A stretch of DNA of 64,000 nucleotides, taken from sequence record NC_061445.1, one strand, 5' to 3'. A model generated the notes under the pieces. The model saw only the letters and a program-made list of their open reading frames with translations. It made no database searches and was not told the origin of the DNA. Numbering within the stretch: the first letter of the stretch is position 1; every line of letters begins with the position of its first letter. This document shows, one piece after another, positions 1-64,000 of this stretch. Position numbers and translations under genes: made by a program.

Positions 1-283
1 CGTTCGTTGTGCGTCCACCAGCACGGAAGTTCTCGTCAGGACGTGACGCTTTGCCCTCTGCGCCTGGCTTCGTGTTGCCATTACGCAGATCTGCATCACC
101 TTCAACAGCTTTATCCGGGTCGAACATGTCGTCCGCTTTTGCGCTTTGATTCGCATCAAACGGAATCTTACCTGTCAGCTTGTTTGGATCTGGCCAACTG
201 TCCGGGATATCAGACGCAGGTTGTGGTTTGTTCGTCATATCACCGTTAGCTTCGCTGCTCAAGCTGATCTTAATACGTGCCAT
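1..283 (-). CDS. Partial hypothetical protein (runs off the left edge), N-terminus MARIKISLSS; possible virion/internal protein
   Basis: Translated by hand; not in the ORF track. ATG at 283 on the - strand with AGGAG upstream; frame open to position 1. Confidence 0.8.
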   Translation of the reverse strand, partial: MARIKISLSSEANGDMTNKPQPASDIPDSWPDPNKLTGKIPFDANQSAKADDMFDPDKAVEGDADLRNGNTKPGAEGKASRPDENFRAGGRTTN

Positions 284-294
284 TGTCTTTTCTC

Positions 295-1404
295 CTATCG
301 GATCTTAAAGCCATTGAAAATGTTGTACGCAACTTCTTTGCGCTGTACGGGACGCGTGGTACACACCCATTCCCATTGTTCGTTTCGTGCTGTGCGCTTC
401 TTAGGCGCTTCCATAACTTTCAGCACATAGTTTTTGAACGGCAGAACGAGAATGTCTTCTGGTTCTAACGGACCTGATCGAGCGGGCAGCACGACCGTGA
501 TGTTACCAACAGTCAGCTCCTGATCGTAGTTCAACACGTTCGCTTCTTCGCTGATGTTGCCCTTAACAGGAGGCACACCCAAATCGAAGACGAGCGTACA
601 ATGCGTGAATGCCTCAACGCCTTTCACGCGCAGCGTAACGTGTTTGCCGCGCCACGGTTCAAGGTTCGCTGCTGTTAGTTCGACTTCAACGCCGTTCAGC
701 ACAAGCATAGGGCGTGGAAACGCAGGTAGCATTGATTCGTTCAGACGTACCGAATATGTCGCCTGAGTAAAGTATTTTGGGATAAGCTGATCGAAATCCA
801 CGTAACTGTCTTTGCGCTGCTGTCTGAAAGTTGCAGGGCTGGTGGATTGATCGAGCGTGTAGCCTGATGCGTTTTGAATGTGATGGTGAGTCACCACGTT
901 GTAGATATAGCCTGTGCTAATAAACCCAGGCACAACGCCCTGCCGATAGCAGATGCCGCAGTTCGCAACGTTACCACCATCCCACTTGACGTCGAACTCT
1001 TCGCCTGTGTCGATACCCATCAGGTCGGCAGCGTCCATTGCAGCGTTCATACCGTCGTCGATATCATCGAGGGTAACTACTTGGCGTCCACCACCAAACA
1101 TACCTTTCGAGACAGTGCCGATCTTAACGCCGCCGTCCATAGAACTGGATTCGCGTCCGAGTGATTTGAGCGCACCGTCTTGGTTATCGAAGATATCGTT
1201 TTCAACTTTGTTGCAGCTACAGGTGAGGCCCATCTTCGCCTTTTTAAAGATGACGATATCGGTGGCGTCCACCTCAAGGGCCTGTTCGACTTTCGACTTC
1301 ACAACCTCTTGGATTGAGTTCAGGCGTTTCTGCACTCGCTCCGTTTCGTAGGTTTTGTGCCTGTCGTATTTATTTCGCTGTTTTCCGCGTTCGATCCAGC
1401 TCAT
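295..1404 (-). CDS. Hypothetical 369-aa protein with CxC and CxxC motifs; possibly virion head/neck component
   Basis: Long ORF with TCSC and CGICYRQG motifs. Function is a guess. Confidence 0.6.
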   Translation of the reverse strand: MSWIERGKQRNKYDRHKTYETERVQKRLNSIQEVVKSKVEQALEVDATDIVIFKKAKMGLTCSCNKVENDIFDNQDGALKSLGRESSSMDGGVKIGTVSKGMFGGGRQVVTLDDIDDGMNAAMDAADLMGIDTGEEFDVKWDGGNVANCGICYRQGVVPGFISTGYIYNVVTHHHIQNASGYTLDQSTSPATFRQQRKDSYVDFDQLIPKYFTQATYSVRLNESMLPAFPRPMLVLNGVEVELTAANLEPWRGKHVTLRVKGVEAFTHCTLVFDLGVPPVKGNISEEANVLNYDQELTVGNITVVLPARSGPLEPEDILVLPFKNYVLKVMEAPKKRTARNEQWEWVCTTRPVQRKEVAYNIFNGFKIR

Positions 1405-1459
1405 AATCTTCTCCTCTGTGTGGTTGAAATTAGTGACTAAAAATTTCTACCTTCGACCT

Positions 1460-1477
1460 AGTAAATACTTATTTATA
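1460..1477. promoter_or_regulatory. Divergent T4-late-like motifs (AGTAAATA on +, TATAAATA on -)
   Basis: AGTAAATA at 1460-1467; reverse complement of 1470-1477 is TATAAATA; lies between divergent genes. Confidence 0.4.
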
Positions 1478-1502
1478 CGCATGTCAAGACACGGAGCCTT
1501 TT

Positions 1503-2051
1503 ATGCGTATTCTCTCAGGCGACCCGGGCAAGGTTAACTTCGCGTTGTCTGTTCAAGAGTTTAAGGACAAACGCATTACCGTGCTGGGTACGCGGATGTT
1601 TCAACATCCTATCCAGAACCTGCATTACGATATGCGCCAACCAGTCAAAGAGTTCATGAAAGAGCTTGAAGACATTTGGAAGCGCTATGGACCGTTCGAT
1701 GCAATGTGCTTTGAACGTTTTCAGTCACGCGGATTAGGCGGCAACACCATTGAAGCAATCAGTCTCATGCTAGGTGTTATCTCGCTGTTCGCGCTGAAAA
1801 AGAATTGTCCAATTGATTTGATTACGGCTAGTCAGTGGAAGAACGCGTTTAACCGCTCGATGGATCTCAAGGGGTACTACGCGCAGCACAATCTGACTTC
1901 GAAAAAGAGTCGTAAAGCAATTCACGAATTTGATGCCAGCCTTATCGGCGTCTACACCTTCTACCGTCACTCAGGAATCAAACCATTTGCTGGCTTCCAT
2001 CGCATCGTTGATGTGTATGTGCCGCGATTCCTTGAGGCGCCTGTACTTTGA
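1503..2051 (+). CDS. RuvC-like Holliday junction resolvase
   Basis: RILSGDPGKVNFAL start, CFERFQ, ITASQWK and HEFDA: RNase H-fold D/E/D pattern of RuvC/poxvirus A22-type resolvases. Confidence 0.8.
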   Translation: MRILSGDPGKVNFALSVQEFKDKRITVLGTRMFQHPIQNLHYDMRQPVKEFMKELEDIWKRYGPFDAMCFERFQSRGLGGNTIEAISLMLGVISLFALKKNCPIDLITASQWKNAFNRSMDLKGYYAQHNLTSKKSRKAIHEFDASLIGVYTFYRHSGIKPFAGFHRIVDVYVPRFLEAPVL

Positions 2052-2061
2052 GGATTCAGAA

Positions 2062-2427
2062 ATGAAACAAGAACTGTTGAACAAACTCGCATTTGATGTG
2101 CTGTCCGAATTCGGTGTAGCGATGTTCCTCGATCGTGGTGAAGTCGGCTACAACAACGAAAGCTACGCAACGTTTGAAACGCTGTTCAGCGTGAAGTCTG
2201 ACGCTGATGGTTCAACGCTGGCAGCAGACCTACGTGCTAAGATCGCAGAGCATCTGGAGAAGCTGAAAGCAGAAGGTATGACGCGCAACTACAACGGCAA
2301 TACCCAGCGCATGGCTGTTGTTGTCGAGTCGCCGAAACTTACCTACCGTGAGCCTATGGCAAACGAAATTCCAGGCGCGATGCTGTACTCATTCTCCATT
2401 GGCTTCCCCTTAATTCTGGCCAATTAA
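2062..2427 (+). CDS. Hypothetical protein
   Basis: ATG 2062 after GAGG, in frame with track ORF 1930..2427. Confidence 0.65.
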   Translation: MKQELLNKLAFDVLSEFGVAMFLDRGEVGYNNESYATFETLFSVKSDADGSTLAADLRAKIAEHLEKLKAEGMTRNYNGNTQRMAVVVESPKLTYREPMANEIPGAMLYSFSIGFPLILAN

Positions 2428-2428
2428 T

Positions 2429-2437
2429 CTGTAAATA
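2429..2437 (+). promoter_or_regulatory. CTGTAAATA candidate phage-sigma promoter
   Basis: Recurrent motif, about 37 nt upstream of ATG 2474. Confidence 0.5.
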
Positions 2438-2473
2438 TCCTTACTTGGTTAATGTGTCTTGTAGGGTAGCGAA

Positions 2474-3178
2474 ATGGCGAAGTTAAAGAAAGAACGATCA
2501 GTCAAGGTCAAAGCGAAAGTTAAGCCTGTTGTGAAAACAAAGGCGTCGACCAAGACGAAGAAAACAAAGAAGGAAAAAGCAATTCCTATTCGTGTTGTGG
2601 CAGACACTCGTCCTATTATCACCTGTCCTGAGATGGAAGATAAGCCTCAACCATTTAAGTTCAAGGGGCAGTGTCCCATAACGACCTGTCAGTATTGCAC
2701 ACGCGAAACACCGACCGGTTGTATGGCGCTTGACCGTAAAGAAGCTGCTGACCGTTCAATCTCTAACAAGGAGATCCAGTATTACAAACGTGGCCTCTTC
2801 CCGGAACTTATGGAGATGGATCAAAAGCAGTTGGACAATACGATCCGCCGCGCACAAACTCGTGCCCGTACTGCTATCTGTCTTACTATGTTTATTGCCG
2901 GGATTGATGATTCTGATTGCGATCGTTCTTTCCAGTACGTAGAAGGTCGGAGCAGAGCCGTCGATCAAGTACACAACTATCTTGTGCAGACGTTCAACGA
3001 TTATCGTCCGTGGATGCTCGCGTACCTCGACGATGAGAAACGTTTCGCAGAGATGGTGGGTAAAATAACCAATTCCGAATTTAATTTAGGTGCAGCACTT
3101 CGTTTGACGCCTCGTAAGTATCAGACGTTCTGCCAAGCGCTGCAAAACCTTAAACAATCTGGAGACTCCAATGAGTAA
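2474..3178 (+). CDS. Hypothetical protein, Lys-rich N-terminus and Cys cluster (CPITTCQYC)
   Basis: 234-aa ORF; motifs read directly. Confidence 0.7.
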   Translation: MAKLKKERSVKVKAKVKPVVKTKASTKTKKTKKEKAIPIRVVADTRPIITCPEMEDKPQPFKFKGQCPITTCQYCTRETPTGCMALDRKEAADRSISNKEIQYYKRGLFPELMEMDQKQLDNTIRRAQTRARTAICLTMFIAGIDDSDCDRSFQYVEGRSRAVDQVHNYLVQTFNDYRPWMLAYLDDEKRFAEMVGKITNSEFNLGAALRLTPRKYQTFCQALQNLKQSGDSNE

Positions 3179-4940
3179 CATTATTTCATTCGACCAGTTT
3201 CGCGCTATGCTCAAGCGCAACATTCTGAAAGAACCTAAGATGCTGGTCAAGAACCAAACTCAGCCACTCGGTCAGATCATCTTCCAGTGCCCTGGTGACA
3301 ACTTCAAAATGAAGGACATCACTATCCCTGCGTCACCGAATGCTATCGATCTGACGCTACAGGCTCCACTTGATAACCTGCTGGCGTGTGCTCAATTGAA
3401 ATCTCTGTTCGACTTGCAGCGTATCGTTTTGCTGAACCCTGACGATATGCCAGTACCGGCAGAAGATATCGATCAGCCTGTTCTGTCTCAGCCACCAGTT
3501 GCTGGTGCGCTGTCTGTTGACGGTACAACTATCCCGAACGCTGTCGTGATCGTCGAACAAAACGGCAACGTCTGGACAGGCACTTCAAACAGTAGCGGTG
3601 TGTTCAACGTGAACGTGTCCGGCCTCGAAGAAGGTCAGTTCTCGATCACTGTTACCGCAGAAGGTTATACGCCTGCACGTTACAACTTCACTGCTGGTGA
3701 GCAGCCGCTGCAACCTCTGCCTGAACCAACCGTACACGCAGTCTTCAAAGAGACAACCGTGTCGGGTACGACTGTGGCAAATGCTAATATTGTCGTGTCA
3801 GTGCAGAGCAAAGCGTACACCGGACAAGCTGATGATCAGGGTGCGTTCTCTATCAACGTTGACCCACTGCCGTTCGATACAATCTACGTGACTATCGAAG
3901 CGCCTGGGTATCTGTCCAAGCAGGTCACTGTTGTTACTGACAGCGTTCCTGGCCTTGCGCAGATTAACAGCGCACCTTTCCTGTCTACTTCTCTGGCAGG
4001 TAAAGCAAGCCCAAGCGCTCAGGTTGAGATTCTGATTGACGGACAAGCGAACCAGTTCGCTACCGCTGATGCAGACGGCAACTGGACTGCTGATGTCGGT
4101 GCTGTTAAAGGCGCTGTTACGATTCGTAGTCTTGAACAAGAAGGCTATGATGAAGCGACTGCGACAATGCAACCGACTAAACTCCAGTTCGGTGCAATCA
4201 CTGTCGATGACGCTGACGCGTTCGGTGAGACACGCACTGCCGTTACAGGTAACATTGCTGGACTGAATCCAGAAGCGAATGATATCGCTGTTACCGTGAC
4301 TGTTCAGGCTGGCGTGTACGAAGGTACTGTCAATCTCAGCAATGGTCAGTTCAACATCACTGGTGTTGACGCTAAGGCGGGTGTTGGTGCGACTGGCGTT
4401 GTCAATGTCACCTCTGCGTTCTACGAAGATGGTGGCGCATCGTTTACCATTCTGGAAGAGTTCGTTGCTCCTACTCTGGAGCAAGCAGTTGACGGACAGA
4501 CTGCTGTTGTCGGTACTACTGTGGCAAGCGCCACTGTTAAAGTTACTATGAACGGTGAAACCAAAACTGCGTCTTCAAACCCTCAGGGTGCGTTTAGCGT
4601 TAGTGGCTTCACTAACGTTGTTCCGGGCCCAGTCACTATCGAACTGTCTCGCGCTCAGTACCTGACTGCGAGCTTCGAAGTTACTCAGACCGTACAGGCT
4701 CGTGGTGAGCTTGATGCAGATCTGAAAGCTGGTGAAGACACCGTATCGGGATTAGCAACACCTGGCTCTACCGTATCTCTGACTCAGGACAGCATCACTG
4801 GTGATGCAGTAGCTGACGCGAGCACTGGTGAGTTCATTATCACGCTGTCCGGCCCTCTGGTTGAAGGTCAGGCGCAGCTTAAAGTTCAACACGCTGGTTA
4901 TGTTGACTATACTGAAACATTAGCTGTAGCGGCAGCTTAA
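3171..4940 (+). CDS. Ig-like repeat protein, probable virion decoration/fibre protein
   Basis: Repeated beta-rich units (V.G.T....V.V...G.F.....L..G...ITV.A.GY) after a roughly 90-aa N-terminal domain shared with the next ORF. Confidence 0.7.
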   Translation: MSNIISFDQFRAMLKRNILKEPKMLVKNQTQPLGQIIFQCPGDNFKMKDITIPASPNAIDLTLQAPLDNLLACAQLKSLFDLQRIVLLNPDDMPVPAEDIDQPVLSQPPVAGALSVDGTTIPNAVVIVEQNGNVWTGTSNSSGVFNVNVSGLEEGQFSITVTAEGYTPARYNFTAGEQPLQPLPEPTVHAVFKETTVSGTTVANANIVVSVQSKAYTGQADDQGAFSINVDPLPFDTIYVTIEAPGYLSKQVTVVTDSVPGLAQINSAPFLSTSLAGKASPSAQVEILIDGQANQFATADADGNWTADVGAVKGAVTIRSLEQEGYDEATATMQPTKLQFGAITVDDADAFGETRTAVTGNIAGLNPEANDIAVTVTVQAGVYEGTVNLSNGQFNITGVDAKAGVGATGVVNVTSAFYEDGGASFTILEEFVAPTLEQAVDGQTAVVGTTVASATVKVTMNGETKTASSNPQGAFSVSGFTNVVPGPVTIELSRAQYLTASFEVTQTVQARGELDADLKAGEDTVSGLATPGSTVSLTQDSITGDAVADASTGEFIITLSGPLVEGQAQLKVQHAGYVDYTETLAVAAA

Positions 4941-4948
4941 TCCTTTAC

Positions 4949-4964
4949 AGGGGCTTCGGCCCCT
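4949..4964 (+). terminator. GC hairpin with TTCG loop (weak U-tract)
   Basis: AGGGGC-TTCG-GCCCCT directly after the stop. Confidence 0.5.
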
Positions 4965-4991
4965 AATTAAACTGAAATTCGGAGAGTTCCC

Positions 4992-5648
4992 ATGAGCACT
5001 AAAAACAACACGCAAGTCCAGCCTATCACTCTGACTAAATACAACGAACTGTACGGTGACAACCCTGTTGCTCCTATGTACGTTGCCAACCGTACTGAGC
5101 CACGCGGCAACGTAATGTTCAGCGCGAAAGACGATCTGGGTCAGCCTGTTGCTGTACTGGTACCTGCTACCTTCATCCCAATCGATCTGACTCAGCAAGC
5201 GACCAAAACAAGCCTGATGCAGTCTACTCACCTGCGCCGCGCTCTGCGTATCGGTCAGCTGGTCATTCTCGAAACTGAAACCGCAGAAGAATATCTGCGC
5301 ACCAGCGCTATGGCGAAAACTGAAATGCGTCATCTGAACAAGATGAATGCGTCTATCGCTGCTGAACTGGAAGAAGTCGACGGTCAGCTCGCGCCTATCA
5401 ATCTGGCTGGTGGCAACACCAAGAAACAGATTCAGTTCGAAGACGGCGATCAGTTGTCAAGCAACCAGTTCGTTAACGCGTTTATCGCTCGTGCCGCAGA
5501 AGACAGCGGTGAGTCTGACGACAACCTCGAACGTGAGTTCCTGTCTCGTGGCCTGGGTCTGCCTGTGTCTGAGCTGGAAATTCTTCGCGCTAACATCTCT
5601 CGTCCGGCAATCGTTGACCTGATCGTTCAGGCAATCACTGACGCATAA
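4992..5648 (+). CDS. Hypothetical protein; N-terminal domain paralogous to that of ORF 3171
   Basis: 218 aa; NRTEPRGNVMF...VPATFIPIDLTQQA aligns with NQTQPLGQIIF...IPASPNAIDLTLQA. Confidence 0.75.
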   Translation: MSTKNNTQVQPITLTKYNELYGDNPVAPMYVANRTEPRGNVMFSAKDDLGQPVAVLVPATFIPIDLTQQATKTSLMQSTHLRRALRIGQLVILETETAEEYLRTSAMAKTEMRHLNKMNASIAAELEEVDGQLAPINLAGGNTKKQIQFEDGDQLSSNQFVNAFIARAAEDSGESDDNLEREFLSRGLGLPVSELEILRANISRPAIVDLIVQAITDA

Positions 5649-5663
5649 TCTCAGTGTTGCGAC

Positions 5664-5702
5664 AAAAAAAATGGGAGGCCCCGAAAGGAGTCTCCCATTT
5701 TT
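5664..5702. terminator. Bidirectional intrinsic terminator
   Basis: A-tract, ATGGGAG...CTCCCAT stem, T-tract, between convergent genes. Confidence 0.8.
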
Positions 5703-5703
5703 A

Positions 5704-5874
5704 TTACTTCTGCTGTTGTCTCATTCGATCAAGGAACGCTACACCTTCACCTGGCTTAACGATGCGCGGTTCAACCTTGATGCGATTGATCAGACGTTGC
5801 ATACGGCGAAGATTGCGTTTGCGTAAATCCTCGATTGAGTGTTGCTTGTACTGCGTTCTGTATTTCAGAGCCAT
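5704..5874 (-). CDS. Small basic protein, 56 aa (MALKYRTQYKQHSIEDLRKRNLRR...)
   Basis: Below the ORF-track cutoff. ATG 5874 with AGAGGAAG upstream, TAA at 5704; fills the gap between primase and terminator. Confidence 0.65.
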   Translation of the reverse strand: MALKYRTQYKQHSIEDLRKRNLRRMQRLINRIKVEPRIVKPGEGVAFLDRMRQQQK

Positions 5875-5875
5875 G

Positions 5876-6931
5876 CTACTTCCTCTTTTCTATTGCTTTC
5901 GGTCTGTTCCACCCAAGTGCTTTCGCTGGCATGATACACTTCTTACCGTGTATGTCACGCAGCGTCATGCGAACTTCTTTGATCAACTTGAATGGTGCGT
6001 TGTCAGGGTCGAGCTTAATCAGCTTACCGTCTTCGTCAAATTCACGCGGTAACTTGAAGTGCTTAACAGGTACTGGAGAGTTACGCTCGAACTCCTCTTT
6101 GATTTTTCCACGCAGTAGCTTACCGCCACCATCGTTGTCTGTCATCGTGTAGACTACGCTCACACCCAGCATCTCAAGTGTTCTACGTTTCGTTTCACCG
6201 AACTGCTCTGCACCAAGCACTGCGAGTGCCGGTATGCCATACGACAATAACGCAAGCGCATCACGAGGACCTTCGACAAGCACAACGTATCTCAGCTTGT
6301 ACTTTTTCAAACACTCTTTCACAAGCGGCAACGGGAATAGACCTTTATCTTTTGCCCAATCGCCTTGCGAGTTCACATAGCTGGTGCCGTTCATTTGCTT
6401 ACGCAGATAAGCAGCGATACCGCCTATGTATTTCGTACCATGCTTGCACGGGAAGAAGCAGACGTTCGTGCCTGTGTGTTGTGCATTAAGCAGACCACCA
6501 GCAGCACGAACAAGCGCACCGGGATAACCGCGCCACTCAACATCCAGCGGCCACTCCATGTAAGACTTGCGCCCAAGAGCTTTCATCAATAGACCAACAG
6601 ACGGGTAAGTACCTATCTTCTGTCCGATGTGCTCATACGTTTTAAGCAGAGCGCTCAAGCTGTTCGTGCCAGCGTCTTTCAGCGCCCAGCCTTTGATCTC
6701 TTGCAGCTTGGCATGTGCCGCTAATTTGTTCCAGCCACCCTTCTCACCACAACCAAAGCAGTGAAAGAACCCTAACGGGATTTCCATGCCTACAGAAGTG
6801 TAAATACCACAACTAGGAGTCTTATCGCTGTGGAAGGGGCAGCACACCATCACGGTGTCGCCGTTGTATTTCTTCTCTCCCGGCAGTTTACCGATTTCCT
6901 CAAGAATTATCTGATGAACGTCTTCTGCCAT
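5876..6931 (-). CDS. DNA primase (CHC2 zinc finger plus TOPRIM)
   Basis: CCPFHSDKTPSC...HCFGCGEKG zinc finger; VLVEGPRDAL and TMTDNDGGG TOPRIM motifs. Confidence 0.9.
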   Translation of the reverse strand: MAEDVHQIILEEIGKLPGEKKYNGDTVMVCCPFHSDKTPSCGIYTSVGMEIPLGFFHCFGCGEKGGWNKLAAHAKLQEIKGWALKDAGTNSLSALLKTYEHIGQKIGTYPSVGLLMKALGRKSYMEWPLDVEWRGYPGALVRAAGGLLNAQHTGTNVCFFPCKHGTKYIGGIAAYLRKQMNGTSYVNSQGDWAKDKGLFPLPLVKECLKKYKLRYVVLVEGPRDALALLSYGIPALAVLGAEQFGETKRRTLEMLGVSVVYTMTDNDGGGKLLRGKIKEEFERNSPVPVKHFKLPREFDEDGKLIKLDPDNAPFKLIKEVRMTLRDIHGKKCIMPAKALGWNRPKAIEKRK

Positions 6932-6970
6932 ACCATCCTCTATTCATTTCGTAATTTACGCATATAAGCA

Positions 6971-6979
6971 TATTTACAG
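6971..6979 (-). promoter_or_regulatory. CTGTAAATA candidate phage-sigma promoter for primase
   Basis: TATTTACAG on +, 40 nt upstream of the primase ATG. Confidence 0.5.
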
Positions 6980-6995
6980 ATAAGGGATAATAAGA

Positions 6996-7331
6996 ATGGG
7001 TAATCCACATCGCTATGTACATTCCGCAGAGCGTCGTTTCTATGAACGGCACTGGTTACAGTTCTGCGATCTACTGAAAGTTGAACCTCAAACTCTCGGT
7101 GCTTTCAATAAGCAGGGCGATATGATTGGTCTTTATCTGCCTGTCGATTCAGACATTACGGAAATGACCAAGAGCATTAAGCTGATGTATTCCGTCACGG
7201 AAGATGATGTTGAAGTGCGCTGTTACCTGTTCGGTACTCGCTACTACAAGTTCGTATTCTTTGAACAAACAATTGCAGTAAGCGAGGACGATGATGAGAA
7301 CGTTCGCAAACGTACCAGCGCGAGTCAATGA
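6996..7331 (+). CDS. Hypothetical protein
   Basis: 111-aa ORF with AAGGG RBS. Confidence 0.65.
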   Translation: MGNPHRYVHSAERRFYERHWLQFCDLLKVEPQTLGAFNKQGDMIGLYLPVDSDITEMTKSIKLMYSVTEDDVEVRCYLFGTRYYKFVFFEQTIAVSEDDDENVRKRTSASQ

Positions 7332-8379
7332 CACCCGTGTGCTGTCACGCATCGGTAAGATGATCGATGCTGCGCTCGACGTAAAAATTCAAGAGAAGCG
7401 CTGGCCGAAGAAACGCGTTAGCCCTTCAATGTTTCCTATCTGTCCGATTCAAGAGACAGCGAAACTGATTTACCAAAAGCATAACAACTGCATGACCGGA
7501 GAGTCAGGTACGTTGCTGAACATCTTTGCGAAAGCAGGGACGGGGATGCACGAAGCCTTGCAGAATGCTCTGGGGCACAGCGGTCAGATGGTTGGCCACT
7601 GGAAATGTACGAACGAAAAATGCGTAGAGTACCCGAAGACCAAAGGCAAAATGGTTGACGGCGAATACGTGAAAGGTAAGTACACGCGAACTAAAAGCAC
7701 TAACAACATTTGTCCGTCGTGCAAAAAGCCCATGGCCTATGCAGAACTCAAAGTCCTGTATAAGTCGCTCAAGGGTTATGTCGATGGTTTGATTGATAAT
7801 CTTGACGGCACGTACAGCCTGATCGATTTGAAGTCTACCATGGTGACGAAAGCCGCTGACGGAACATTCTTTGTCAAGTACCATCGCTTTCAGATCGCAA
7901 CATACGCCTATCTGTTGAAGAAGCGTTACGGTTACAACATCGTGGATTACACTCTCGTTTATGTGCCGCGAGATAATCCTAAGAAGTTTGTAGAGAAGAC
8001 CTTTGTGTTTGACGAGGCAGAGTCGAAACGTGCCAAAGAGTTCATGATGGGTCAGATACGCGCATGGGATGCTGCGGTAAAATCAGCGCGTACGGGTAAC
8101 CTGCTGCCAGCTATTAAACGTAAGCCGTGCAAGAGCGCTGAGTATTATTGGGACGAGTTCCACGGATATGACACATGCCCTTTTGTAGACCATTGCTTTA
8201 TTCAATCACACATGATTGACTTCATGAAGAAGTTAGAGCAGCGAATCATGGCCAACCCCGATCTGACTTATACGGAAATCATAAGCACAGGTCGGAAAAC
8301 TCAACAACAAGGTCTGCTGCCGGACAAGTCGAAGAAATCGCAACGTCCGAAGCATATCGTAAAAACATTTGAGCTATGA
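7291..8379 (+). CDS. Cas4-like PD-(D/E)xK exonuclease (alternative start 7360)
   Basis: SPSMFPICP, GTGMHEALQ, GYVDGLI...LIDLKS, QIATYAYLL and a C-terminal C...CPFVDHC cluster. Confidence 0.8.
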   Translation: MMRTFANVPARVNDTRVLSRIGKMIDAALDVKIQEKRWPKKRVSPSMFPICPIQETAKLIYQKHNNCMTGESGTLLNIFAKAGTGMHEALQNALGHSGQMVGHWKCTNEKCVEYPKTKGKMVDGEYVKGKYTRTKSTNNICPSCKKPMAYAELKVLYKSLKGYVDGLIDNLDGTYSLIDLKSTMVTKAADGTFFVKYHRFQIATYAYLLKKRYGYNIVDYTLVYVPRDNPKKFVEKTFVFDEAESKRAKEFMMGQIRAWDAAVKSARTGNLLPAIKRKPCKSAEYYWDEFHGYDTCPFVDHCFIQSHMIDFMKKLEQRIMANPDLTYTEIISTGRKTQQQGLLPDKSKKSQRPKHIVKTFEL

Positions 8380-8786
8380 GCATACAAAAAGATTATGAAC
8401 GATCATTGCGCCGACTTAAGGAGTCTGTCTATCGCAAAGAGCAGCTAGGTTATGTTGTACCTCGCTGCGTTGACGTTGTACTCGCAAAGGTAAAACCTCC
8501 CGAACAGGTGGCATCGAGAAAGTATCTGGTCGTGCTGATGTTGGTCAGTCAGACCTGTGAGAATCTCTGCGCCTCCCTGACGATGCGAGAGCAGCTTGTG
8601 GTTAAGATGACTCTCCTTAGTCGCAAACACCCAACGCCAGAGATTCAACGTCGTATCAGACGTTTAGATGAACTGGTCAATAGCCAAGACGTGAACATTG
8701 AAAATCACCGATTGCTTCTCAATTACCGCTGCGAGATATTGATCGACATTCTCGACGGCAAAGAAACTAACTCACGATACACTTGA
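8376..8786 (+). CDS. Hypothetical protein
   Basis: 136-aa ORF, start overlaps upstream stop. Confidence 0.65.
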   Translation: MSIQKDYERSLRRLKESVYRKEQLGYVVPRCVDVVLAKVKPPEQVASRKYLVVLMLVSQTCENLCASLTMREQLVVKMTLLSRKHPTPEIQRRIRRLDELVNSQDVNIENHRLLLNYRCEILIDILDGKETNSRYT

Positions 8787-8794
8787 GGTGTAGA

Positions 8795-9298
8795 ATGGAA
8801 ATTTATGTAAGCCTGAGCCAGGACTCTACCGACAAGAACCGCAGTAAGGTATCAAGTCCTGAGTCTAACACTGGGCGCGTTGATGTGTCTGATTACGCTT
8901 CGCTTGAGAAGAAACTTCGCCTGACAGAAGAAGCGAAAGACAAAGAGAAGCTCGCTCAGAAAGCTGGTGGCGGGGATTCTGTAAAGGGTAAGAAAGGCGC
9001 TAAAAAAGATAGCGCGAAACCCAAAGGAGATGACTCTGACACGGACGCTGATAAAGAAGATGACGCCGGCGATGATGCTGACTTTAGCTTTGATGGAGGC
9101 GACGATGATACAGATGAATCTACAGATGACTCTGGAGACGATTCCAATGGAAAGTCTAAAGCTAAGAAAGGTGGAAAAAAATCTGACAAGTCTGGAGATG
9201 CGGACGCAGAAGACGCAGAAGACCCTGACGCAGACGAATCCGAAGGTGACGACGGGGATGCAGATGTTGAAAGCACTGATGATGAGGACGTCGAGTAA
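8795..9298 (+). CDS. Acidic low-complexity protein, N-terminus MEIYVSLS
   Basis: ATG 8795 after GAGG; D/G/K-rich. Confidence 0.7.
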   Translation: MEIYVSLSQDSTDKNRSKVSSPESNTGRVDVSDYASLEKKLRLTEEAKDKEKLAQKAGGGDSVKGKKGAKKDSAKPKGDDSDTDADKEDDAGDDADFSFDGGDDDTDESTDDSGDDSNGKSKAKKGGKKSDKSGDADAEDAEDPDADESEGDDGDADVESTDDEDVE

Positions 9299-9794
9299 CG
9301 ATCCCGTCGATGTGCCCAAGACGCATGATGCGATGATCGATGTACTGATCGCAATTCGCTATATGTGCATGAAGCGAATGATCTACCCTGTCGTTGCTGC
9401 GACAATCGAGCGGCGCAACGAGTATCTGGTGATGAGCAAAGCCTGTCTCCAGATGAAGCCAACTAAAGTTTACGATGCAATTCAAGATCCGAACTGTGCT
9501 GTAAACTCTCGTTGGCTGTTACGTGCTTTCACCCGCACTGCGCTGCACTTCGACCTGCTGCCTGTTATCGTAGATCGTAGCGGTGAGTTCCAGCCGCTGA
9601 TTACACGCTACTTCGATAAGGATGATGCAGACTTTGCCTATCGCCGTCAGTATGACATTCGCTACCTGACCCAGCTTACTGAAATTCGTAAGCCGCGTAT
9701 GTATCTGCTTAATGGAGTTAATTATGGCGTACAAATCACTCGCCAAGAAACCGAAAAAGTCGAAAGCCGCGAAAGAAGCCGATATTCGGAATAA
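9279..9794 (+). CDS. Hypothetical protein (start uncertain)
   Basis: 3' part of track ORF 9030..9794. Confidence 0.6.
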   Translation: MMRTSSNDPVDVPKTHDAMIDVLIAIRYMCMKRMIYPVVAATIERRNEYLVMSKACLQMKPTKVYDAIQDPNCAVNSRWLLRAFTRTALHFDLLPVIVDRSGEFQPLITRYFDKDDADFAYRRQYDIRYLTQLTEIRKPRMYLLNGVNYGVQITRQETEKVESRERSRYSE

Positions 9795-10380
9795 AGCGCA
9801 CAAGCAAGCGCGTAGCGGCAAGCTGGCGAAAGCTGTGAAGACAATGAGCGCTGCCTCTGCTAAATCGCGGCGCATGACGAAAGGTGAGAAGCGAGCAATT
9901 CAGTTGCAGCCGTTCAAACCTCAAGTTGTGCCTCAGCCGCCAAAAACTCCTCTGATGGAAAAGGGATTGTCGCTCACTGCGCTGATGCGCTCGACTCCCC
10001 GCCTGATGAAAGAGAACGCGATGGAATGTTACGTTAACGGTGTGAAACGCGGTAAGACTAACAAAGGTCTGCCGATGATCATGGCTAACGTGCGACACAA
10101 AGATCCACTGCGCCCTAATAAAACAGTGCGCATTCACAAGCCGATGATTATCGGTCTGGATGACCCGTTCAAGCCTATTTCAAAACAAAAGCGTGTACTG
10201 GTCAGTTGTCCATGTGAGAACTATGTTTTCATGTGGGAATATGCGAACGCCGAACACGGCTGTGCGCGAATCATTTATGGCAACGGCGAGCCACCAGACT
10301 TCACTAACCCGGGACATGCGCCTGGACTGTGTAAGCATCTTATGGCCTTAGCCGATCAAGTCAAACGTAACGGAGATTAA
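9724..10380 (+). CDS. SWIM-type zinc-finger protein with basic N-terminus
   Basis: VSCPCENY...NP...LCKHL (CxC...CxH). Confidence 0.7.
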   Translation: MAYKSLAKKPKKSKAAKEADIRNKAHKQARSGKLAKAVKTMSAASAKSRRMTKGEKRAIQLQPFKPQVVPQPPKTPLMEKGLSLTALMRSTPRLMKENAMECYVNGVKRGKTNKGLPMIMANVRHKDPLRPNKTVRIHKPMIIGLDDPFKPISKQKRVLVSCPCENYVFMWEYANAEHGCARIIYGNGEPPDFTNPGHAPGLCKHLMALADQVKRNGD

Positions 10381-10385
10381 TCTCG

Positions 10386-10667
10386 ATGTTCTTTAACAAC
10401 CCAGCTCCAGGTGTTATTCCGAACTATCCAATTGTGCATTCGATTAATGAGATGCACCGTCGTGTGGCAGAACTCAATGGTGAGCTTATCGCTGCCGGTT
10501 GCACTGTCGTAGAGAACTACGGCGAGATGCTGATCGAAGTACCTGCCGGTGCGTCTGCTGCTGTAGACGAAATCATGCAGCGTCACATCGACATGTTCGC
10601 AGGTCCTATCATTAGCGCACCAGCACGTTTGCAAATCGGAGGTGAAGATGCAGAAGCAGAAGTTTAA
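10386..10667 (+). CDS. Hypothetical protein
   Basis: ORF in gene-dense + strand array. Confidence 0.6.
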   Translation: MFFNNPAPGVIPNYPIVHSINEMHRRVAELNGELIAAGCTVVENYGEMLIEVPAGASAAVDEIMQRHIDMFAGPIISAPARLQIGGEDAEAEV

Positions 10668-11082
10668 TCCGAGCGAACCGTACTCTGTGTCGCTGCACTT
10701 TGGTCCGCACATCGTTCACGGTCACGCACAAGAAAGTGCGTTTGGTCAGGTGATGCAGAACATGCTGCTGCGTGAAATCAACAAATCATGCGAAGCGATG
10801 TTCAAGACTATGGCTGATGTTCCTGTCGCCGCTTCTCCGACGTTCGATTGCGCAGAAGTAGAAGCCAGCAACATCCTCGCTGCTGTTCAGCGTTGGCATG
10901 AAGTCATTGCCAATGAGCCACCAGCGAAAGAGTTCGAACCGTGTTCGGTGCCTGACTGGATGCGCCCGGGTCTTCGTGCTAAAGGCCTGACCGATGAACA
11001 GATTGATAAGATCATTATCACTGGCATCGAACCGTCGTTTGAAGATCGTCCTGGCCTTGTGCTGAGAACGGTATCTTCGTAA
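10642..11082 (+). CDS. Hypothetical protein
   Basis: ORF with GGAGG RBS. Confidence 0.6.
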   Translation: MKMQKQKFNPSEPYSVSLHFGPHIVHGHAQESAFGQVMQNMLLREINKSCEAMFKTMADVPVAASPTFDCAEVEASNILAAVQRWHEVIANEPPAKEFEPCSVPDWMRPGLRAKGLTDEQIDKIIITGIEPSFEDRPGLVLRTVSS

Positions 11083-11303
11083 TGGGCTGTCGTGGCTGTG
11101 GTCGTCGTAGCACTCGCATTAGCTACAACGCAAGCTCTGCTCCTCAAAACGAAATCGACGTTGAAGAGGACAATACGTTAAGCGCTGCGCGTTTGACACC
11201 TATGGGCTGGGTGCGCACCTGCGTTAAATGTGGGAAAGTATCTGACCCTTCTCCTTTTGCAGAACACATCAATAGTCCGTGTGACTGCACATTAGACGAG
11301 TGA
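11082..11303 (+). CDS. Small Cys-rich protein (CRGC, CVKC, CDC)
   Basis: 73 aa, coupled start/stop. Confidence 0.6.
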   Translation: MGCRGCGRRSTRISYNASSAPQNEIDVEEDNTLSAARLTPMGWVRTCVKCGKVSDPSPFAEHINSPCDCTLDE

Positions 11304-12037
11304 TCATGATGAACAATCTCGTTGCAACAATGGCTGCCTTAGATTCTTGTCGCTTCTATGCGGAGAACATGGTAGCCGTACAATTCGGCAGTTCGCTCCA
11401 CCATGTTCCGCCTGAACCACCTTTCAATCGGCCAATCAATTCTCGTGTGCTGCATTCGCAAATTGCGCTCATTGAGAAGTCGTTCGACAACGCGATCAGC
11501 CGAACTGATTTGGAATTTCCTATTCAGGGTATTCTGTATCGCTTCCGTTCTATTTTCGGTCGTTACGTCAATCAGCATCTTGATGACCCGTACGGACCTT
11601 CAGGTAAACGTGTCAACGCAGAGCGTCCGGATTTGCTTGTCGCACCTCCTGCTCTTGTTCAGGGTGAAAACGAATCGGATCAGGAGTATTCGCATCGTTT
11701 CATTGCGTACACTGCTGACCAAGTGCGCAGCTTTATCTGGATGGTTAGTCTCGACCCGTATGCGCGTGAACAAACAGACTGCTTCTTACCGGTAGCTCCC
11801 TGGCCGTTCAGACTGCCTGAGAAAGATACAGCGTCGGCATTCCTGCTGGTGCATAGCGACATTCTGAACTCGTTAATGATGGCGATGCTGGACACATATA
11901 GCAATCATCTCGACCTTCATGAGTCTTTGCGTGAGTACGGTACACGTATCATATTTCCTCTGGTGGCAATGTGCCGTGATGTGATATACACAGCATGGAC
12001 TGTCCCTAACTTCAAAGGACAAAAATCAAATGTCTGA
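11300..12037 (+). CDS. Hypothetical protein
   Basis: 245-aa ORF. Confidence 0.65.
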   Translation: MIMMNNLVATMAALDSCRFYAENMVAVQFGSSLHHVPPEPPFNRPINSRVLHSQIALIEKSFDNAISRTDLEFPIQGILYRFRSIFGRYVNQHLDDPYGPSGKRVNAERPDLLVAPPALVQGENESDQEYSHRFIAYTADQVRSFIWMVSLDPYAREQTDCFLPVAPWPFRLPEKDTASAFLLVHSDILNSLMMAMLDTYSNHLDLHESLREYGTRIIFPLVAMCRDVIYTAWTVPNFKGQKSNV

Positions 12038-12563
12038 TGTTATTCTGTTTGACAAGCAAAACGAGTGGGAAGACTTCGGTAGCGCTGTCTACGAAGAATT
12101 TCGCCTGAACGTAATGACTGGTAGTAGCAGTGCTAGTCAGATTCCTACAGTCGCGCCGTTCGAAGACGTGAAGCACCAACTCAGCTACTCGAACATCCTG
12201 CCAGAAGGTGAGCAATCGCCTATCGTTGTGCTTGATATTCTGGTGATGGAAGTTGAGCTGGCGGAAGGTGAATCCCGCAACTACGATGCTGATAGTCTGG
12301 ACGCAGCGGTGCGTAAAGTCGTTGCCTTGTATCAGGCTCGCGCTCGTGATCTCGACTGCCACCTGACAGGCAACTTCATCACAGCAGACCACAAGGTCAA
12401 CGGTGCTCTGTTGCGTATCTATCGCAATCAGGACTTCGTGTGCAAAGGTCATCCTGAACTGCTGCATGGTAAACCTATGGGCATGTTCCACTGCGACAAA
12501 TGCGGTGAGATGCAAATGGCTGGCGCATTCCACTTGCCAAAAGAGGAAACTCAACATGGTTAA
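12030..12563 (+). CDS. Hypothetical protein with C-terminal zinc ribbon (FHCDKCG)
   Basis: 177-aa ORF. Confidence 0.65.
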   Translation: MSDVILFDKQNEWEDFGSAVYEEFRLNVMTGSSSASQIPTVAPFEDVKHQLSYSNILPEGEQSPIVVLDILVMEVELAEGESRNYDADSLDAAVRKVVALYQARARDLDCHLTGNFITADHKVNGALLRIYRNQDFVCKGHPELLHGKPMGMFHCDKCGEMQMAGAFHLPKEETQHG

Positions 12564-13023
12564 AGGCGGGCTGTGGCGTGTCTTCCCTGACTATGACTCG
12601 GAAGCTATGCTGATGAAGCTCGGTGCTGCGATTGGCATTGAGCACGACGACGATGAAGGTCCCGGCGAACTGCACGTTACTCTGGCGTATGACGAATCGA
12701 ACCCTGACGTCAAAGCAGAGCAAAACGATGCTGGCGAGTTCTATGCTACTGTCAAAGGCGCTGAACTATTCGGCGAAGGTCAAGATAAGATTCTGGTACT
12801 CGTACTCGAATCGCCTGACCTGATTGCAGAGCATGAACGCATTCACGCATGTGGTGCAGCCAAGTTCTCGTTCAAGCCGTATCGTCCGCACGTTACGCTG
12901 TTGAAGCAAGCGAAAGACAGTCAGGCTGAACACCTCAATCAGATCATTCAGCATCCTGGCCGCCCTCCAATCACACTGCGCTTCATCGAAGAAGATCGCA
13001 AGGTGCTGGAGAAGCGTAGCTAA
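12556..13023 (+). CDS. acb1: Acb1-like 2H phosphoesterase (T4 57B family, anti-CBASS candidate)
   Basis: Two HxT motifs (ELHVTLAYD, YRPHVTLL); ILVLVLESPDL..EH....CGA....PY.PHVTL matches T4 Acb1 as recalled; ATG 12556 after GAGG. Confidence 0.75.
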   Translation: MVKGGLWRVFPDYDSEAMLMKLGAAIGIEHDDDEGPGELHVTLAYDESNPDVKAEQNDAGEFYATVKGAELFGEGQDKILVLVLESPDLIAEHERIHACGAAKFSFKPYRPHVTLLKQAKDSQAEHLNQIIQHPGRPPITLRFIEEDRKVLEKRS

Positions 13024-13074
13024 ATCCTAGCGGTGGCCCTGTGCTGCCGCTTTTGTCGTTCTGGAGAAAATCCG

Positions 13075-13404
13075 ATGGAAATGTTAGTTAGTCTCTCGCA
13101 CGAAATCCGTGTCGATGGTCAAGATAGTGCTGATGCCAAAGCTATTGCGCTCGCACCTACTGACGGTGAACAACGTGCGCTTGAACTGCAAGAGCAACAA
13201 CGCATTGCAGAAGAATATGGCGTAGACACACCCAAAGAGGAAATCGCCGAGAAAGAAGAAGATCGCAAAAAGCGCGAAGAAGAAGAGGCTAATGACAAGC
13301 GCACTAAGCCACCAGCAGATTTAGGTCAGCGCAAGCCTATCGACGATAAAGACCTTACAGCAACCGATATCCAAAATCAGCATGATAACCTGACAAAGAT
13401 CTAG
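13075..13404 (+). CDS. Charged low-complexity protein, N-terminus MEMLVSLS
   Basis: ATG 13075 after GGAG. Confidence 0.65.
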   Translation: MEMLVSLSHEIRVDGQDSADAKAIALAPTDGEQRALELQEQQRIAEEYGVDTPKEEIAEKEEDRKKREEEEANDKRTKPPADLGQRKPIDDKDLTATDIQNQHDNLTKI

Positions 13405-13408
13405 GAAA

Positions 13409-13417
13409 CTGTAAATA
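13409..13417 (+). promoter_or_regulatory. CTGTAAATA candidate phage-sigma promoter
   Basis: About 33 nt upstream of the sigma gene ATG 13450. Confidence 0.5.
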
Positions 13418-13449
13418 AGAGTCAAAGCAACTAACAGGTGTATTTGACC

Positions 13450-14487
13450 ATGAACAATAAGTCGAATCTCACAGGCGGTCAGATAGAAAGCGTCATGGAC
13501 ACAATGCTTCATGACTGCCTCCGTGAGATTGTTGAGAACACGGACATATTCGACGTTCAACTGACCTACCTGTTGAACATGATTACGTCGAATAAAAAGC
13601 GTAAGCCATACAACGCCGAGACTCGTGAACGTGCTATCAGCCTTTTGATTAAAGCGCTGTCTGTACCGCGTGATCAGAAGATGGTTTATATTCAGGAACT
13701 TAAAATGGAGCGTAACTTCATTTATGTCTTCCTGGAAAATGTAATTAAACGGTACTACGCGGCTTATGTCGATCTCTATCGTGTATTCATTTCTACGCAA
13801 GACTCAATCAAGCGTGAAGCGTACTCGAAGCGACTGGACGTGTTTGTCAGAATGTTTGGTGCTGAGTCACGCTCCAAGCTGTTTGTCGCGTTGTGCCGTC
13901 TGAACGATCTTCTGCCGCAGTTCATGGAGTACTTCCACTCGGTGGTGGCTGACTTCTATAGACTATGCAGCAAGCAAACAAAATTTTACGTTGATACCAA
14001 CCGAGGCAAGCTGTACGACTCGAAGGACGTGCGCCAGAACTTCTTGCGTAACGTCATTGTTGCGATCAACAAGTATGACTCATCGCGTGGTGCGATTGTG
14101 AGTTATACGAAGTGGTGGATCTTGAACGCCCAGACCTGTAGTAGTAGCGAGCATGAATACGGCATCGCGTACACTATTCCCCAGACTCAACGTAAGAAAC
14201 TGGCTACAGGCGAAGACACTACTTCTCTGAATTTCTCGGTAAGTCTCGATACACCTGCCAACGAATCTGATGAAGGTGCGGACGCGTCCCTACATCAAAA
14301 AGTGAGTGACCATCATCACTTAGAAGATCACGTTGATAGCGAGAGGCGTACTGAAAAACTGAGACTGCTTATTAAGCGCGTAGACCCACTCGGCGTTGCT
14401 CGTCTAACGATGGACGTTGGGGAAGAGTTTGACAAGTTCGAACTCGATCTTATGCGTAGACACATGCAGGCTCAAAGGCTAGCCTAA
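13450..14487 (+). CDS. Phage-encoded sigma70-family RNA polymerase sigma factor
   Basis: DVRQNFLRNVIVAINKYDSSRGAIVSYTKWWI resembles sigma region 2 (AIEKFDP.RG..FSTYA.WWI). Confidence 0.75.
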   Translation: MNNKSNLTGGQIESVMDTMLHDCLREIVENTDIFDVQLTYLLNMITSNKKRKPYNAETRERAISLLIKALSVPRDQKMVYIQELKMERNFIYVFLENVIKRYYAAYVDLYRVFISTQDSIKREAYSKRLDVFVRMFGAESRSKLFVALCRLNDLLPQFMEYFHSVVADFYRLCSKQTKFYVDTNRGKLYDSKDVRQNFLRNVIVAINKYDSSRGAIVSYTKWWILNAQTCSSSEHEYGIAYTIPQTQRKKLATGEDTTSLNFSVSLDTPANESDEGADASLHQKVSDHHHLEDHVDSERRTEKLRLLIKRVDPLGVARLTMDVGEEFDKFELDLMRRHMQAQRLA

Positions 14488-14489
14488 AA

Positions 14490-14498
14490 CTGTAAACA
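14490..14498 (+). promoter_or_regulatory. CTGTAAACA candidate phage-sigma promoter
   Basis: About 38 nt upstream of the SSB ATG. Confidence 0.45.
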
Positions 14499-14535
14499 TT
14501 GCTCACAAGGCAAAACTCAATATTGAGGAATAACA

Positions 14536-15816
14536 ATGGCACGTGGATTTGGTGACATTCAAGATAACAGCAAACGCGATAGTTTGCGCGAGTCGGAAAT
14601 CTTTGAAATCTTCCCTCTTTCGAAGAAAGCAAACGGCAACTGGGTATCAATCCGTCTGCTGAATCTTGACCTGCTTCCAATTAAGAAGCACTGGATCAAG
14701 ATCATGGGCGGCAAGGATAAAGATAAAGAAATCAAAATCCCGCGCATGTGCGTTAGCTTCGACCCGGACAATCAGAACAAACCTCTGAACGGTATGAAGT
14801 GTCCGTACTGTGGCATCGCTCACGGTAACGACGAATCTGGTGCGCCAGCGCAGTATGACTATAAGTGGTATGCGCAAGCGATCATCCGTGACGAGCAAGC
14901 TGCTGCGCCGCGTAAAATGCCTAAGCTCACTAAACAAGAGCAGAAAACCGGCAAGAAAGAAATGGGCAGTGAGTCTTGGACTCCTGTTATGTGTATTCCG
15001 CTGTCGAACTCTCTGGCTGGCAAAATCCGCGAACTCGGTGAACGTAACATTCACACGGTCAAAGATAAGAAGTCCGGCAAGAAGTCGAAGCAGGCGTTCC
15101 AGGTCAATCACGATAAGTACGGTTGTGATATCGAAATCAAATACAACCCGAAAAAATCACCGGCAGAGCGCTACACTATTGAGCGTGGCGATCACACGCC
15201 TCTGACCGAAGAAGAAAAAGGTTATCTGACCTGGGACTTCGACAACTGGAACGAAATCTACGACATGCTCGGTCGTCTGAACGAAGAAGCTGCTATGGCT
15301 GACTTCAAGAAGATGGACGTTATCGGCGTTAACACCAACGATGATGATGGTGATGACGATGAAGACGATGACGACGACATGGCGCTTGGCCGCAAGAAGA
15401 AAGGCGGCAAGGCAGACAAGAAAAAACGTCGCAGCGATGATGACGACGACGATGAGGACGAAGATGACGACGATGACGACGATGAAGATGATCGTCCGTC
15501 TAAGAAGTCCAAGAAGTCGAAACCAACCAAGTCTCGTAAGATGTTAGACGATGACGAGGATGATGACGACGACGATGAAGACGATGAAGATGATCGTCCG
15601 TCGAAGAAAAAGAAATCTTTGAAGGACAAAAAGTCCTCGAAGAAATCGTCTAAGAAGTCTAAGTCCTCAGATGACGATGACGACGAAGACGATGATGCAC
15701 CTAAGAAGAAGAAAAAGAAATCTTCTGACAAGGTGAAATCGTCTGATAAGAAGAAAAAGAAAAAGTCTTCTGACGACGATGATGATAAGCCGAAGAAAAA
15801 GAAAAAGAAAAAGTAA
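14536..15816 (+). CDS. gp32-like single-stranded DNA-binding protein with long Asp/Lys block tail
   Basis: Position before recA, IRLL...KHW...CPYC core, low-complexity C-terminus. Confidence 0.65.
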   Translation: MARGFGDIQDNSKRDSLRESEIFEIFPLSKKANGNWVSIRLLNLDLLPIKKHWIKIMGGKDKDKEIKIPRMCVSFDPDNQNKPLNGMKCPYCGIAHGNDESGAPAQYDYKWYAQAIIRDEQAAAPRKMPKLTKQEQKTGKKEMGSESWTPVMCIPLSNSLAGKIRELGERNIHTVKDKKSGKKSKQAFQVNHDKYGCDIEIKYNPKKSPAERYTIERGDHTPLTEEEKGYLTWDFDNWNEIYDMLGRLNEEAAMADFKKMDVIGVNTNDDDGDDDEDDDDDMALGRKKKGGKADKKKRRSDDDDDDEDEDDDDDDDEDDRPSKKSKKSKPTKSRKMLDDDEDDDDDDEDDEDDRPSKKKKSLKDKKSSKKSSKKSKSSDDDDDEDDDAPKKKKKKSSDKVKSSDKKKKKKSSDDDDDKPKKKKKKK

Positions 15817-15826
15817 TTCGCAACAC

Positions 15827-15853
15827 GGGGTAGCTTAGGCTGCCCCTTCTTTT
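15827..15853 (+). terminator. Intrinsic terminator
   Basis: GGGGTAGC-TTAG-GCTGCCCC followed by TTCTTTT. Confidence 0.75.
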
Positions 15854-15874
15854 CTCAATCTGGACTATCCCACA

Positions 15875-18406
15875 ATGGCGAAAACGAACAACAAGGCCGA
15901 GAAAAAGGCAGAGAAGAAAGCTAAAGTCAAAGCCAAGAAAAGTGGCGCATCGGCTGTAGCTTCTGACGATATCGGCGGCGTAGAGGTCATGGGCTTTGAC
16001 CTTGCGAGTTTGATGGACGATGTGCTTGACGGCATCGAAAAGAAAACGAAAGTAAGCTCTCAGGATGCAGCACGTCACGCACCTCGTATTTCTACTGGTT
16101 GCCTTGCGCTTGACATGTACCTGTCTGGTGGTATTGTACCGGGCGGTTGGTATACGTTCAGCGGCGGTGAGCAGTCGTGCAAGTCAACAATGACCATGAG
16201 TATCATGGCGAGCCTGATTCGTCTGCATTACTCTGGCATTAGTGTAGTGTTCGACTACGAAGGTTCAACCGATGCAGAGTACGTTGCTGGTCAGTTGAAG
16301 ACGTTCGGCGTTAAAGTTGATCCGAAGACAATCTTCGGTGTGCGTGACGACGAAGACGGTAGTTGGATCGTTAAGCCTAAGATCCGTTACTATGCACCAG
16401 ACAACGGTGAGCGCTTCTTCGATTATATGTCGATGCTGCGTCGTCGTCTGCCTGACAAGATCGTTGAGAAAGACGGCTCTGCGTACTACATCTTTGAGAA
16501 CAACAAAGAGAACGCGAAGAAGCTGGCTGGCAAGTACGACAAGAAATGGTTCAGTCGTAACAACCAGTTCAAAGTCGCTGCGCCTGACGGTCACATGCAA
16601 GCGATGGTTATCGTTGACTCTTATCCGGCAATGCTGCCTGATCAGGTCGATGATGATGACGGTTCGAAAGCAATGGCGCTGCAAGCGCGTATGTTCTCTG
16701 ACGGCATCAAACGTTTCCGTGGCGGTATGCGTCGTAAGATGATGACCATCGTTGGCGTTAACCAGTTGCGTCAGAAACCTGCTGTAATGTTCGGCAGCCC
16801 TGAGTATGAGCCCGGTGGCGATGCGTTGAAGTTCTACTGCTTCGACCGTGATACTCAGATTCGTACTAATCACGGTGTGCTGACTGCACCTCAGATCAAA
16901 GAGCTGTTGGACAACGGCACTGAGGTGAGCGTTGAGTCGTTCGATGGCTACCAGAAGATCAATGGTGCGTGGAAAGTTGAAGACGCTCCGTTCCCAATCG
17001 AACTGAACGCTGGTGGACACGCATACGTTGGTAGCGCTGAACACCGCCAGTTTACTTTCATGTTCGACACAACTGCTGATGGTATGGCCGTGCTGCGTCC
17101 TGAGTGGAATACGCTCAACCAGCTTGCTCAGTACCCAGAGCAGAAAGGTCAGTATGCAGCACTGCGCGTACCGCCTGTGAAAGAACTGAAAGAGAACGTG
17201 CCTGATGCGTTTGATGAAGCAAGCCAGCTCGTTAGTAACCTGCTTGGTAATGCTGACTTCGAAAGCGTACAACTGCCTCTGGCATCTTTCGGTGATACCA
17301 CGTTCGCAGCGAACGTACTGACCACCAATATGATTGGCGATCAGGACGATGTTCACACGTTCTCTTTGTGGGCACGTCACCTGCTGTCTATCGGTATCTA
17401 CGCGTATGCTGACGAAAGCGGTCTGCACATTCCGGGTCTGAACAAACATGAACTGGAAGCGGCTGTAGCGCAAGACGAACTCGGTGCGTTTGCTGGTATC
17501 AGCTTCGAAGCCACCAGCCGTCAACGTCAAACGCAGATGCTGTCTGTTATCGCTGACGTGTTCCCTGAACTGACTCGCTACGTTCTGGACTATCAGTTGC
17601 AGACCGGTCAGGATAAAATCTATCTGGGCCCAGAGCAAGACTTTGCTCAGGCACTCGATCTGATTCTGCACAAACAGATTGAAGGTTACGATGACCTGTA
17701 CGATCTGCTGATGCAGCAACTGGCCTACGTTGAAGACTGGTACAACTTCGACAACTCAATCGTTCCTGTTCCGTTCACGCTGAAAGCTATCGTGAATCCG
17801 ACTGAGTTCTGGGATGTGAACGTTGCCGAAACGTCTGTTGTGATCACTAACGGCTTCGTCAGTCACAACTCTGATGTGCGTGTGCGTCTGGCCTCTCGTG
17901 CTGTTCCTGAAGGTTGGCCGAAACTCAAAGACGCTCCAGGCATCGTTGGTGAGAAGTCTGTTACTGTCGAAGGCGGCACTGACCGCTATCGTTTCATTGC
18001 TGCTAAGACCATCAAGAACAAGATGGGTGGCATCCCTAACCAGAGCACTTGGCTGCGCTTGTGGGAAGCTGACGGCAACGGTGAAGCGCGCGGCTTTGAC
18101 CCAGTGTTTGATACGTGGCACTATCTGAAAACTCTCGGCCTGATTAACGGTACTCGTAAGAGCTTCAAGATCAAAGCGCCTTGCCCGCTCGCATCTGATG
18201 TTAAGATGGACTGGGATGACTTCCGTACTCTCATCAACGGCAGCAAGACTCAGGTTGTCGATGTGTGTAAGAAACTGAAAGTCAAACCTGCTGGCTTGCG
18301 TCTGTGGTGCTTCAAGTTCGTGCAGTCCACCAAGGGCAACGAGATGTTGAAGAACGCTATCAGTAAGTCGGCGAAGTCTTCTAACGACGATGACGACGAC
18401 GAGTAA
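15875..18406 (+). CDS. recA: RecA/UvsX recombinase precursor containing an intein
   Basis: ISTG.LALD, Walker A-like GGEQSCKST, VIVDSY, QARMFS, GVNQLR..P.VMFG.PE..PGG.ALKFY; 843 aa minus 344-aa intein leaves 499 aa. Confidence 0.9.
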   Translation: MAKTNNKAEKKAEKKAKVKAKKSGASAVASDDIGGVEVMGFDLASLMDDVLDGIEKKTKVSSQDAARHAPRISTGCLALDMYLSGGIVPGGWYTFSGGEQSCKSTMTMSIMASLIRLHYSGISVVFDYEGSTDAEYVAGQLKTFGVKVDPKTIFGVRDDEDGSWIVKPKIRYYAPDNGERFFDYMSMLRRRLPDKIVEKDGSAYYIFENNKENAKKLAGKYDKKWFSRNNQFKVAAPDGHMQAMVIVDSYPAMLPDQVDDDDGSKAMALQARMFSDGIKRFRGGMRRKMMTIVGVNQLRQKPAVMFGSPEYEPGGDALKFYCFDRDTQIRTNHGVLTAPQIKELLDNGTEVSVESFDGYQKINGAWKVEDAPFPIELNAGGHAYVGSAEHRQFTFMFDTTADGMAVLRPEWNTLNQLAQYPEQKGQYAALRVPPVKELKENVPDAFDEASQLVSNLLGNADFESVQLPLASFGDTTFAANVLTTNMIGDQDDVHTFSLWARHLLSIGIYAYADESGLHIPGLNKHELEAAVAQDELGAFAGISFEATSRQRQTQMLSVIADVFPELTRYVLDYQLQTGQDKIYLGPEQDFAQALDLILHKQIEGYDDLYDLLMQQLAYVEDWYNFDNSIVPVPFTLKAIVNPTEFWDVNVAETSVVITNGFVSHNSDVRVRLASRAVPEGWPKLKDAPGIVGEKSVTVEGGTDRYRFIAAKTIKNKMGGIPNQSTWLRLWEADGNGEARGFDPVFDTWHYLKTLGLINGTRKSFKIKAPCPLASDVKMDWDDFRTLINGSKTQVVDVCKKLKVKPAGLRLWCFKFVQSTKGNEMLKNAISKSAKSSNDDDDDE
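16838..17869 (+). mobile_element. Intein in RecA (Cys322-Asn665, 344 aa)
   Basis: Block A CFDRDTQIRTNHG, block B SAEH, blocks F/G FWDVNVAETSVVITNGFVSHN, Ser as +1 residue. Confidence 0.9.
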
Positions 18407-18413
18407 CACACGC

Positions 18414-18440
18414 GGGAGGGCTTCGGCTCTCCCATCTTTT
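18414..18440 (+). terminator. Intrinsic terminator
   Basis: GGGAGGGC-TTCG-GCTCTCCC then ATCTTTT. Confidence 0.75.
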
Positions 18441-18456
18441 GTTTGAGGAGAATGTA

Positions 18457-18885
18457 ATGCGCACTCAAATCTTTACCGCTGATATCCTTAATCTGGAAAC
18501 AGTGACTGTCAACGAAGAAGACGGTAGTGAAGTTCGTACACCCACTATCGTGCCTAACGTTGAAGGCGAACCTGAGTTTAACATCTACACCATTCAGTCT
18601 CTGATTCAGTCAACAACTACCGGCGAGCCTGTGTCTGACACGCGCCTGATTGTGTTGATCACACCTGACCTGCTGGCGGGCTTCTCTACTAACGGTCTGG
18701 AAAACTACTTCGACCCTATTGCTCGCGTCGAAGATATCGCTGCTGGTAACGTCGGTAGCGTCCTCGGAAAACAGGTTGTTATCAACGACAAGTCTGTTGC
18801 GCCGTGTCTTGCAGTAGCAAACGTTAGCGATGTTGAAGAGGGTGTCACAATCCTCGCGTACAGCGCCGCGCAGGTAAAACTGTAA
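18457..18885 (+). CDS. Hypothetical protein
   Basis: ATG 18457 after GAGGAG. Confidence 0.7.
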   Translation: MRTQIFTADILNLETVTVNEEDGSEVRTPTIVPNVEGEPEFNIYTIQSLIQSTTTGEPVSDTRLIVLITPDLLAGFSTNGLENYFDPIARVEDIAAGNVGSVLGKQVVINDKSVAPCLAVANVSDVEEGVTILAYSAAQVKL

Positions 18886-18939
18886 ATACTGATTAACAAC
18901 CGAACACAAATGCTGTGTGTAGTCTCGCCCGTCTTGGGC

Positions 18940-18970
18940 ATGGGAGAGCCGGATGGCCTCCCATTTTTTT
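18940..18970 (+). terminator. Intrinsic terminator
   Basis: ATGGGAG-A-GCC-GGAT-GGC-CTCCCAT plus T-tract. Confidence 0.75.
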
Positions 18971-18986
18971 ATTCTGAGGAATTTTT

Positions 18987-20060
18987 ATGAGCCAGCATAA
19001 AACTGAATTGTGGGATGAAGCTCTAGGCGGTGCACTGTCTGCTAAATACAATCAAACGGCTGAGTACGTCCCCGTGATTCGTAGCGTCAATGCACGACTC
19101 GTCGAGGAGATTGCTCCATTCCGTAGACGGCTTGTTGCGGGGTTTGAAAAGTTCCTGACTGACGCTAAAGGTAAGATTGAATACTTCGGTCCTTCACTCG
19201 AACAGTTCGCGTTATGGCTACAGCCGAACGGTAACTTCCAAAAGTCTGACTATGATATTGCTGTATTGTCTCATACGCATACCCATTTCTTTTGGCAGTA
19301 TACCCGAGCAGAGTTTGAGTTCGAAGAAGAAGTGATGGAGCATATCATCGAATCAGAAACACCTACCAAGATACCAGCGTCAATCATCAAGCAACTTCCT
19401 TACTGGACTCAATGGGTACGCGCACCTATAGGCGTTGATATCACAGGGGAACCTGCTGCATCTCAAGGCGCTAACCTGCACTTCTTTGGCGCTCTTGTGA
19501 GTTATTTGCGCTACGACAATAAAACGTTTCTGAATCTAAACGCGCCTGTGTTTACTGAGCGTGGGGATTGGAAAGACCCAGCGCTTATGGCTGCTAACGT
19601 TCGCGTGTGCATTGATGATGACATTGACTTCACCGACCCGAATACAATCATTCCTTATATGCAGGGTACGCATGAAAATTTGAGTGAGGAAATGAAACAA
19701 AAGATATTCGGTGCTGTGCGTGAATGGGCGCCGAAGATGATCAGTTGTGTGTTGTTCTTGTGCTCCCAGCAAGAAGCAGTATACAAACAGGGTGCAGTGC
19801 AGCAAGCAGTTCGCCGTAAAGGCAACAACTATAAAATGCAAGCGCTGTCCAAATCGAAACAGTTTACTGTCGGCGGCGAGTTCGTTGACCAAATACGTGA
19901 GTACGAAGCTGACGCTATGCGCTCTGCATCATGGCAGCGCCGTGCTCATATCAGACGTGGGCACTATCACCACTTCTGGACAGGGCCAAAAACAGGTGAG
20001 CGTAAACTCATTTGCAAATGGCTTCCACCGAGCATTGTTCGCGGTACTGCCGCAGAGTAA
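18987..20060 (+). CDS. Hypothetical protein with C-terminal HIRRGHYHHFW...KWLPP motif
   Basis: 357-aa ORF with GAGG RBS. Confidence 0.75.
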   Translation: MSQHKTELWDEALGGALSAKYNQTAEYVPVIRSVNARLVEEIAPFRRRLVAGFEKFLTDAKGKIEYFGPSLEQFALWLQPNGNFQKSDYDIAVLSHTHTHFFWQYTRAEFEFEEEVMEHIIESETPTKIPASIIKQLPYWTQWVRAPIGVDITGEPAASQGANLHFFGALVSYLRYDNKTFLNLNAPVFTERGDWKDPALMAANVRVCIDDDIDFTDPNTIIPYMQGTHENLSEEMKQKIFGAVREWAPKMISCVLFLCSQQEAVYKQGAVQQAVRRKGNNYKMQALSKSKQFTVGGEFVDQIREYEADAMRSASWQRRAHIRRGHYHHFWTGPKTGERKLICKWLPPSIVRGTAAE

Positions 20061-20108
20061 TAGCTCTTTTCTAAACTCCACGTATGGGCGTTATGCCCGG
20101 AGGTTAAT

Positions 20109-20867
20109 ATGTCCCGTGTACAAACTCTATGGATTCCAGATATGGAATCGTATGAACCTTATGTCCGTTCTCTGTGTCATATGGCGCGAGCGCTGGAAAA
20201 CAATGGCCTGAACTATGGTAAGTTGAAACGCGTAGTTGTTATCGGCCTGTCGAAACGCAGTGTTGAGTCTTACGTTAAACAACTGCTTAACTCTAACACT
20301 CTGCCTAACACTCTCGTCTGTTTCGGTATCGACGAAGCGCCTGACAGCCACAAAGAATTTTCGTTCATCGGCTCGCATGTTGTGTTGATGCACGACCTGA
20401 CGTATGCCGGTGACAATGCGATGCACCGTGTGTCTCAACGTGTTCTCGAAATAATCCTGAGCTTGAAGCCTAAGCCACAAGACACTGAGCTTAAAAACGG
20501 TGCGCTGTCTCTCGTATACCAGAATCCTATGCTCTGGTCATTCATACGTGACACTGGCTCAAGTATGTACGGACACAGCCGTCACATTCAATACGCAGAA
20601 GGGATCGCATCGACTGTCGGCGTAGATCAACTAATGTCCTGCGAGAACAACGAGGACTTCCATAAGCTCCATGCGCAGACAATCACAATCGGCCAAGAGT
20701 TCTTCTACGTTAAGACCTCAGAACTGCTGTCAAGGTTAGGCAGTCTTAGTTGGTCGCTCGGCTGCATAAACAGTGAGTTCAGAGCCGACTATAAAATCGT
20801 GCTGCATGAGGATCTGCGCATACCAATCTTCGAAGAATTTCTGTTAGGTGACTTCGGGGGCTTTTAA
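20109..20867 (+). CDS. Hypothetical protein
   Basis: 252-aa ORF with GGAGG RBS. Confidence 0.7.
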   Translation: MSRVQTLWIPDMESYEPYVRSLCHMARALENNGLNYGKLKRVVVIGLSKRSVESYVKQLLNSNTLPNTLVCFGIDEAPDSHKEFSFIGSHVVLMHDLTYAGDNAMHRVSQRVLEIILSLKPKPQDTELKNGALSLVYQNPMLWSFIRDTGSSMYGHSRHIQYAEGIASTVGVDQLMSCENNEDFHKLHAQTITIGQEFFYVKTSELLSRLGSLSWSLGCINSEFRADYKIVLHEDLRIPIFEEFLLGDFGGF

Positions 20868-20940
20868 GAATATTCTTAGCCTGCTCTCTAATTTCTATAT
20901 GTTGGCAAGTAGTGCTGACGTATCGTTATTGGAGAATAAC

Positions 20941-21201
20941 ATGTGCGAACGTAGCCATCTGCGGTTGAAGTACCTCGCACGGTCATCGAACTGGTGCAAT
21001 AATAAAGTAAACGCTTGTAGTGAGCGGAAGGCGAGAGATGTTCAGTGCGAAGAATTTTTGGCTGCGACCAAAGATTGTCGTTCGATTCAGAACTCGTCCA
21101 GTGTTGTTTCTTTCTTCTCTGGCCAAGAGCTTGTTGGTCAGGCTATCTGGCGTGAGATAGAGGGAGACAACATGCTTCAATTCCGGTTGCTACTTGCTTA
21201 A
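20941..21201 (+). CDS. Small hypothetical protein
   Basis: ATG 20941 preceded by the GTTATT-GGAG-AATAAC SD hairpin. Confidence 0.45.
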   Translation: MCERSHLRLKYLARSSNWCNNKVNACSERKARDVQCEEFLAATKDCRSIQNSSSVVSFFSGQELVGQAIWREIEGDNMLQFRLLLA

Positions 21202-21205
21202 CGAC

Positions 21206-21240
21206 AAAAGGGCTTTCAGAGAAAATCTGATGGCCCTTTT
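21206..21240 (+). terminator. Intrinsic terminator, possibly bidirectional
   Basis: AAAAGGGC...GCCCTTTT. Confidence 0.65.
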
Positions 21241-21296
21241 CTTATTCTATTGCTAATTTTCATCGACAAACACACTAACCGAATCTGAGGTAATTT

Positions 21297-22937
21297 ATGT
21301 CTTTGATTTCACTTAAAGGCGTAGCGTCCACATCTGCCCCTACCAAAGCGCAGAAAGATGCTGCTGTCTATATGTTTGGCTCTAAGGGCCATTCAATCGT
21401 TGCTGTGCTCGACAAATTCAGTCGTGCGAAAGAGCTACGCACCGCACACGTTGACGGTATGCTCAAGATGATGAAAGAAGGTGAAGATGACGAGATCATC
21501 AAGTTCACCGAGTCTGCTGCGGGTCGTAAGGCAATCGCTGCTGCTAAAGCATTCGCCGTAGCTAAAACGCTGACCGCCAGTATCAAAGCGCTGAAACTGA
21601 TTCGCGTTCCTGTTAAGTGGGTAGCTGGTCATTCAGACGCGGCTGCTGCGCGTATCACCGAGACAAAAGAGATTCGTGCTCGCAAGTCTGCTGCTGGTAA
21701 AGCAGAGAAGCCGATCAAGCTCGACAACCCGGGCGCACCTGAGTCTACCACAGTAGACAACAAAGTGATTGACGCGAAGAAAGGTTCTGCAACACCGGCA
21801 ACCGATGACGTAAGCGTGATTGACCGTGTAGTCAAAAACCCTTCTATCAAAAACACGTCTATCATTATCCGCCGCCTCTTTAAAGGCCATGAGACTACAT
21901 CTTCATTGATGTTCCGCAAGGGTGTCGGTACTCAATCGACGCTTCTGGGTCTTGGGTCTCACGGCAACGGACACGAGACTGGTGCCGGACTGCTGGTGGC
22001 TGCATTCAAAGCTACCGGCATCAAACCTAAGTGGTACTTAGCTGATGCTGGCGATGCTGCTTTCGATTTAGGTTCTGCTGCAAACGTAACGAAAGTGTTC
22101 AAGTGGTTGTCTGCGAGAAAGCCGGGCGAAACTTTTGCTGCCACTGCGAAGCTGCCTAAATCTGGTAAAGTACCTGCAGGTGCAACGCGTGTTGTGCGCG
22201 ATCATATCGGCAAGCCTGAGCCTGTGTCGAAAGAAAAACTCGCTTCTTCGACGTTTGATTTTGTAGGCGTTAAGTCTGCTGCTGGTGGCGCACTTAAACT
22301 GCAATTCAAACAACCGAAGAATGACAACGAATGGTCACTGACAATCCGTCGTGATAAAGACTCTATTACGAGTGACCACGATGGTTCTTCTGGCTACCAG
22401 ACTGCTGAGTCTTTCCTGCAACGCGGTATTACTGCAATCGGCGGTTCTGTTGTCGCAGAGCACCAGCAGCCGGGCAGCGCGATCTTCCAGTTTGCGAGCG
22501 AAGATCAGGCTAAAGCATATATTGCTTGGCTTAAAAAGCAGAAAGCTCAAACCATCAACTACAAAACTGAGCCTAAGATCACGGTAACCAAAGCTGCTTC
22601 ATACACACCGTCAGGTAAAACTGATGTTTCGCTGGTGGATGAAATGGCAGAAGTACCTGCACGTAAGATCGCAGCCAAACCTTTGCAGGCGCGTGAAGAA
22701 TATTTCAATGCTCTGCGCAACATCCTGCAAAACAATCTGCCTAAGTCAGAAGTGTCCGCAACATCTAACGGTGTTGTCGTAGCGAAAGGCACCAAGATGT
22801 ACACGATTCGCCTCGACGATAAATCGTGGACAATTCAGACTGGCGTTACTGGCAAGACAAAACGTATCGGCGCAACGTTCGATATCGTTGATCTGCTCGG
22901 CATGATCGACAAGTCAATTCTGAGTCCCAAAGCGTAA
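21297..22937 (+). CDS. Lys/Ala-rich hypothetical protein, possibly internal virion protein
   Basis: 546-aa ORF with its own RBS and terminator. Confidence 0.75.
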   Translation: MSLISLKGVASTSAPTKAQKDAAVYMFGSKGHSIVAVLDKFSRAKELRTAHVDGMLKMMKEGEDDEIIKFTESAAGRKAIAAAKAFAVAKTLTASIKALKLIRVPVKWVAGHSDAAAARITETKEIRARKSAAGKAEKPIKLDNPGAPESTTVDNKVIDAKKGSATPATDDVSVIDRVVKNPSIKNTSIIIRRLFKGHETTSSLMFRKGVGTQSTLLGLGSHGNGHETGAGLLVAAFKATGIKPKWYLADAGDAAFDLGSAANVTKVFKWLSARKPGETFAATAKLPKSGKVPAGATRVVRDHIGKPEPVSKEKLASSTFDFVGVKSAAGGALKLQFKQPKNDNEWSLTIRRDKDSITSDHDGSSGYQTAESFLQRGITAIGGSVVAEHQQPGSAIFQFASEDQAKAYIAWLKKQKAQTINYKTEPKITVTKAASYTPSGKTDVSLVDEMAEVPARKIAAKPLQAREEYFNALRNILQNNLPKSEVSATSNGVVVAKGTKMYTIRLDDKSWTIQTGVTGKTKRIGATFDIVDLLGMIDKSILSPKA

Positions 22938-22943
22938 ACAAAG

Positions 22944-22968
22944 AGGGTAGCTTCGGCTGCCCTTTTTT
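22944..22968 (+). terminator. Intrinsic terminator
   Basis: AGGGTAGC-TTCG-GCTGCCCT plus T-tract. Confidence 0.8.
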
Positions 22969-23037
22969 ACGTCTGATCGACCTGAAAAGTGACTGTGACT
23001 TAACTCAAACTGAGACTGCCCAAGATCTGCGAAGTCT

Positions 23038-23115
23038 GCAAATAACTGGTCAAAATAGCTCTTTATACGCACACGCGCCCGTGATACAATATATGCAGAC
23101 GCTACACAACGTAGC
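23038..23115 (+). promoter_or_regulatory. Composite early promoter element, copy 1
   Basis: CTGGTCAAAA 23046; TG-a-TACAAT 23085; GCTAC/GTAGC hairpin. Confidence 0.7.
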
Positions 23116-23143
23116 ACATACAACTAATGCTGAGGAGCATACA

Positions 23144-23470
23144 ATGAAAACTTACAACGCTGAGAACAAACACGAAATCGAAGAATTTGCGGCTGAGATC
23201 AACAAACGCATGAAGCGTACCGATGCGAAAGCAATCGTGACCAACGCCTACGCAGACGACGAGTTTTGTTTGATGGTTGTTGAGTGGGACGCAGAACTGA
23301 ATGAAGAAACTGGCGAGTGTGGTTACTTCATTGATATCCCGAGCGAAGACGGCGAGAAGCATCGCATCACTTATGCAGGTGTGCCTCACCCCGAAGATAA
23401 AGAGTACGTGTTCTACTTCGACATGTACGAAGAATTGATGCCTGAGATTGAACGTCTGAATCTCGCCTAA
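23144..23470 (+). CDS. Acidic hypothetical protein
   Basis: ATG 23144 after SD hairpin. Confidence 0.75.
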   Translation: MKTYNAENKHEIEEFAAEINKRMKRTDAKAIVTNAYADDEFCLMVVEWDAELNEETGECGYFIDIPSEDGEKHRITYAGVPHPEDKEYVFYFDMYEELMPEIERLNLA

Positions 23471-23548
23471 GCAAATATCTGGTCAAAAGCGCCGTTGCTT
23501 GAAAACGTGTGACGGCGTATTATGTAATCTCTAGCGCAATGACGCGCT
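23471..23548 (+). promoter_or_regulatory. Composite early promoter element, copy 2
   Basis: CTGGTCAAAA 23479; TTGCTT-17-TATTAT 23518; CGCCGT/ACGGCG dyad; AGCGC/GCGCT hairpin. Confidence 0.65.
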
Positions 23549-23572
23549 CAACACTGAAAGAGGCAACAAACA

Positions 23573-23812
23573 ATGGCTGAGAAACAAGTAGTTCTTGATC
23601 TGATCGCAGACGTAGCATCACCTACAGAAGTTATCTTCGAAGACGGTCAATCGTCTAATGAGTGGCTCGCACCGTACGATTTGCGCCTCACCGTGTCACT
23701 GCACACTGGCCCGAACGGCTACCCCGAAGTGAACATCATCGGCGATGAAGACGATCTGAAACGCTTCTTGTTTGAACACGACTTTGAAGGTTCAGTCGAA
23801 GACGTGAAGTAA
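23573..23812 (+). CDS. Acidic hypothetical protein
   Basis: 79-aa ORF with GAGG RBS. Confidence 0.7.
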   Translation: MAEKQVVLDLIADVASPTEVIFEDGQSSNEWLAPYDLRLTVSLHTGPNGYPEVNIIGDEDDLKRFLFEHDFEGSVEDVK

Positions 23813-23819
23813 GTTGTTT

Positions 23820-23848
23820 GAGCGGGGCTTCGGCCTCGCTTCTTTTAT
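23820..23848 (+). terminator. Intrinsic terminator
   Basis: GAGCGGGGC-TTCG-GCCTCGCTT plus T-tract. Confidence 0.7.
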
Positions 23849-23869
23849 TCTGCCGAAGAGAAAGTAACT

Positions 23870-24376
23870 ATGAAGAATCAATATCTCGTTATTCGCATGA
23901 GTGCCGTTGACATATACGACCGTACATTTCTAATGCGTGGCTTCAATATGAAGCGCATCGAAAAAGTTATCGGCGTTATCGCTGTCGTCGGTGAAGGTCT
24001 GCTGACTTCTGATTCTAAGATGTACCATCTGTCTCGCGTCAACATCGATCTGTTGGCGTCTGATACACAGCAGAGCTGGGGACGCCTGAGCTGGTCAAGC
24101 ATTGACGCCACGCTCATTGATTCTGGTATGCGCCGTCTGCCGCCAGAACTGCTTGATAGAATTAAGGCAATGCGCACTAATCGCATCTATTACGGCGTCG
24201 ATACGACGATACCAGAAGCGTTTCGTGACTGTCACACTGAGTTGGTGTATACGCCAAGCGCCGCTCGCAAGTTAGTAGATCGCGCCGAGAAACTTGCTGC
24301 GTTGAGTGAGTACAGCGTAGAAGATATTATCGCTCACCTGAAAACGCGCATTGAAGGCGTCACTATAGCTTTCTAA
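23870..24376 (+). CDS. Hypothetical protein
   Basis: 168-aa ORF. Confidence 0.65.
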   Translation: MKNQYLVIRMSAVDIYDRTFLMRGFNMKRIEKVIGVIAVVGEGLLTSDSKMYHLSRVNIDLLASDTQQSWGRLSWSSIDATLIDSGMRRLPPELLDRIKAMRTNRIYYGVDTTIPEAFRDCHTELVYTPSAARKLVDRAEKLAALSEYSVEDIIAHLKTRIEGVTIAF

Positions 24377-24438
24377 TCGTTATCTGACTGTGGCGTTACG
24401 GCGCCACGTACTTCACAACTTAATTGAGAGAACATGCC

Positions 24439-25053
24439 ATGAACCTCGTAACAACTTTCTTCGTCAAACGCTCTTACGCTTCACTCGCCGCTGGCAGTTT
24501 TGCAATCGACGCCAAACACGTTCAAGAGCTGATTGAATGTGAGTGCATGATCGTACACGTCGATACAGGCCATCGTAATGCGTTCGCCTTGAAGAACATC
24601 GCTCTGACGCCTATCGACGAGCACAACGTGCGCGTTACGTTCGACCCTCTGACAGACGCACACGCAATGCCGTCTTCTGTCATGCCGAAAGATCTGAAAG
24701 GCAGTATTCAAGTCTATGGCATGTACAGTGAAGATCTGAAAGACGTGCCACGCTTCGACGTGTCAAACGATGCGTCAGGCAACAACCCAAACATTCTGTC
24801 ACTTGATCTTGAATGCCGCCAGCGCCTGATGCAGTATCACGGTGGCATGTGTACGCTGACCGAACTGTGCCTGTCACTCTTTGAGAAAGGCATTCACATT
24901 GTCGATATTCATCACAACGTCAAACAGCACGATCACGGCGTCGGCGTTTTCACTCAGCGCTATCGCACTGCGTTTGAGCTGAACAAAGACAACGGCATTA
25001 AACGCCACAACGATGATTATCCAGTTCTGGCGCGTATGACTGTTTTAATGTAA
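24439..25053 (+). CDS. Hypothetical protein
   Basis: ATG 24439, in frame with the track ORF. Confidence 0.65.
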   Translation: MNLVTTFFVKRSYASLAAGSFAIDAKHVQELIECECMIVHVDTGHRNAFALKNIALTPIDEHNVRVTFDPLTDAHAMPSSVMPKDLKGSIQVYGMYSEDLKDVPRFDVSNDASGNNPNILSLDLECRQRLMQYHGGMCTLTELCLSLFEKGIHIVDIHHNVKQHDHGVGVFTQRYRTAFELNKDNGIKRHNDDYPVLARMTVLM

Positions 25054-25102
25054 ACACACAATGCCTCGCAACGTGCGGGGCTTTTTCTATTTGGAGAATG
25101 TT

Positions 25103-25363
25103 ATGGTATACGAACGCGAAGAACTTCAAGACATGCCGCTTGATGTGCTCTACCATCTGGCGTGCGCTAAAGGTCTGCTGGACGATCTCGACGATGAAGA
25201 CGATGTGCCTGATCGTGAAGTGCTGGTGGGCATGATTCTTGATGCGCAGAGCGAAGATGAACAGGCAGAACAAAACGCTGCCGACAAACAACGCGCCGAA
25301 GATGATCGCGATCCGCGTATCAATCGTCGTGATGGCCAAGACGGATCTGAGGACTACTGCTAA
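25103..25363 (+). CDS. Acidic protein with a two-helix (Rho-N/HeH-like) module
   Basis: ATG 25103 after GGAG; LQDMPLDVLYHLACAKGL...DREVLVGMI. Confidence 0.65.
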   Translation: MVYEREELQDMPLDVLYHLACAKGLLDDLDDEDDVPDREVLVGMILDAQSEDEQAEQNAADKQRAEDDRDPRINRRDGQDGSEDYC

Positions 25364-25581
25364 TGTCACCTACTGAACTGAATGAGTATGTTCACCTCGT
25401 ACTGACGCCTGTTGCTATGGCATGGCGCGAGCAATTCCCCAAAAAGAAACAAACGATTTGTACGATGAAGACGCCGTACTCTTGTCGTATCAAGTTCGTT
25501 GATGACCGTGAAGTTGAAAAAGCGTGGCAAGCATTCTGCCGCACACACGGTATCAAGAACGAAGAAACACTCGAAGTCTAA
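25363..25581 (+). CDS. Small hypothetical protein
   Basis: Coupled start. Confidence 0.6.
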   Translation: MSPTELNEYVHLVLTPVAMAWREQFPKKKQTICTMKTPYSCRIKFVDDREVEKAWQAFCRTHGIKNEETLEV

Positions 25582-25585
25582 ATTC

Positions 25586-25614
25586 AAGGGCTGCCATTGC
25601 TGGTGGCCCTTTTT
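25586..25614 (+). terminator. Intrinsic terminator
   Basis: AAGGGCTGCCA-TTGC-TGGTGGCCCTT plus T-tract. Confidence 0.7.
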
Positions 25615-25619
25615 CATTT

Positions 25620-25628
25620 CTGTAAATA
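25620..25628 (+). promoter_or_regulatory. CTGTAAATA candidate phage-sigma promoter
   Basis: Just after a terminator, about 33 nt upstream of ATG 25661. Confidence 0.55.
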
Positions 25629-25660
25629 CTCCGCACACTAACCACAACGCGGAACTTATA

Positions 25661-26029
25661 ATGCGCCGATTTGTACTCATCTTCAACGTCAGTCAGGAAG
25701 AACTAGATGACCGTCGTTTCTTTCAGGCAAAGCTCAACATTGTCTCATCACTGCGCCGCGCTCGCTGTGTGTTTCTCGTCGTGCGCGAGACAAAGCAGGT
25801 ACTCTGTGTCTCTGAGCTAACGTATCAACCAAGCGTCGAACCCGGCATTCGTCAGGTAGACTTCGACGCCCCGCGTGATGTGACCGCATACGTTCTGCCA
25901 TTCACCGAACTCACTACTGCTATGGTCAATAACTCGCAGGACCCAAGCATTCGCTACTTTGGCCGTCAGCTTGAAATGGATGCTGACCAGCTTAAACGTT
26001 TTCACACTCAACTGGAGATTGTCCCATGA
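25661..26029 (+). CDS. Hypothetical protein
   Basis: ATG 25661, in frame with the track ORF. Confidence 0.6.
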   Translation: MRRFVLIFNVSQEELDDRRFFQAKLNIVSSLRRARCVFLVVRETKQVLCVSELTYQPSVEPGIRQVDFDAPRDVTAYVLPFTELTTAMVNNSQDPSIRYFGRQLEMDADQLKRFHTQLEIVP

Positions 26030-26268
26030 GTCAGTCATTAGGCGCTTCACTTGGTGCTCGCTTCGCTGTTAGCTCTCAGGAGAATATTGAGCGCCGTAAG
26101 AAGCGTGACCCGAAGAACAAGACGCTGACCTGTGCTGGCACTACAGCGCAGTACAATGCTGTCGGTATGCTCGCTAACAAACTCGACGTGTCACGCTCGC
26201 GTGTCATTGAATTGGCAATCGAAGAACTGCTGGCGAAGCATGGTATTAAGGTTGAGAGTGATGAGTAA
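26026..26268 (+). CDS. Ribbon-helix-helix (CopG-like) DNA-binding protein
   Basis: LANKLDVSRSRVIELAIEELL helix pattern. Confidence 0.65.
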   Translation: MSQSLGASLGARFAVSSQENIERRKKRDPKNKTLTCAGTTAQYNAVGMLANKLDVSRSRVIELAIEELLAKHGIKVESDE

Positions 26269-26626
26269 CGATACGCATATCTTTTGCCGACTGTATGGCG
26301 TACAGCACCGACTGCGTATCATCGCATATAACTTCCTCAAACCTCAGCACATGATAACAGTCGATCCCTCTGACGTGCTCAAGATGATGCCTCGCATTAT
26401 GGTGGGAGCAGCATACGACACGTACACGCCGTACAAAGTGATCAAGGCGGGACGTGCTGACTTCAAAATCCGCCTGATAGAGCGCACTGATGCGAACGTG
26501 TGGCGCTACGTGTTCGAAGACTATCGAGGCAAGCTGTTTGAGACTTACTTAAATCGGAGAACGTATGATACAGCTGGGGACGATAACAGCGTTAAGTCTA
26601 AAAGACAAAGCGCCACGATCCACTGA
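26261..26626 (+). CDS. Hypothetical protein
   Basis: ATG 26261 overlaps upstream stop. Confidence 0.6.
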   Translation: MSNDTHIFCRLYGVQHRLRIIAYNFLKPQHMITVDPSDVLKMMPRIMVGAAYDTYTPYKVIKAGRADFKIRLIERTDANVWRYVFEDYRGKLFETYLNRRTYDTAGDDNSVKSKRQSATIH

Positions 26627-27200
26627 CATTGATATCACGCCCGTATCGAAAGACGAAGACTGGGGCTCATTGAGTCCCTTTCATCTCGGGCCGTGTCGCA
26701 CACCTGACGGTACGATGTTTCTCAACATGGAAAACTTGTGGCAGTACAGCAAGGTCTATGAAGACCACATCGTCAACTCGAATGATATCTTTCACGGTGA
26801 GATAAGCAGAGAGTGGTATGAGTGGCATCTCAAAGGTGCTGGCTCAAAACAGGCGCATCGCTATCCTATGGGGAAAGACCAAAAGGCTTTGTTCTCCAAA
26901 TGGGGCGACTTGCGCCTTTCTTACGTTTCAGCACGAAAACAAATCTACGTGCCGGAATATGCCAAGCTGGTAATCAATCAGCCGAAGTTCAAACGTCTGC
27001 TCAAGGAATATAAGAAAGGTGCGAAGATCGTTGTGCGCGATTATGACACCTACGATATTCTACGGGCCTACCCAAATGCTCGTAGCCCTTGGCTCGAAGC
27101 GATCAACAACCCGAACGCGAAGTTTGGTCACTCATTCGTGATTGCCCTCGCCCTGCTGTTTCACGACAGACCACTATGGTACAATCAATGGATAATCTAA
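26565..27200 (+). CDS. DUF6939-like protein, possibly NADAR-related
   Basis: IDITP...LSPF..G...NMENLWQYSKVY...ARKQIYVPEY pattern, as recalled for DUF6939; not searched. Confidence 0.45.
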   Translation: MIQLGTITALSLKDKAPRSTDIDITPVSKDEDWGSLSPFHLGPCRTPDGTMFLNMENLWQYSKVYEDHIVNSNDIFHGEISREWYEWHLKGAGSKQAHRYPMGKDQKALFSKWGDLRLSYVSARKQIYVPEYAKLVINQPKFKRLLKEYKKGAKIVVRDYDTYDILRAYPNARSPWLEAINNPNAKFGHSFVIALALLFHDRPLWYNQWII

Positions 27201-27505
27201 AGTATCTGGCTTGCATTGAACTGAGCACAAGAGAAGGTAATCTGAATCTACCTATCTTACCTAAGTGTGATATGCAGGCGTTTCTGCTGGACAGCCGTAC
27301 TAAAACGAAAGTGCCTATCAAGCTCAATGCCACAAACGTGGTGAAAGTCTGCGGCAAGACGTGTGGCAGCCTGCAATGGTTCGACTGCGTTAATCTGCTT
27401 ATTTGGTCGTCATTCGAGCCAGAGCGTTTCACGCTGTATATTGAGCGGACACTCAAAGCAGACGAGACAGCGCGCGCCCTGCAATCTGCTGAACTCTGCA
27501 AATAA
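27188..27505 (+). CDS. Hypothetical protein
   Basis: ATG 27188; stop lies inside promoter copy 3. Confidence 0.55.
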   Translation: MDNLKYLACIELSTREGNLNLPILPKCDMQAFLLDSRTKTKVPIKLNATNVVKVCGKTCGSLQWFDCVNLLIWSSFEPERFTLYIERTLKADETARALQSAELCK

Positions 27506-27570
27506 CTGGTCAAAATAGCCGTTCTGTTTAGTAGCTCGATATGATATACTAAGAGCGAGCGCTATTGCTC
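27498..27570 (+). promoter_or_regulatory. Composite early promoter element, copy 3
   Basis: CTGGTCAAAA 27506; TG-a-TATACT 27545; GAGC/GCTC hairpin. Confidence 0.7.
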
Positions 27571-27598
27571 AAAAACAACTAAAGCTGAGGAGCTTATC

Positions 27599-28039
27599 AT
27601 GACTACTACTTACAACATCGCTGATCTGAAAACCCCTGAAATGTTCGCAGATGCCCGCCTGGGTCACTTATCAGATTTCGCTGATAAACTTCGCGCTCTG
27701 CTGGGTCGTGAAGATATGTATCTGGAACTTGAAGCAGAAGAGGGTGCTGATATTTCAGACGTGTGCCCTGATGCAGATTCTGTTGTGGGGGACAATCTGA
27801 TCAACCTGCATATTCACTATGCAGATGACCCTGATCATGTAAGCGATAAGGGTGCATGGTACGCTTACTTAGCTTTCCCGCATGTTGAAAATCATTGGGG
27901 CGAGTGGACAAATAGTTTCATCCTGTTTGTCGAATCTAACGACGGGGATTTCCTTGAAGAGATCGCGTTCGAAAATGGCAACCCGAAAATGCTGTCTGAT
28001 ATTGTCGACCGCATTAACTACTGGTTCCCTGCCGAATAA
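27599..28039 (+). CDS. Acidic hypothetical protein
   Basis: 146 aa, SD hairpin upstream. Confidence 0.75.
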   Translation: MTTTYNIADLKTPEMFADARLGHLSDFADKLRALLGREDMYLELEAEEGADISDVCPDADSVVGDNLINLHIHYADDPDHVSDKGAWYAYLAFPHVENHWGEWTNSFILFVESNDGDFLEEIAFENGNPKMLSDIVDRINYWFPAE

Positions 28040-28086
28040 GTGATTTGTGTTGAGCATTCGCTGAGTGCTCAATGAAAATCCAAACA
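28040..28086 (+). repeat. Intergenic hairpin repeat, copy A
   Basis: GATTTGTG-TTGAGCATTC-GCT-GAGTGCTCAA-TGAAAATC. Confidence 0.75.
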
Positions 28087-28110
28087 ACACCCTAAGCTAA
28101 GGAGCTTAAC

Positions 28111-28428
28111 ATGTCTTCATCTACTACTCTGACTTTCATCTTCCCAGAAATGACTACTCTGGAAGTTTCAATCGGTAACGGCGTTGTGCCCGCTTATCTG
28201 GGTCTCGCCGAAAACAAAGACATAACATTCAGCGATGTTAAAGCGCTGCGTCTGATGGGCGATTCAAACATCGTGGGCGCAATGAGCCGCTTCGATCAGT
28301 CGATGCTTAACATGCTGATCGCCCGTCATGAAACGCACGAGCACATTCGTTGCCGTGACGCCATTGAGCATGGCACTGAGCATTTCCCGTCTACTTGTCT
28401 CTACCTGAAAGTAGCGCACCACCGCTAA
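28111..28428 (+). CDS. Hypothetical protein
   Basis: 105 aa, SD hairpin upstream. Confidence 0.7.
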   Translation: MSSSTTLTFIFPEMTTLEVSIGNGVVPAYLGLAENKDITFSDVKALRLMGDSNIVGAMSRFDQSMLNMLIARHETHEHIRCRDAIEHGTEHFPSTCLYLKVAHHR

Positions 28429-28472
28429 GATTTGTGAAGGGCATTCGCTGAGTGTCCTTTGAAAATCAAACA
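28429..28472 (+). repeat. Intergenic hairpin repeat, copy B
   Basis: GATTTGTG-AAGGGCATTC-GCT-GAGTGTCCTT-TGAAAATC. Confidence 0.75.
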
Positions 28473-28491
28473 CTGTTCTGAGGAGAACAAC

Positions 28492-28845
28492 ATGCACAAC
28501 ATCGAACTGCCTGTAGACGCTCGCCACTTTGACGATCTGACCAACGCAGAGTTCCTGCAAGTGTGTCGCGCTCTGTCTACTGTCACTGGTCGTGAAGACC
28601 TTGAGTTTCGTTCGCATCTGATGAGTCGCTTCATCGACATTGCGTATCGCTCTGGCGACACTAACACGTTCGGTATCAGTAAGTGCCGTGTGCTAATGCC
28701 GTCAGAAGTCCAACGTGAGGATATCGTTGAAGACTTCGAGATCCATCACGGCGATGCAGTCATCTCTATCGAACGCCAGCGCGATACAGAGACAACGCTG
28801 CAACGTATCGCAGGTGCCATTGAAGCCTGTTTACCAAGAGAGTGA
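28492..28845 (+). CDS. Hypothetical protein
   Basis: ATG 28492 after SD hairpin. Confidence 0.7.
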   Translation: MHNIELPVDARHFDDLTNAEFLQVCRALSTVTGREDLEFRSHLMSRFIDIAYRSGDTNTFGISKCRVLMPSEVQREDIVEDFEIHHGDAVISIERQRDTETTLQRIAGAIEACLPRE

Positions 28846-28916
28846 TTGTTGCTCGCAGATTCTTACGAGAGTCTGCTGTCAACATAACCCAAAATACCTA
28901 AGCTGAGGAGCTTAAC

Positions 28917-29327
28917 ATGAAACAATTCCCACGTCGCGGCGAAACGTACACGCTGAAACAAATCGAAACTGAACTGGACCTGCGTGACGCACCGTTCCTG
29001 CGTTTCATCCCGCAGAAAGTGCGTTATGAGCATGAGAGTGCAGCGGGCATTCAGGTTATTCAGTCTGCGAATGTCGTTGACCTGCACCACCTTGAAGGCT
29101 GGGCAGACACTGAGTGGGTATTCGTTCGTGAGACCGAAGAGTGGATTCCACTGTTCCGTGCGAAAGACGATGCCGCGATTGAGGCGCTCTGTGTTATCGA
29201 GCCTTCTACCGATTACAGTAGTCGTATTGATGGCGGTATGCACATCTACCCGAAAGGTACTGAGCATCGTCAATACGAACCGTATGACGAGAAGCTGCAT
29301 GGCGATCTGCTGGTGGCAGTAAAATAA
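28917..29327 (+). CDS. Hypothetical protein
   Basis: 136 aa, SD hairpin upstream. Confidence 0.7.
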   Translation: MKQFPRRGETYTLKQIETELDLRDAPFLRFIPQKVRYEHESAAGIQVIQSANVVDLHHLEGWADTEWVFVRETEEWIPLFRAKDDAAIEALCVIEPSTDYSSRIDGGMHIYPKGTEHRQYEPYDEKLHGDLLVAVK

Positions 29328-29334
29328 ATAACAG

Positions 29335-29366
29335 GGATGCTCGCATAGGCGGGTGTCCCATTTTAC
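29335..29366 (+). terminator. Intrinsic terminator
   Basis: GGGATGCTCGC...GCGGGTGTCCC followed by ATTTT. Confidence 0.6.
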
Positions 29367-29411
29367 ATTCGGGTCGTTTACTCGAATAACTTAACTTGAA
29401 GGGAAATAAAA

Positions 29412-29933
29412 ATGCTGGATAAAATCACCCACATCGTTCACACAATGATGACCTCTCTTAAAGACATTCGCAACGTGCAGGAAGTTCGCTTCATCGGTAA
29501 CGAAGCTGTGCGTTTTCGTTTGCATGACAGAACGTTTGACGTGCGCGGCAACTACCCGTTGTTCTCTGTGCATGAGATCGAAGGGTCTTGCATGTGTGGT
29601 TCGAAAGCTGCCCGTGATGTTGAAGCGCAGATGAATAGCGGTGGCGTAGACGGCGAAGAAGACTTCGGACATAACTCTAGCGACGAAGCGCTCAACGATC
29701 TGCTGTGTGCTCACGTTGAGTCTATGGAAGAAGAAGCTGTGCGTCGATACAATGAAGAATGCGGTGGCCCTGACTTAGACCCTATTAACAGTCAGCGCAC
29801 TTGGTTGAAGACGCACTTCCTGCACATCGGGCACAACACGCCTGACCTTCTCGAAACAGTATTGATGATGGAGGGCAGAGAGCGCCGTGACGAATTGGCA
29901 AACGCCGTTAAGGAGAAGATATGGTCAGATTGA
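29412..29933 (+). CDS. Hypothetical protein
   Basis: 173-aa ORF. Confidence 0.7.
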   Translation: MLDKITHIVHTMMTSLKDIRNVQEVRFIGNEAVRFRLHDRTFDVRGNYPLFSVHEIEGSCMCGSKAARDVEAQMNSGGVDGEEDFGHNSSDEALNDLLCAHVESMEEEAVRRYNEECGGPDLDPINSQRTWLKTHFLHIGHNTPDLLETVLMMEGRERRDELANAVKEKIWSD

Positions 29934-30211
29934 TCATAGGCCTCATTCGTGACTGGCGCAAGCAGAAGCAACTCGAATTTAAGACTGAGGTGCTTGAGGC
30001 AATAATGATGTTAGACCTGCGTGACAAACAACTGCTGTGTCGTGCGTTCGGTCTGCCTGTTGATATGAATGGCCTTCATGCTATCGCAAGCATGAGCCGT
30101 AAAGAGTTAGCGAAACAGTGTGCGCAGTATTACGTGCGTTTCGCCGATAAGAAGTGGAAAGTGTTACCTGCTTTCCGCGATGTGCTGTACAACATCCGAA
30201 GAGGAAAATAA
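29921..30211 (+). CDS. Hypothetical protein
   Basis: ORF with AGGAG RBS. Confidence 0.65.
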   Translation: MVRLIIGLIRDWRKQKQLEFKTEVLEAIMMLDLRDKQLLCRAFGLPVDMNGLHAIASMSRKELAKQCAQYYVRFADKKWKVLPAFRDVLYNIRRGK

Positions 30212-30214
30212 GTA

Positions 30215-30652
30215 ATGAGCGAAATAGATATTCTGATCCGAGAGTTCGAGCGGGCGTATCTCAAGTCACTTGCATCTGTCTGGGGAAACGTTGCCTATCA
30301 TGCTGGCGATTATAACCCTGAGCTGAAAAACATTCGCATGTACTTGCGCTTTCGCACTCAACAACAATGTTTGTGGAATCGTCCTGTTCTGGTACTCTCT
30401 ACTATCGACGTCACCAATCCGGGCCAAGGCGAGTTCTCGAAGTTACTCGCACGTACCAAAGAGATGTGTCGTCAACGTGACTGGATTCTGCAAATCGAAA
30501 ACGTACTGACGCCTAAGTTCAGGAAGTTTCTTCAACGTGGTGGATTCAAACCTTTCGGTATTGATGCAGAAGTGTCGTACGGAAGTTTGTATTGGTTCCA
30601 CGACGAAACAATCCCGCAGCAATGCGCGATGTACCCGGAGATTAGACGATGA
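30215..30652 (+). CDS. Possible GNAT-fold acetyltransferase-like protein
   Basis: LSTIDV.NPGQGEFSKLL...IENV...KFLQRGGFKP resembles GNAT motifs A/B. Confidence 0.45.
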   Translation: MSEIDILIREFERAYLKSLASVWGNVAYHAGDYNPELKNIRMYLRFRTQQQCLWNRPVLVLSTIDVTNPGQGEFSKLLARTKEMCRQRDWILQIENVLTPKFRKFLQRGGFKPFGIDAEVSYGSLYWFHDETIPQQCAMYPEIRR

Positions 30653-31095
30653 CTATTTGGTGGCCTACAATAATAATCTGCTTCGTGCTGCCCATGTCTG
30701 CTTGCTATGCGACTATCCCGTGGTTTCGTGCTGCTGTTAATCGCAGACTGACGTTCAAGCCGTTTGACTATGACGCGCTCACTCAAATCTTCGAGCGTGG
30801 TCTGCCTGAGCGTTTGACTATTGAGTGTCTGCAAGCAACGTACAAGGGCAACACACCAGAGCATTTGTTCGTTGATATTTATCCGCACAAAGAGAACGTT
30901 GCTGCTGTTCGCTTTCGTGTGGACGAAGACTTTCCCATAGCGCATATCTTTCACAATGCGCTGGTGGGTAACTATAGTGCGCTGTGCATTCGTAGCAAGA
31001 AGCCGCCTGTGTTGAGTATCAACCAGTCTGTGTATCGTGTGATCGAATACGAATATGATAGCCAGTACCTGTTGATCTACCTCAAACACGAGTAA
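30649..31095 (+). CDS. Hypothetical protein with N-terminal hydrophobic segment
   Basis: IWWPTIIICFVLPMSACYA. Confidence 0.6.
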   Translation: MTIWWPTIIICFVLPMSACYATIPWFRAAVNRRLTFKPFDYDALTQIFERGLPERLTIECLQATYKGNTPEHLFVDIYPHKENVAAVRFRVDEDFPIAHIFHNALVGNYSALCIRSKKPPVLSINQSVYRVIEYEYDSQYLLIYLKHE

Positions 31096-31101
31096 ACAAT
31101 C

Positions 31102-31401
31102 ATGGTCACTCAACAACAACTCAAAGAGTTCTCGGCGTTACCTTCTTTACAACGGAAAGTGTTTCTTCGAAGTCTTCAGGTAGAGATGTTGAGTGGCCTA
31201 CCCGAAGTAGAACCGATAGTACGTGAGATGCTATGTCGCGCTATCGTGGTTGATATTGCTCAGGCTGAACTGGCATTACTTGCCGCTCGTCAAATGTGCG
31301 AGAACAAGGACGTTAAGAAAGCCATTGATGAATTGCTTCAATTCGCTGCGCGTCTGCATGACGCCGCATCTGATACTTTATTCTTAGGAGATACCGCATG
31401 A
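31102..31401 (+). CDS. Hypothetical protein
   Basis: 99-aa ORF. Confidence 0.6.
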   Translation: MVTQQQLKEFSALPSLQRKVFLRSLQVEMLSGLPEVEPIVREMLCRAIVVDIAQAELALLAARQMCENKDVKKAIDELLQFAARLHDAASDTLFLGDTA

Positions 31402-32447
31402 ATACGATTTCTGGCGCAATGATTGATGAAGATGTTCTGGAGTGGCTGGACGATTTTAATGGTCACAAGATTCGTGAGATGTGCGAAGCGATCAATCAGC
31501 TTGCGTATGCGCATCGCACCGAGCTGTCTATCCCGAACATGGGTAGTGATGAAGATCTGGCTGCGCTGTCTCATGCTGACCTGTTCACTATTCTGTCTCT
31601 CGCTTGCCCTGACGCGAAGTATGACCTGATGTTGTCTAACGTGCAACTGCTTGGTCTTGCGCTTGCTGCCAAAGGCGTTATCGACTATCACCTGCCTGAA
31701 TTGAATAGCCCGATTCTGGCAAAGCGTGAGTTCGTAGACAAGCACCGTAAAAACATTATCGGTGGCATAAGCACTCGTGGTCAGATTGTTGCTGCACTCA
31801 ACGAATGGGTATGCGGTCTGCGTGACCTTGAGATTGTACATGCTGGTTCTGACGTACCGCCTGATATTGCCGGTATGTATCTGTGTCTCGACGAGCATGA
31901 ACAAGTTCGCTACGGTCGCTTGTTCCCTAACGGCAGTCAGGGTTGGACGTTCTGCGAGTCGTATGCTGACGGCGGCTCTACTGGTTGGTATAGCGGTGAT
32001 ACGGATCACATGAGCGATGACGATCTGCCTATGTCGCTGCTGACCGGCTGGGTACTCATTGCAGAGTGGCATAGCCCATCGCGTGAAGTGAAAGACAACG
32101 TTGTACCTATTGGCCTGAGTGACACGCATCGCATCTTTATGTTCCTGCGCAGTCTCAGCCCTCACGTGAAAGCAGAGCTGGTGGCACACTTCGAAGGTGT
32201 GCTTGACTATAAATCGCCTACCTCCGTTGACACTATCGGTCGCTTGACTACACACGACTGGCGTATGGCTGCTGTCGCTGTTGCTGATGACAGCGAGATC
32301 CCTGATGGTGCGACAAGCTGGACTAACGTACCTGCCTGGACGTGTTTCGTCGCAGTTGCTAAAGCACTTGGCTTCAACTTCGAAACCCGCCAGTTCGACC
32401 CGCAGTTCGAGTATCAGGCTAATGACGATCATTTAGAAGGAGAGTAA
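31398..32447 (+). CDS. Hypothetical protein
   Basis: 349-aa ORF with AGGAG RBS. Confidence 0.7.
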   Translation: MNTISGAMIDEDVLEWLDDFNGHKIREMCEAINQLAYAHRTELSIPNMGSDEDLAALSHADLFTILSLACPDAKYDLMLSNVQLLGLALAAKGVIDYHLPELNSPILAKREFVDKHRKNIIGGISTRGQIVAALNEWVCGLRDLEIVHAGSDVPPDIAGMYLCLDEHEQVRYGRLFPNGSQGWTFCESYADGGSTGWYSGDTDHMSDDDLPMSLLTGWVLIAEWHSPSREVKDNVVPIGLSDTHRIFMFLRSLSPHVKAELVAHFEGVLDYKSPTSVDTIGRLTTHDWRMAAVAVADDSEIPDGATSWTNVPAWTCFVAVAKALGFNFETRQFDPQFEYQANDDHLEGE

Positions 32448-32448
32448 C

Positions 32449-32982
32449 ATGGCAAAGTCACTGGGTGTATACATGACGTACATTCTGCGTCATAAACCTC
32501 AGGACATTGGCATCGCAATGGACACCCAAGGCTGGGTGTCTGTTTTGGATTTCTTGCAGAAAGCGAAGTACAAAAAGCAAGTGACCAGAGAGATGCTGAT
32601 CGAAGAAGTAGAAGCGGACGATAAAGGTCGTTTTGAGTTTAACTCGAACAAGTCCAAGATTCGTTGTGTTCAAGGTCATTCTGTTGAGCACGTCATTCTC
32701 AATCTCGAACCGTGGACTGATTGTTCGCCTCTGTATCATGGCACCGCAGAGAAGAATGTCGCTGCTATCCAGCATGAAGGTATTCTCCGACGTAAACGCA
32801 AGCACGTCCATATCAGCAACGATATCGAAACAGCTCGACGTGTTGGCCAACGCCACGGTGTACCTGTTGTGTTTCAAATCGACACTCAGGCAATGATCAC
32901 TCACGGCTATAAGTTCTACCGCGCAGAGAACGGCGTAATCTTAACTGAGTATGTACCGTCGCGCTATATCAGATTGGTGTGA
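32449..32982 (+). CDS. kptA: RNA 2'-phosphotransferase (KptA/Tpt1 family)
   Basis: YILRH, KGRFE, IRCVQGHS, LYHGT, RKHVHIS and ENGVILTEYVP motifs. Confidence 0.9.
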   Translation: MAKSLGVYMTYILRHKPQDIGIAMDTQGWVSVLDFLQKAKYKKQVTREMLIEEVEADDKGRFEFNSNKSKIRCVQGHSVEHVILNLEPWTDCSPLYHGTAEKNVAAIQHEGILRRKRKHVHISNDIETARRVGQRHGVPVVFQIDTQAMITHGYKFYRAENGVILTEYVPSRYIRLV

Positions 32983-33383
32983 GTATGGATAAAACGTACA
33001 TGCGACATTGGGGATCACGTTACGTGAGGTCCTCATCTGGCAAGTGGTATTCAGTTCATGGACGTGAAGGAACGTGGGTAACGAATCGCTACGGCACATC
33101 ATTCTATCGTAGCGGGTCAGAAGTGTGGCGAGACATATCAGCCGCAGATCGTAGTGCGTTGGAACGAGAGTTAGTTTCCCGTACACGCAAAGACTTCAAA
33201 GACACTAAGCTCAAGTATAGCCACTGGGGCAAGATCGTCCTGACTATTGCGAGACAGTCAGAAGAAGAAAACAACCCACACACGTCAGAGCTAGCTGAGA
33301 TGCTTGAGTCGCTGAGACAGACTTTCTACGGACAGAAGGTACAGCAACTAAGCACAATATTGGACGAAATAGGGCTTAAATAG
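32979..33383 (+). CDS. Hypothetical protein
   Basis: 134-aa ORF; 3' end overlaps promoter copy 4. Confidence 0.6.
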   Translation: MSMDKTYMRHWGSRYVRSSSGKWYSVHGREGTWVTNRYGTSFYRSGSEVWRDISAADRSALERELVSRTRKDFKDTKLKYSHWGKIVLTIARQSEEENNPHTSELAEMLESLRQTFYGQKVQQLSTILDEIGLK

Positions 33384-33432
33384 TAGGCTCGTTTGTGATA
33401 CAATAGAGATGAACGCTAGACACTCGTTTAGC
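33352..33432 (+). promoter_or_regulatory. Composite early promoter element, copy 4 (variant box)
   Basis: TTGGACGAAAT 33360; TG-a-TACAAT 33399, 39 nt spacing. Confidence 0.6.
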
Positions 33433-33453
33433 TACTTACATGAGGATATGTAT

Positions 33454-33777
33454 ATGAAAAAGAAAACTGCTGTTCAACCTACAATCGAAGGTCGTGTCTT
33501 TACTCTTTTCAGTACCGAACAATTTCCGCCTGAATCAACTACCCCTTTTGCTGATCGTGATACATTTCTTCCTCAGCTTCGCCGAGTTCAGGAAGCTGCT
33601 CGACTGGAACGTATTCGCGGTATGTCCTGCTGTCCGTACTGTGGTGAAATGATGATGCTTGGCGAATACACCAAAGACAACTGGCTGTGGTCGTATTCTT
33701 ACCAGCACATGATCGAACACCACAACGTAGAGCCGTCCGCAGAATTTATTGCTTACGTCGAAACTACTTCCAAATAA
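33454..33777 (+). CDS. Hypothetical protein with RGMSCCPYC...W...HMIEHH motif
   Basis: ATG 33454 after GAGG. Confidence 0.7.
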   Translation: MKKKTAVQPTIEGRVFTLFSTEQFPPESTTPFADRDTFLPQLRRVQEAARLERIRGMSCCPYCGEMMMLGEYTKDNWLWSYSYQHMIEHHNVEPSAEFIAYVETTSK

Positions 33778-33804
33778 ACTGAACTTTACCTGAGGATATG
33801 TATC

Positions 33805-35262
33805 ATGAAAAAGATTAAATACACTTTTCGCCTGACTGACCTTGTTCGCATTGCTGAGAAACTCCCTGCTGCATTGAAGGGTTTTAAGGGTGCAGGCGAA
33901 GAAGCAATTGTTATTGCGCGTCACGCCGAAACTGATGAGTACGGCGTTCACATCAAGCATATCGGTACCGTTTCGTGGTTCCCCGCGAAGTGCTTAACTC
34001 TGATCTCTCACAATAACGGTGAACTGCTTGATCAGTGGGAAGCAGGTGATTACGGTCGCGATAAGAAGAAGAAGAAACGCAAGATGCCCGAAGCGCTGCG
34101 TAACTTCACTGCTATTCTGCCTGTAACGTGTAACGCTGATTGCTCGTTCTGCCCAGAGAAAGAGATGGAGCAGAAAGCTACCCAGCAGGAATGGCAAGAC
34201 GGTTTGATTGCTGCGATCAATCGCATGTACAAGAAAACGAAGTTCGACCACGTATCAATCTCTGGTGGCGAACCTACACTGCGCACGAAGTTCTTGTTTG
34301 AGACTATCGACCGCATTCAGAAAGAAACGCCTATCAAGAAAGTGGGCTTGACGTCTAACGGCTTCTTCCTTGAAAAGCAAAACAGCACGTTCGACTTCTT
34401 AGACCGCAACACTACGCCTGAGATGACGAGCAAGCTGTCGCATCTGAATATCAGTATGCACTCGTTCGATCGTGATCTCGCAAACAAGATCATGGGCGTG
34501 AACTACAAACAGACTCTGGAAGATCTTGTGCGCTTCCGCCGTCAACTTGGTCGTGAGGTTAGCTTCCACATTAACTTCGTGATCAATGACAAGACTGGCT
34601 CAATCACCGAAGAGTTCAAACGCGCCCTCAACTTTATGCGAGCGAACCCGTTCATCGACATTGTGTTCCGTGTTGACTACAACGATGTTGAACTGTCCAG
34701 AGCGCTGCGCAAATATGCTCTGGACTATGCAGAGTGGGAAGAAGAAAGCCGTATCGCCGCCGCCGCTCGTAAGAAATGTAGGATGAAGGAACCGAAAGCA
34801 CCTCATATCGTTCAGAAGTTTGATCGTTTCTTTGGAGGCAGCACTAACGATGAAGCTGAGAGTGCATGGACTACAGGCTGCCCATCATGCTTCACCCATG
34901 CGTCTAACATCGTCAATAACAGTCGCGCATTCTTGAAAGCGTCTTCATACGAACCGAACGACGACGAAGAAGAATACACTGAGCTGGTCTATCACATGGA
35001 CGGCGCTCTGTATTGGGACTGGACTCGTAATGACCCTGTACCAGAACCACGCAGCAAACGTTTCGACTTCGAAATGAAAGAAGAAGCTGTCGCTCAGCCG
35101 AAAGCTGTTAAGAAAGCTAAGAAGGCCAAGCCTGTGGCTATGACCAGCAAGCAGAAGAAAGAAGTTGAGCGTGAGTCTGGTGTTGATAGCTGCAACTATT
35201 CATCTCGCTGTGGTTTTGTTGGCGGTAACGGTCGCTGTGGCTTCGGCAGCGGTCTGTGCTAA
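33805..35262 (+). CDS. Radical SAM enzyme with N-terminal extra domain and Cys/Gly-rich C-terminal tail
   Basis: CNADCSFC (CxxxCxxC), ISGGEPTL, LTSNG, NISMHS. Confidence 0.85.
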   Translation: MKKIKYTFRLTDLVRIAEKLPAALKGFKGAGEEAIVIARHAETDEYGVHIKHIGTVSWFPAKCLTLISHNNGELLDQWEAGDYGRDKKKKKRKMPEALRNFTAILPVTCNADCSFCPEKEMEQKATQQEWQDGLIAAINRMYKKTKFDHVSISGGEPTLRTKFLFETIDRIQKETPIKKVGLTSNGFFLEKQNSTFDFLDRNTTPEMTSKLSHLNISMHSFDRDLANKIMGVNYKQTLEDLVRFRRQLGREVSFHINFVINDKTGSITEEFKRALNFMRANPFIDIVFRVDYNDVELSRALRKYALDYAEWEEESRIAAAARKKCRMKEPKAPHIVQKFDRFFGGSTNDEAESAWTTGCPSCFTHASNIVNNSRAFLKASSYEPNDDEEEYTELVYHMDGALYWDWTRNDPVPEPRSKRFDFEMKEEAVAQPKAVKKAKKAKPVAMTSKQKKEVERESGVDSCNYSSRCGFVGGNGRCGFGSGLC

Positions 35263-35272
35263 GGACAATCAA

Positions 35273-35632
35273 ATGAAACAACGTACCTTCTATTATGACA
35301 GCCCGTTCTATTACGGGCTTATCGTGTGGCGCAAGCGTCTGCGCAATGTTGTGCTGATGCTATGCGCAATACTCATCATTCACGGCTGGCATGTGCCTGT
35401 AGTTGAAAACATGTGGGCATGGACTGGCATTATCTTCGGTATCTTGTTTCTCGTTTGCTACATTAAGATGTGGGAATACGAGCGCATGATTCTCGAAGCG
35501 TGTGGTCCGCTAGATACGCACACTGTTATCGGTGTGTTGAACTTCGAAAGTTTAGAGCGCAAACATGCTGTCTGGTACGAAAAGAAGTTCGGACACAAGC
35601 CACCTAAAACTAACTCATGGAGTATCGACTAA
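35273..35632 (+). CDS. Membrane protein with 2 predicted TM segments
   Basis: VVLMLCAILII and WTGIIFGILFLVCYI. Confidence 0.65.
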   Translation: MKQRTFYYDSPFYYGLIVWRKRLRNVVLMLCAILIIHGWHVPVVENMWAWTGIIFGILFLVCYIKMWEYERMILEACGPLDTHTVIGVLNFESLERKHAVWYEKKFGHKPPKTNSWSID

Positions 35633-36054
35633 TGCCTCGCATGTTTACTGAGACTCATCGCAATAAGTATTTCCGTGATCGTAATCATCCTGGGTATCAC
35701 GGTGACGTGTGCGAGCAAATCCATGTTGAGGGTATGGAAACGCTAAAAGACCTGAAATACTATCAGACAGCAATTTCGATGCTGCGCCGTAGTACACCTA
35801 AACGTACCAGTGAATACAGCCACGACATTCTGTATCTGCGTACTCACTTTAAAGAAGCTGCTGCGCGTATGAAGTCGCTACGCATTGCATATACCGAAGA
35901 GCATTGTCGCAGACACGGTGAGCGTATGCGCCTCGAAGTGAAAGACGCTGACGGCAATCGTGTTGATTTGTTCGTGACGTATGACGCGGCCAAATACTGC
36001 AAACTGCGTTCCGGTCTCGGCGCAACTATCGAACGTTACGAGGAAAAGAAATGA
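35617..36054 (+). CDS. Hypothetical protein
   Basis: 145-aa ORF. Confidence 0.6.
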   Translation: MEYRLMPRMFTETHRNKYFRDRNHPGYHGDVCEQIHVEGMETLKDLKYYQTAISMLRRSTPKRTSEYSHDILYLRTHFKEAAARMKSLRIAYTEEHCRRHGERMRLEVKDADGNRVDLFVTYDAAKYCKLRSGLGATIERYEEKK

Positions 36055-36767
36055 TGCCGAAAATATTCACGCTGAAACATTCAGGCGCTGACGTTATCAT
36101 GCCTGTGATCTTGTTCGAATTGAACAAGCAAATGAAAGCTGGTGCAGTAGTCGACCTGGCCGAAGCGTACTCACTGCTGAATGACACGCAAGCTGTTTAC
36201 CTGACGTTAGCAAGCGCCGACAATGATGCGTATTACAAACAGCTTGAGCCTACGATTCGTTCGTTGCTTGCTAAGTACGGGCTACAGTGGATTCTCATTG
36301 AGAACGATCTGTCTCGATACTGTGAACGTTACGCAGAACTCAAAGGCTTCAAACGTGTAGACGAGAACGTATGGTCACACGCTACAGGCGAAGTTGAGAT
36401 CGATAACTATGACCGCATCATGCTTCGCGCTCTGCTGGAAGAATGCAGCGCTACACGGTTTCTCGAAAGTGTCGATGAACTTGTCGAAGAACAGGCGGCA
36501 GTAGATGAGATTGACCACAAACTCGATCTCATTGAAGACGGCAAGTGTTCCGAATGCGGCGCAGAGCGTGACCCTGATGTAGACGATGAATATATGTGTC
36601 TGTCGTGTCGCTTAGCCGCAGAGGATGAAGAACGTGCGGAAGAAACATACGACTATCATCTGGTTGACCCTCGAATGCGCGTTCGTTTCAAAACAAACGA
36701 TTTTGAAGCTGCTGAAAAGTATGCTGAGTCGCATCGAGAGTGTAAAGTGTTGTACGTAGGGGAATAA
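36051..36767 (+). CDS. Hypothetical protein with zinc ribbon (CSEC...CLSC)
   Basis: 238-aa ORF. Confidence 0.65.
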   Translation: MMPKIFTLKHSGADVIMPVILFELNKQMKAGAVVDLAEAYSLLNDTQAVYLTLASADNDAYYKQLEPTIRSLLAKYGLQWILIENDLSRYCERYAELKGFKRVDENVWSHATGEVEIDNYDRIMLRALLEECSATRFLESVDELVEEQAAVDEIDHKLDLIEDGKCSECGAERDPDVDDEYMCLSCRLAAEDEERAEETYDYHLVDPRMRVRFKTNDFEAAEKYAESHRECKVLYVGE

Positions 36768-36771
36768 CAAA

Positions 36772-37035
36772 ATGGCTGTAGGCTTTGTCAAAGATGATGG
36801 CGTCAACGATACCATCGAAACAAACGTGCTGAATGAGATCGACCGCGCTCGTTCAGAACTTCAAGGCGCAGGTTCTGATTACTGCGTCAACCCTGATTGC
36901 GGTGAGAAGATTCCTGTGATGCGTAAACTCGCTATGCCCAATGCGCGTTACTGCATCAACTGTCAGGCAGCGCACGACGGCACTGCTAACGTCGGCTATA
37001 ATCGCCGTGGCTCAAAAGATTCTCAACTGAGGTAG
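36772..37035 (+). CDS. DksA/TraR family C4 zinc-finger protein
   Basis: C..PDCGEKIP..RKLAMP.ARYCINCQ pattern, with N-terminal D...D acidic helix. Confidence 0.85.
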   Translation: MAVGFVKDDGVNDTIETNVLNEIDRARSELQGAGSDYCVNPDCGEKIPVMRKLAMPNARYCINCQAAHDGTANVGYNRRGSKDSQLR

Positions 37036-37040
37036 TTATT

Positions 37041-37469
37041 ATGGAAGCTAAAATAACGCAGACTGGTACTGAGTGGCACGTTAAAGCGACTCAAAACGAT
37101 CAGCCAAGTAATACGTTCACCGCTGTCTATCACTCCGAAGAAGAGTACGAGAAGTGGATGAACCTGCACAAGAAAGACTTCACTGTAGAAGTGAACGTCG
37201 TTCAGGTGCTGACCATTGAAGTGAAGAAAGGCACCTACCCTGATGTTCAGCCTGTAGTTGACCCGAACGTGACGTACTCGCTCGAAGCGTTTGTCAAAAC
37301 TGCCAACGACTGGGTAGTTATTCGTAGCGGCATCACAACACCAGAAGAAGTTATCCAGCTGGTTGATCGTCTTGATATCAGACAGCGCAAGCCGGAAGAC
37401 GTGACTCATTTCCGTGTCGTGCGTGTCGTGCGTAGTGAAGTAGAACAACTGTGGGGAGAGATGTGGTGA
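37041..37469 (+). CDS. Hypothetical protein
   Basis: 142 aa with GAGG RBS. Confidence 0.7.
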   Translation: MEAKITQTGTEWHVKATQNDQPSNTFTAVYHSEEEYEKWMNLHKKDFTVEVNVVQVLTIEVKKGTYPDVQPVVDPNVTYSLEAFVKTANDWVVIRSGITTPEEVIQLVDRLDIRQRKPEDVTHFRVVRVVRSEVEQLWGEMW

Positions 37470-37600
37470 GTGACAAAGAGCCATACTCACGTTGCGAAGA
37501 CTGCCGTACACCTCTAGCAGAAGATGAAGTGTACGGCGAGTACGACGATCTGTGTGAGAACTGCTGTGCTGATCGCGAAGATGATGGAGAGCCAACATAA
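37466..37600 (+). CDS. 44-aa zinc-finger mini-protein (CEDC...CENC)
   Basis: Below the track cutoff. GTG 37466 after GGGGAG; TAA overlaps the next ATG. Confidence 0.6.
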   Translation: MSDKEPYSRCEDCRTPLAEDEVYGEYDDLCENCCADREDDGEPT

Positions 37601-37917
37601 TGTTGCGTAAACTTTGGGTAGCTATAGGCTTCAAATTTCCTACGGTTGCTGACGCTATGCGTAAACGACAGGCATGTACACGCGTTGGCTATAAGAGCTA
37701 CTGCGTTATGAACCGTGCTGGATTCGCAGAGGCATTCACGCATCACCTGCATGAATACCGAGATTCTAGCCCATCGTTGGCCGTGCTTAATAAACACAAA
37801 CACGAAGACGTGGCAGCAAAAGCGCAGCGTATGGATTATCCGTGTGTTGTCGTCTTTGCTGATGACGGCTTCTCTGCAATTGCAATTGATCCACCTACTA
37901 TGGAGCGCCATGTATGA
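37600..37917 (+). CDS. Hypothetical protein
   Basis: Coupled start. Confidence 0.6.
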   Translation: MLRKLWVAIGFKFPTVADAMRKRQACTRVGYKSYCVMNRAGFAEAFTHHLHEYRDSSPSLAVLNKHKHEDVAAKAQRMDYPCVVVFADDGFSAIAIDPPTMERHV

Positions 37918-38267
37918 AACTGACAAAGCTGCCGCGTTACTTGTGGCTTACAGGCAAACAGGTGACGTACTTCTTCAAGCTGCTTAAAGCGAATCGTGAA
38001 CTCGCTGCTATGGAGCATGAAGCCGAAGTGCTCAAAGCTCTGCACGATCTCACTGAGCGCGATATGCAGAACGGAACTATTATCTGCATCAAGGTGCTTT
38101 CGTTTTTTCAGGAGTTGAAGCGCCCTCGTGGTGTGAAGTTCAATCTCCCCTACCTGTGGCCGAAGCGTGACCTGATTCGCTTGCTTAACAAGAACGGTGT
38201 TGCAGTAGGCCCAGTGCCGAACTACTTCGCAGCTTTCCATCAACTCGTAGACAAAGGGTTTAAGTGA
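37914..38267 (+). CDS. Hypothetical protein
   Basis: ATGA overlap. Confidence 0.6.
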   Translation: MKLTKLPRYLWLTGKQVTYFFKLLKANRELAAMEHEAEVLKALHDLTERDMQNGTIICIKVLSFFQELKRPRGVKFNLPYLWPKRDLIRLLNKNGVAVGPVPNYFAAFHQLVDKGFK

Positions 38268-38986
38268 TGAACCACCTAGAACATTTAGATGCAATCAAAC
38301 AAATCACTGTTGACCAGATTCAAGCGTTCTCAGGTATCGCAGAAGTAATGCACGAACGGGGTCGCATTCAGCCTGAAATCTTTACCGAAGTGTGGCAGCG
38401 CACCGTATGCGAACAGCTTGGTCTGAACTACGATCACTGGCGCTACTACAACGAACTGGCTAACTTCATGACTCTGGGCATGGTGCCATACATGCCTGTG
38501 CTGCAAATTGCTGTGACTGCTTTTGTAGGCGCTGACGTGCGCGAGACATTAGACCGCTTCTCTCGATACGATAAAGAGCTGATCGTATCTGCCTATGAAG
38601 TCGGCAACGAGTGGGTGCTCGACAATCATCGTTTGGTCTGTACGTGTCGCGCTATCGACTCCTTAGTTAGTTTGTACTCGACGCACAAGTTGGAGATTGA
38701 CGAACAGGAAGAGAATCGTTGTGTAGCCTACCCGGGAATGCCGAACATGCCGCACCAGTTTGTTGAAATGTACAAGCTGATTGACGAGGCTCGTCTGATT
38801 GTTAGTGGTCGTTGGCGTACACCTCTGCGTTATTTCCATTCGAGAGAGCGTGACTACATCTGGAACTATCCGCCAACAATGTCAACTAAAGGTAACGTCA
38901 TCATTCAGACAGACGCAGGCACTATCTATCTGAATGGCGCGCCTAAGCGCGGTGATACTAACGCAAACCATTTACGCTCAGTGTAA
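38264..38986 (+). CDS. Hypothetical protein
   Basis: 240-aa ORF. Confidence 0.65.
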   Translation: MMNHLEHLDAIKQITVDQIQAFSGIAEVMHERGRIQPEIFTEVWQRTVCEQLGLNYDHWRYYNELANFMTLGMVPYMPVLQIAVTAFVGADVRETLDRFSRYDKELIVSAYEVGNEWVLDNHRLVCTCRAIDSLVSLYSTHKLEIDEQEENRCVAYPGMPNMPHQFVEMYKLIDEARLIVSGRWRTPLRYFHSRERDYIWNYPPTMSTKGNVIIQTDAGTIYLNGAPKRGDTNANHLRSV

Positions 38987-38995
38987 GGGGCAATC

Positions 38996-39658
38996 ATGAA
39001 CATCATTCAATTCCTCATGGATGAGGACGAAGTACAGGACGCATTCGTTGCGTATCGCACTGACCCTACCGATGAAAACAAACGTCGTGTGATCGAAACG
39101 CTTTTGCGTGAACAAGCGTCAGCAACTAACGTAACAGAGAAAGCTACGGTGCTGGGTAAGCCTCCACATCGTTTTGTGCTTATTCCACAAACAGACGCTA
39201 TCACTCGTGAGCGAGTAGAAACCAGTGAAGGTCAGATTAGCTGGGACAGGCCCGTTGATCGTAGACTACTCGATCTGGCGAAGTGTGCTACCCGTGTCAG
39301 TAATCACGTACACGAACTTGGTGGCTCTGCTGTGTTTGTGCGATTCACTGCCGAAGAGTGGCACGAGACTTTCCTGACTCAGGGCCTTCCGATGTATCTT
39401 GCGGCGATGCAAGAAGCCTTGCAGGAAACAGAGAGTCTCGAAGCTATCGCAGTCTCTATGGAGAAACTAATTCGCGTTGTCGGTAACATGACCGAACTTG
39501 CATATTCAAAACGACTGATAGGTCAGATGTATGCCGTTGCCGAAAACAGACACGACGACACTGTTAGCCCTGCGCTTGTCGCCATGGTAGATCTGGGGAG
39601 AACGAAGAACATCCCTGCTATCTGTAAAGAGACAGAAGACGAGAACGAGGAAGAATAA
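38996..39658 (+). CDS. Hypothetical protein
   Basis: 220-aa ORF. Confidence 0.65.
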   Translation: MNIIQFLMDEDEVQDAFVAYRTDPTDENKRRVIETLLREQASATNVTEKATVLGKPPHRFVLIPQTDAITRERVETSEGQISWDRPVDRRLLDLAKCATRVSNHVHELGGSAVFVRFTAEEWHETFLTQGLPMYLAAMQEALQETESLEAIAVSMEKLIRVVGNMTELAYSKRLIGQMYAVAENRHDDTVSPALVAMVDLGRTKNIPAICKETEDENEEE

Positions 39659-40030
39659 ATGATCAAACAAATCCCAAGACAACTTTCGACCAAAGATCGT
39701 AGTCTGTCTATCGACGGCTTTGCTTCTACAGTCAATCTGGAAAACTATACTGCTGTCGTTCGCGGTCCGTGGAAGTTATTGCGCGGCACTAACACCAGTG
39801 GTAACTTCACTATCGTGCTGGTGGGCCCTCATGCCGTCCCCTCGAATTTGGTAGGCATTCAAATCTTAATGGCTGCTGGCTTCTCTGATGTTGACGCGAT
39901 GCTGGCACTCGGCGTTTCACGTAATGAATATCGTGCATGGACAAAAACGCAGCGCACTCGCAAACGCGAAGCAGCCGCACAACCACGCATGGGCAATACA
40001 ACTTCACTCGACGATCTCCAGAGGAAATAA
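39659..40030 (+). CDS. Hypothetical protein, possible C-terminal helix-turn-helix
   Basis: GFSDVDAMLALGVSRNEYRAW. Confidence 0.55.
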   Translation: MIKQIPRQLSTKDRSLSIDGFASTVNLENYTAVVRGPWKLLRGTNTSGNFTIVLVGPHAVPSNLVGIQILMAAGFSDVDAMLALGVSRNEYRAWTKTQRTRKREAAAQPRMGNTTSLDDLQRK

Positions 40031-40031
40031 G

Positions 40032-40814
40032 ATGAAACAGTTATTCGTAGGCAGTCACCCAAATACAGTTCGCTTCTCTGATCTCGATGCGCGTGATCGC
40101 GTGTGTGAGATTCGTGTACTGATCGCAAATGCGTATACTATCCTGCGCGATGCTATCGGTGAGAAAGCCAAAGACGAAGCGAACGTCTTCCACGGCCCGT
40201 GGCTTGTGTTTCGTAACCTGATGAACGAGCACCCAGCATCCTGTCTTGAAGAGTTTCGTCACGCTTCAATCTACTTCGATGCAGATACCGAAAACATGGT
40301 GACTGAGATCGCTGACCTGATCGAACAGCACAACGAGCTGGTTCGTCAGGACTACGAACGAAAAGGCATTCACAGGCATCAGGCAGATGCAATGATCAGT
40401 ATTGACGATACTATCAAAAATACTGCGCGTGAAGTAACGATGCGTGTCGGCGCAGGTAAGACGCGCAGTGTTGTAGGTGAGATTGAGAGTAACAATCCAC
40501 ATCTGATGTTGGCAGATAATGTTCGAGCGTATACGCAGTTTGCAGCCAAGACCACATCGGTATTTGCGTTCTGCTCGCGTTTGACCAAGAAATTGGGATC
40601 TGATTGTTATGATCGCTACGACGACATGACCCAGGAAGAAATGATCGACTGCGTACACGGTCTCATTCTCGCTTCATCTAAAAGTGTAGATCAAATTCAG
40701 CGCCATGTACGTCAGTGCATCGAAGCCTTATCCATGCCTAAGTGTAAGGCTGATGGTGACTTCGACTTCAAAGTAGGTGGCGGTGACAATGGCACATTTG
40801 ACTTCCGTATGTAA
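40032..40814 (+). CDS. Hypothetical protein
   Basis: ATG 40032 after GAGG. Confidence 0.65.
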   Translation: MKQLFVGSHPNTVRFSDLDARDRVCEIRVLIANAYTILRDAIGEKAKDEANVFHGPWLVFRNLMNEHPASCLEEFRHASIYFDADTENMVTEIADLIEQHNELVRQDYERKGIHRHQADAMISIDDTIKNTAREVTMRVGAGKTRSVVGEIESNNPHLMLADNVRAYTQFAAKTTSVFAFCSRLTKKLGSDCYDRYDDMTQEEMIDCVHGLILASSKSVDQIQRHVRQCIEALSMPKCKADGDFDFKVGGGDNGTFDFRM

Positions 40815-40992
40815 ACGTTACTGGCGCGAAGCAATGGTGCTGGCAGTGCTTGTCATCATTGCTTTCGCTTTACCTTATTTCGAAGTACGCAACCCAATGC
40901 TGACTATGCTGGTGGCTGTCATCGTTGCTGTGTACTTCTTTGCTACGTGGGCATGCAAGCCTCGTCACGGAGATAACAGTGAAAAAGAATGA
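40777..40992 (+). CDS. Small membrane protein (start uncertain)
   Basis: Two hydrophobic stretches. Confidence 0.5.
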   Translation: MAVTMAHLTSVCKRYWREAMVLAVLVIIAFALPYFEVRNPMLTMLVAVIVAVYFFATWACKPRHGDNSEKE

Positions 40993-41530
40993 GATCGTGT
41001 TGAGCAAGGAAGAAATTGCTGAGGGTGTTGAGAAGATCAATCACGCGCTGTTGCTTATTGGTCTTCGCTGCAACGAAGGTGATGTCGGTTACGAGACTGT
41101 GTACACTGACGACCACGGTGAAACACAGGGAGGCTGGTACGCCGAGTTCGATACTAAGTCCCGGGAGAAACTGCGTAACTCTAAGCAAGTGTCGTGGCGT
41201 AACGTTGGTATGATTAGCGGTGATACGCTTGACAGCATTCTCAAAACAATAACGAACTTGAAGTTCCGCAACTGTGTGAAAGAACCAACGCCGCTGCAAG
41301 TTCGTCGCGCAGAGCACAAGCAGAACAAAGTCGAATCGACCAAGCGAGCGCTTGAGATCTTCAACTCTGCCCAGCCTCTGTCTGATGGTGATCTGCACAT
41401 CTGCATTGAGCACTTCCGCACTCTGGAAGAAATGATCAAAGCAGACCCGATGTTGAAACTGGCGCTGCCGTATGTTGTAAACAACCTGTATCAACTCGAA
41501 AACTATCTTCGCGCACGTAAAAGCAAGTAA
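40979..41530 (+). CDS. Hypothetical protein
   Basis: GTG 40979 after GGAG. Confidence 0.6.
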   Translation: MKKNEIVLSKEEIAEGVEKINHALLLIGLRCNEGDVGYETVYTDDHGETQGGWYAEFDTKSREKLRNSKQVSWRNVGMISGDTLDSILKTITNLKFRNCVKEPTPLQVRRAEHKQNKVESTKRALEIFNSAQPLSDGDLHICIEHFRTLEEMIKADPMLKLALPYVVNNLYQLENYLRARKSK

Positions 41531-41536
41531 CAATCG

Positions 41537-41562
41537 TGGGAGACTCTTAACGGGGTTTCCCA
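41537..41562 (+). terminator. Hairpin, possible terminator
   Basis: TGGGAGAC...GTTTCCCA; similar to the hairpin at about 50000. Confidence 0.5.
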
Positions 41563-41588
41563 TTAGTCATTTCTGGAGCAAAATTCGC

Positions 41589-42569
41589 ATGAGACTTGGA
41601 TTCGCCTGTAAGCTGATTGACGCACAAGGCAAGCAACCGTACCCAAACAAAAGCATTAGCTACACGCACTTTGCAAAACTCGATCTCGACCAGCGTCGTC
41701 AAAAGCTACTCGACATTGTGACCGTCAACCTGACGTCACTGTACGATATGATCGCACACGTTGCGATGTTACGCCGAGACATGCGCATGTTTCGTATCAC
41801 CAGCGAATTGCTCCCGCTGTTCACGCACCCACAAGTTGCGCACTTATACCAAGAGCGTGAACTTGCCGCGCACATCGAACACTGGTTGTGGAAGTGCGGT
41901 ACGTTAGCTCAGTCATCTGGCGTTAGACTTTCGTTTCACCCAGGTCAGTTTACCGTGCTCGCATCTGATCGACCTGACGTTGTGCTCAATTCAATCCACG
42001 AACTTGAGTACCATGCGTACTGCGCCTATCACATGGGGTACGGTCGACGCTTTCAAGACTTCAAGATCAACATTCACCTGTCTGGTCGTCTTGGTGCTAA
42101 AGGCTTTCGTGCTGCACACTCAAAACTTTCTGATCACTGCCGAAAGATGTTGACCGTTGAGAACGACGAGATCACGTCCAGCATTGAGGACTGTCTTGAG
42201 CTTGCGGACATTTGCCCGATTGTGCTCGATATTCATCATCACTGGGTAATGACTAACGAGTACATACAGCCGACCGATGATCGTGTGCAACGTGTCATTG
42301 AGTCGTGGCGAGGCATTACACCGACAGCGCATTACTCTGTGTCTAAGCCTGAGTTCGTGCCGTCGCGTGGTCTGCCAGATCAAAACAAGCTGACTGCTAA
42401 TCGAATGCAGCTACGCGCACACTCTGACTACTACCACAACGATGACGTAAACGAGTGGGCCCTCAGCTTCACTGATTTTGACTTAATGTGCGAGTCGAAA
42501 GCGAAGAATCTCGCTCGTGCAAAATTGGCGTGTTTTACAGCGAACTCTGCAAATAACTGGACAAAATAA
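41589..42569 (+). CDS. uvsE: UV-damage endonuclease (UvsE/UVDE)
   Basis: RLGFAC, FRITSELLP, RLSFHPGQF, LTVEND, LDIHHH, AHSDY and MCESKAK motifs. Confidence 0.9.
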   Translation: MRLGFACKLIDAQGKQPYPNKSISYTHFAKLDLDQRRQKLLDIVTVNLTSLYDMIAHVAMLRRDMRMFRITSELLPLFTHPQVAHLYQERELAAHIEHWLWKCGTLAQSSGVRLSFHPGQFTVLASDRPDVVLNSIHELEYHAYCAYHMGYGRRFQDFKINIHLSGRLGAKGFRAAHSKLSDHCRKMLTVENDEITSSIEDCLELADICPIVLDIHHHWVMTNEYIQPTDDRVQRVIESWRGITPTAHYSVSKPEFVPSRGLPDQNKLTANRMQLRAHSDYYHNDDVNEWALSFTDFDLMCESKAKNLARAKLACFTANSANNWTK

Positions 42570-42622
42570 GGCTTGTTTCTGATGGTTGCCCTATGATACA
42601 CTGTTTATGAGCACTTTTGCTC
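42549..42622 (+). promoter_or_regulatory. Composite early promoter element, copy 5
   Basis: CTGGACAAAA 42557; TG-a-TACACT 42597; GAGCA/TGCTC hairpin. Confidence 0.7.
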
Positions 42623-42649
42623 GTTATAACTAGACAGAGGAAATAGACA

Positions 42650-42952
42650 ATGTTCAATACAACAACCATCGTGAAGAAAGCAAGCGCTGTCCAGAACGTC
42701 AACCACTCTTTTGGCATTACCGGTATCACACCGACTAACCGCATCTCCTGCGTTTGGCCTGGCGCTCTGGAAGTACCTGCGAATATCAAACGTTGGTGTC
42801 GTGTAAACGAAATCACCAATGACCTTGATGCTTACATGCGTGTTCGCTTCAAGGGTCGTCGTGCAGACATTCTGAATTTGGTTGCTAAACATTTAGCGCC
42901 GAACAATCCTGAACTGGCTGTGCGTATTCTCGCTACTATCACTGAGGCCTAA
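42650..42952 (+). CDS. Hypothetical protein
   Basis: 100 aa with GAGG RBS. Confidence 0.7.
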   Translation: MFNTTTIVKKASAVQNVNHSFGITGITPTNRISCVWPGALEVPANIKRWCRVNEITNDLDAYMRVRFKGRRADILNLVAKHLAPNNPELAVRILATITEA

Positions 42953-42953
42953 A

Positions 42954-43217
42954 ATGAAAGTCCAAGCAATGGAAGCTATTTACGGTGCTACGAACACCAA
43001 CACTTCTCTCGTAGAGAAGCGGGGCTTCCGTACTGTCGAATCGAAATACGTCGATGGAACGGAGGTTAGATTACAACGTCTATCACACGATATACATGAA
43101 CGTGTGGTTGTGGGTTACGACCGTTTTGGTCGAGCTGTGTATGGAACACAAGTACCACAATCCACGTTCGAAGTGCGTGACAGCAAGGAAAGCGAACCGA
43201 ATAACACGGCGCCCTAG
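42954..43217 (+). CDS. Hypothetical protein
   Basis: 87-aa ORF. Confidence 0.55.
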   Translation: MKVQAMEAIYGATNTNTSLVEKRGFRTVESKYVDGTEVRLQRLSHDIHERVVVGYDRFGRAVYGTQVPQSTFEVRDSKESEPNNTAP

Positions 43218-43288
43218 CAAGCTCACAACCAGAAGCCATAGAATAACCAACAATAAATTCATGCGCTGACCTATCGTGGGGTGTCAAA

Positions 43289-43666
43289 ATGATTGTCATT
43301 TGTAACAGTTCAAAACAGTTTTGTGCTGATCGCCTAGCACATGGGGATGCTTTTGTTTTTGGGAAGACACGCATGTTACTACGTGCTGACTTCATCGTCC
43401 TGACCGACAAGAACAATTGCTTCTATGTAGTACGCAAATCTGATGTTGTTTGGGCTCCCGAGCTTACGGGTGCGACGCATGTGATTAAAATCCGGGCGTT
43501 CGCCCAGATTAAGCCGTTCGAACTTAACGCAGCATGTCCTCAGTTCAATAGCCGTGTGTTTGGAACAATCGCGTTCCGTAACCCACACTTCGAACATAGA
43601 CTTAGCGGTCTAAACTATGTAGAGACAATCTTCGGAGGTTTACATGGCACGGTATCATGTGTTTAG
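43289..43666 (+). CDS. Hypothetical protein
   Basis: 125-aa ORF. Confidence 0.55.
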   Translation: MIVICNSSKQFCADRLAHGDAFVFGKTRMLLRADFIVLTDKNNCFYVVRKSDVVWAPELTGATHVIKIRAFAQIKPFELNAACPQFNSRVFGTIAFRNPHFEHRLSGLNYVETIFGGLHGTVSCV

Positions 43667-43895
43667 CGCTACCCACAAATACTACGGCGAAGCATATCAA
43701 GGTACGTGGCTGAAAGAGATCGCTCTCAACGGCCAGCAAGTATCAGAAGCCGAGTTTAAAGACTTCGAGACCGCAAAGGAATGCGCGGATAAGTTACATC
43801 AGGTTTGCGACATAGGGTGGATCGTCTATAACGCTTTTTCAGAAAGAGCGATGTACGACACCCGTACTGAAAGCCAAGAGTCTGTAAATAACTAG
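43644..43895 (+). CDS. Hypothetical protein
   Basis: GGAGG RBS. Confidence 0.65.
   Translation: MARYHVFSATHKYYGEAYQGTWLKEIALNGQQVSEAEFKDFETAKECADKLHQVCDIGWIVYNAFSERAMYDTRTESQESVNN
43882..43890 (+). promoter_or_regulatory. CTGTAAATA candidate phage-sigma promoter
   Basis: At the end of the upstream gene, before the signal-peptide gene. Confidence 0.4.
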
Positions 43896-43967
43896 CAGGC
43901 TCGCCTGCACTTCTACTCAACGTGGAGCTTACGGGCTTCACAAAATTCACTATCAATGAGGTTCAAA

Positions 43968-44480
43968 ATGAAATTCACTTCAATCGCTATCGCACTGGTC
44001 ATGGCTGCTTCTTCTGCTAACGCTGCAAACTTCAAAGCGCCAGCTCCTGCTGCGGGCATGGAGTCTTCCGGCATGACTATCTCTGACAAACTGGACGACT
44101 CTTGCCTGAGCAAGCTCGCTGCTGCATCTGACCTGCGTGGCGCTGTTGTTGACTTCGCTGTGTCGCGTGATGCTATCGACACGGTAGCTCTTTGGCCTCT
44201 CGTCTGTGCGCCGACTGTCGAATCAAAATCAATCGACGTTGAGCGCTCCGGCGCTGACCTGACTCTGACGTACATCAACAAAGATGCGACGATGCCCAAA
44301 CTCGTTCTGGTGCTGCAACGTGTCAAGTCTGAAAACGACGACGATGCACCTGCGTATCAAGTTGTTCAGGTCGGTGATATGAATGCTATGGGTTATGAAG
44401 AACAGGCCGCCGTCAAAGACTGGCTGCTTGATTGCTATGCAGCTACCGTACAAGATGACCTGACGGTGGTACTGAACTAA
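43968..44480 (+). CDS. Exported protein with Sec signal peptide
   Basis: MKFTSIAIALVMAASSANA signal with AxA cleavage site. Confidence 0.7.
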   Translation: MKFTSIAIALVMAASSANAANFKAPAPAAGMESSGMTISDKLDDSCLSKLAAASDLRGAVVDFAVSRDAIDTVALWPLVCAPTVESKSIDVERSGADLTLTYINKDATMPKLVLVLQRVKSENDDDAPAYQVVQVGDMNAMGYEEQAAVKDWLLDCYAATVQDDLTVVLN

Positions 44481-44788
44481 TGCCAAAGAAGGATATGTCT
44501 GCGTTCAATGCGCAACGCACTTTAATAAACAAAGCCGCATCAACTCCCGCAGATTGGGAAACGTTCAAACAAATGTTACTCAATCTGCGTCTGGCTGTTG
44601 CTGTTGAGCCTCGTCCTGATGCTGCTGTACGTCACCTTGCGCGTACATGGTACACTGACGACAAATACCCGCTGCCTGTCTGCAAAGCAACGCTGTTGAA
44701 ACTTATGGCGTTGAAGAAGGCTAACCGCAATCTTGAAGAAATGATCGCGCTCTATATTGACCTCGAAGGAGAAACAACTAATGTCTGA
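44480..44788 (+). CDS. Hypothetical protein
   Basis: Coupled start. Confidence 0.6.
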   Translation: MPKKDMSAFNAQRTLINKAASTPADWETFKQMLLNLRLAVAVEPRPDAAVRHLARTWYTDDKYPLPVCKATLLKLMALKKANRNLEEMIALYIDLEGETTNV

Positions 44789-45977
44789 TCTGAATGAACT
44801 GTCTGTGGCCGCTCGTCGTCTGTTTGCTAACGGTGATGCTCATGTGCGTGATGCGCTTCGTGCCGTAGCAAACACGGTTATCGCAGACTCTGCTCGATTC
44901 AAGTATGAGTTCTCCGAGCCTGCTGTCGAGTCTGTCTATCGTACTCTCGAAAGTCTGACGTTCTCAGGTGACGGTACGTTGCTTCTGCCCGCAGATGAAA
45001 TTTATGCGTTTGACCAGCTTCTGAACAAGAAGTACCGCGACAACTTCTACTCGTCTGTGTGCAACGTTGCGTTCACTCAACGGCAAACCAACCCGCGTAC
45101 TTCAATGCTCGAAGCGTTCCCGCGCAGCAACGAATACATGTGCGAAATTCTGGCTCGCGCATTTGTGTGGGTGCTGATGCAGACTGGACTGGATAATCTT
45201 CTGGTAAAAGATTGCATCGTTGCTGGTCACACGCGTCTGCCGCAATTCATTATTGCGTTGCAGACAGAAGGTCAAGACGAAGGCTACACCAGCCTGTTCT
45301 CGCTATTCAACCCACTGTCCGATGATTATCAGGTAGTGTCTGCTACAAACTTCTTCCCAGAAGAATACCGTAAGCAGTTGCTGGCAGAAGCTACAGGGAA
45401 TCTGCCGCCTGAGTACCGAGAAGTTGACAACATGACATTCGAACAACTCGGTGCGCTGTTGACTCGTCTTAACTTGGTAGGCCCAGCGTCTGCTAAGAAG
45501 AAATATCGCTGTGGTTGTGAAGGTGATTGCGAAGATGATTGCGATGCGTCTGGCTCCTCTTACAATAACCTTGAAGACTTCGATGACGCCAGCGATCTGC
45601 GTGACGTCTTCTACAACCACTACGGTTGGCCTGACGACGATATCGAAATTGACGACTCTCTGTGGGTAACTGGTAAGTCGAAGATGAAAGTCAACATCGA
45701 CATTCCGGTAGTAACTCTTGCCGAACCTAAAGCTGCGAAAGAGCGTGGCTACAGGTCTAAAAAGATGCCGAAGAAAGCTATGGCTAAGTCCGGCACTCGT
45801 ATTGAACTGGACTACACCCAACAACTGTGGCATCCGGTAACTCTCGATACCGAAGGCGCGAATCGCGTGTTTGCTATCACTCTCGTTTCTCGTCACACGT
45901 CTGGTGTCAATCGCGCAGTAGCTACTGCCCGTGAAGCGTTCGCAATTGCCGCCGTACTTGCTGATCTTGACAAATAA
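44781..45977 (+). CDS. Hypothetical protein with acidic Cys-containing linker
   Basis: ATG 44781 after AGGAG; CGCEGDCEDDCD. Confidence 0.7.
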   Translation: MSDLNELSVAARRLFANGDAHVRDALRAVANTVIADSARFKYEFSEPAVESVYRTLESLTFSGDGTLLLPADEIYAFDQLLNKKYRDNFYSSVCNVAFTQRQTNPRTSMLEAFPRSNEYMCEILARAFVWVLMQTGLDNLLVKDCIVAGHTRLPQFIIALQTEGQDEGYTSLFSLFNPLSDDYQVVSATNFFPEEYRKQLLAEATGNLPPEYREVDNMTFEQLGALLTRLNLVGPASAKKKYRCGCEGDCEDDCDASGSSYNNLEDFDDASDLRDVFYNHYGWPDDDIEIDDSLWVTGKSKMKVNIDIPVVTLAEPKAAKERGYRSKKMPKKAMAKSGTRIELDYTQQLWHPVTLDTEGANRVFAITLVSRHTSGVNRAVATAREAFAIAAVLADLDK

Positions 45978-46045
45978 CTGGACAAACTAGCGCTTCGATT
46001 TGAGGCGCTTTTCTGCTATAATAGCAGCTAGAGCAATATAGCTCT
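45970..46045 (+). promoter_or_regulatory. Composite early promoter element, copy 6
   Basis: CTGGACAAAC 45978; AGCGCTTC/GAGGCGCT dyad; TG-c-TATAAT 46017; AGAGC/GCTCT hairpin. Confidence 0.75.
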
Positions 46046-46089
46046 CAACGTCATTTTTAACTATACGTTTATCACGGGAAACTTTTATA

Positions 46090-46392
46090 ATGTCACGCAA
46101 AATTTCACGCAAGAAAGCAGTCGACCTGATGTCCAAAACTTACAACGCAAAACATCCTGAATATCTTCCGCGTCTGTTAGCCGAAGATATGGACTCGACT
46201 CACCTGTTCGAGTTTCGTGAGATGGTCGTTGCTAAGATTCAGGCAGGCGAAGACCCAACTAAAGTTGTCGATGATATGATCGACACTGCAATTCGTGTGA
46301 CTCAGGTTCGTCGTCGCACCAGCAACGACTACAACCCGAAAATTGCAGACGTACTTACTGACGAACTGCGTGATATGCTCCGTAACCTCTAA
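46090..46392 (+). CDS. Hypothetical protein
   Basis: 100-aa ORF. Confidence 0.65.
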   Translation: MSRKISRKKAVDLMSKTYNAKHPEYLPRLLAEDMDSTHLFEFREMVVAKIQAGEDPTKVVDDMIDTAIRVTQVRRRTSNDYNPKIADVLTDELRDMLRNL

Positions 46393-46400
46393 GGATAAAA

Positions 46401-46955
46401 ATGAAAAGCTACGGTTACTTCTATATTCTGAATCACATCGCTATGGCCGTAGATGCACCCAACAAGGAAGTTGGGTTTAAAGCTCTCGTTGAACTGGACA
46501 TGTTCAATCGCGCATCTATCTTCACTCGTCCTGATAGCGAACCACGCGCTGCAAAGCTCGTTCGTGATCTGACAGACGCTATCTATCCGAAGTCTGCTGA
46601 TGCAAACCCGACTATCGAGCAACGCATGATGCTTGTGCAAGCGCTGCACGATCAGGAACTCGAATCGATCTTAGGTGACATTCGCTTCTTCGTGCCGTTC
46701 GCGTACACGAAAGAGCAATTGACCGAGCAGTTCGGTTTCTTCGATACAGGCGAAGCGCTCAATGTGCCGTACTTCTTACGTCACATGTTCATGGATGATC
46801 AAGCTGTCTTCTGTGACGGCAAGCTGACCAGCTTCGCTCATTCATGTACTCACGGCGAAGTATCTCAGACTGCCCGTCAGTACGGTCTCTTCCCTGCTCA
46901 GGCGTATGGCAAAAACGATATCCCTGAGCGTTACAAACATCTGCCTCTGTTTTAG
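46401..46955 (+). CDS. Hypothetical protein
   Basis: 184 aa with AAGG RBS. Confidence 0.7.
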   Translation: MKSYGYFYILNHIAMAVDAPNKEVGFKALVELDMFNRASIFTRPDSEPRAAKLVRDLTDAIYPKSADANPTIEQRMMLVQALHDQELESILGDIRFFVPFAYTKEQLTEQFGFFDTGEALNVPYFLRHMFMDDQAVFCDGKLTSFAHSCTHGEVSQTARQYGLFPAQAYGKNDIPERYKHLPLF

Positions 46956-46967
46956 GAGACACTGCTC

Positions 46968-47426
46968 ATGGGAGTTGTTCGCGGTATAACAGCAACCACG
47001 TTCCCATCACGGGGACGTGACGAGGGCCAGAAGATTGCTCTCAAGACTCGCTGGGGAATCTACCCAGCAGTCATCGTTCGTCAAGACAACGATCAGCCAT
47101 ACAATGAGATATGGAAGATCGATGCGAAGAATCTTCCTCGTCGCTATTTCACCGAGAGCGACGACCTGTTCGTGTCGCGTCATTACATTGAGAACTACGC
47201 CAAGCATTCGCCTATCTGTGCTAAGGGTGAGCTTGAAGGTCAGTTTGTCGATGTAGTGTTTGACTACGACACGGCGAACAAATGCGAGGGCGTCATCATG
47301 ACGCATCGTGATCTGCTTTTGGTAATTCTGATTACCACGGGCCCACATTCAGGACGCTACGTCACAGGCAAAGAATGTCAGTACGCACCGCGTCCTCGTT
47401 CCACCAAAGAACTAATCGACAACTAA
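46968..47426 (+). CDS. Hypothetical protein
   Basis: 152 aa with AGGAG RBS. Confidence 0.7.
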   Translation: MGVVRGITATTFPSRGRDEGQKIALKTRWGIYPAVIVRQDNDQPYNEIWKIDAKNLPRRYFTESDDLFVSRHYIENYAKHSPICAKGELEGQFVDVVFDYDTANKCEGVIMTHRDLLLVILITTGPHSGRYVTGKECQYAPRPRSTKELIDN

Positions 47427-47436
47427 GGATATAAGA

Positions 47437-48006
47437 ATGCAATTTAAAGTAATGCCAGATCTCGAACGTTTCCCTGACTTCATTATGCCTAAACGCGCCA
47501 CTGCGCATTCTGCTGGGTTTGATTTGTTTGCTCAGGAAGATATGATTATCACTGAACAAACAACTCTGTTCGAGCTGGGCTTCAAAGCTGCCGTACCCCG
47601 CGACTTTAGCGGCGCAAATGATCAGGTACCGAAAGAGTATGTCGGCATCATCTTCCCTCGCAGCGGCCTGGGTGCTAAGTTCAACTGCCAACTGTCAAAC
47701 ACTCTGGGCGTTATTGATTGTGATTATCGCGGTCAGTGGATGGCTGCCATGCACCTCGGCGGTAAAGGCACTAAGAGCGGCGCACTTGAAAAAGTACGTG
47801 CTTTATTACAGCGCGTTGCGCCTGCGGTCGCTTCTCTGGTATCTGGTCCCGACACCCAACTTGCGCTTCACATCAAACGCGGCGAAGCATTTGCACAAGT
47901 GCTGTTCTTCGAAGTGCCTATGATGGATATCGTTCAGGTGGCCGAGCTGGACGACACTGAGCGCGGCGAGGGTGGCTTCGGTTCTACCACGAAGTCTCGT
48001 GGTTAG
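47437..48006 (+). CDS. dut: Trimeric dUTPase with a roughly 30-aa insertion
   Basis: Motifs I-V: AGFDL, PRSG, GVIDCDYRG, FAQV, RGEGGFGST. Confidence 0.92.
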   Translation: MQFKVMPDLERFPDFIMPKRATAHSAGFDLFAQEDMIITEQTTLFELGFKAAVPRDFSGANDQVPKEYVGIIFPRSGLGAKFNCQLSNTLGVIDCDYRGQWMAAMHLGGKGTKSGALEKVRALLQRVAPAVASLVSGPDTQLALHIKRGEAFAQVLFFEVPMMDIVQVAELDDTERGEGGFGSTTKSRG

Positions 48007-48214
48007 TTTCATTGTCATATTGACTGCCTACTATATTGTGGGCGTCATCATTTTTGTGCGGGACGTCATGAGCCTTGACGACGATGATCCAGCGCTCAAG
48101 ATTCTCAATCAAACATTGGACAAAGAAAGCGACCGAAGCGTTCTTTGGACGGCAGTGAAGCTGGCAACGTTCATTGTATTCGTGCATATCCCTATGTGGA
48201 TTATCCGATTATAG
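47972..48214 (+). CDS. Small membrane protein (start uncertain)
   Basis: Two hydrophobic segments. Confidence 0.45.
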   Translation: MASVLPRSLVVSFIVILTAYYIVGVIIFVRDVMSLDDDDPALKILNQTLDKESDRSVLWTAVKLATFIVFVHIPMWIIRL

Positions 48215-48272
48215 TGATGTTACTCACACGAGGGGCCTTACGTGGGCTCCTCATTATCGTAATATAAACACT

Positions 48273-48587
48273 ATGGCAAAGAAAACTTATCTGCTACCCC
48301 GAGAGCGACCAAGCCCGTTGCCTAACTTACGAGCCTATCTCGCGTATCTCGCCCGGAAGCCAAACGCTAATCGTGAAGTATTAGAATCGTACTGCAAAGC
48401 AAGTCTGGCCCAGATGCGTCGCAATCGTTTCTTTGTAGGTAAACTCTTTGGCTATAAGGTGTATACGAAGTCGAACAAGCTCGCATACACGGTTGTGTGG
48501 ATTGACCCATACAACTATGACTGTCTTGTTCTGAATCATCAAAGGAGAGAAGTAGAGTTCAAAAACCTTTATGGCCTGCTTTTATAG
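48273..48587 (+). CDS. Basic hypothetical protein
   Basis: ATG 48273, in frame with the track ORF. Confidence 0.5.
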   Translation: MAKKTYLLPRERPSPLPNLRAYLAYLARKPNANREVLESYCKASLAQMRRNRFFVGKLFGYKVYTKSNKLAYTVVWIDPYNYDCLVLNHQRREVEFKNLYGLLL

Positions 48588-48624
48588 TTAGGTCCTAGCG
48601 CCTTCACACTAGGGGATTCTTCCG

Positions 48625-49305
48625 ATGATAACTGTTCTTAACAATCGTACCGACGAGGTAATTAAACGCCTGAACGTAGCAGTATGGTCTTGTGTAGCGT
48701 TTGCAACTGTATGTCTGATTGCAGTGCTCTTAACGCCAGCAAACGCCAGTATGTCTACAGGCCCTGACAACGCCATTGATATGTCTTCCACCGTGTCGCT
48801 CGATCCCTCCAATCGTGTAGCGACAAAATACAAGGAGATCGAAAAGGCAATTGTAGTCAAAGAGGAACGAAGGCCAAAACGCTATGTAACACGCGAGCGC
48901 CTCCGACAACTCTATGCGCATCTGCCTCACCCGACTGACTTAGGCAAGCAGATTGATTTGGCCGCAGAGAAGTACAGTGTAGACGCAAAATTGCTTCTCT
49001 CTATCTGCGTCTCCGAGTCGCATCTTCGTGCTAAAGTCAGGAACAAGTCCGGCGCTACTGGCTTATGTCAAGTAATGCCAAAGATGCACGGACGTTCTGC
49101 ACGGGAACTCATGGACTACCGAATCAATCTTGATCAGGCAGCCCAGATAGTAGCAACACTAAACAAGCAGTGTAAAGGTCGTCGTGCTTGTGTCATTCAG
49201 GCATACAACACTGGTTGGGGAGCATATTTAAAAGGTGTGCGTTCACCACAATACTTAGCGAAAGTCCAGACCGAGTATCGCAAAAAGCATACTCCTTCTT
49301 CCTGA
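48625..49305 (+). CDS. SLT-domain lytic transglycosylase with N-terminal membrane anchor
   Basis: ICVSES (catalytic Glu), GATGLCQVMP, QAYNTG motifs. Confidence 0.85.
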   Translation: MITVLNNRTDEVIKRLNVAVWSCVAFATVCLIAVLLTPANASMSTGPDNAIDMSSTVSLDPSNRVATKYKEIEKAIVVKEERRPKRYVTRERLRQLYAHLPHPTDLGKQIDLAAEKYSVDAKLLLSICVSESHLRAKVRNKSGATGLCQVMPKMHGRSARELMDYRINLDQAAQIVATLNKQCKGRRACVIQAYNTGWGAYLKGVRSPQYLAKVQTEYRKKHTPSS

Positions 49306-49319
49306 TAGAGGATATAATA

Positions 49320-49994
49320 ATGAACATGAATATCACCACACTGTACAAGATGCAATTCCAGTTGCTGAAACCTTTCTCGCCTCGTCAGGAGTATGCGCTT
49401 GTTGTGCTGCTTAATGACAACGTGCGTGATGGTGACGTTGCTGCAATGGCAGAGATAATCGTTCGTGACTACCCGCACGTTGCTCGTCTGTATGACGCGT
49501 TCGCTGCGGCTAATCAGTATGAAAACGCAGTGCCATTCATCGTGCCTGTGTTGAACTCGGAAGAAGTGACCGAAGAGATCTTCTGCATCCGTGATCACGC
49601 GCTGGTTGTAGCCCCGGAATTACGTGAACTCCTGCAACAGGCTTTATCTCGCGTTGTGATGATGCGCGAAACGCCTGATGAATTGCTGATGCGTGACGGC
49701 ATCGAACTGATCTTAGTCGCAGACGCTATTCCACATCTGCTCGGTCAGTTTGTTGACAGTATGCTTGACGCGTACAACTGTGGTGTGTTGCCAATGGTCG
49801 TGCGTCCGACTAAAGGTCAACAGGCGATGCGTGATGATCGTCTGCTGTCCTTCGAGTTGCTGCGCGAACATGATATGTTCTCTGGAAGTCTGGACTTCAC
49901 TAAAGCATTACAGCCGAGCGAACGTGCTCGCGTTGTAGCCCAACAACTGCTTGCCCGCTTGCGCAATAACACGCTGCAAGCTGTAACACAATAA
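49320..49994 (+). CDS. Hypothetical protein
   Basis: ATG 49320 after GAGG. Confidence 0.65.
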   Translation: MNMNITTLYKMQFQLLKPFSPRQEYALVVLLNDNVRDGDVAAMAEIIVRDYPHVARLYDAFAAANQYENAVPFIVPVLNSEEVTEEIFCIRDHALVVAPELRELLQQALSRVVMMRETPDELLMRDGIELILVADAIPHLLGQFVDSMLDAYNCGVLPMVVRPTKGQQAMRDDRLLSFELLREHDMFSGSLDFTKALQPSERARVVAQQLLARLRNNTLQAVTQ

Positions 49995-49998
49995 AACA

Positions 49999-50029
49999 AA
50001 CGGGAGACCTTAACTGGTTTCCCGTTTTT
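49999..50029 (+). terminator. Intrinsic terminator
   Basis: ACGGGAGACC...GGTTTCCCGT plus T-tract. Confidence 0.7.
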
Positions 50030-50054
50030 CATTTCTGCGCAAATTTTTGAGACT

Positions 50055-51005
50055 ATGACAATGACAAAGACTGCTACCTTCCCGTGGAAAAGTGCCGACC
50101 ATCGTAACGTGGATTTCGCACTGCGTATCAACAAACTGAATCTGATGGAAACGTGGAACTACGTTAAGGCTAATAACAAGCCTGACGCAGAAGGTGACGC
50201 GCTTCTATCCATGATGCACTACCACTCTACCGAGCACATGCGTCAGGTAACAGTGATTGCTCTCTGGTTGTTAGAGCGTGAGTCAGAACAAGCATGGCAG
50301 TATGACGTCGGTGCGTTACCTCTGGCAGTCGCGTGTATGTTCCACGACATGAATCACTCGCTCGGTAAAACTGACGACGAGCAGAACGTGGCCGTAGCCC
50401 AAGAGGCATTCAAGCAGTATCTCACTGTTACCGAAGATCAGCGTATCATCGATCAACAGGACATTATTCTTGAGCTGATCAAAATCACTCAATTCCCGTA
50501 CTCGGGGACACGTCAGCCGAAGAATCTTGTCGAGCGCTGCATCCGTGATGCGGATATCCTGTACGGTATGCAGGAAGATGTTATCGACTATGTAATGTTT
50601 TCGCTTCGCCGTGAACTGAATCGTCGTCCGAAAACTTCTACGTTGAAGTATGACCGAGAGCAGTGGGCAGCAATGCGCATTGACTTCCTGTTCTCAATCG
50701 AAATCTATACGCCGACAGCCGAAGCAATCATGGGCTGGGAGTTGTCTTCGACCAACGACAATAGCCACGAAGATAAATTGCAGGTGTGGGTGAGCGATGA
50801 CCCTGTGTTCTACGTTACCACCGCAAATGCGTTGAAAGCGAATGACGTGTTGTTTATCGACACGCCAGAAGACGCAACGACGAAGCGCCGTCTGATCGAG
50901 CGCATTACAGACATGGGTGTTGGCTTCAACATCTATTTCAATGACGGTGACTCGCTTCATCTGCGCAACGGTGAGAAGTGCGTAGCAGTCGAAAGACGCA
51001 AATAA
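50055..51005 (+). CDS. HD-domain metal-dependent phosphohydrolase with small C-terminal domain
   Basis: YHSTEH, CMFHDMNH and IRDADI motifs. Confidence 0.8.
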   Translation: MTMTKTATFPWKSADHRNVDFALRINKLNLMETWNYVKANNKPDAEGDALLSMMHYHSTEHMRQVTVIALWLLERESEQAWQYDVGALPLAVACMFHDMNHSLGKTDDEQNVAVAQEAFKQYLTVTEDQRIIDQQDIILELIKITQFPYSGTRQPKNLVERCIRDADILYGMQEDVIDYVMFSLRRELNRRPKTSTLKYDREQWAAMRIDFLFSIEIYTPTAEAIMGWELSSTNDNSHEDKLQVWVSDDPVFYVTTANALKANDVLFIDTPEDATTKRRLIERITDMGVGFNIYFNDGDSLHLRNGEKCVAVERRK

Positions 51006-51064
51006 TAGGCTGAAATCGCCGTACTGTCTAAAGTGCGTTTATGCTACAATATGCGTAGACGCAC
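50998..51064 (+). promoter_or_regulatory. Composite early promoter element, copy 7 (degenerate box)
   Basis: GCAAATAATAGGCTGAAAT; TG-c-TACAAT 51045 at 39 nt; TGCG/CGCA hairpin. Confidence 0.55.
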
Positions 51065-51082
51065 TAACAAAGAGAAAACGAT

Positions 51083-51787
51083 ATGAAGCCATTAAAACGC
51101 ATCTATATTGGTTCAGATACAAATCTGTTTGCGATTAACGCCATCGTCCATCGAACCGCATTTATGTATTTGGACGTCACGGTACATTCTGATACTCGGG
51201 GAGACAGGGAAATAAAATTACCTGTGCGTGTCAATCCTGATGTTCCTGCCGAATTACGTATGGCCGGTGTGAGTTATGGTATATACATGCCTGTATTAGC
51301 GTGTCACCCTGCTTCTGATACCGAGTTCCACATTGAGCTGGGTTACACCGATGTTGACGCGAAGCACTTCGACCTGTACAGCCAGAAGTGTACGCACTGG
51401 GCGTATATGGGGCTGCTGCCGGATGTAGCTACTTCTGATGTGCGTGATGCTCGGTACGTTGCCCCGTTGCGTGTGTACGAAGTACCGAAGCCATTCAACA
51501 TGCCTGCCAGATATCACCACTATCGCAAATACGGCGCATCGTTGCGTACTGACTATCTGCGTACTTCTGCGCTCGATAGCATTGACGATGAAACGTGGGC
51601 GGCGCTTCTAAGCAAACCTGACCACGGTACTTCATGGTCGCAGTTCTTGAACTCTGTTACTAATGGTCGCTTGACGCCGCATGACGATCTGTCCGAGTGT
51701 CTCGTAGACATTGACCAAGAGTTCATGCCCGAGAACGTCATTAAACGTCTGCGTCTTGCTCAACTCGAAAGACGCCTGAGAGGTTAA
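51083..51787 (+). CDS. Hypothetical protein
   Basis: 234-aa ORF. Confidence 0.7.
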   Translation: MKPLKRIYIGSDTNLFAINAIVHRTAFMYLDVTVHSDTRGDREIKLPVRVNPDVPAELRMAGVSYGIYMPVLACHPASDTEFHIELGYTDVDAKHFDLYSQKCTHWAYMGLLPDVATSDVRDARYVAPLRVYEVPKPFNMPARYHHYRKYGASLRTDYLRTSALDSIDDETWAALLSKPDHGTSWSQFLNSVTNGRLTPHDDLSECLVDIDQEFMPENVIKRLRLAQLERRLRG

Positions 51788-51789
51788 TC

Positions 51790-52020
51790 ATGATGCACGA
51801 TATATACAAGGTGAGTGCTGTCCTGTTCTATCTGCTTGGCGCTATGGCTTTCCTTGCACATATCGTTGGCTTCGTGAAGAACTGGATGAAGATAAAAGAG
51901 ATGCGGCAGAAAGCACAGGCGAAGATTGCTAAAGTGAAAACGCCGCATGAATTGATTAAACGCCGCTTGCGTAAAGCAGAAGAACGCGCACGGTACCGCC
52001 CGCGTAAGATAGGAAATTGA
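51790..52020 (+). CDS. Small protein with N-terminal TM segment and basic tail
   Basis: SAVLFYLLGAMAFLAHIVGFV. Confidence 0.6.
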   Translation: MMHDIYKVSAVLFYLLGAMAFLAHIVGFVKNWMKIKEMRQKAQAKIAKVKTPHELIKRRLRKAEERARYRPRKIGN

Positions 52021-52022
52021 CT

Positions 52023-52331
52023 ATGCCTGTTGTTACTCGCAGTAAACGTCTGGAAGATAAAGTCAAACACGCTGTAGAAATGTGTTGGGATGAAACTACT
52101 ACAGACAATGAGGGGCCGAAGACGTATAGTTTCTTGGCCACAACATTTGCACAGGATGGAAAAGAACTGCATGGCAGGGAAGTGCAAATGATCAACCATA
52201 TCCTGAGTGATGCGCGTTACGTTAACCTTTATGGGCGCTACGTGACCGCGTTACAAAAGAGCAAGCACGGTGACAGACTCATATTCCAACCCGTCGCTGA
52301 TCTCGAAGACATTATTGAACTGGAGCTGTAA
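52023..52331 (+). CDS. Hypothetical protein
   Basis: ATG 52023 after AGGA. Confidence 0.6.
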   Translation: MPVVTRSKRLEDKVKHAVEMCWDETTTDNEGPKTYSFLATTFAQDGKELHGREVQMINHILSDARYVNLYGRYVTALQKSKHGDRLIFQPVADLEDIIELEL

Positions 52332-52332
52332 C

Positions 52333-52641
52333 ATGGAAAAGATTAAACCTAATCTGCAATATATCCAAACGGTAACGCTGCGTACTCTTGAGGACATTGC
52401 GCAGCGTAAGCGTGAGCGCAATCTTCCGCCTAACACGTCATTCTCTATCAAGCAGTCACATCTGTTCCCTGAGCATGAGATGACGATTCGTAATGCAAGC
52501 GACATGGCGATCTTTCTATCATCACCGAGTTTGTGTGAAAAGTATGGTCGCTGGGCGATAGCTCCTGAGCGTAATGCACAAGGGGATCGCGTTGTCGTCT
52601 TCGTCCCTGTCCCAGAAATCCCTGATGTTGAGGAGCTGTAA
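52333..52641 (+). CDS. Hypothetical protein flanked by 16-bp direct repeats
   Basis: ATG 52333 after GGAG. Confidence 0.65.
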   Translation: MEKIKPNLQYIQTVTLRTLEDIAQRKRERNLPPNTSFSIKQSHLFPEHEMTIRNASDMAIFLSSPSLCEKYGRWAIAPERNAQGDRVVVFVPVPEIPDVEEL

Positions 52642-52642
52642 C

Positions 52643-53221
52643 ATGGAGCAGATCGATTTGTTTGATACTAAAGGTGCCCACGAGATTTCTGAGTATATAG
52701 AACTCGGTTCAGATGGACTTCCTCTAATGTTGGCTACACGCAATGACTGGCGAGTGTATGCTGCGTTCGGCGATCCTGTAGTGCGCGCGGAACTTTTGGA
52801 AAAGCACCCAGACCTGAAGCCGGGAAAATTGAAGTTCCGCAAGAAGCTGGTCATGATTCAAGAGTTTGTGTTGGTCACTCATGACACACTCAAGGAAAGT
52901 CTGCGCAAGAAACAAGGCGATGTATACTCTGGAAGCTACGACAGGGACCCGCAGTACCTGATCAATGTGTATAATCACACTGAGAAGGTAGCGTTGTTCA
53001 TGCGTGACTTCGAAGACTTCATGTCGGGCTTCATGAACGCCGTGCATCTGTTCACTGTGTCAACTGTGTATGACGGTCGCCTGTTGATCTTCGCAGAGAA
53101 CGGAGCACCTATTGTCTCCGCAGAAGAAACGCTGGAGATGCTTAACGAGATTGAGCACTTCATTAACCGAAGCAAAGTGTATCGCGTACACTCACAACAC
53201 GCCATCTACCGTACAATCTAA
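52643..53221 (+). CDS. Hypothetical protein
   Basis: ATG 52643 after GAGGAG. Confidence 0.65.
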   Translation: MEQIDLFDTKGAHEISEYIELGSDGLPLMLATRNDWRVYAAFGDPVVRAELLEKHPDLKPGKLKFRKKLVMIQEFVLVTHDTLKESLRKKQGDVYSGSYDRDPQYLINVYNHTEKVALFMRDFEDFMSGFMNAVHLFTVSTVYDGRLLIFAENGAPIVSAEETLEMLNEIEHFINRSKVYRVHSQHAIYRTI

Positions 53222-53268
53222 TCTATCAATAGCGGCAGCGCTCACGGGTGCTGCACAGGAGAAACATT

Positions 53269-54915
53269 ATGTCATTCGATATGCGCAAAAACGTACTCAT
53301 GGTTCGCTCTATGTCTCACGGCCAACCGTTCTATAACTTCTACAATGCAGTGGGCATCGAGTTTACGCTTGCCGGTTACCAGCTTAAAGAGATTTATGAT
53401 TGCCATTACCAAGGTAAGCTGAGTGGCATTCGCACGTATTGGGGCTTCTCAAACAAAGCCACCAGTGAGACTTTCGAGTTCTCATCGCGCGGCGATCTGA
53501 TGTGGAACGTGTCGCTGAACAATACTTGCCACACTCTGCTTCCGTTTGAAATGATTATCGGGCATGAGGGTTTCAACGTTGTTAATGGCTTCATGATTGA
53601 AGACCATGTACGCAAGCTGATCCGAATCCACCAGAGAGCTGTTGGTCGCACTCTCGAAAGTTATGTGTGGTTCGAAAAAATGACTGAACCTCAGATGCGT
53701 GAGATGCTGGCTGCTCTTGGCCTGGGCCCGCTGCGCATTGAACGTGCAGACCGTGCTGAACTGATCAAGATTCATACCGAATGGCTGCGTAAGCATGACG
53801 ACGAGTTTAAGTATACGCACGATGCTATTGGTCTCGATCACGACCAGAAGATACCTGCTGACTTCTACGATGACCACGGTCGCCGTATCTCTCGTCGTAT
53901 GCTGGCTGCACACAAAACAGTTGAGATGATGGCCACCGAGCTGTCCAATCTCATTCGCATTTTCGACCTGAACCCTAACTTCAATCACAAAGATCCGATG
54001 TGGGAGTTCGGGCTTGCTACAATCGCCGAGCGTTTCATCTATGCAGAAGACGCGAAAGAAGCGCTTGCTGCTATTCTCGAAAACAGCCAGTTCGTTGTTA
54101 ACGGTGTGTATGCGTTAGCGCGTGATTACGATTGGCGTCAAGTCAACGAAGAAACAGAGGAATACCGCCAATCGTTGATTCGTCGTCTGCTGCAAGAACT
54201 GCGCAATGAAATCGAAGCCGAAGATTCGATGTTTGTTGTCGAAGACGGGATTGTGATGATCAAAGCTGTCGCTGTCACTGCGCACAACGAACAACTGTTG
54301 GCCGAACCTGACCTCGAAGAAGATGAAGAAGAGGACGAAGAAGAGGTTGATGAGGTAGAAGATACGTCCGAAGAACAACGCGCCGTGTTGAAAGCACTCA
54401 CTGCTCTGCCTGACGATTCTCTGCGTAAGCTGTGTACTAATCATAAGCTCGCGCCTAAGCATCGTATTAGAAAGCTGACTCGCACTGAGATGATTGAACT
54501 GTGCTGCGATTCATTCGGTACTGAACTGCCTGACGATATGGATGACGTAGACCCAGAAGCTGAGGCGGAAGTTGAGGCAAAAGCTGAATCAGGCAAACGT
54601 CCACGCAAGTACCCAGCTTTGGTTGATGACGTTAATATCAGCTACGACACTATTCGCTCTATTCTCATTCGTGCTAAAATCCCAGGCACTGATCATAAAG
54701 GCGAACTGCATCGTGGTACGAAAGAGGCCCGAGCTATCGCTCGCAAGAAAATACTCAATAGCCTGAAAACTGCTGTTGATACAGGCTTGCTTGAGACACT
54801 GGCTGCCTTTACGCTCGAAGCACTCGCCTGTGCTCTGACTAAAATGAAAGACGGTGATCGCTATCCTCGTGACTCTGCGTACCTGAAAGAACTAATTAAA
54901 CACGCAACTCGTTAA
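53269..54915 (+). CDS. Large acidic multi-module protein with two Rho-N/HeH-like modules
   Basis: ATG 53269 after AGGAG; modules at about 53671 and 54397. Confidence 0.75.
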   Translation: MSFDMRKNVLMVRSMSHGQPFYNFYNAVGIEFTLAGYQLKEIYDCHYQGKLSGIRTYWGFSNKATSETFEFSSRGDLMWNVSLNNTCHTLLPFEMIIGHEGFNVVNGFMIEDHVRKLIRIHQRAVGRTLESYVWFEKMTEPQMREMLAALGLGPLRIERADRAELIKIHTEWLRKHDDEFKYTHDAIGLDHDQKIPADFYDDHGRRISRRMLAAHKTVEMMATELSNLIRIFDLNPNFNHKDPMWEFGLATIAERFIYAEDAKEALAAILENSQFVVNGVYALARDYDWRQVNEETEEYRQSLIRRLLQELRNEIEAEDSMFVVEDGIVMIKAVAVTAHNEQLLAEPDLEEDEEEDEEEVDEVEDTSEEQRAVLKALTALPDDSLRKLCTNHKLAPKHRIRKLTRTEMIELCCDSFGTELPDDMDDVDPEAEAEVEAKAESGKRPRKYPALVDDVNISYDTIRSILIRAKIPGTDHKGELHRGTKEARAIARKKILNSLKTAVDTGLLETLAAFTLEALACALTKMKDGDRYPRDSAYLKELIKHATR

Positions 54916-54950
54916 TCGTCTAACCATACCTAACATTGTAGGGAATCAAA

Positions 54951-55403
54951 ATGAAAGAGAAAAATATTCTGGTACTGAATCGTGTTCGCCTCGTTATGGA
55001 AGATATGCTCGTTGAGCAATTCGCTGACTTGGCCCGTGAAGACCAAGAACGTGCAGGCGACCTGAGCGTTATCATGCTGTCTAAGATTCAGCAGGGTGTT
55101 AACGCTATGCTGGCGAACGGTAACCCAGAAGCATGTTGTCGTGCTGATGTTGCGTGGACAGAATGCTCGTTCTTATCGACGACTGGTCTGTTCGTGATTG
55201 CATCGTCTGCCGATGCTGAGGTGCTCAATCACTTTGAAGACTCGGACTATCTATGCCACATACGGGCTATCGAGCACTTCGCAAAAGAAGCTGGCTTCAA
55301 GTTCACTGTTGAGCCTATTCGTGTAGCGTTTCCATTCGAGAGCACGATCATCCCAGAAGCTCTGCGCTACGTGCCACCTACAGATAACTTGACTAAGCGC
55401 TAA
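54951..55403 (+). CDS. Hypothetical protein
   Basis: 150-aa ORF. Confidence 0.65.
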   Translation: MKEKNILVLNRVRLVMEDMLVEQFADLAREDQERAGDLSVIMLSKIQQGVNAMLANGNPEACCRADVAWTECSFLSTTGLFVIASSADAEVLNHFEDSDYLCHIRAIEHFAKEAGFKFTVEPIRVAFPFESTIIPEALRYVPPTDNLTKR

Positions 55404-55407
55404 AACA

Positions 55408-55487
55408 GCAAAAATCTGGACAAAATGAGGGTAGTATGCGAAACTGCCCTATGCTATAATAGAAGCGTAGCATGTGCTACGCTTTCT
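55408..55487 (+). promoter_or_regulatory. Composite early promoter element, copy 8
   Basis: CTGGACAAAA 55416; AGGGTAGT/ACTGCCCT dyad; TG-c-TATAAT 55455; AAGCGTAGC/GCTACGCTT hairpin. Confidence 0.8.
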
Positions 55488-55511
55488 AACGTATGTCTGA
55501 GGAGACAAATC

Positions 55512-55973
55512 ATGCAAGAGCATAAAGCAACCCCGGCCGATATCGAACTGCAAGATCGTATGATGGAAGCGGGTGTCCAGCGCATCATCGAATTGAAACC
55601 TGAGTGGATCGACGTTTGTACTGCGGGCCTTCGTTTGTACCTGACCGTGTGCGATCAAATCGGCGGTCCGATTCCTGAACTGCGTTTCGTCCATAACAGC
55701 AAACCTTGTCGCATTCAATTCAACTTGAACGAATCGGCAGAAGGTACCGAGTTCACTGCGAACGATATCGATCACGAAAAGCAAATGGCAATATGTGATG
55801 CCATTCTTGATGTGGCCGACGCGAACGAAGATGGCCACTCGCTGTTAGACCTTGCCATTTGTTCTGGTCGCCTGTTCATGATTGGTTATGACGGGCTTGC
55901 GGGTACGGTTGAGAAAGTTTGCTTCCGTTTCGCCAAGAAGAACTACACAATGAATCTGGTCAAAGGTGAATAA
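55512..55973 (+). CDS. Hypothetical protein
   Basis: ATG 55512 after SD hairpin. Confidence 0.7.
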   Translation: MQEHKATPADIELQDRMMEAGVQRIIELKPEWIDVCTAGLRLYLTVCDQIGGPIPELRFVHNSKPCRIQFNLNESAEGTEFTANDIDHEKQMAICDAILDVADANEDGHSLLDLAICSGRLFMIGYDGLAGTVEKVCFRFAKKNYTMNLVKGE

Positions 55974-56664
55974 CATGAAACTCTCGCCAACTATGTTGAA
56001 ACGCAGCAAGCTAAACCCTGATGTGTTTGCGCTTGTTCGTGAAGGTGAAGTGCTGTCCTCATTCAAACCGAGCAAGCTCTTTGCGGCGCTCAATGCCGTT
56101 GTTAAAGACAGCGGGCTGAAAGAAGTCGATATCGTGTGGCGTGACGGTACGCGCACTGTAGAACATCTCATTGTTCACCACACGCGCAAGCTAGTATCGA
56201 CTGACACAATCATGAACTACTACAACGTGTGCCTGATGCTTCGCGCTCAAGGCGCTGCTGCTAGTCTGTCTACGCCTGTAGACATTCGTACTATGTTTGA
56301 TTCGAACGGGCCTCTGATTAGCGAGATTCACATTGACCCTGAAATCGTCGATAAGCTGGTGGAAGCACTTACACCCAAGCACCCTATGTTTGCAGACGCG
56401 CACGGCATCGAAGAAGATGATGATATGTTCGATGATGACGACGATTATGACCCTGATGATGACTTCGACGATGAGGATTATCTCTCCGAAGATATCTCAC
56501 CAGAAGAAGATCGTCTGAGCATTAGCGCTTGGGGATATCGCGCCGAAGACTGGACGACTACTTTGACGGACGACGATATTCAGGAAGTGCATAGCCTCGA
56601 AGTGGGTATTGACCCTGACATTGAATTGCCACTCGCACCTGACGCGAAGGACAAATACTTCTAA
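55966..56664 (+). CDS. Hypothetical protein with acidic C-terminus
   Basis: 232-aa ORF. Confidence 0.65.
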   Translation: MNNMKLSPTMLKRSKLNPDVFALVREGEVLSSFKPSKLFAALNAVVKDSGLKEVDIVWRDGTRTVEHLIVHHTRKLVSTDTIMNYYNVCLMLRAQGAAASLSTPVDIRTMFDSNGPLISEIHIDPEIVDKLVEALTPKHPMFADAHGIEEDDDMFDDDDDYDPDDDFDDEDYLSEDISPEEDRLSISAWGYRAEDWTTTLTDDDIQEVHSLEVGIDPDIELPLAPDAKDKYF

Positions 56665-56855
56665 TGAAAAGCACTAACGAACTGGTCAAAGAATTGAAGC
56701 AGCGCGGCGAGCTTATTATTGACGAGCGAAACAAAGACATGCTGCCTGATTTGACATTCACGCTTGATTGCATGTGTATCACCTACAAGAAGCGGGAAGT
56801 AGAAACAACTAAGCGCGGCCGCGTTGTCAGAATCAAACTGACCAGTATTCACTGA
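56664..56855 (+). CDS. Small basic protein
   Basis: Coupled start. Confidence 0.55.
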   Translation: MKSTNELVKELKQRGELIIDERNKDMLPDLTFTLDCMCITYKKREVETTKRGRVVRIKLTSIH

Positions 56856-56994
56856 TGTTCTCTTTGGCCCGACTGCCCAGCGATGCTCATCCCCCAGAAG
56901 AGGTGCCTCGCGCAGAGGCATGGCAGTTCGGGTCCTTTTTGAAGCGCACTTGCGAGTACGCTGCATAAAGTAAAAACAAACAGGAGGCTGTTGA

Positions 56995-57456
56995 ATGAAA
57001 TTCACCGAAGTAAGTAAAGATGCACAGGTCATTCTCATGGGTTCCGCACTTGCGGGAGTTATCGAAGTGTTTGGCCGCGATGCCGATGACGGCGGGCGCA
57101 AGCTGCTGATTACTGCATTGAATCAGATTGGCCTGACGCCTGACGAGTTCAAGGCTCTGATCAACAACATGACAATTTCAGTCAGGGCAGAAGTTGGTGC
57201 AGTGCGTGTGCTCGAAGCAGATCCGGACGATGACTTCGAAGAAGACGCCGAAGACTTCGGTGCCTGTGCTGAGTGCGATCGTCCAGTAGAAGATTGCGTG
57301 TGTGACGATGAAGACGACGACCTCGATACGTCAGAGCAACGTCCAGGCAATCTGAACGATGACGGTCGGACAGACGAAAATGGCTGGCAGAATCTCGATG
57401 AAGATGCCGTCTGCCGTGTATGCCACCAACAAGTGTGTGAGTGCCGAGGCTACTGA
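56995..57456 (+). CDS. Acidic protein with two CxxC...CxC motifs
   Basis: CAECDRPVEDCVC and CRVCHQQVCEC; SD hairpin upstream. Confidence 0.7.
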   Translation: MKFTEVSKDAQVILMGSALAGVIEVFGRDADDGGRKLLITALNQIGLTPDEFKALINNMTISVRAEVGAVRVLEADPDDDFEEDAEDFGACAECDRPVEDCVCDDEDDDLDTSEQRPGNLNDDGRTDENGWQNLDEDAVCRVCHQQVCECRGY

Positions 57457-57668
57457 TGAGCAGACCGACACAAGACGAAATCAATGGTCAGATAGCTGCC
57501 TCCGAAGAGCAACGCTATAACGAGCAGATCGCTCAATACGATGACTGGACAGACGACGAGCTGGCTGATGCTGTAGAAGCAAACGAGCTTGTGGGTGAAG
57601 ACGAAGACGCAAGCGACTACAGCCGCGAAGCGCTGATTCGAATGCTGCTGGCGGATCGACGATTCTAA
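57456..57668 (+). CDS. Small acidic protein, essentially one Rho-N/HeH-like module
   Basis: YDDWTDDELADAVEANEL...YSREALIRML. Confidence 0.65.
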   Translation: MSRPTQDEINGQIAASEEQRYNEQIAQYDDWTDDELADAVEANELVGEDEDASDYSREALIRMLLADRRF

Positions 57669-57750
57669 GCAAAAATCTGGACAAAATGAGGGTTGTCTCA
57701 AAACAGCGCCCCTGATACAATATAAAGACAGCGAGACATGTTCTCTCTGT
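57669..57750 (+). promoter_or_regulatory. Composite early promoter element, copy 9
   Basis: CTGGACAAAA 57677; TTGTCT-17-TACAAT 57716 with TG extension. Confidence 0.75.
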
Positions 57751-57900
57751 TATGTGCCTATAACGTTTTGACCGTGTGTTTATCTTTTCCCGGGCACACG
57801 GTCCTTTTTAAAGTCGCTTCGATGAGGCTGCTTTAAAAAGGGTTCAATACCCTTTGAGCGCACCGGGCTTTACGCGGTTTCCGCCTTGTGTGCTCTCATG
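57727..57900 (+). ncRNA. Candidate structured leader or small RNA
   Basis: About 190-nt ORF-free stretch with five successive inverted repeats; no family recognised. Confidence 0.35.
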
Positions 57901-57922
57901 CTAAACCGCAAAGGAAATAGAT

Positions 57923-58735
57923 ATGCCAAACTTACGTGCTAAACCAGAAGACAAATTCTCTAAAGCTCGTTCTGCGAAGAACTCACCTGAACGTCAGGCT
58001 GCTGCTGAGAAGAAACGCACAACCCCACGCGGTCCGTCTTCTGCTAAACCTCGTCAGTTGCCGCCGGGCTATGGCTATAAGTCAAAAGCTACAGGCGAAC
58101 GTGCGCCAGAGCGTGACGATAAAGAGTCCCAGAAACCTGATTTGAGTAAGAAAGACTGGGTTGCTCGTCGTGACGCAACGCCGAAGATGCGTGATGAAGA
58201 ACGTGTATTCAATCTCGTTCACGCAATTCTGGCTGCATGGAAAGCGGATATCGGACACGCCGAACATACGGCAGCATCTTCTGGTATCATCAAAGTGTCT
58301 CGTCGTAAAGTTGAAGGCGCATTGCGCGATCTCAAGAATACGCGCTTCACTAAAATCCCAACGCTCATCAATGAAATTCTCACACACTCTGATGTGTGTG
58401 AGGAATTCGGGATGTGGGTGTACGTCGAGCACGACACGCCGGATTGGATCTTCGTGCGTCTGCCTGAAGACAGCACGCCTGTGCTTCGCGCTGATATCGT
58501 CTACGACCGCACAGGTCAAACTGCTACGACGATCACGACTTCGAGTGAACCGCTGCTTGAAGTCTTAGGGGAAGACGACGAGCCAGAAATGCTCGAATGC
58601 AATGAGCGCGATATTGAAGACCTTGAAACTAAGGCAATGCGCAAAGAGCTGATCGACAAGGGCATCATCAAGCCAGAAGCTGCTGATAAGCTGAGTCGAC
58701 CGGATCTGATGAAGCTGTTAGCGTACTACGCATAA
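57923..58735 (+). CDS. Protein with basic disordered N-terminus and C-terminal Rho-N/HeH-like module
   Basis: 270 aa with AAGGA RBS. Confidence 0.75.
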   Translation: MPNLRAKPEDKFSKARSAKNSPERQAAAEKKRTTPRGPSSAKPRQLPPGYGYKSKATGERAPERDDKESQKPDLSKKDWVARRDATPKMRDEERVFNLVHAILAAWKADIGHAEHTAASSGIIKVSRRKVEGALRDLKNTRFTKIPTLINEILTHSDVCEEFGMWVYVEHDTPDWIFVRLPEDSTPVLRADIVYDRTGQTATTITTSSEPLLEVLGEDDEPEMLECNERDIEDLETKAMRKELIDKGIIKPEAADKLSRPDLMKLLAYYA

Positions 58736-58774
58736 GCAATAACGAGCAGGGCGCTGAAATATAGCTGCCCTGCT

Positions 58775-58863
58775 ATCTGCGAAGTATGCAGAAAACTGGA
58801 CAAAATCGTGGTTGTTATCTGACAGCCACCTATGCTACAATATATGCAGACGCAGTGAGCGTC
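58775..58863 (+). promoter_or_regulatory. Composite early promoter element, copy 10
   Basis: CTGGACAAAA 58796; GTGGTTGT/ACAGCCAC dyad; TG-c-TACAAT 58836; GACGC/GCGTC hairpin. Confidence 0.8.
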
Positions 58864-58901
58864 GAAATCAAACTAAACAACAATACTGAGGAGTATTTAT
58901 C

Positions 58902-60506
58902 ATGGCACGTATCGAAACTAACTCTAACCTGGTTGGCAAAACTATCATCCTGCTGAACGGCACCAAATCTAAAATCGAAGATGCTATCGCGTCCGGTTAC
59001 AAGGTGAAAGGTCAGAGCAAACGTATCGCAACCCGCTGCGTTATCAAAGAGGGTTCTCACTTCCGTGAGATCGAGCGCATGAATCTGAGCCAGCTTGAAG
59101 ATACCGGCGAAGGTTACGTCAAGCTGAAAGAAGCGAAAGCGTCCGGCAAGAAAACTGCCGGTAAGAAAGAAGCTGCAACGCCGAAAGCGTCCGGCAAGAA
59201 AACTTCTGGTAAGAAAGATGCGAAGCCGTCGAAAGACAAAGAACCTAAAGTTCGTCGCAAATCTTCCGAAGAGCAGTCCGAAGATTATCAGAATCTGGCA
59301 CACGCTATCATCAAAGGCGGCAAAGCTAAACCTGCAGTTGAAATCGAAACTGTTGACGAAGCGCTGACCGATACTGTGGCAAAACGTATCGCCGATATCG
59401 TGCTTAACACTGACGTTGCGAAAGTGTGCGCTGATAACAAAACGCCGATCGCAAACGCTCTGGATGTTACTTACGGTGCCGAGTATGCTGCTGATGGTAA
59501 CGTCATGCAGATCACTTTGAACCTGCAATACGCGAAGCCTGTCAAAGTGCTTGCTCGCCCTACGCTCGAAAATGCAGAAGCTATCGCAATGCGAGCGCAG
59601 AAAATGATCGCGCCTAAGCTGTCTAAGAAGCTGGCGAAAGCGATTCGTGAAGCGTTCAATATCGAAGACGCAGACGAGCTGGAAGCAGGTACTATGCTGC
59701 TGAAAGACGGCGAAGAGTTTGTCTTCTACGGCGAATCTGCGAAGCACCTCGGCAAAGCGCTGCTGTATGTCGTAGCTACCGACAAGTTCAAATCTGTCCT
59801 TGGCTCTACGCTGGGTGAGTACGAAATCCCAGACGCAGAAGAAGAAAACGACGACGAGGAAGAAGTCGAAGAAGAGGAAGAAGAGGTCGAAGAGGTCGAA
59901 GAGGAAGAAGAAGAAGACGGCGAAGAAGACGGCGAAGAAGAAGAAGACGGCGAAGAAGAAGATGCCGCCGAGTACGAATACGTCAAAGTCACTAAAGACC
60001 ATATCAGCATGGTTAACAAGAAAGTGACCGCGAAGTATCACGCCGCGCTGGCTGAACGCTTCAACACTACCGAAGAAGTTCTCGTCCCTGGCCTCGTATT
60101 GACTGACGGCGACACAACGTTCGCGTACCTTGGCTGTGATAGCAAAGGCGGCCTGCTCGTTATCGACGTAGAAGCTGAGGCAGATGATGAAGATGTTCTG
60201 CTGTATAGCAAAGCGGATATCAAAACGCTGAACGACTTCAACCCTGTGATCGATAGCGGCCTCGTTTCTGACGACGAAGAAGAAGACGGTGAAGAAGATA
60301 CCGAAGACTTCGAAGACGGTAACGACGATGAAGAAGAAGACGGCGAAGACGAAGAAGAGAGCTTCGAATTTGACGACGAAGAATCTGTTTACCTCGAAGA
60401 TCTGTCTGACGACGAACTGCGTGAACGTGCCGTTGAGCTGGGTCTGACTACACCGCGCAAATCTGAAAACATGACCGGCGCACAACTGCGCAAGCTGCTG
60501 AAATAA
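58902..60506 (+). CDS. Modular protein: K-rich repeat, acidic tracts, internal duplication, C-terminal Rho-N/HeH-like module
   Basis: 534 aa; SD hairpin upstream; paralogous to the next ORF. Confidence 0.8.
   Translation: MARIETNSNLVGKTIILLNGTKSKIEDAIASGYKVKGQSKRIATRCVIKEGSHFREIERMNLSQLEDTGEGYVKLKEAKASGKKTAGKKEAATPKASGKKTSGKKDAKPSKDKEPKVRRKSSEEQSEDYQNLAHAIIKGGKAKPAVEIETVDEALTDTVAKRIADIVLNTDVAKVCADNKTPIANALDVTYGAEYAADGNVMQITLNLQYAKPVKVLARPTLENAEAIAMRAQKMIAPKLSKKLAKAIREAFNIEDADELEAGTMLLKDGEEFVFYGESAKHLGKALLYVVATDKFKSVLGSTLGEYEIPDAEEENDDEEEVEEEEEEVEEVEEEEEEDGEEDGEEEEDGEEEDAAEYEYVKVTKDHISMVNKKVTAKYHAALAERFNTTEEVLVPGLVLTDGDTTFAYLGCDSKGGLLVIDVEAEADDEDVLLYSKADIKTLNDFNPVIDSGLVSDDEEEDGEEDTEDFEDGNDDEEEDGEDEEESFEFDDEESVYLEDLSDDELRERAVELGLTTPRKSENMTGAQLRKLLK
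59135..59204 (+). repeat. 22-bp direct repeat with 48-nt period, encoding KASGKKT twice
   Basis: GAAAGCGTCCGGCAAGAAAACT at 59135 and 59183. Confidence 0.85.
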
Positions 60507-60527
60507 TCTCGCTGTAAACTGAACGAC

Positions 60528-60557
60528 TGTGCGGTTCAAATCGAGCCGCACATTTAT
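60528..60557 (+). terminator. Hairpin, probable terminator
   Basis: TGTGCGGTTC-AAATC-GAGCCGCACA then TTTATT. Confidence 0.6.
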
Positions 60558-60587
60558 TGACAACTAAGCTGATTGAGGAATCACACT

Positions 60588-61826
60588 ATGTCAAACGCAA
60601 ACAAAAATCTGCTGAATGCCCGTGTTCGTCGTCTGGACGGTACTACCACTTACATCAACAAAGTGAACGCTAACGGTTATAGCACCGACGCGAAGGGCCC
60701 TCAAATCCCTGTGAAACGCATCGTGCTCGCGGGCAAAACGCTGAAAGAGATTGAAGCGCCCTACGCGAAAACTGAGCACGTTCTGATTGACGGCATCACT
60801 GTGAAGCTGAACAAGCGCCAGCAAAAAGATCTGCGCAACGATGAAATCGACGTTGACACGATCAAGCCTGATTTTAGTTCTCTGGTGTACATCGACCCGG
60901 AAACAGGCAAGCCTGCTGTAGCGAAAGCTACGAAGCCGAAAGGCGGTGTGAAAGCGACACGCGAGCGCAACAAAGACACGCGCTCTAAGAAAGAGCGTAA
61001 AGCAGAAGCAGACGCGTCGAGTGCTGACCTCGATATGATCCCACGCTCTGATGCGATTGACTGCAAAGCAGAGCTGGTGCAAATGATCGACGCGACAATC
61101 GCCGACGCAACGACGAAAGATCGTCGCAAGATGTTGAGCGAAGCGTTTGACATGGACTGGAAAGATGTTAAGCATCATGGTGGCAAGGGTGTTGTCAAGC
61201 ACATGGGACGCAAGGCAGCACAACGCGCCTGTGATAAGCTGCGCGTAGCAACTACCAGCGATGCGTATATTAAGCAGATGCCCATCGAGCTTAAACGTCT
61301 TATTCAAGACGGTAAGCTGACGCTCAACAAGAAACAGATTGAGCGTGTGTTAGACGTGTTTGGGCTTGATATGCAGTTCTATGCAACTGCGATGCAGACG
61401 CTGCTGGGTAATCTCAAGCTGTCGCTCGATAAATCTATCGAGAACCCGAAAGTGAAAGAGAAGAAAGCGAAACACAAACTCGCTGTGCCGACCTACGCGT
61501 CTGAGAAAGAACAGACCAAGCGTGTGCGCAAGATGACTGTAAAACTCATCAAGCCGCCTAAGTCTGCAATGGCAGAGGCGAAAGCGCACATCAAAGAGTC
61601 GAAAGCGACTATCGCCAAGAAGCTGGGAATCAAGCCTGCTGACGTGAAGCGTGGTCTGCTGTGTTATAAACCGAACGGCGTTGAGCTGATGTTCGTAGCT
61701 TGCGACATGACCGGCCCTGTCTTCGTTGAGAAAGACGGTAGCGAGTGCGTAATGTCACACGCGAACGTGAAGCACACTTTCAACCTGACGCTGGGCACTA
61801 ACTCTGAACTGGACGCGGCTGTATGA
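60588..61826 (+). CDS. Basic modular protein, paralog of ORF 58902
   Basis: ATG 60588 after GATT-GAGG-AATC; shared N- and C-terminal modules. Confidence 0.8.
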   Translation: MSNANKNLLNARVRRLDGTTTYINKVNANGYSTDAKGPQIPVKRIVLAGKTLKEIEAPYAKTEHVLIDGITVKLNKRQQKDLRNDEIDVDTIKPDFSSLVYIDPETGKPAVAKATKPKGGVKATRERNKDTRSKKERKAEADASSADLDMIPRSDAIDCKAELVQMIDATIADATTKDRRKMLSEAFDMDWKDVKHHGGKGVVKHMGRKAAQRACDKLRVATTSDAYIKQMPIELKRLIQDGKLTLNKKQIERVLDVFGLDMQFYATAMQTLLGNLKLSLDKSIENPKVKEKKAKHKLAVPTYASEKEQTKRVRKMTVKLIKPPKSAMAEAKAHIKESKATIAKKLGIKPADVKRGLLCYKPNGVELMFVACDMTGPVFVEKDGSECVMSHANVKHTFNLTLGTNSELDAAV

Positions 61827-62206
61827 CGAACAACGAGATTATCCTGACAGGTGTATTTGCTCAATTGTACTCGCGGCTGACTACAGCCGCTGTACTTGAA
61901 ACGTATGTGTACTATTCTGATTTGGCCCCTGTAGTGTTTGGTGTGCAACTGTCCACCGTGAGCAATTCGCAGTACAACGCCTTGTGGGAACTCGTTGCGA
62001 AAACAATGCGCGTCGATATCGCAGCGGGCAGACCACCGCTTGCTGCGTTGTACGTGTCTCGCGCAACTGACGAGAAGACACCGAGCAAAAAGTTCTTCAA
62101 AGAATACTACAAACTCACGGGCGTACATCTGTCTGAGACAGACTGGCGAGCACTCGTTGAACATGTGTGGAAATCTTATGCACCAGATCTTCGGGAGCCA
62201 TCATGA
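61823..62206 (+). CDS. Hypothetical protein
   Basis: ATGA overlap. Confidence 0.65.
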   Translation: MTNNEIILTGVFAQLYSRLTTAAVLETYVYYSDLAPVVFGVQLSTVSNSQYNALWELVAKTMRVDIAAGRPPLAALYVSRATDEKTPSKKFFKEYYKLTGVHLSETDWRALVEHVWKSYAPDLREPS

Positions 62207-62664
62207 AAAAGGCCAAAGTTGTAATTAGTCGCGGTGGCTATAGACCGTCATCGCAAGAAGAATCTCAAAAGCTGGTCGCTGAGTTTCTTCTCGGTAATAT
62301 CGGAATCAACCCTACTGTTATCAGCCAGCAGATGTTGCTCAACATTGCGAACTATAACTACCTGACGTCTATCGTAGACACGGGTAAAGCTACGCAAGCG
62401 AACCAGAGCACATTGCATAAAACTGTAAAAGAACTTAATGCGTTCTGTAGATCGCACAAAATTCCTCTGGGTTTGCTAATTATGCCCCATACTTCGACCA
62501 GCGATTATGCCGGTGATGAGGTGGTAGCGATTCCTTGGGAGCATGTGCGCTCGAACACATTGAGCCAGTCGGCCATCGAATCTCTGTTTGAAACAGTTGA
62601 AGCTGATGGTTACCCGCAGTTTGTGACTGATGCGAAGACAGTAGAGGGATACAATGTTTTATGA
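62203..62664 (+). CDS. Hypothetical protein
   Basis: ATG 62203 after GGGAG. Confidence 0.65.
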   Translation: MKKAKVVISRGGYRPSSQEESQKLVAEFLLGNIGINPTVISQQMLLNIANYNYLTSIVDTGKATQANQSTLHKTVKELNAFCRSHKIPLGLLIMPHTSTSDYAGDEVVAIPWEHVRSNTLSQSAIESLFETVEADGYPQFVTDAKTVEGYNVL

Positions 62665-63934
62665 TCACGTATTCAACCACGACGAGAAGCAATTGCTTTT
62701 GAAGGTGGCTGAGTCTAAATATCTGGTGCGGCTAGACTGCCCCGACTATTTGAAGAAGTCGAAACACGCGATTGAGATCAGACATACTGTGACCAACCGT
62801 GGCGAGCAACGTCGAAGCGGTACGATAACAACCGCATTCGTACCGCGCATTCATTCTGCGACTGTGCAGCGACTGGTACGTGAAGTGCGAGACAGCCAAA
62901 GCAAAAGCGCGTCTGAGGGACTCGCTGCGTTATTCGAGTTAGGCCTGGGTGTGCCGAAGCAACGTGATATCGCAACGTACCTGCGCGACTACTCGCGTGA
63001 GAACGATAAGAAGGGTGTGGGTATCAAGTATATCCGCAAACTGATTAACGAGTATCATCGCAAGCACCGTCATAGTTTTGCTGGCAGTCGCTGGTTGATG
63101 CCCGCTGCGTATACAGCGAACATGCTCAACATGCAGTCGTTCATTCATCTGAAAGAGAACGGTTACTCGAAGAAAGTCAAAGTACCCGACGGCGTTCCTG
63201 TGATCTTCATCTATCAGAACACGAACCACGAGAATGCAACGTACAGCCTGTGTGACGCATTCGTGATTAGCCCGCTCGGTTACCCGATGCCGTTCGCTCA
63301 AATCGCGTTGCGCCCTGAGTTCAAAGCTGCGCCGAAAGAGTTCAGCTCGAAAGCGTTTCGTGGTAAGAGCATGTACGCTATGGTAATGGGTGTGCTGCAC
63401 TGGGAGAAGGGCGATGCGCTCGATAACTTCCGTGAGCTGGTGGAGATTGACGACGAGCCGTATCTGACGTTGCTTAGTGATGAACGTTATGCTGATCGTC
63501 GTTCGCCTGAGTATCAAGCTCTACTGGACGAACGTGCTGCGATGAATGCGAAGCGCCAGAAGTGGAGTGACGTGATTGCGAAGTATGGCAACACGACACG
63601 CACACTCAAGCCAGAACAGGCTGAGCGTCTGGCAAAAGCCGAAGCATTCTTCATTAAGCGCAAAGAGTTCTTGGACGCTTTCGACAAGTTCGAAAAGAAA
63701 GAGAACAGCAAAGCCGCCCGTAAGTTTGCTGCCGCATCTGCATCGTTCGCTGCTGTTGATTGTGGTGTTGTGATTGACCGAACAACGTATCGCTCTGTGT
63801 CGTCAGGCTTGGATGTTGTGAACAAGATTCTCACTCGCTGGGGATTCACGACAATCAACACTGTCGATAGTAGTCAGAAGAAATCCATTTTAACCTATGA
63901 CCTGAAAAATGCAAGTCGCATTTGGTCTCTGTAA
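62654..63934 (+). CDS. Hypothetical protein
   Basis: 426-aa ORF with GAGG RBS. Confidence 0.7.
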   Translation: MFYDHVFNHDEKQLLLKVAESKYLVRLDCPDYLKKSKHAIEIRHTVTNRGEQRRSGTITTAFVPRIHSATVQRLVREVRDSQSKSASEGLAALFELGLGVPKQRDIATYLRDYSRENDKKGVGIKYIRKLINEYHRKHRHSFAGSRWLMPAAYTANMLNMQSFIHLKENGYSKKVKVPDGVPVIFIYQNTNHENATYSLCDAFVISPLGYPMPFAQIALRPEFKAAPKEFSSKAFRGKSMYAMVMGVLHWEKGDALDNFRELVEIDDEPYLTLLSDERYADRRSPEYQALLDERAAMNAKRQKWSDVIAKYGNTTRTLKPEQAERLAKAEAFFIKRKEFLDAFDKFEKKENSKAARKFAAASASFAAVDCGVVIDRTTYRSVSSGLDVVNKILTRWGFTTINTVDSSQKKSILTYDLKNASRIWSL

Positions 63935-63960
63935 ACAACTTATCTGAGGAGATAACGCAC

Positions 63961-64000
63961 ATGTCTAATAACAATCTGGGTGGCGCTGCTGCTTTTGGCT
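63961..64000 (+). CDS. Partial gene at the right edge (MSNNNLGGAAAFG...)
   Basis: ATG 63961 after the TTATCT-GAGG-AGATAA SD hairpin. Confidence 0.65.
   Translation, partial: MSNNNLGGAAAFG

Follow-up and report, generated by a model that had tools for sequence, protein, structure and literature searches.

Hairpins that carry a GGA loop on variable stems and overlap Shine-Dalgarno (SD) sequences are the hallmark of CsrA targets, and CsrA dimers normally bridge two GGA sites 10-63 nt apart. Erwinia possesses RsmA. Other hairpins that occlude the SD, such as fourU and ROSE, act as RNA thermometers, and 5' stem-loops stabilise mRNAs in E. coli. The lambdoid boxB (nut) hairpin consists of a 5-bp stem and a GNRA-like pentaloop beside boxA, and is promoter-proximal without being tied to a start codon. 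The PeSL cassettes of T4-type phages, which Arbiol et al. reportedly described in 2010, are said to be repeated intergenic regulatory modules, each an early promoter with a stem-loop, that sit beside small uncharacterised genes and allow these to be shuffled; no PeSL is known to have the SD in a hairpin loop. RNA secondary structure inhibits RegB and similar enzymes (PMC1702504), and a structured RNA is cut by RegB without S1 when GGA lies in the loop and the 3' G is paired (PMC1702504; PMC3014915). One preprint states that GAGG is favoured in T4 early genes too (bioRxiv 10.1101/2024.02.24.581662). Experiments on the MS2 coat ribosome-binding site (RBS) have established that unstructured CA-rich 5' tails of 16-18 nt strongly override a structured RBS (PMC5934652).

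The window analysed here is a stretch of 64,000 nucleotides, positions 186001-250000 of record NC_061445.1, from the 266-kb genome of the Erwinia jumbo phage pEa_SNUABM_3 (Alexandravirus). Coordinates are those of the window unless the record is named, and all features described lie on the plus strand. A first-pass annotation had listed twelve genes whose SD core forms the loop of a short perfect stem, together with two looser versions, and all of these sequences are present where it placed them. Eleven of the twelve hairpins are robust, with an N-AGG loop at ten sites and a GGAG loop at 20925. SD hairpins at about ten genes mark a gene-class-specific control of translation that was previously undescribed. 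The twelfth, the 4-bp TATT-GAGG-AATA of the SSB gene (14521..14532), was dropped, as its predicted energy is 0.0, its loop is mostly paired elsewhere in context, and it is broken in pEa_SNUABM_32 and re-registered in Y3. The looser AACT-GAGGT-AGTT (37025..37037) was also dropped, since it is not kept in the pEa_SNUABM_32, AD1 or 2910A orthologues. The other looser hairpin, TACAT-GAGGAT-ATGTA (33437..33452; start codon 33454), remains a looser version. It precedes the first gene after a promoter cassette and has five A-U-rich pairs, a 6-nt loop and a weak energy short of our -1.5 kcal/mol listing threshold; a single change in 2910A yields TACATG-AGGA-CATGTA, and Y3 has TACATG-AGGAA-CATGTA.

The SD of the hairpin genes is unusually long, reading U-GAGG-AG and once AG-GAGG. 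The first-pass annotation described these SDs as displayed, but only the four central bases (GAGG) are free, and the outer SD bases (5' U and 3' AG) are paired. Each stem of 5-6 bp is thus made of the outer SD bases plus 3-4 freely covarying pairs, with predicted energies of -1.9 to -5.2 kcal/mol. The hairpin is the dominant predicted local structure and leaves the start codon mostly free; at 9 of the 11 accepted sites the 3' arm, to which the AG of the SD belongs, has a pairing probability of ~0.95. Because the flanking SD bases are paired, full SD pairing requires the stem to open. Pairing between SD and anti-SD is also stronger at hairpin genes, at -8.7 kcal/mol versus -6.6 in the other 327 genes (p = 5.5e-4). 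All hairpins are in sense orientation and keep the constant spacing of an SD, with stems that end 2-6 nt 5' of the start codon, internal genes included.

The hairpin GTTATT-GGAG-AATAAC (20925..20940; -2.3 kcal/mol) serves the in-frame ATG at 20941, which is the start conserved and annotated in relatives; the pEa_SNUABM_3 annotation uses 20899, probably wrongly. SNUABM_32 and Y3 retain this hairpin, in phB78 both arms are longer by one added pair, in AD1 and 2910A the 6-bp stem is preserved but encloses 5 nt, and Yoloswag has TAATT-GGGG-AATTA. Two hairpins, ATGCT-GAGG-AGCAT (23127..23140; start codon 23144; -4.1 kcal/mol, 3' arm predicted to be paired in context with P ~0.97) and AAGCT-GAGG-AGCTT (27582..27595; start codon 27599), each precede the first gene after a promoter cassette, and the latter reads ACGCT/AGCGT in Y3, a compensatory A-U to C-G change. 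Orthologues of TAAGCT-AAGG-AGCTTA (28093..28108; start codon 28111; -4.2 kcal/mol) have a GAGG loop in 7 phages, with stems ACGCT/AGCGT in fHe-Yen9-02 and TAGCT/AGCTA in Yoloswag. The whole stem of TGTTCT-GAGG-AGAACA (28474..28489; start codon 28492; -5.1 kcal/mol) is swapped for TAAGCT/AGCTTA in pEa_SNUABM_17, and that of TAAGCT-GAGG-AGCTTA (28899..28914; start codon 28917; -5.2 kcal/mol) is ATGCT/AGCAT in Y3, again compensatory, and is preserved in 2910A via a G-U pair.

Further downstream, TGTCT-GAGG-AGACA (55494..55507; start codon 55512; -4.2 kcal/mol) lies at the first gene after a promoter cassette; 5 phages share all 14 nt although their leaders and spacers differ, and Y3 has the compensatory AGTCT/AGACT. 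At AACAG-GAGG-CTGTT (56979..56992; start codon 56995; -3.4 kcal/mol), identical in 6 phages, the SD AGGAGG reaches into the 5' arm. The helix of AATACT-GAGG-AGTATT (58882..58897; start codon 58902), likewise at the first gene after a cassette, is the sole one predicted by RNAalifold from 9 orthologues. Its counterparts are TAATTCT/AGAATTA in fHe-Yen9-02 and TATTTCT-TAGG-AGAAATA in JA29, and in distant phages the hairpin of this gene is the point where DNA homology begins. A stem first given as the 4-bp GATT/AATC at 60571 is in fact one of 5 bp, TGATT-GAGG-AATCA (60570..60583; start codon 60588; -1.9 kcal/mol), which is identical in 6 phages and absent from Yoloswag, fHe-Yen9-02 and JA29. The hairpin TTATCT-GAGG-AGATAA (63940..63955; start codon 63961) is kept in 6 phages, sits 5 nt past the stop codon of the upstream gene and is about 50% formed in the predicted ensemble.

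These stems exceed chance and are selected, as the first-pass annotation had proposed. In a count made without using gene starts, perfect stems of at least 5 bp surround 9 of the 119 GAGG tetranucleotides on the plus strand of the window versus 0.12 expected. No other tetraloop, with all 256 tested in the window, has more than two such stems, and the minus strand of the window has zero GAGG loops on them. When gene starts are used, 10 of the 37 RBS-located GAGG in the window have a stem of at least 4 bp, versus a mean of 0.55 and a maximum of 5 after permutation of the 3' flanks among genes (5000 trials); GGAG or AGGA is found as a loop at none of the RBSs in this count. Stem length is bimodal, at either 0-2 or 4-6 bp. 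The proposed covariation is also present, both between genes and between orthologues in eight related phages, with a score of 0.588 versus 0.164 +/- 0.024 in shuffles (reached in 0 of 500) and 0.08-0.17 for slid pairing partners. Pairs 1-5 of the stem are 88-94% paired, and pairs 6-7 are at background. The invariant bases, the loop AGG and the two closing pairs (U-A and C-G), are exactly those of the extended SD, and covariation is limited to the non-SD pairs 3-5. Identity is 88-90% in the arms and 93% in the loop, versus 50% in the leader and 55-72% at codon positions. Compensatory changes also occur inside orthologous sites. Stem modules are identical (TAAGCT/AGCTTA) at the neighbouring genes 28093 and 28899, and in pEa_SNUABM_17 four consecutive genes have the same stem, which indicates that gene conversion does occur.

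The signal is restricted to one gene block of about 50 kb and to the clade of pEa_SNUABM_3, and is not phage-wide as had been suggested. An SD hairpin is present at 10 of the 82 genes of a plus-strand block (record 200.5-250 kb) versus 0 of 255 genes elsewhere, all structural genes included. The block probably comprises pre-late (early or middle) genes, as judged only from its sigma-70-like promoter cassettes and small acidic proteins. One such cassette (58797..58841) consists of a TGGACAAAAT box, about 27 nt and an extended -10 TGnTAcAAT; the cassette is repeated from 23047, 27507, 33361, 42558, 55417 and 57678. There are 8 good cassettes in the genome, all on the plus strand and 7 of them in the window, and 5 directly drive a hairpin-RBS gene, in agreement with the earlier remark that the hairpins often sit at the first gene after this repeated element. 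Transcripts from the cassette at 58797 would begin with a 5'-proximal hairpin, GACGC-AGTGA-GCGTC (58849..58863), with analogous ones at 23101-23115, 27553-27570 and 55464-55483; in the orthologue alignment the stem at 58849 differs but persists (Yoloswag TGAGC/GCTCA, JA29 CGGC/GCCG). At internal genes it is replaced by an intercistronic hairpin (28050..28072, with others at 28437-28460, 28855-28876, 60528-60552 and 20897-20923), and those at 28050 and 28437 have the loop TTCGCTGAG in common on different stems. Between the two hairpins, directly 5' of the SD hairpin, is an A-rich, G-poor leader of 15-25 nt that is predicted to be unpaired. The 18 nt 5' of the 11 stems contain 44% A, 25% C, 10% G and 21% T, versus 27/26/22/26 at the same position in 326 other genes (G depletion, p = 2e-4). 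The leader at 58864..58881, with its equivalents 5' of the other hairpins, is a likely standby or enhancer platform.

The explanation that we tentatively prefer, at a little short of an even chance, is that the element acts at the RNA level, within the translation initiation region, as a gated and self-contained RBS that relies on ribosome standby. The hairpin would fold upon transcription and cage the purine-rich SD, which would insulate the site from its neighbours and keep it from pairing with other partners. The 30S subunits could then wait, via protein S1, on the single-stranded leader and capture the SD when the short stem breathes or once pairing with the loop nucleates, with the extra 2 kcal/mol of SD pairing offsetting much of the opening cost. 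The outcome would be a gated RBS module for genes at transcript heads or after intercistronic gaps. The predicted structures suit this scheme, as the local structure includes SD bases that would have to open for 30S binding and adjoins an apparently unstructured strand of ~15-20 nt. Standby and gating are inferences, as is the temporal class assigned to this block, and any advantage that gating might bring is speculative. A pure enhancer role fails because a hairpin of 2-5 kcal/mol by itself lowers initiation. Two observations argue against this reading. The hairpin is absent from the abundant late genes (major head, sheath and others), where it would be expected if strong or robust expression were its sole purpose. 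Additionally, simple tuning of stability would not require so uniform a loop, which is strictly GAGG and 4 nt long; none of the window's N-AGG-loop sites has a GGAG or AGGA register or a loop of 5-7 nt.

That uniformity of tetraloop and closing pairs, along with arms more conserved than proteins and the confinement of the signal to one gene class and one clade, would be accounted for by a phage-encoded or phage-modified host protein that reads the GAGG loop on any 5-bp stem and switches the gene class coordinately. Such a factor would block the SD, in the manner of RegA, MS2 coat or gp43, or cut it in the manner of T4 RegB, and so bring about a temporal shut-off of pre-late genes. We consider this rather unlikely, yet far from negligible. 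The GGAG in CU-GAGG-AG straddles the loop-stem junction with its last G paired and thus comes near the S1-independent substrate of RegB, and the GAGG preference stated for T4 early genes (bioRxiv 10.1101/2024.02.24.581662) points in the same direction. However, the A of GGA is paired in the closed hairpin, so the RegB substrate differs, and the A-rich 3' element of RegB sites (GGAGRAYARAA) is absent from the hairpin sites, where the stem's 3' arm comes directly after GGAG (as in CUUAAC or AACAAC) and has no common A-rich consensus. A RegB homologue was not found in the phage using T4 RegB (3279-3740, minus strand of the T4 sequence) as query, with a best E of 0.5 by phmmer (2995 ORFs of at least 40 aa) and of 0.47 by tblastn (six-frame genome), in searches that compare sequence only and could miss a fold relative. 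Among the 339 annotated genes, no product name denotes a translational repressor or an RNA endonuclease, and decoy hairpins away from start codons are not beyond chance (3 seen versus ~1 expected). Every invariant base is explained by SD function, with no conserved base outside the SD. Because the invariant bases are SD bases and only pairs 3-5 covary, conservation requires no reader beyond the ribosome, and a trans factor would not be the simplest reading. Should there be one, which we rate below our preferred standby explanation, the hairpins would be the cis elements of a new post-transcriptional regulon in Alexandravirus-like jumbo phages, read by a dedicated phage protein that recognises the GAGG tetraloop on any 5-bp stem. 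That protein could be an endonuclease that resembles RegB but has another fold, or one that represses or activates translation, and it would turn the leading genes of pre-late transcripts on or off together.

Protection of the message is an improbable primary role. The SD hairpin and the upstream hairpin could shield the initiation region and the 5' segment, when free of ribosomes, from endonucleases (RNase E, RNase G, host toxins, or a host-shutoff nuclease of the phage that attacks single-stranded purine-rich sites), so that early messages live longer. The conserved two-hairpin architecture, the leader poor in G and T and the stabilising effect of 5' stem-loops in E. coli are in keeping with this, as is the inhibition of RegB and similar enzymes by secondary structure (PMC1702504). 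However, the loop leaves the SD core single-stranded, nothing protects the long leader, 5 bp make a weak barrier and the class restriction is left unexplained.

Binding of host CsrA/RsmA to GGA in the loop, either to repress or as a means by which the phage titrates the protein, is very improbable, even though GGA loops on variable stems over SDs are typical of its targets and the host genus has RsmA. As the first-pass annotation recognised, the loop does not fit CsrA: it reads G/A/U-AGG instead of A-N-GGA, and at 10 of 10 N-AGG sites the 3' arm begins with the A of GGA. Only the GGAG loop at 20925 has GGA inside, and AGGA forms a loop at 0 of its 39 RBS occurrences in the window. Moreover, 8 of the 11 sites are without a second GGA within 63 nt on either side and the other 3 have one 52-58 nt downstream, and there is no obvious benefit in a host factor that represses the phage's own early genes. 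We think it a shade less probable still that the stems are thermometers that let early-gene translation rise with temperature. Their low energies fall in a narrow range, with a predicted change of ~1 kcal/mol between 28 and 37 C, and fourU and ROSE offer a precedent, but here the loop holds the SD core, the stems consist entirely of Watson-Crick pairs without mismatches or U-G runs, and neither an ecological rationale (an orchard or stream phage) nor a reason for the class restriction is apparent. Finally, an absence of RNA function, with palindromes serving a DNA-binding protein or repeats spread by duplication, as the identical modules at 28093 and 28899 and the fourfold stem in pEa_SNUABM_17 might suggest, is brought close to refutation by the covariation, by single-pair compensatory changes in orthologues, by arms more constrained than coding sequence and too different between sites for any single protein to read, and by an asymmetric loop that is always on the sense strand at SD distance.

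Among known systems, lambdoid boxB does not match, as the phage loop has 4 nt, is not GNRA and is locked 2-6 nt before start codons; Rfam gave zero matches at the gathering score across the whole window and one chance-level match (E = 0.69) in 27400-29000. PeSLs resemble the combination of promoter cassette, 5' hairpin and RBS module, as well as the way in which neighbouring genes exchange stems, a likeness that concerns the cassette and not the SD-loop hairpin. CsrA/RsmA hairpins (CsrB/RsmZ and target mRNAs) have a similar purine, SD-like loop motif on short variable stems, often over the SD, but they present N-GGA closed by A-U, whereas the phage loop reads G-A-G-G and leaves the A of GGA to the stem, and the phage sites are single rather than paired and occur only in phage genes. 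T4 RegB targets, the GGAG SDs of early mRNAs, offer a class-specific signal in the SDs of pre-late genes; GGAG is present at 9 of the 11 phage sites, and in the best S1-independent substrate a loop contains GGA while the last G is base-paired. Unlike T4, pEa_SNUABM_3 has no RegB homologue detectable in our sequence searches and no GGAGRAYARAA, the A of GGA is paired, and a sample of 16 T4 early genes had no such SD hairpins. Phage repressor operators, such as the MS2 coat-replicase hairpin, the T4 gp43 operator and RegA sites, are analogous in that a small hairpin at or beside the RBS may control initiation, but they are single-gene elements (RegA sites being unstructured and AU-rich) with loop bases unrelated to the SD, whereas the hairpins of pEa_SNUABM_3 serve many genes and conserve the SD itself. 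The structured RBS of MS2 coat with standby (de Smit and van Duin; Sterk, Romilly and Wagner 2018, PMC5934652) likewise has a hairpin that must open and, 5' of it, an unstructured C/A-rich strand of ~16-20 nt, which in the MS2 experiments restores high translation (PMC5934652). The MS2 stem, however, sequesters both SD and AUG at -10 to -11 kcal/mol, whereas the stem described here is short, holds the SD core in its loop with the AUG outside, and recurs at about ten genes of one class.

Erwinia phage pEa_SNUABM_3 repeatedly holds the Shine-Dalgarno (SD) core in the 4-nt loop of a 5-6 bp stem just before the start codon, and this element (here the SD hairpin) is very probably an RNA hairpin that is under selection and takes part in translation initiation. 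By megablast the window is 100% identical to record positions 186001-250000 of this Alexandravirus (NC_061445.1; 266,175 bp; host Erwinia amylovora), and the remainder of the genome was also examined; coordinates are those of the window unless the record is named. All 14 sequences listed by the first-pass annotation were present at their coordinates, and its claim that they exceed chance is borne out by a start-agnostic count, a flank permutation and shuffled and slid controls, which all agree and rule out chance or base composition. On the + strand of the window, regardless of starts, GAGG forms the loop of a perfect stem of at least 5 bp in 9 of its 119 occurrences (0.12 expected), the maximum for any other of the 256 loops being 2, and the - strand of the window has no perfect GAGG stem-loop of that length. 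At annotated starts in the window, a stem of 4 bp or more encloses 10 of the 37 GAGG cores in RBS position; when the 3' flanks of these genes were permuted, such stems averaged 0.55 and peaked at 5 over 5000 trials, while taking GGAG or AGGA as the loop at annotated RBS positions gave zero cases. Stem lengths are bimodal, at 0-2 or 4-6 bp.

Two of the listed sites were discarded. The 4-bp stem at 14521, before the SSB gene, has a predicted energy of 0.0, loses out to other local folds and does not survive in pEa_SNUABM_32, and the loose site at 37025 is absent from orthologues. Eleven sites are left (named by first stem base: 20925, 23127, 27582, 28093, 28474, 28899, 55494, 56979, 58882, 60570/60571 and 63940), of which ten carry N-AGG in the loop and one carries GGAG, and 33437 is an additional weak version that is conserved. 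SD hairpins lie on the sense strand only, with 5-13 nt (mostly 8-10) separating the end of the loop from the start codon. The hairpin at 20925, which directly follows an 11-bp hairpin (20897-20923), serves an ATG at 20941, and the start annotated at 20899 (gene 20899-21201) is probably wrong: pEa_SNUABM_32 has its annotated start at this ATG, the upstream ATG is missing in phage Y3, and initiation at 20941 yields a Cys-rich protein of 86 amino acids. In practice, true start codons can be recognised by the hairpin, which also defines a class of genes within genomes that leave about 90% of genes unannotated. The proteins encoded by hairpin genes are mostly small and acidic and of unassigned function, so that protein function gives no clue to the role of the hairpin; SSB, the sole named product among the sites first noted, belongs to the rejected 14521.

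A typical site reads nnnCU-GAGG-AGnnn. The loop AGG and the closing U-A and C-G pairs are invariant and together make up an extended SD, U-GAGG-AG, complementary to the 3' end of 16S rRNA; loop position 1 may be G, A or U, variation that is expected at the least important SD position, and only pairs 3-5, all outside the SD, covary. At 56979 the SD (AGGAGG) reaches into the 5' arm instead. At 37 C the predicted energies range from -1.9 to -5.2 kcal/mol, with values about 1 kcal/mol lower at 28 C; for 9 of the 11 accepted sites, folding in context gives the 3' arm a predicted pairing probability of about 0.95, and the start codon is predicted to be mostly free. The SD had been described as displayed, which is right for the GAGG core in the loop but not for the full SD, since full pairing with the anti-SD is impossible for a closed 4-nt loop and requires the stem to open. 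Pairing between SD and anti-SD is stronger at hairpin genes (-8.7 kcal/mol) than at the other 327 (-6.6 kcal/mol; p = 5.5e-4), and on these calculated energies the gain of about 2 kcal/mol would roughly offset the cost of opening the hairpin. Elsewhere in the window, the adjoining genes that start at 52333 and 52643 share an RBS module, G(G)AGCTGTAAC-ATG (52320-52335 and 52630-52645), and at 52643 a 6-bp stem (ATGTT.../...AACAT) would place the SD within an 8-nt loop while pairing with the first start-codon bases. Genome-wide, GGA is depleted around starts, upstream and downstream alike (about 0.45 per 63 nt versus about 1.05 expected from composition).

The hairpins were compared within the syntenic 50-kb block of eight relatives, with DNA identities to the window from about 88% down to about 70%: the Alexandravirus phages pEa_SNUABM_32, Dickeya phage AD1, 2910A and phB78, the Sasquatchvirus Y3, the Yoloswagvirus Yoloswag, the Salmondvirus Dickeya phage JA29 and the unclassified Yersinia phage fHe-Yen9-02. 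SD hairpins are present at orthologous genes of these relatives and are kept in at least three genera and the unclassified Yersinia phage. GAGG is the top tetraloop in every relative block except that of JA29 (10, 7, 7, 8, 9, 5 and 4 cases), with at most 3 cases of any other in those seven. When 73 sites, orthologous and paralogous, were anchored by their loops, 49 distinct sequences resulted; pairing holds in 88-94% of these at stem positions 1-5 but in only 31-39% at positions 6-7, so that the core is a 5-bp stem. By the standard count 82.9% of cells are paired and the covariation score is 0.588, against 0.164 +/- 0.024 in shuffles (none of the 500 comes up to the real value) and 0.08-0.17 with slid partners; the covariation first noticed within one genome extends across related phages, with compensatory changes inside orthologous sites. 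Anchoring took the loop position with the longest stem, a bias toward structure on which neither the slid controls nor independent RNAalifold runs rest, and the result held regardless of one site family that MAFFT mis-registered.

Individual sites illustrate these changes. TGTCT/AGACA at 55494 becomes AGTCT/AGACT in Y3, a compensatory change; AAGCT/AGCTT at 27582 and 28093 becomes ACGCT/AGCGT in Y3 and fHe-Yen9-02 and TAGCT/AGCTA in Yoloswag; TAAGCT at 28899 becomes ATGCT/AGCAT in Y3, with a G-U pair in 2910A; AATACT/AGTATT at 58882 becomes TAATTCT/AGAATTA in fHe-Yen9-02 and TATTTCT-TAGG-AGAAATA in JA29; and at 20925 phB78 gains one pair through both arms. For two orthologue sets, RNAalifold runs on the 86 nt upstream returned the SD helix as the sole prediction. 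Conservation of the hairpin also exceeds that of the proteins encoded downstream: identity between orthologues is 88-90% in the arms and 93% in the loop, against 50% for the 15 nt upstream and 67, 72 and 55% for codon positions 1, 2 and 3, and for the gene starting at 58902 DNA homology to the most distant phages becomes detectable from its hairpin (58882) on. Restriction to the sense strand, distance to the start codon and covariation leave an RNA hairpin as the only reasonable reading; comparing G-U with A-C mismatches as a strand test yielded few cases. A single duplicated module is ruled out by nine different stems and by single-pair compensatory changes in orthologues. In pEa_SNUABM_17 the same AAGCT/AGCTT stem stands at four consecutive genes (5683-7010; compare window 27582-28914), where the orthologue of the gene starting at 28492 (site 28474) has its neighbours' TAAGCT/AGCTTA instead of TGTTCT/AGAACA. 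Gene conversion between neighbouring genes seems to exchange RBS modules.

The first-pass annotation had taken the hairpins for a phage-wide signal, which the whole genome contradicts. RBS hairpins are confined to the + strand at record 200.5-250 kb (the block), where 10 of 82 genes have one, compared with 0 of 255 elsewhere, including all 149 - strand genes (head, tail, sheath, replication) and the + strand genes at record 0-47 and 250-266 kb. Under a looser, energy-scored definition (loops of 3-8 nt, G-U allowed), -3 kcal/mol is reached by 9 of 82 genes in the block and only 3 of 255 outside, and the GAGG tetraloop is used in the block only. The only strong SD-in-loop hairpins outside it, both on the - strand and of different design, are ATGATTA-AGGAG-TAATCAT at record 166784 (7 bp, 5-nt loop, -3.0 kcal/mol) and ACATCC-TGGA-GGGTGT at record 49203 (-5.4 kcal/mol). 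An IMG/VR scan with one stem (AAGCTGAGGAGCTT) found more than 117 loci, nearly all within coding sequence, with RBS clusters in Alexandravirus isolates only; together with the absence of SD hairpins from 16 early T4 genes, this excludes a general phage habit, and the SD hairpin is clade-specific. Rfam gave no match, which sets aside a known RNA family, and our literature search found no description of the element in Alexandravirus and related phages, so that, to judge from the searchable literature and Rfam, it is undescribed.

Seven of the eight genome copies of a promoter cassette also lie in the block. The cassette, about 45 nt long and always on the + strand (23047, 27507, 33361, 42558, 55417, 57678, 58797 and record 261605), consists of a TGGACAAAAT box (consensus (C)TGCAAA-TAAC-TGGaCAAAAT), about 27 nt and an extended -10, TGnTAcAAT, and for five copies the gene directly under their control has a hairpin RBS. 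The cassette resembles an extended -10 promoter of sigma-70 type, with a conserved box at about -50, and recalls PeSL, the mobile promoter/stem-loop cassettes of T4-type phages. From these cassettes and the small acidic proteins of unassigned function, we infer that the block is a pre-late class transcribed by the host sigma-70 polymerase. The window additionally contains an annotated RNA ligase (12556-13023), RNA 2'-phosphotransferase (Tpt1/KptA-like; 32449-32982) and 'CRISPR/Cas system associated' protein (7294-8379), an RNA-repair toolkit of the kind typical of counter-defence against host anticodon nucleases.

Directly 5' of the SD hairpin lies a single-stranded leader, whose 18 nt before the stem contain 44% A, 25% C, 10% G and 21% T (27/26/22/26 elsewhere; G depletion p = 2e-4), with frequent AACAAC-like runs. 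Further 5' a second hairpin is always present. Behind cassettes it is a 5'-terminal stem-loop (23101-23115, 27553-27570, 55464-55483 and 58849-58863) a few bases from the likely transcription start, and a further stem-loop of this kind follows a cassette at 42609-42622; its stem covaries in the alignment of 58902 orthologues and varies between sites and orthologues (GACGC, TGAGC, CGGC at the 58902 gene), which suggests that it is probably a 5' mRNA stabiliser. Otherwise it is an intercistronic hairpin (20897, 28050, 28437, 28855 and 60528). Those at 28050-28072, 28437-28460 and 28855-28876 separate four consecutive small genes and, as they lack a U-run, are not obvious terminators and may be processing or stabilising sites; two of the three share the loop TTCGCTGAG on different stems (TTGAGCA/TGCTCAA and AAGGGCA/TGTCCTT). 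Orthologues of the gene starting at 28111 (site 28093) keep the SD hairpin behind a cassette in AD1, 2910A, phB78 and fHe-Yen9-02 and behind an intercistronic hairpin in the window, pEa_SNUABM_32 and Y3; the SD hairpin is tied to the gene and not to the promoter.

Translational control, as first proposed, is supported, but the accompanying appeal to a phage or host factor is not needed, given that the invariant bases are those of an extended SD. We tentatively favour a function in cis as a standby-gated RBS. Read from 5' to 3', a hairpin is followed by an unstructured A/C-rich strand of about 15-25 nt, the short RBS hairpin and the AUG. In experiments on the MS2 coat RBS, the same arrangement of a CA-rich strand 5' of a structured site gives efficient initiation, with CA-rich tails of 16-18 nt strongly overriding the RBS stem, probably through S1-mediated standby binding (PMC5934652), and this match favours a self-contained gated RBS. 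The hairpin would fold at once and isolate the purine-rich SD, 30S subunits would wait on the leader, and the strong SD would capture them once the stem opens. At 63940, with 5 nt between the preceding stop codon and the stem, a terminating ribosome would open the stem and enforce translational coupling.

Standby gating does not, however, explain why abundant late genes do without the design or why GAGG tetraloops are used so uniformly, and both features would suit a trans-acting switch that reads the hairpin, which we regard as possible but rather unlikely. T4 RegB inactivates early mRNAs at GGAG SDs, and its best S1-independent substrate has a looped GGA with the last G paired (PMC1702504, PMC3014915). 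Here GGAG likewise spans the loop-stem junction with its last G paired, but the A of GGA is paired too, the A-rich 3' element is absent and the phage encodes no RegB homologue detectable by sequence search, for which reason a RegB system as such was rejected. Stability, CsrA and temperature readings share the remaining probability, with stabiliser, thermometer and DNA-palindrome readings the weaker ones. The loop mismatch to the CsrA consensus noted at first pass is confirmed in that the register is wrong for a CsrA/RsmA site, 8 of the 11 sites also lack a second GGA within 63 nt, and the anatomy fits neither boxB/nut nor an RNA thermometer.

Structured RBSs have generally been studied gene by gene. 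The SD hairpin is a form of structured translation initiation region with unusually clean support from comparison, in which one design (long SD, tetraloop, covarying 5-bp stem, A-rich leader and upstream hairpin) recurs at about ten genes of one class. Its natural stem variants could be used to probe initiation on partly caged SDs (standby, S1 unfolding, loop nucleation), and it may offer synthetic biology a compact, context-independent RBS module. If a trans-acting factor does read it, the hairpin would be part of a novel system of temporal control in jumbo phages, comparable to T4 RegB or RegA, with RegB the closest precedent for such a reader.

Follow-up and report, generated by a model that had tools for sequence, protein, structure and literature searches.

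T4 early promoters, termed "uber UP/-35/TGn/-10" promoters (Hinton 2010, PMC2988021), form a repeated, information-rich class in front of early genes, in which TGn and a TATAAT-like -10 hexamer are combined with A/T tracts near -42 and -52 and sequence is conserved in the -40 to -60 window and past the standard elements. In the promoter-early stem-loop (PeSL) cassettes known from T4-like phages (Arbiol 2010, PMC2839356; Comeau 2014, PMC4122927), a sigma70-type early promoter, a stem-loop, a Shine-Dalgarno (SD) sequence and a start codon are repeated among small ORFan genes of a variable region, and some indels or replacements end at the cassettes; their stem-loop is located directly 5' of an A/T-rich region and a good -35. 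Class I activator sites, such as the marbox of MarA/SoxS/Rob and the P2 Ogr site near -55, are asymmetric, ~20 bp long and composed of two conserved blocks one helical turn apart, at fixed distance and orientation upstream of a poor -35. At the RNA level, mRNAs of bacteria and phages are reportedly stabilised by 5'-terminal stem-loops such as that in the ompA 5' UTR, a finding ascribed to Emory, Bouvet and Belasco in 1992. The locus described here shares the listed traits of these promoters and sites, except for the PeSL stem-loop position and the good -35, and its transcripts are likewise predicted to begin with stem-loops of 4-8 bp, 0-4 nt from the predicted 5' end, that vary in sequence and are fixed in position.

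The window, i.e. the whole analysed stretch of 64,000 nucleotides, corresponds to positions 186001-250000 of the 266-kb genome of Erwinia phage pEa_SNUABM_3 (Alexandravirus). Scanning this entire genome with a two-block PWM yielded 12 cassette copies scoring 31.7-63.5 bits, the next-best match reaching -5. Ten copies reside in the window and the remaining two (K and L) just outside, at genome positions 257510 and 261597; all 12 map to the + strand from 209 to 262 kb, within the ORFan-rich, putatively early region. The box CAAAWAWCTGGWCAAAA has eight matches at 0-1 mismatch, every one on the + strand, compared to 1.27 matches expected by chance at ≤3 mismatches, and 0 of 100 shuffles reached eight. 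The ten copies of the original prediction were thus all recovered, including two degenerate boxes (33353 and 50999) exactly where it had put them. Its fixed spacing also holds in 10/10 copies, with a TAnnnT hexamer 46-47 nt from the box start (39-40 nt from the CTGG), as does the extended -10 TG in nine of ten, the exception being site B (23472) with GCG. The ten repeats are real and, read from their sequence, are the probable early-gene promoters of this giant Erwinia phage. They are listed below in window coordinates; "interval hairpin" denotes a hairpin between box and -10 hexamer, "5' hairpin" one at the predicted +1.

Cassette A, 23032..23143, + strand: 61.4 bits (PWM); box 23039-23055; TGA and TACAAT 23082-23090; predicted +1 ~23097; 5' hairpin 23101-23115; SD hairpin tgCTGAGGAGca 23128-23139; gp251 ATG 23144; no interval hairpin; distinct terminator upstream, 22940-22968.
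Cassette B, 23465..23572, + strand: 31.7 bits; box 23472-23488; weakest core, GCG and TATTAT (23518-23523); interval hairpin 23490-23517 (-13.2 kcal/mol, z -2.9); predicted +1 ~23530; 5' hairpin 23533-23548; gp252 ATG 23573.
Cassette C, 27492..27598, + strand: 63.5 bits (best copy); box 27499-27515, including the gp261 TAA stop; TGA and TATACT 27542-27550; predicted +1 ~27557; 5' hairpin 27557-27570; SD hairpin 27583-27594; gp262 ATG 27599; no interval hairpin.
Cassette D, 33346..33453, + strand: 58.4 bits; degenerate box CACAATATTGGACGAAA 33353-33369, within the gp273 3' end; TGA and TACAAT 33396-33404; 5' hairpin 33415-33432 (z -2.6); gp274 ATG 33454.
Cassette E, 42543..42649, + strand: 62.4 bits; box 42550-42566, within the 3' end of gp290 (UvdE endonuclease); TGA and TACACT 42594-42602, spacing 47; 5' hairpin 42609-42622; gp291 ATG 42650.
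Cassette F, 45964..46089, + strand: 47.3 bits; box 45971-45987, including the gp297 TAA stop; terminator-like interval hairpin 45989-46009 followed by TTTTC (9 pairs and T run; z -3.1); TGC and TATAAT 46014-46022; 5' hairpin 46030-46045; gp298 ATG 46090.
Cassette G, 50992..51082, + strand: 49.0 bits; degenerate box CAAATAATAGGCTGAAA 50999-51015, including the gp306 TAA stop; TGC and TACAAT 51042-51050; no 5' hairpin; gp307 ATG 51083.
Cassette H, 55402..55511, + strand: 55.0 bits; box 55409-55425; interval hairpin 55428-55450 (z -3.2); TGC and TATAAT 55452-55460; hairpin 55462-55485 across the predicted +1 (55467), -15.2 kcal/mol, z -3.9; SD hairpin 55494-55506; gp314 ATG 55512.
Cassette I, 57663..57922, + strand: 53.2 bits; box 57670-57686; TGA and TACAAT 57713-57721; predicted +1 ~57728; 5' hairpin 57728-57750; conserved, highly structured 195-nt leader (-68.4 kcal/mol, z -5.1) with a terminator-like hairpin at ~57770-57803 and a T run; gp319 ATG 57923.
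Cassette J, 58782..58901, + strand: 59.6 bits; box 58789-58805; interval hairpin 58808-58829 (z -4.1); TGC and TACAAT 58833-58841, spacing 47; 5' hairpin 58849-58863; SD hairpin 58883-58896; gp320 ATG 58902.

When 56 copies of five Alexandraviruses were combined in a logo, an extended -10 core emerged, TRTGnTAYAAT, with T-17 (45/56), TG at -15/-14 (T 52/56, G 50/56) and TAYAAT at -12 to -7 (A-9 51/56), followed by A-6 (42/56); TA at -12/-11 and T-7, which served as selection criteria, occur in 56/56 copies. The -35 match, previously called often poor, is indeed reduced to a vestige, but a remnant persists at 17-bp spacing, that is T-35 in 55/56 copies, which was not selected for, and W-34 in 54/56. 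The predicted start is marked by Y-1 (49/56) and R+1 (46/56). Core, T-35 spacing and start, together with the restriction to an ORFan-rich + strand block, argue for the sigma70-type early class proposed originally. Among 15 TGNTAYAAT sites in the genome, nine carry the box; five of the six boxless sites are intragenic and one, at genome position 178417, lies between genes and is oriented opposite to its neighbours. Every gene-facing intergenic TGNTAYAAT site belongs to the cassette class. Generic -35/-10 matches were not enriched in genome scans (21 vs 22.2 expected; 27 vs 20.1 expected).

The upstream element comprises 25 bp at -65 to -41 (AAcTmwGCAaAwAAyTGGwCAAAAT, 56-copy logo). Five positions are invariant in 56/56 copies (C-58, A-57, G-49, G-48, A-43), and two conserved blocks, GCAnA at -59 to -55 and GGWCAAAA at -49 to -42, are one helical turn apart; G/C dinucleotides at -59/-58, -49/-48 and -39/-38 alternate with A-tracts in a 10-bp period. 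The upstream extension, originally noted in four copies, is general: most of the 56 copies conserve -65 to -59 (AAcTmwG). Paralogous copies agree at an identity of 0.72 in the box and 0.70 in the core, compared to 0.38 in the spacer, 0.30 in the initial transcribed region and 0.24 upstream, and selection, judged by these values, is confined to box and core.

Motif searches of the full genome and of relatives recovered, besides the 12 copies here, orthologous or analogous sites elsewhere. SNUABM_33, AD1, SNUABM_30 and SNUABM_22 each possess 11 orthologous sites, and the same 46-bp architecture recurs in Snuvirus (10 sites), Yoloswagvirus (7 sites) and Salmondvirus (10 sites), the latter with box core TGTCC as compared to TGGWC. 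Hence, box conservation at this spacing holds in four phages of the same genus and in three further genera, and the box is a strictly conserved element, not described before and common to four related phage genera. AD1 (core TGGWC) and JA29 (core TGTCC) share the host Dickeya solani MK10. In JA29 the box is kept, the -10 hexamers are much weaker, a properly spaced TG is often missing, and the box pairs with two kinds of -10, one being CTGTAAAnT.

The 5' hairpin begins at +1 to +5 and is near-universal, being present in nine of the ten window copies (missing in G). In a positional test, which was devised after inspection of the data, 9/12 copies (K and L included) passed the hairpin criterion vs 24% of background windows (P = 3e-4). 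Thus, the claim that nearly all copies carry a second hairpin at +1 stands as to presence; by itself, its energy is unremarkable, lying at percentiles 0.15-0.4 of the genomic background. Compensatory changes in its stems amount to one clear pair, an A-T to G-C exchange among relatives in cassette E. The element looks like a 5'-terminal mRNA stem-loop. Promoter-less gaps of the same phage contain similar hairpins ahead of SD sites.

The interval hairpin is facultative. It is individually stronger than chance at B, F, H and J only (z -2.9 to -4.1); D, G and I have a moderate one, and folding of A, C, E and L gave none. An inverted repeat in at least six copies, as originally reported, therefore applies in strong form to four sites. 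Selection for structure was likewise overstated for this interval: a strong hairpin persists in relatives only at B, F and J (at F in all of them), whereas that of H is peculiar to this phage. At B, a 5' arm GCGCCRT is joined by differently placed 3' arms, with -13.2 to -13.8 kcal/mol in five of five genomes. The G-T mismatches noted in the stems are indeed a sign of RNA: folding of the + strand is 3-5 kcal/mol more favourable than that of the - strand, and the interval hairpin thus probably acts on read-through transcripts rather than on the promoter itself.

The reading we prefer as a whole, at somewhat less than even confidence, combines early sigma70 promoters, a box read by a specific protein and hairpins acting as RNA. 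That is, host RNA polymerase with sigma70 would use the cassettes as early promoters, recognizing the extended -10 (T-17, TG, TAYAAT) and the vestigial -35 (T-35, W-34, 17-bp spacer) and presumably starting 7 nt past the hexamer on the conserved pyrimidine/purine step. Early timing is suggested by the ORFan nature of the genes downstream of the cassettes, by the presence of a sigma-factor gene in the phage, by the lack of a detectable polymerase domain in the nine largest proteins tested, and by a second promoter-like motif, ATCTGTAAATA, associated with replication and other genes on both strands. The 25-bp box would provide an upstream activating site in fixed helical register. Its reader is most likely a sequence-specific protein, either made by the phage or brought in with the virion, which would contact polymerase in the manner of a class I activator. 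The short stem-loop opening the transcript at +1 to +5 probably protects its 5' terminus against degradation. In some cassettes, the interval hairpin, placed in the uncontacted spacer and tailed by the A/U-rich -10 region, may serve as RNA-level terminator or 3'-end protector for upstream transcripts.

The box would be read either by the alpha-CTD of RNA polymerase, as an UP-like element, or by a dedicated protein. Its A-tracts are located where alpha C-terminal domains dock on UP elements, and alpha-CTD may touch it in either case. That two such domains make direct contact with the A-tracts near -54 and -43, which would make the box a pure, unusually information-rich UP element without any extra protein, we regard as rather unlikely, albeit a serious contender. 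The tracts at -57 to -52 (AAAWAW) and -45 to -42 (AAAA) fit two alpha-CTD subsites and equal the best-conserved parts of the UP consensus, which is said to go back to Estrem (1998/1999), and the G/C positions, alternating with them every 10 bp, could set DNA shape or bending. However, only ~8 of 14 specified positions of the full consensus match, an invariant TGGW replaces the distal T-tract, and the best-conserved box positions are G/C pairs, which are absent from that consensus and disfavoured by minor-groove reading; together with an information content of 26-47 bits for the box by itself, this makes a specific reader most likely. The box does lie exactly within the UP window of -40 to -60, and T4 early promoters likewise have a consensus past the standard elements (PMC2988021). 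Immediate-early promoters must run on the unmodified host enzyme; a phage-made factor would be useless at the very first promoters unless injected with the DNA. The 74 proteins of the early block yielded no DNA-binding domain, which leaves the box without a candidate reader there and suits the pure UP element. The relatives speak to both sides: the pairing of the JA29 box with two kinds of -10 fits a sigma-independent reader, while the core, invariant inside each lineage, differs between AD1 and JA29 on one host strain, and the JA29 box is kept at core promoters that look too weak for UP help alone, both of which argue for a specific protein.

It appears very improbable that the reader is the phage sigma factor (gp243) or another phage-modified polymerase and the promoters are middle rather than early. 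The sigma factor is clearly encoded (phrog_17569, E = 1e-157), one or two such factors are reported for PaBG relatives (PMC7412058), and JA29 copies have non-canonical -10 hexamers. Yet the core agrees with the extended -10 consensus of sigma70 at every base, T-17 and A-6 among them, the box is 32 bp from the -10 and beyond reach of any sigma region 4, and some promoter must act before any phage protein, no other sigma70-like class being present. Moreover, ATCTGTAAATA is a more plausible target of the phage sigma: it occurs on both strands, at replication and other genes, and 43 nt before the sigma gene. Also unlikely, though less so, is that the cassettes chiefly serve recombination, as PeSL-type modules whose conserved parts are short homologies for insertion, deletion or swapping of early genes and whose copies are kept similar by this exchange. 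Several gene-content differences between relatives do end at cassettes, in keeping with the definition of PeSLs as early promoter, stem-loop and SD cassettes at indels (PMC4122927). Homology of SNUABM_3 to SNUABM_33/AD1 ends at 23149 (gp251 start, just past cassette A) and restarts at 23516 (cassette B -10), the gene in between encoding 108 aa in SNUABM_3 and 234 aa in the other two, with products that share only 38% identity over 110 aa. Cassette C is followed by an inserted gene, gp262, with the hairpin-linker-SD module repeated on either side; homology with SNUABM_33 and SNUABM_30 restarts at 55407, with box H beginning at 55409; gp319, between I and J, is absent from SNUABM_30; and some copies are alike beyond the functional elements (K/L 0.51, H/I 0.49). 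However, between SNUABM_3 and SNUABM_33 only 4 of ~38 block ends fall within a cassette vs ~1.5 expected, most breaks being ordinary gene boundaries. Orthologous cassettes occupy the same 11 sites in five genomes and are closer to orthologues than to paralogues, giving no indication of recent homogenisation. Conservation of only 25 + 12 bp around a free spacer is what function, not gene conversion, predicts, and recombination would add to promoter function without ruling it out. The comparison with PeSLs is hence apt in kind, with the different layout already pointed out, while the evidence for shuffling is anecdotal.

Taken together, a box shared by four related genera and a strong host-type promoter build make the cassettes, which we favour as early sigma70 promoters, a sound regulatory annotation with one question, the reader of the box, rather than a new kind of system. 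Compared to stem-loops of the ompA type, the 5' ends are predicted here and stabilisation is putative, and similar hairpins also occur at promoter-less SD sites. Identity of the box with the marbox was rejected (20 consensus matches vs 16.9 expected, none right-strand on a cassette). The two blocks are spaced 2 bp wider than in the marbox, the box has no dyad, unlike the P2 Ogr site, and no activator is known or predicted for the cassettes, in contrast to class I activator promoters. Whereas PeSLs have no sequence-specific box and belong to a different phage lineage, the stem-loop here, if present, lies between box and -10, and a second hairpin follows at +1. With respect to T4 early promoters, the -35 is reduced to T-35/W-34, and the upstream element is not merely A/T-rich but carries invariant G/C (GCA at -59 to -57, GG at -49/-48, C at -46) and differs among phage lineages of a single host; the jumbo phages concerned, Alexandravirus and its relatives, form an unrelated group.

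The window matches Erwinia phage pEa_SNUABM_3 (Alexandravirus; NC_061445.1, 266,175 bp) at 100% identity, and subtracting 186,000 from a genome position gives the position in the window. Searching the window with the box consensus recovered eight matches that deviate at no more than one position, none of them on the - strand; 1.27 matches would be expected at up to three mismatches, and none of 100 shuffles reached eight. The original prediction had listed ten copies of this conserved box, and indeed, the other two were found as degenerate copies at the positions it had named (cassettes A to J). Its claim of a -10 hexamer at a fixed distance was likewise borne out, as a TAnnnT hexamer begins 46 or 47 nt after the start of the box in each of the ten and in every further copy, and so was the extended -10 TG, which lies one base 5' of the hexamer in nine of the ten copies in the window and in 11 of 12 in the genome. 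The two further copies (K and L) emerged from a relaxed scan of the whole genome and lie just outside the window, at genome positions 257510 and 261597. When the genome was scored with a two-block weight matrix, the 12 copies reached 31.7–63.5 bits and the next best site -5; as the matrix was trained on these copies, their high scores are circular, while the empty gap beneath them is not. In all 12 cases a start codon follows 26–195 nt past the predicted +1.

The extended -10 motif TGNTAYAAT occurs 15 times in the genome, nine times with the box, and five of the six boxless sites lie inside genes; generic -35/-10 matches are present at chance frequency only. Together, these two observations point to the cassette as the only predicted sigma70-like promoter class of the genome. 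The sixth boxless site (genome 178417, +, outside the window) is intergenic and directed opposite to the neighbouring genes, which lie on the - strand. It is a lone TGTTACAAT extended -10 after the clamp-loader gene and just before gp210, with an unannotated gap of 469 nt downstream (genome 178664–179132), and possibly gives rise to an unannotated small transcript.

For the anatomy of the promoter we compiled a logo from 56 copies, comprising the 12 of this genome and 11 orthologous sites each from the Alexandraviruses SNUABM_33, AD1, SNUABM_30 and SNUABM_22, which share 70–84% nucleotide identity with the window within the block. Numbered with the hexamer at -12 to -7, the core (T-17, R-16, T-15, G-14, n, TAYAAT, A-6) is a full TRTGn extended -10 motif (T-17 in 45 copies, R-16 in 51, T-15 in 52, G-14 in 50, A-9 in 51); TA at -12/-11 and T-7 were selection criteria and hence occur in 56/56. 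The -35 region had been described as often poor. It is weak, but T-35 is present in 55/56 and W-34 in 54/56 copies, neither of which was used for copy selection, and at the canonical 17-bp spacing this is a -35 remnant, vestigial but real. The expected start, which for sigma70 holoenzyme lies 6–8 nt past the hexamer, is marked by a pyrimidine at -1 in 49 and a purine at +1 in 46 of the 56 copies, followed by a preference for ACGC at +3 to +6. Upstream, conservation extends from -65 to -41 (AAcTmwG CAaAwAAyTGGwCAAAA T), with the box proper at -58 to -42 and C-58, A-57, G-49, G-48 and A-43 invariant. This element consists of two 12-bp half-repeats, AACTcTGCAAAT and AACTGGACAAAA, or, described alternatively, of a conserved GCAnA block and a conserved GGWCAAAA block spaced by one helical turn. 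Judged by its sequence, the core is very probably a TGn/-10 promoter for host sigma70. The phage encodes a sigma factor of its own (gp243, window 13450–14487; phrog_17569, E = 1e-157), and it appears highly improbable that the cassette promoters depend on a phage sigma.

Comparison of paralogues within this genome with orthologues between relatives separates selection from common descent.

Identity of cassette segments (segment; paralogues; orthologues)
Box; 0.72; 0.85
Core; 0.70; 0.85
Spacer; 0.38; 0.71
Initial transcribed region; 0.30; 0.81
Upstream flank; 0.24; 0.57

Among the paralogues conservation is limited to box and core, and between orthologues the cassette is better conserved than the 3' end of the preceding gene. 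Orthologues are closer than paralogues in each segment, so concerted evolution of the copies is rejected; the copies are old, sit at fixed sites and show no recent homogenisation. Five boxes overlap the 3' ends of open reading frames, the frame differing from case to case, and the remaining seven lie between genes; coding therefore does not explain their conservation. Box and core are under purifying selection.

A 30-nt box query retrieved 63 phage records, 43 of them from Erwinia and 8 from Dickeya phages, the rest being scattered chance matches. In three other genera, 50 kb of the equivalent block were examined: Snuvirus SNUABM_7 and Salmondvirus JA29 (consensus CAAATnnnTGTCCAAAA) have ten cassettes each, and Yoloswagvirus has seven, all with the core GGTC. 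Extending the motif search to the genome and its relatives in this way upheld the predicted architecture, with 12 copies here and a distance of 46 nt from box start to hexamer start in all three genera. The box core is TGGWC in Alexandravirus, Snuvirus and Yoloswagvirus and TGTCC in Salmondvirus; AD1, with the former, and JA29, with the latter, were isolated on the same host, Dickeya solani MK10. The hexamers of JA29 are far weaker (TATCCT, TAGACT, TAAGAT and similar), a correctly spaced TG is often missing, and there is no T at -35. A scan of IMG/VR for the exact box gave at least 118 loci; among the matches listed, nearly all are lone chance matches, and the exact box combined with an extended -10 occurs in Erwinia phage genomes only. 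A literature search on the promoters of Alexandravirus or AD1 and on the motif strings returned nothing.

Which factor reads the box? Its single orientation and the tolerance of only one base in its distance to the hexamer argue for a direct, stereospecific contact with polymerase. UP elements are located at about -40 to -60 (PMC2988021), and the box, at -58 to -42 (extended, -65 to -41), lies within this range. It is possible, if on balance doubtful, that the box is a pure UP element, read by the alpha C-terminal domain of RNA polymerase (alpha-CTD) alone: besides the fitting position, two A-tracts coincide with the two UP subsites, immediate-early promoters must function unaided, and JA29 pairs the box with two kinds of -10. 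The hallmark of an UP element is stimulation that depends on the alpha-CTD (R265). Compared by eye with the A/T-rich UP consensus, reportedly NNAAAWWTWTTTTNNNAAANNN (Estrem, 1998), the logo matches about 8 of the 14 specified positions, AAAWAW (-57 to -52) and AAAA (-45 to -42) fitting and the invariant TGGW replacing the distal T-tract. However, the invariant positions of the box are G/C, its core varies between lineages on one host, and the core promoters of JA29 are weak. The same three points, together with the very high information content of the box, favour a dedicated protein, the side to which we incline slightly, and we consider it close to an even call that such a putative protein reads the box and contacts polymerase. 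A more specific version of the dedicated-protein reading, which we regard as tentative and rather unlikely in its full form, would make the box the site of an undescribed, putative phage-specific transcription factor, possibly DNA-delivered, that anchors host RNA polymerase at -35-poor promoters from a set position at about -50 and has co-evolved with its site across at least four jumbo-phage genera. Such a factor would parallel the MotA-type marking of promoters in T4, but would act on the earliest genes and from upstream of -35. No helix-turn-helix domain was found among 74 early proteins by Pfam (8 families found), and pEa_SNUABM_3 lacks a counterpart of the XRE-like gene present in AD1 and SNUABM_33.

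Several known sites were rejected as identities of the box. TGGACA as a displaced -35 would lie 32 bp from the -10 with no -10-like element at 17 bp, and in Yoloswag the sequence is TGGTCA throughout. A sigma54 -24/-12 promoter is incompatible with a GG-to-GC distance of 9 instead of 11 and with a GC that is not invariant. The marbox AYnGCACnnWnnRYYAAAY gave 20 matches (≤2 mismatches) versus 16.9 expected, none of them on a cassette in the + orientation. We saw no fit to what we take to be the consensus sequences of Fis, IHF, CRP, LexA and the Pho box, comparisons that serve as leads only.

Between box and -10, the interval (-41 to -16) folds into a strong hairpin at B, F, H and J (-11.6 to -13.2 kcal/mol, z -2.9 to -4.1; within the top 1% of genomic windows) and a moderate one at D, G, I and K; at A, C, E and L it is absent. 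The hairpin is kept across relatives at B, F and J, and at H occurs in this phage only. At site B, a constant 5' arm finds its partner in 3' arms at three different places among the genomes compared, with the energy unchanged, which is good evidence that the structure is under selection. Owing to G-U pairs, the + strand RNA folds 3–5 kcal/mol better than the - strand. Since the interval lies upstream of the start site, it is RNA only in transcripts arriving from upstream, and we therefore take the hairpin to be a facultative device that terminates the preceding unit or protects its 3' end. Its position is a stretch of the promoter left unread by polymerase. The F hairpin has a proper T run and was flagged as terminator-like; at the others, the A/U-rich -10 may act as the tail. 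Extrusion of the hairpin to shorten the spacer to 17 bp is rejected, as the hairpins use ~23 nt and would leave 9.

A second, downstream hairpin begins at +1 to +5 in nine of the 12 copies (44 of the 56 in the logo), as against 24% of background windows under the same definition (binomial P = 3e-4, in a test framed after the data were seen); the evidence is positional, and the energy alone is ordinary for a genome of 49% G+C. Stem columns vary less (33%) than loop (64%) and flank (56%), and the stems show several G-U-neutral changes and one compensatory change from A-T to G-C. At site I in SNUABM_30 and SNUABM_7, a different hairpin takes its place. No T run follows the hairpin. We favour the reading as a 5'-terminal stem-loop with a protective role for the mRNA; the missing T run, stems of only 4–8 bp and variable loops speak against a terminator, an RNase III site and a boxB-like antitermination site, which were all rejected. 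Across the window, Rfam 15 covariance models gave nothing at gathering score and, around cassette I, chance-level matches only, and ARAGORN found no tRNA or tmRNA.

Further structures accompany the early leaders. At eight early genes, the Shine-Dalgarno (SD) site lies inside a small hairpin of the form nnnCT(G/A)AGGAGn'n'n', 5–8 nt ahead of the start codon, and at cassettes A, C, H and J this hairpin forms the 3' end of the cassette.

SD hairpins (window positions)
23128–23139
27583–27594
28094–28107
28475–28488
28900–28913
55494–55506
58883–58896
63941–63954

All eight have 3–4 extra complementary flanking pairs, which covary (tg/ca, aag/ctt, gtt/aac, tgt/aca, ata/tat); among the 14 other CTRAGGAG sites of the genome, none has three or more such pairs and one has two. 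They are reminiscent of what we take to be the GGAG sites cut by RegB in T4 early mRNAs, a lead only. The leader of promoter I (195 nt, window 57728–57922; -68.4 kcal/mol, z -5.1) is highly structured and surpasses the neighbouring genes in conservation. Within it lie a terminator-like hairpin, GACCGTGTG...CACACGGTC followed by TTTTT, ~40–90 nt from the predicted start, and a hairpin with a T-loop-like sequence (AAGGG TTCAATA CCCTT here, TTCGATA in relatives); in SNUABM_30 there is no gene between this leader and cassette J. The leader may represent a small RNA or an attenuator. Intergenic gaps that lack a promoter (window 28040–28110 and 28429–28491) share a repeated module in the order GATTTGTG, a hairpin with the conserved loop region CATTCGCTGAGTG, GAAAATC, an A/C-rich linker and an SD hairpin; gp262 looks like an insertion with this module on both sides.

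The cassettes sit in a ~57-kb block (genome 209–266 kb) in which every gene is on the + strand. Its genes are mostly small and without recognisable family, a Pfam search of 74 proteins yielding only 8 families: UvdE, Tpt1, dUTPase, SLT, radical SAM and its 4Fe-4S companion domain, a DksA/TraR zinc finger and a DUF. The zinc-finger protein, gp279 (window 36772–37035; C4 type, PF01258, E = 4.9e-9), is conserved in AD1, JA29 and Yoloswag and likely binds the secondary channel of host polymerase in early infection. Dense runs of GAAGAAGAAGA and GACGAAGACGA repeats within several + strand genes (gp320, gp325, gp328 and others; genome 245.8–246.4, 250.9–252.9 and 255.0–255.4 kb, that is, window ~59800–60400 and beyond) code for long acidic, Glu/Asp-rich stretches. 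The annotation lists no RNA polymerase, and the nine largest proteins, when tested, showed no polymerase domain, an absence that is not proof. Almost all intergenic gaps of at least 45 nt in the block contain a strong stem-loop, many of these being canonical intrinsic terminators located directly behind the first one or two genes of an early unit.

Examples of intrinsic terminators (window positions)
22940–22968
23820–23841
25063–25081
25586–25611
29334–29359
49998–50027
60528–60552

Several genes behind such terminators (e.g. gp253–gp256) lack a cassette, suggesting read-through or antitermination as a control on delayed-early genes. The block accordingly has the appearance of short immediate-early units with genes behind them whose transcription would require read-through or a promoter of another type.

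A second promoter-like motif, ATCTGTAAATA (≤1 mismatch), occurs in 33 copies genome-wide, 22 on the + and 11 on the - strand. Most lie 30–60 nt before start codons, and several are inside genes.

Copies of ATCTGTAAATA in the window
2427, + strand
13407, + strand
18878, + strand
25618, + strand
39620, + strand
43880, + strand
6981, - strand

The motif precedes replication and other genes throughout the genome; gp243, the gene for the sigma factor, is preceded by a copy at a distance of 43 nt and box L by one at 9 nt. Conservation of the motif extends to Salmondvirus, Yoloswagvirus and Snuvirus, and in JA29 CTGTAAAnT forms the -10 of two box-bearing promoters. ATCTGTAAATA likely represents a middle or late promoter class, perhaps served by the phage sigma.

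This group of ~260-kb phages, which includes candidates for fire-blight biocontrol and Dickeya phages, has no published transcription work. The cassettes provide its first promoter map, with 12 predicted early transcription units here, ATCTGTAAATA as second class and clear terminators. The box raises the question of whether host polymerase alone reads a G/C-marked upstream element or a new early activator is involved. The result is a solid regulatory annotation and would surprise the field only if the box has its own protein. The interleaving of promoter, terminator and 5' stem-loop is a compact design that could serve synthetic constructs for enterobacteria.

Among known systems, the promoter/stem-loop (PeSL) cassettes of T4-like phages are similar in composition, as our cassettes also combine a probable early promoter of the sigma70 type with an SD site and a start codon at the 3' end. 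PeSLs are defined by a stem-loop (terminator) just upstream of an A/T-rich region and the -35 (PMC4122927). Here, a hairpin 5' of the box is present only at A (22940–22968) and J (58745–58775); elsewhere the cassette hairpin, if present, lies between box and -10, a layout that departs from that of PeSLs, and the phage group is unrelated. PeSLs are further characterised by a preferential association with indels and replacements between close relatives, and by circle formation or deletion via recombination between tandem copies. Relatives show clear cases of indels or replacements at A/B, C, H and I/J, but only four of ~38 block ends fall in cassettes versus ~1.5 expected, with no significant overall enrichment, and a PeSL-like recombination role as an added property of the cassettes seems improbable. 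Hairpin promoters of the N4 type use a DNA hairpin of conserved sequence at the start and a single-subunit, phage-encoded (virion) polymerase; this type does not fit the cassettes, as hairpin sequences vary between our copies and no polymerase was annotated or found in the nine largest proteins. In their predicted mode of action, the cassettes correspond to the strong early promoters of T4-type phages. Their conserved, G/C-marked box at -58 to -42, common to four genera, is undescribed, and so is an RNA hairpin nested in a promoter spacer.

Follow-up and report, generated by a model that had tools for sequence, protein, structure and literature searches.

Helix-extended-helix (HeH) domains, among them SAP, LEM, Rho-N and Ish1, pair two helices across an extended linker, and partners of such domains are usually contacted through this linker. 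The fold also docks proteins, as in the pairs LEM with BAF, the MANF/CDNF domain with BiP, and the SLX4 domain with MUS81. The SAP domain (PF02037) consists of two short helices, an extended linker and an L-x-x-L-[ST]-x-x-E-L-R start, features that recur in the phage module described here.

The window, i.e. the whole stretch of 64,000 nucleotides that was analysed (record NC_061445.1), originates from Erwinia phage pEa_SNUABM_3 (Alexandravirus, 266 kb). The original prediction was that a two-helix module is used six times by five otherwise unrelated proteins encoded here, and all six peptides are exact translations at the coordinates in Table 1. According to predicted models and structural neighbours the module is a divergent, unannotated subfamily of the HeH superfamily, and we hold its domain identity and fold class with high confidence.

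Table 1. Module copies, host genes and associated signals in the window.
Feature	Position	Strand	Description	Basis
86-aa hypothetical protein	25103..25363	+	holds the sixth segment	ORF
Segment A	25124..25237	+	unproven member, linker net charge -7	best hhalign P 0.003-0.008, 19-20 columns, helix 1 only
gp312 (MPK68_gp312)	53269..54915	+	548 aa, hypothetical, two-module host	annotated CDS; orthologs in four relatives
Copy 312a	53671..53775	+	internal, not beside acidic tract	hhalign P 2.7e-6 to gp318, 3.3e-6 to gp320
gp312 poly-acidic tract	54301..54366	+	ends 11 residues upstream of 312b	tract scan
Copy 312b	54397..54504	+	core type, linker net charge +5	hhalign P 6.6e-13 to Bb, 1.5e-8 to Ba, 3.6e-7 to gp320
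gp318	57456..57668	+	70 aa, conserved N-terminal helix and one module	annotated CDS; 13 homologs
Copy 318	57537..57647	+	acidic linker (net -5)	hhalign P 2-3e-6 to 312a and gp320; core profile P 3.6e-5
Promoter candidate 5' of gp319	57693..57721	+	sigma-70-like, TG extension	consensus scan
gp319	57923..58735	+	270 aa: disordered basic N-terminus, globular middle, C-terminal module	annotated CDS; orthologs
Copy 319	58613..58720	+	probable member	top non-training ORF, P 2e-4 over 34 columns vs best decoy 0.046
Promoter candidate 5' of gp320	58812..58841	+	sigma-70-like, TG extension	consensus scan
gp320	58902..60506	+	534 aa: N-terminal domain, Lys-rich tract, two poly-acidic tracts, module at extreme C-terminus	annotated CDS
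gp320 first poly-acidic tract	59829..59972	+		tract scan
gp320 second poly-acidic tract	60264..60383	+	ends 4 residues before module	tract scan
Copy 320	60393..60500	+	core type, best-supported copy	HMM without own family iE 4e-7; AlphaFold pLDDT 92.6; weak SAP and LEM Pfam matches
Terminator-like hairpin	60528..60552	+	intrinsic type, 10 bp stem, directly 3' of gp320	consensus scan

Family membership of the segments

Taken by itself, the raw six-sequence family appears too weak: in leave-one-out searches with HMMs of the raw sequences only 60393 is recovered, marginally (iE 0.39), and an iterative HMM search did not make the family grow. Both results would fit a likeness due to chance or composition that the eye picked out from charged sequences prone to form helices, as would the alignment of 25124 by one helix and the additional copies seen by eye in gp325, which are not supported by profile comparison. 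The comparison of ortholog profiles built from four relatives leads to a different picture. In an all-against-all hhalign run, for which 336 column-shuffled profiles served as control (best P 2.4e-4), segments 54397 and 60393 group closely (P 4e-7 to 2e-14) with two copies of a protein outside the window (termed the 254k protein), and 53671 and 57537 are linked to the family over 23-35 columns (P 2-3e-6). A second profile, of core type and built from 41 sequences, with the families under test left out and 60 shuffles as decoys, matches 53671 at P 4.5e-6 and gp318 at P 3.6e-5; segments 58613 (P 0.0037 over 33 columns) and 25124 (P 0.0027, with helix 1 alone aligned over 20 columns) score narrowly better than all 60 shuffles.

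HMM searches, in which the best reversed-sequence decoy reaches E about 1, recover gp320 (iE 4e-7) and the 254k protein with their own families left out, and four of five distant gp320 orthologs are found (6e-10 to 7e-6) by a model lacking gp320-family sequences. Independently of hhalign, the PHROGs profile of the gp320 family matches the module of the 254k protein (E 1.2e-7), and that of the 254k family matches copy 312b of gp312 (E 2.7e-8). With a profile devoid of their own family, 60393, 54397, 53671 and 57537 score above the decoys, 58613 is borderline and 25124 is not detected over its full length.

On these comparisons 60393 (gp320), 54397 and 53671 (both gp312) and 57537 (gp318) belong to one family, with P values from 1e-5 to 1e-14 against the 2.4e-4 of the best shuffled profile. 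For the copies found in gp312, gp318, gp320 and two proteins outside the window, chance is refuted by the clean decoys, the PHROG cross-matches and the agreement of two models, built on different alignments, on one fold; as an account of the family as a whole it is hardly credible. Hence four of the six predicted copies stand and 58613 is a probable fifth, while 25124 is an unproven member, its first helix alone aligning. For 25124, which has no Pfam or Atlas support, a fortuitous likeness and true kinship appear about equally probable; for 58613 a fortuitous likeness is less so. The protein holding 25124 starts at residue 15 of the ORF according to its Atlas record and homologs.

Segment 58613 of gp319 gains from phage AD1, whose ortholog a profile without gp319-type sequences detects at a per-genome E of 0.003. 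In AD1 the gp319-type module is a separate small ORF that follows an inserted gene. Host gp320 corresponds to phrog_33433 (E 2e-187), a family without assigned function that is present in 58 phage records, and shares its N-terminal domain with gp321; the layout of the second tract followed by the module is retained in five distant gp320 orthologs. No Pfam or NCBIfam family was found for gp312.

Three further copies, absent from the earlier list, lie past the end of the window at genome positions 254904-255011, 255234-255341 and 257175-257270. Two of them (Ba and Bb) reside in the 254k protein, a 257-aa poly-acidic protein, and one in a 253-aa protein. Altogether, profile comparison indicates eight well-supported or probable copies and a doubtful one, in at least six, possibly seven, non-structural proteins. 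That these hosts are otherwise unrelated was borne out: once the modules are masked, all pairs stay at E 0.005 or worse.

Predicted fold

Both AlphaFold models, which were built on different alignments, depict a helix, an extended linker and a second helix (gp320 pLDDT 92.6; gp318 pLDDT 82.8, with helices 6-28, 33-42 and 57-68). In the models an extended stretch of 10-14 residues links the two helices, which pack across it, and the hydrophobic pattern is conserved, as characteristic of the HeH superfamily. When the gp320 model is compared with 48,161 PDB chains, Rho-N, SAP and LEM domains take at least 15 of the first 50 places, in nearly all cases with an rmsd of 1.5-2.4 Å over 33-37 residues; PIAS1, Ku70, MKL1 and THO1 are also among its neighbours. 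The rank 1 match of the gp318 model is the N-terminal domain of Rho (1a62_A, Z 5.5, rmsd 2.2 Å over 44), which superposes on the gp320 model with Z 4.9 and 2.0 Å over 37. Every Foldseek E-value is non-significant and no Z-score exceeds 5.5, which is normal for a domain of 40 residues; taken alone, the matches are not decisive. Viral structural neighbours carry Rho_N, HeH/LEM or SAP annotation. The predicted likeness to bi-helical Rho-N/HeH/SAP/LEM domains was thus upheld by two confident models with their neighbours, by sub-threshold SAP, LEM and Ish1 matches, and by a library-wide link to Ish1 described below.

Acidic tracts, linker charge and possible roles

Of about 309 gene-like ORFs only about 12 contain a poly-acidic tract, and every core copy lies within 11 residues of such a tract. 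The claim that the module sits beside acidic tracts consequently holds for the core copies and fails for 53671. The layout of tract plus module is retained in six further genera, and unrelated very acidic library proteins carry one to three tandem copies each. Lys-rich tracts are present in module hosts as well. The module, conserved in at least seven genera, spread by duplication as a cassette in which it accompanies a poly-acidic tract, and apparently cassette exchange contributed too. The domain was duplicated before these jumbo-phage genera split, mostly together with its acidic tract.

Between paralogs it is the fold-determining residues that are kept, mostly those of the hydrophobic core and the helix caps. 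Such conservation, and the free variation in length and sequence of the accompanying low-complexity tracts, would suit a stable mini-fold without shared ligand that caps or nucleates disordered acidic proteins and spreads passively with the cassette. We regard this as quite improbable: orthologous copies are well kept across genera (81% identity within the 254k-protein copies, 57% within gp320) while the tracts drift, and a surface-exposed basic pair in the linker is conserved in four paralog families.

This basic pair may hint at a tether to DNA or nucleoprotein, tentatively the most likely role of the module, though at somewhat less than even odds. Lys-rich tracts in the host proteins and the genes nearby, which code for a Lys/Ala-rich 'H1-like' protein and topoisomerase II, also favour it. 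The core-type copies (gp320, gp312b, both copies of the 254k protein and that of the 253-aa protein) would make contact through the linker pair and the start of helix 2, as in SAP and LEM-like domains, and would keep long polyanionic disordered proteins on DNA or nucleoprotein, where the acidic tracts could capture or displace basic DNA-binding proteins. Counting against the tether, a flanking polyanion should repel DNA, and the linker charge varies from +5 (gp312b) through -5 (gp318) to -7 (25124); most copies of the module have a net charge of about 0 to -2. With their acidic linkers gp318, and segment A if real, could not use the contact surface of the core copies alike and probably have another partner. 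For the explanation as a whole, i.e. paralogous HeH-type copies spread as an acidic cassette with the core copies as putative tether, we see about an even chance. A phage nucleus as target is unlikely, on the weak evidence that the genome yielded no Rpb2-type RNA polymerase domain.

A docking tag shared by all copies, which would bind one common host or phage protein and thereby bring several proteins to one place, with gp318 competing for the site, was the original reading and is unlikely, although the most serious rival. The structural matches include protein-docking domains (emerin LEM, MANF/CDNF, SLX4), the module occupies the extreme C-terminus of gp318, gp319 and gp320, a common place for tags, and the core copies have a conserved linker motif in common. 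Contrary to a tag, only fold-determining residues are kept between paralogs, and the range of linker charges argues against a single interface for all copies. The description of ORF 57456 as almost only the module was overstated, since gp318 adds an N-terminal helix of 23 residues; this helix, and not the module, is its most conserved part, which likewise counts against this reading. Furthermore, gp318 is missing from Alexandra and SNUABM_7, where the other copies persist, so that a dedicated competitor would be dispensable. The assumption that the module proteins are early is unproven. A consensus scan gave no overall enrichment of sigma-70-like sites (9 observed vs 7.6 expected), although gp319 and gp320 each have one candidate upstream.

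A more far-reaching version of the DNA tether is improbable. In this reading poly-acidic tracts that mimic DNA would be fixed by the HeH modules to the host nucleoid or to phage DNA, and would there strip basic host nucleoid proteins or chaperone the Lys/Ala-rich H1-like proteins of the phage. The tracts hold embedded aromatic D-F-D-F motifs, and motifs of this type resemble those of histone chaperones. If true, this toolkit of polyanions on DNA would amount to a chromatin-remodelling-like system of at least six genes in a bacterial virus.

For a clade of about 60 sequenced jumbo phages, which infect plant pathogens (Erwinia, Dickeya) and Yersinia, the module provides an initial structural clue to at least six conserved proteins annotated as 'hypothetical'. 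Some of these phages are components of phage cocktails against fire blight. The domain family so defined is small and escapes current Pfam models; its members are also found, single or in tandem, in further metagenomic proteins of very acidic composition. If the tether is true, it would represent a phage route to manipulating DNA-associated proteins of which we found no description; if the module is no more than a common fold, the finding is ordinary domain shuffling.

Relation to SAP, Rho, LEM, Ish1 and DEK domains

Recurrent Pfam matches of module members are confined to LEM, SAP and Ish1. SAP matches at E<=1 are found for 5 of 25 members, and in a six-frame search of the whole genome SAP-model matches fall on modules only (8-10 bits), with 312a best at only 10.1 bits; the gathering threshold of 23.9 bits is not reached by the isolated gp320 module (17.7) or 312a (13.6). 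SAP domains superpose on the predicted module with 1.5-2.0 Å over 34-36 residues (hnRNPUL1 Z 4.1, 1.6 Å over 35; Hcc-1 1.6 Å over 35; FAN1 2.0 Å over 36; SLX4 1.5 Å over 34), the identity to those of FAN1, hnRNPUL1 and Hcc-1 being 26-35%. Unlike in SAP, the linker is several residues longer, and for this reason the Pfam model aligns to helix 1 and the turn only (1-21 of 37); the module is neutral to acidic in net charge, not basic.

The N-terminal domain of Rho (PF07498; 1a62, 1a8v) is the best or second-best structural match of both models, and the closest viral structures are many phage and giant-virus proteins annotated 'Rho_N domain-containing'. The Rho_N model gives no match in the genome at E<=10, while 9 of 14 control genomes are above the cut-off, and the module lacks an adjacent cold-shock-like RNA-binding domain. 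The LEM domain (PF03020) shares a long linker of comparable length; emerin LEM superposes on the gp318 model with Z 4.2 and 1.5 Å over 39, and on the gp320 module with Z 3.5. Weak LEM matches are found for 6 of 25 members, all below the gathering threshold of 24 bits (16.6 for the isolated gp320 module, the single match in the genome search, there at 12 bits, E 0.057). To our knowledge BAF, the partner of LEM, does not exist in bacteria. The HeH model PF12949 has no genome match at E<=10.

Ish1 (PF10281), which we take to belong to the same clan as SAP and LEM, is the only curated family linked to the module with statistical significance, a link that rests on summed multi-repeat scores: the module profile finds genuine Ish1/SAP proteins among 1.84e9 proteins at E 3e-6 to 5e-5, summed over 3-5 repeats. 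Conversely, 3 of 25 members match Ish1 (best E 5.3e-5; Pfam cut-off 26.6 bits). Ish1 proteins differ in their tandem repeats, W-S-D start motif and lack of poly-acidic tracts.

The SAP region of DEK is among the neighbours of the gp318 model and has, beyond the fold, no sequence relationship to the module; DEK acts on nucleosomes, which the bacterial host lacks. In its architecture, a small HeH-type DNA-binding domain adjoining long acidic tracts, DEK resembles the module hosts.

Membership of the repeat family

The window corresponds, with 100% identity, to positions 186,001-250,000 in the genome of Erwinia phage pEa_SNUABM_3 (NC_061445; 266,175 bp), an Alexandravirus that infects Erwinia amylovora. 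Its segment-bearing genes are all located on the + strand within a long run of small genes, and the whole host proteins receive no functional annotation from PHROGs, NCBIfam or Pfam. The six peptides of the ~36-residue two-helix module all translate at window positions 60393, 58613, 54397, 53671, 57537 and 25124. Copies in gp318, gp319 and gp320 are denoted here as 318, 319 and 320, the two in gp312 as 312a and 312b, segment 25124 as A, and the two in the poly-acidic 254k protein beyond the end of the window as Ba and Bb; 312b, 320, Ba and Bb are referred to as core copies.

Location of the module-bearing genes and of the acidic/basic gene trio (gp numbers are the locus-tag numbers of the sequence record)
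Feature	Coordinates	Strand	Description
86-aa gene	window 25103-25363	+	'hypothetical protein'; carries segment 25124 (A)
gp312	window 53269-54915	+	annotated 'hypothetical protein'; holds segments 53671 (312a) and 54397 (312b)
gp318	window 57456-57668	+	annotated 'hypothetical protein'; segment 57537
gp319	window 57923-58735	+	annotated 'hypothetical protein'; segment 58613
gp320	window 58902-60506	+	annotated 'hypothetical protein'; segment 60393
254k protein	genome 254667-255440, outside window		257 aa, 44% Asp+Glu; two module copies
253-aa protein	genome 256737-257498, outside window		one module copy
Acidic/basic gene trio	L006 3972-6177 = genome 253972-256177, beyond window		254k protein flanked by 181-aa and 172-aa proteins

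An HMM built from the six segments, as the original prediction had proposed, detects two more copies in the 254k protein (E ~1e-4, best reversed decoy ~4). As family evidence it was rejected, since it matches its own members circularly and in leave-one-out runs recovers 60393 alone (iE 0.39), and it was therefore replaced by ortholog profiles from the syntenic regions of an IMG/VR contig, Dickeya phage AD1, Erwinia phage Alexandra and pEa_SNUABM_7 (genus Snuvirus). In these four relatives every module is kept in its orthologs, and the flanking acidic tracts drift. A leave-family-out HMM, searched against the 2,995 ORFs of the genome, finds the gp320 module at iE 4e-7 and the 254k copies at 0.004 and 0.018; gp319 ranks first, yet with an iE of 0.35 and reversed decoys near 1.

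In an all-against-all hhalign comparison, for which 336 column-shuffled controls reached at best a P of 2.4e-4 and a score of 19.8, the core copies form a tight cluster (P 3.6e-7 to 1.6e-14), and 312a and 318 are linked via gp320 and to each other (P 2-3e-6 over 23-35 columns); 319 (best P 7e-4) and A (best P 3e-3) are marginal. The independent PHROGs library gives corresponding links, namely between the last 42 positions of the gp320-family profile and the first module of the 254k protein (E 1.2e-7) and between the 254k-family profile and gp312 residues 348-434 (E 2.7e-8). When the core profile is run over 91 ortholog-profiled ORFs (genome 209-262 kb; best P of the reversed-profile decoy 0.046), the matches outside the training set are gp319 (P 2e-4 over 34 columns), the 253-aa protein (P 4e-4) and A (P 0.008, helix 1 only). 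Two more matches outside the training set come from the genomes of the four relatives, scanned in full: the SNUABM_7 ortholog of the 253-aa protein (E 5e-5) and the gp319-type module of AD1 (E 0.003). A strict core-type profile of 41 sequences, tested on families absent from it and against 60 shuffled controls, recovers 312a (P 4.5e-6), gp318 (P 3.6e-5) and the 253-aa protein (P 5.1e-5), with gp319 (P 0.0037) and A (P 0.0027 over 20 columns) both barely surpassing all shuffles. An iterative HMM over all ORFs of the genome and its relatives does not grow past the six seed families, with clean decoys.

By these profile comparisons and their shuffled and reversed decoys, the predicted single family of six holds firmly for 60393, 54397, 53671 and 57537; membership of 58613 is probable and that of 25124 unproven. 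At least three more copies lie just outside the window. Further copies proposed by eye in gp325 (~1,000 aa) and, as a second copy in the 253-aa protein, at its C-terminus are unsupported at P<0.01 and were rejected. With the modules masked, the host proteins show nothing better than a match at E 0.005, located in Lys-rich stretches, so that their description as otherwise unrelated stands. The description of ORF 57456 as almost only module is not borne out, as the N-terminal 23-residue helix of gp318 is its more conserved part.

Some observations concern the host genes themselves. The N-termini of gp320 (window 58902-59075) and of the downstream gp321 (60588-60755), which is without module, form paralogous domains of ~52 residues (29% identity, E 8e-5). 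A 577-aa ORF antisense to gp320 (window 58830-60563, minus strand), which misled a longest-ORF gene picker, is not a gene but a by-product of the GAA/GAG-rich coding strand. In the 86-aa protein the C-terminal ~25 residues (window 25265-25360; D-K-Q-R-A-E-D-D-R-D-P-R-I-N-R-R type) are conserved above the module-like segment across 30 homologs. One homolog (P0051) is named by NCBI as a protein of Salmonella enterica serovar Infantis and lies on a contig of 266,333 bp; this assembly may hold an Alexandravirus-like genome, the contig matching these phages in size.

Predicted fold, duplication and the acidic cassette

The model of gp318, folded with an alignment of 12 orthologs (pLDDT 82.8), consists of helices 6-28, 33-42 and 57-68 with an extended 14-residue linker between the last two. 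The gp320 module, modelled from an alignment of ten paralogous modules (pLDDT 92.6), has helices at 9-18 and 32-39, and the linker between them contains one short turn. Foldseek against the PDB returns no match at E<=0.001 for either of these very short queries; its low-rmsd matches of non-significant E include the SAP domains of FAN1 (33-35% identity, 1.6-1.8 Å) and 3'hExo and the Rho N-terminal domain. A module profile search of PDB sequences also gives nothing significant. The fold class becomes visible only through VIA-align, run against 48,161 representative chains. There the Rho N-terminal domain ranks second for the gp320 module (Z 4.9, rmsd 2.0 Å over 37 residues), and the best 50 chains include the SAP domains of hnRNPUL1, SLX4, Hcc-1, FAN1, PIAS1, Ku70, SF3B2, MKL1 and THO1, the SAP-like domains of MANF and CDNF, and the emerin LEM domain, most of these neighbours with an rmsd of 1.5-2.4 Å over 33-37 of 40 residues. 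The gp318 model, based on a different alignment, has Rho-N at rank 1 (Z 5.5, 2.2 Å over 44), emerin LEM at Z 4.2 (1.5 Å over 39), and YqbF, CDNF and DEK as further neighbours. In a viral structure library the neighbours beyond the phage's own relatives come from many phages and giant viruses and are mostly annotated 'Rho termination factor N-terminal domain', 'HeH/LEM domain' or 'SAP domain'; one is a mycobacteriophage 'Asp-rich protein'. Absolute Z values are low because the domain is so small; the case for the predicted fold rests mainly on one fold class being enriched among the neighbours and on two independent models agreeing.

Each of the four core copies has a poly-acidic tract no more than 11 residues away; among ~309 gene-like ORFs only ~12 possess such a tract. 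The module is one homologous domain of predicted helix-extended-helix (HeH) fold, the superfamily of SAP, LEM, Rho-N and Ish1, which has been duplicated and shuffled with acidic tracts and is under purifying selection. Identity is 30-81% between orthologous and 15-52% between paralogous copies; the duplications are therefore older than the genus splits. The gp320 family is represented in 58 phage records (phages of Erwinia, Dickeya and Yersinia), and in each of five distant orthologs (Salmondvirus, Rivsvirus, Yoloswagvirus, Sasquatchvirus and an unclassified Yersinia phage) a poly-acidic tract, often with an embedded D-F-D-F motif, is followed by the module as the extreme C-terminus. In the gp320 ortholog of Yersinia phage fHe-Yen9-02 (L008 1201-2733) the module is 72% identical to Bb, above any gp320-type copy, which suggests an exchange of modules or cassettes between paralogs. 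In AD1 the gp319 ortholog is split (L003 34175-35543), an inserted gp310 (L003 34924-35373) separating the body from the module, which survives as a separate 50-aa ORF, gp311. gp318 is absent from Alexandra and SNUABM_7.

An aromatic motif within the acidic tract that immediately precedes the gp320 module (window 60340-60390) is found in several genera, as F-E-F in this phage and as D-F-D-F at the C-termini in L009-L011; D-F-D-F may be a short linear binding motif. The Lys/Ala-rich 'H1-like' protein of the acidic/basic trio ends with D-F-D-F-D (L006 6150-6177).

A consensus scan places candidate sigma-70-like sites upstream of gp319 and gp320, with no overall enrichment of such sites, and a strong terminator is predicted for gp320. 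Wastewater metatranscriptome contigs match at 99-100%, but RNA and phage DNA are not separable in them, and the peaks in depth coincide with GAA-repeat tracts. DNA near-identical to window 57400-61900 is present in soil, food-fermentation, tobacco, compost, retting and wastewater metagenomes of at least 14 studies; the phage group is environmentally widespread.

Possible ligands of the module

SAP, LEM-like and HeH domains contact DNA via the linker and the start of helix 2. By analogy, the core copies would tether their host proteins to DNA or nucleoprotein, a role that we propose tentatively. It fits a conserved basic pair in the core-copy linkers and Lys-rich tracts in the host proteins (gp320 residues ~75-125 and the gp319 N-terminus), as well as the position of the 254k protein between a 181-aa protein with a Lys/Ala-rich, basic tail and the 172-aa 'H1-like' protein, composed largely of A-K-P/A-E-K repeats, the trio lying a few genes upstream of topoisomerase II. 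On the other hand, the modules are not basic overall, and the neighbouring polyanion should oppose DNA binding. Other systems use the same fold for protein docking, and a protein-docking tag is a possible if rather unlikely function. The linkers of the core copies carry a net charge of +1 to +5 and those of 312a and 319 one of +1, against -5 in gp318 and -7 in A. Together with the other objections to a DNA tether, these two strongly acidic linkers make a single target for all copies, as originally predicted, unlikely; that the copies share no ligand whatsoever is improbable, and it is plausible that the core copies have a ligand in common.

The genome contains no Rpb2-type RNA polymerase domain, which makes a phiKZ-type phage nucleus, on this weak evidence, an unlikely destination. 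A reading of the 254k N-terminus and acidic tail as a ribosomal stalk mimic was dropped for want of Pfam support.

Comparison with known domain families

Among 25 module sequences the only recurring Pfam families are SAP, LEM and Ish1 (5, 6 and 3 members; best E 0.003, 0.009 and 5e-5, respectively), and none of the 25 reaches the SAP or LEM threshold. In the six-frame genome the SAP model has three matches, all of them modules (E 0.24-1.4), and the LEM model one, gp320 (E 0.057); the Rho_N and HeH models have none. In the ESM Atlas the gp320 C-terminus has SAP clusters as its nearest neighbours (0.77-0.79), which is a lead only, and nothing is found for the 25124 protein.

An exhaustive profile search of 1.84 billion representatives retrieves 32 proteins at E<=0.001. 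Besides orthologs of gp312, gp318, gp320 and the 254k protein, these include unrelated proteins very rich in acidic residues (24-50% Asp+Glu), in which a clear consensus occurs one to three times in tandem, and three genuine Ish1-repeat proteins, one of which also exceeds the SAP threshold. Proteins with 'homing endonuclease associated repeats', also among the 32, match many times, with the second half of the profile only, and these matches may reflect a remote relationship or a shared helix-turn pattern. In the long repeat proteins P0017, P0018, P0019, P0022 and P0035, profile columns 16-39 are matched up to 16 times; P0017, the one checked, contains 14 such repeats (PF18780).

Given the sub-threshold Pfam scores and the wide-search matches, the module is placed in the HeH superfamily as a subfamily that is new and unannotated, without assignment to any single Pfam family. 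Literature searches on SAP or HeH domains in jumbo phages and on this phage group turned up no earlier account of the module or its proteins. In comparison with SAP the linker of the phage module is longer, and for this reason the SAP model covers helix 1 and the turn only. The fold class itself is well known and common among viral proteins; new are the subfamily as such, its presence in several copies within one genome, and the regularity with which it accompanies poly-acidic tracts.
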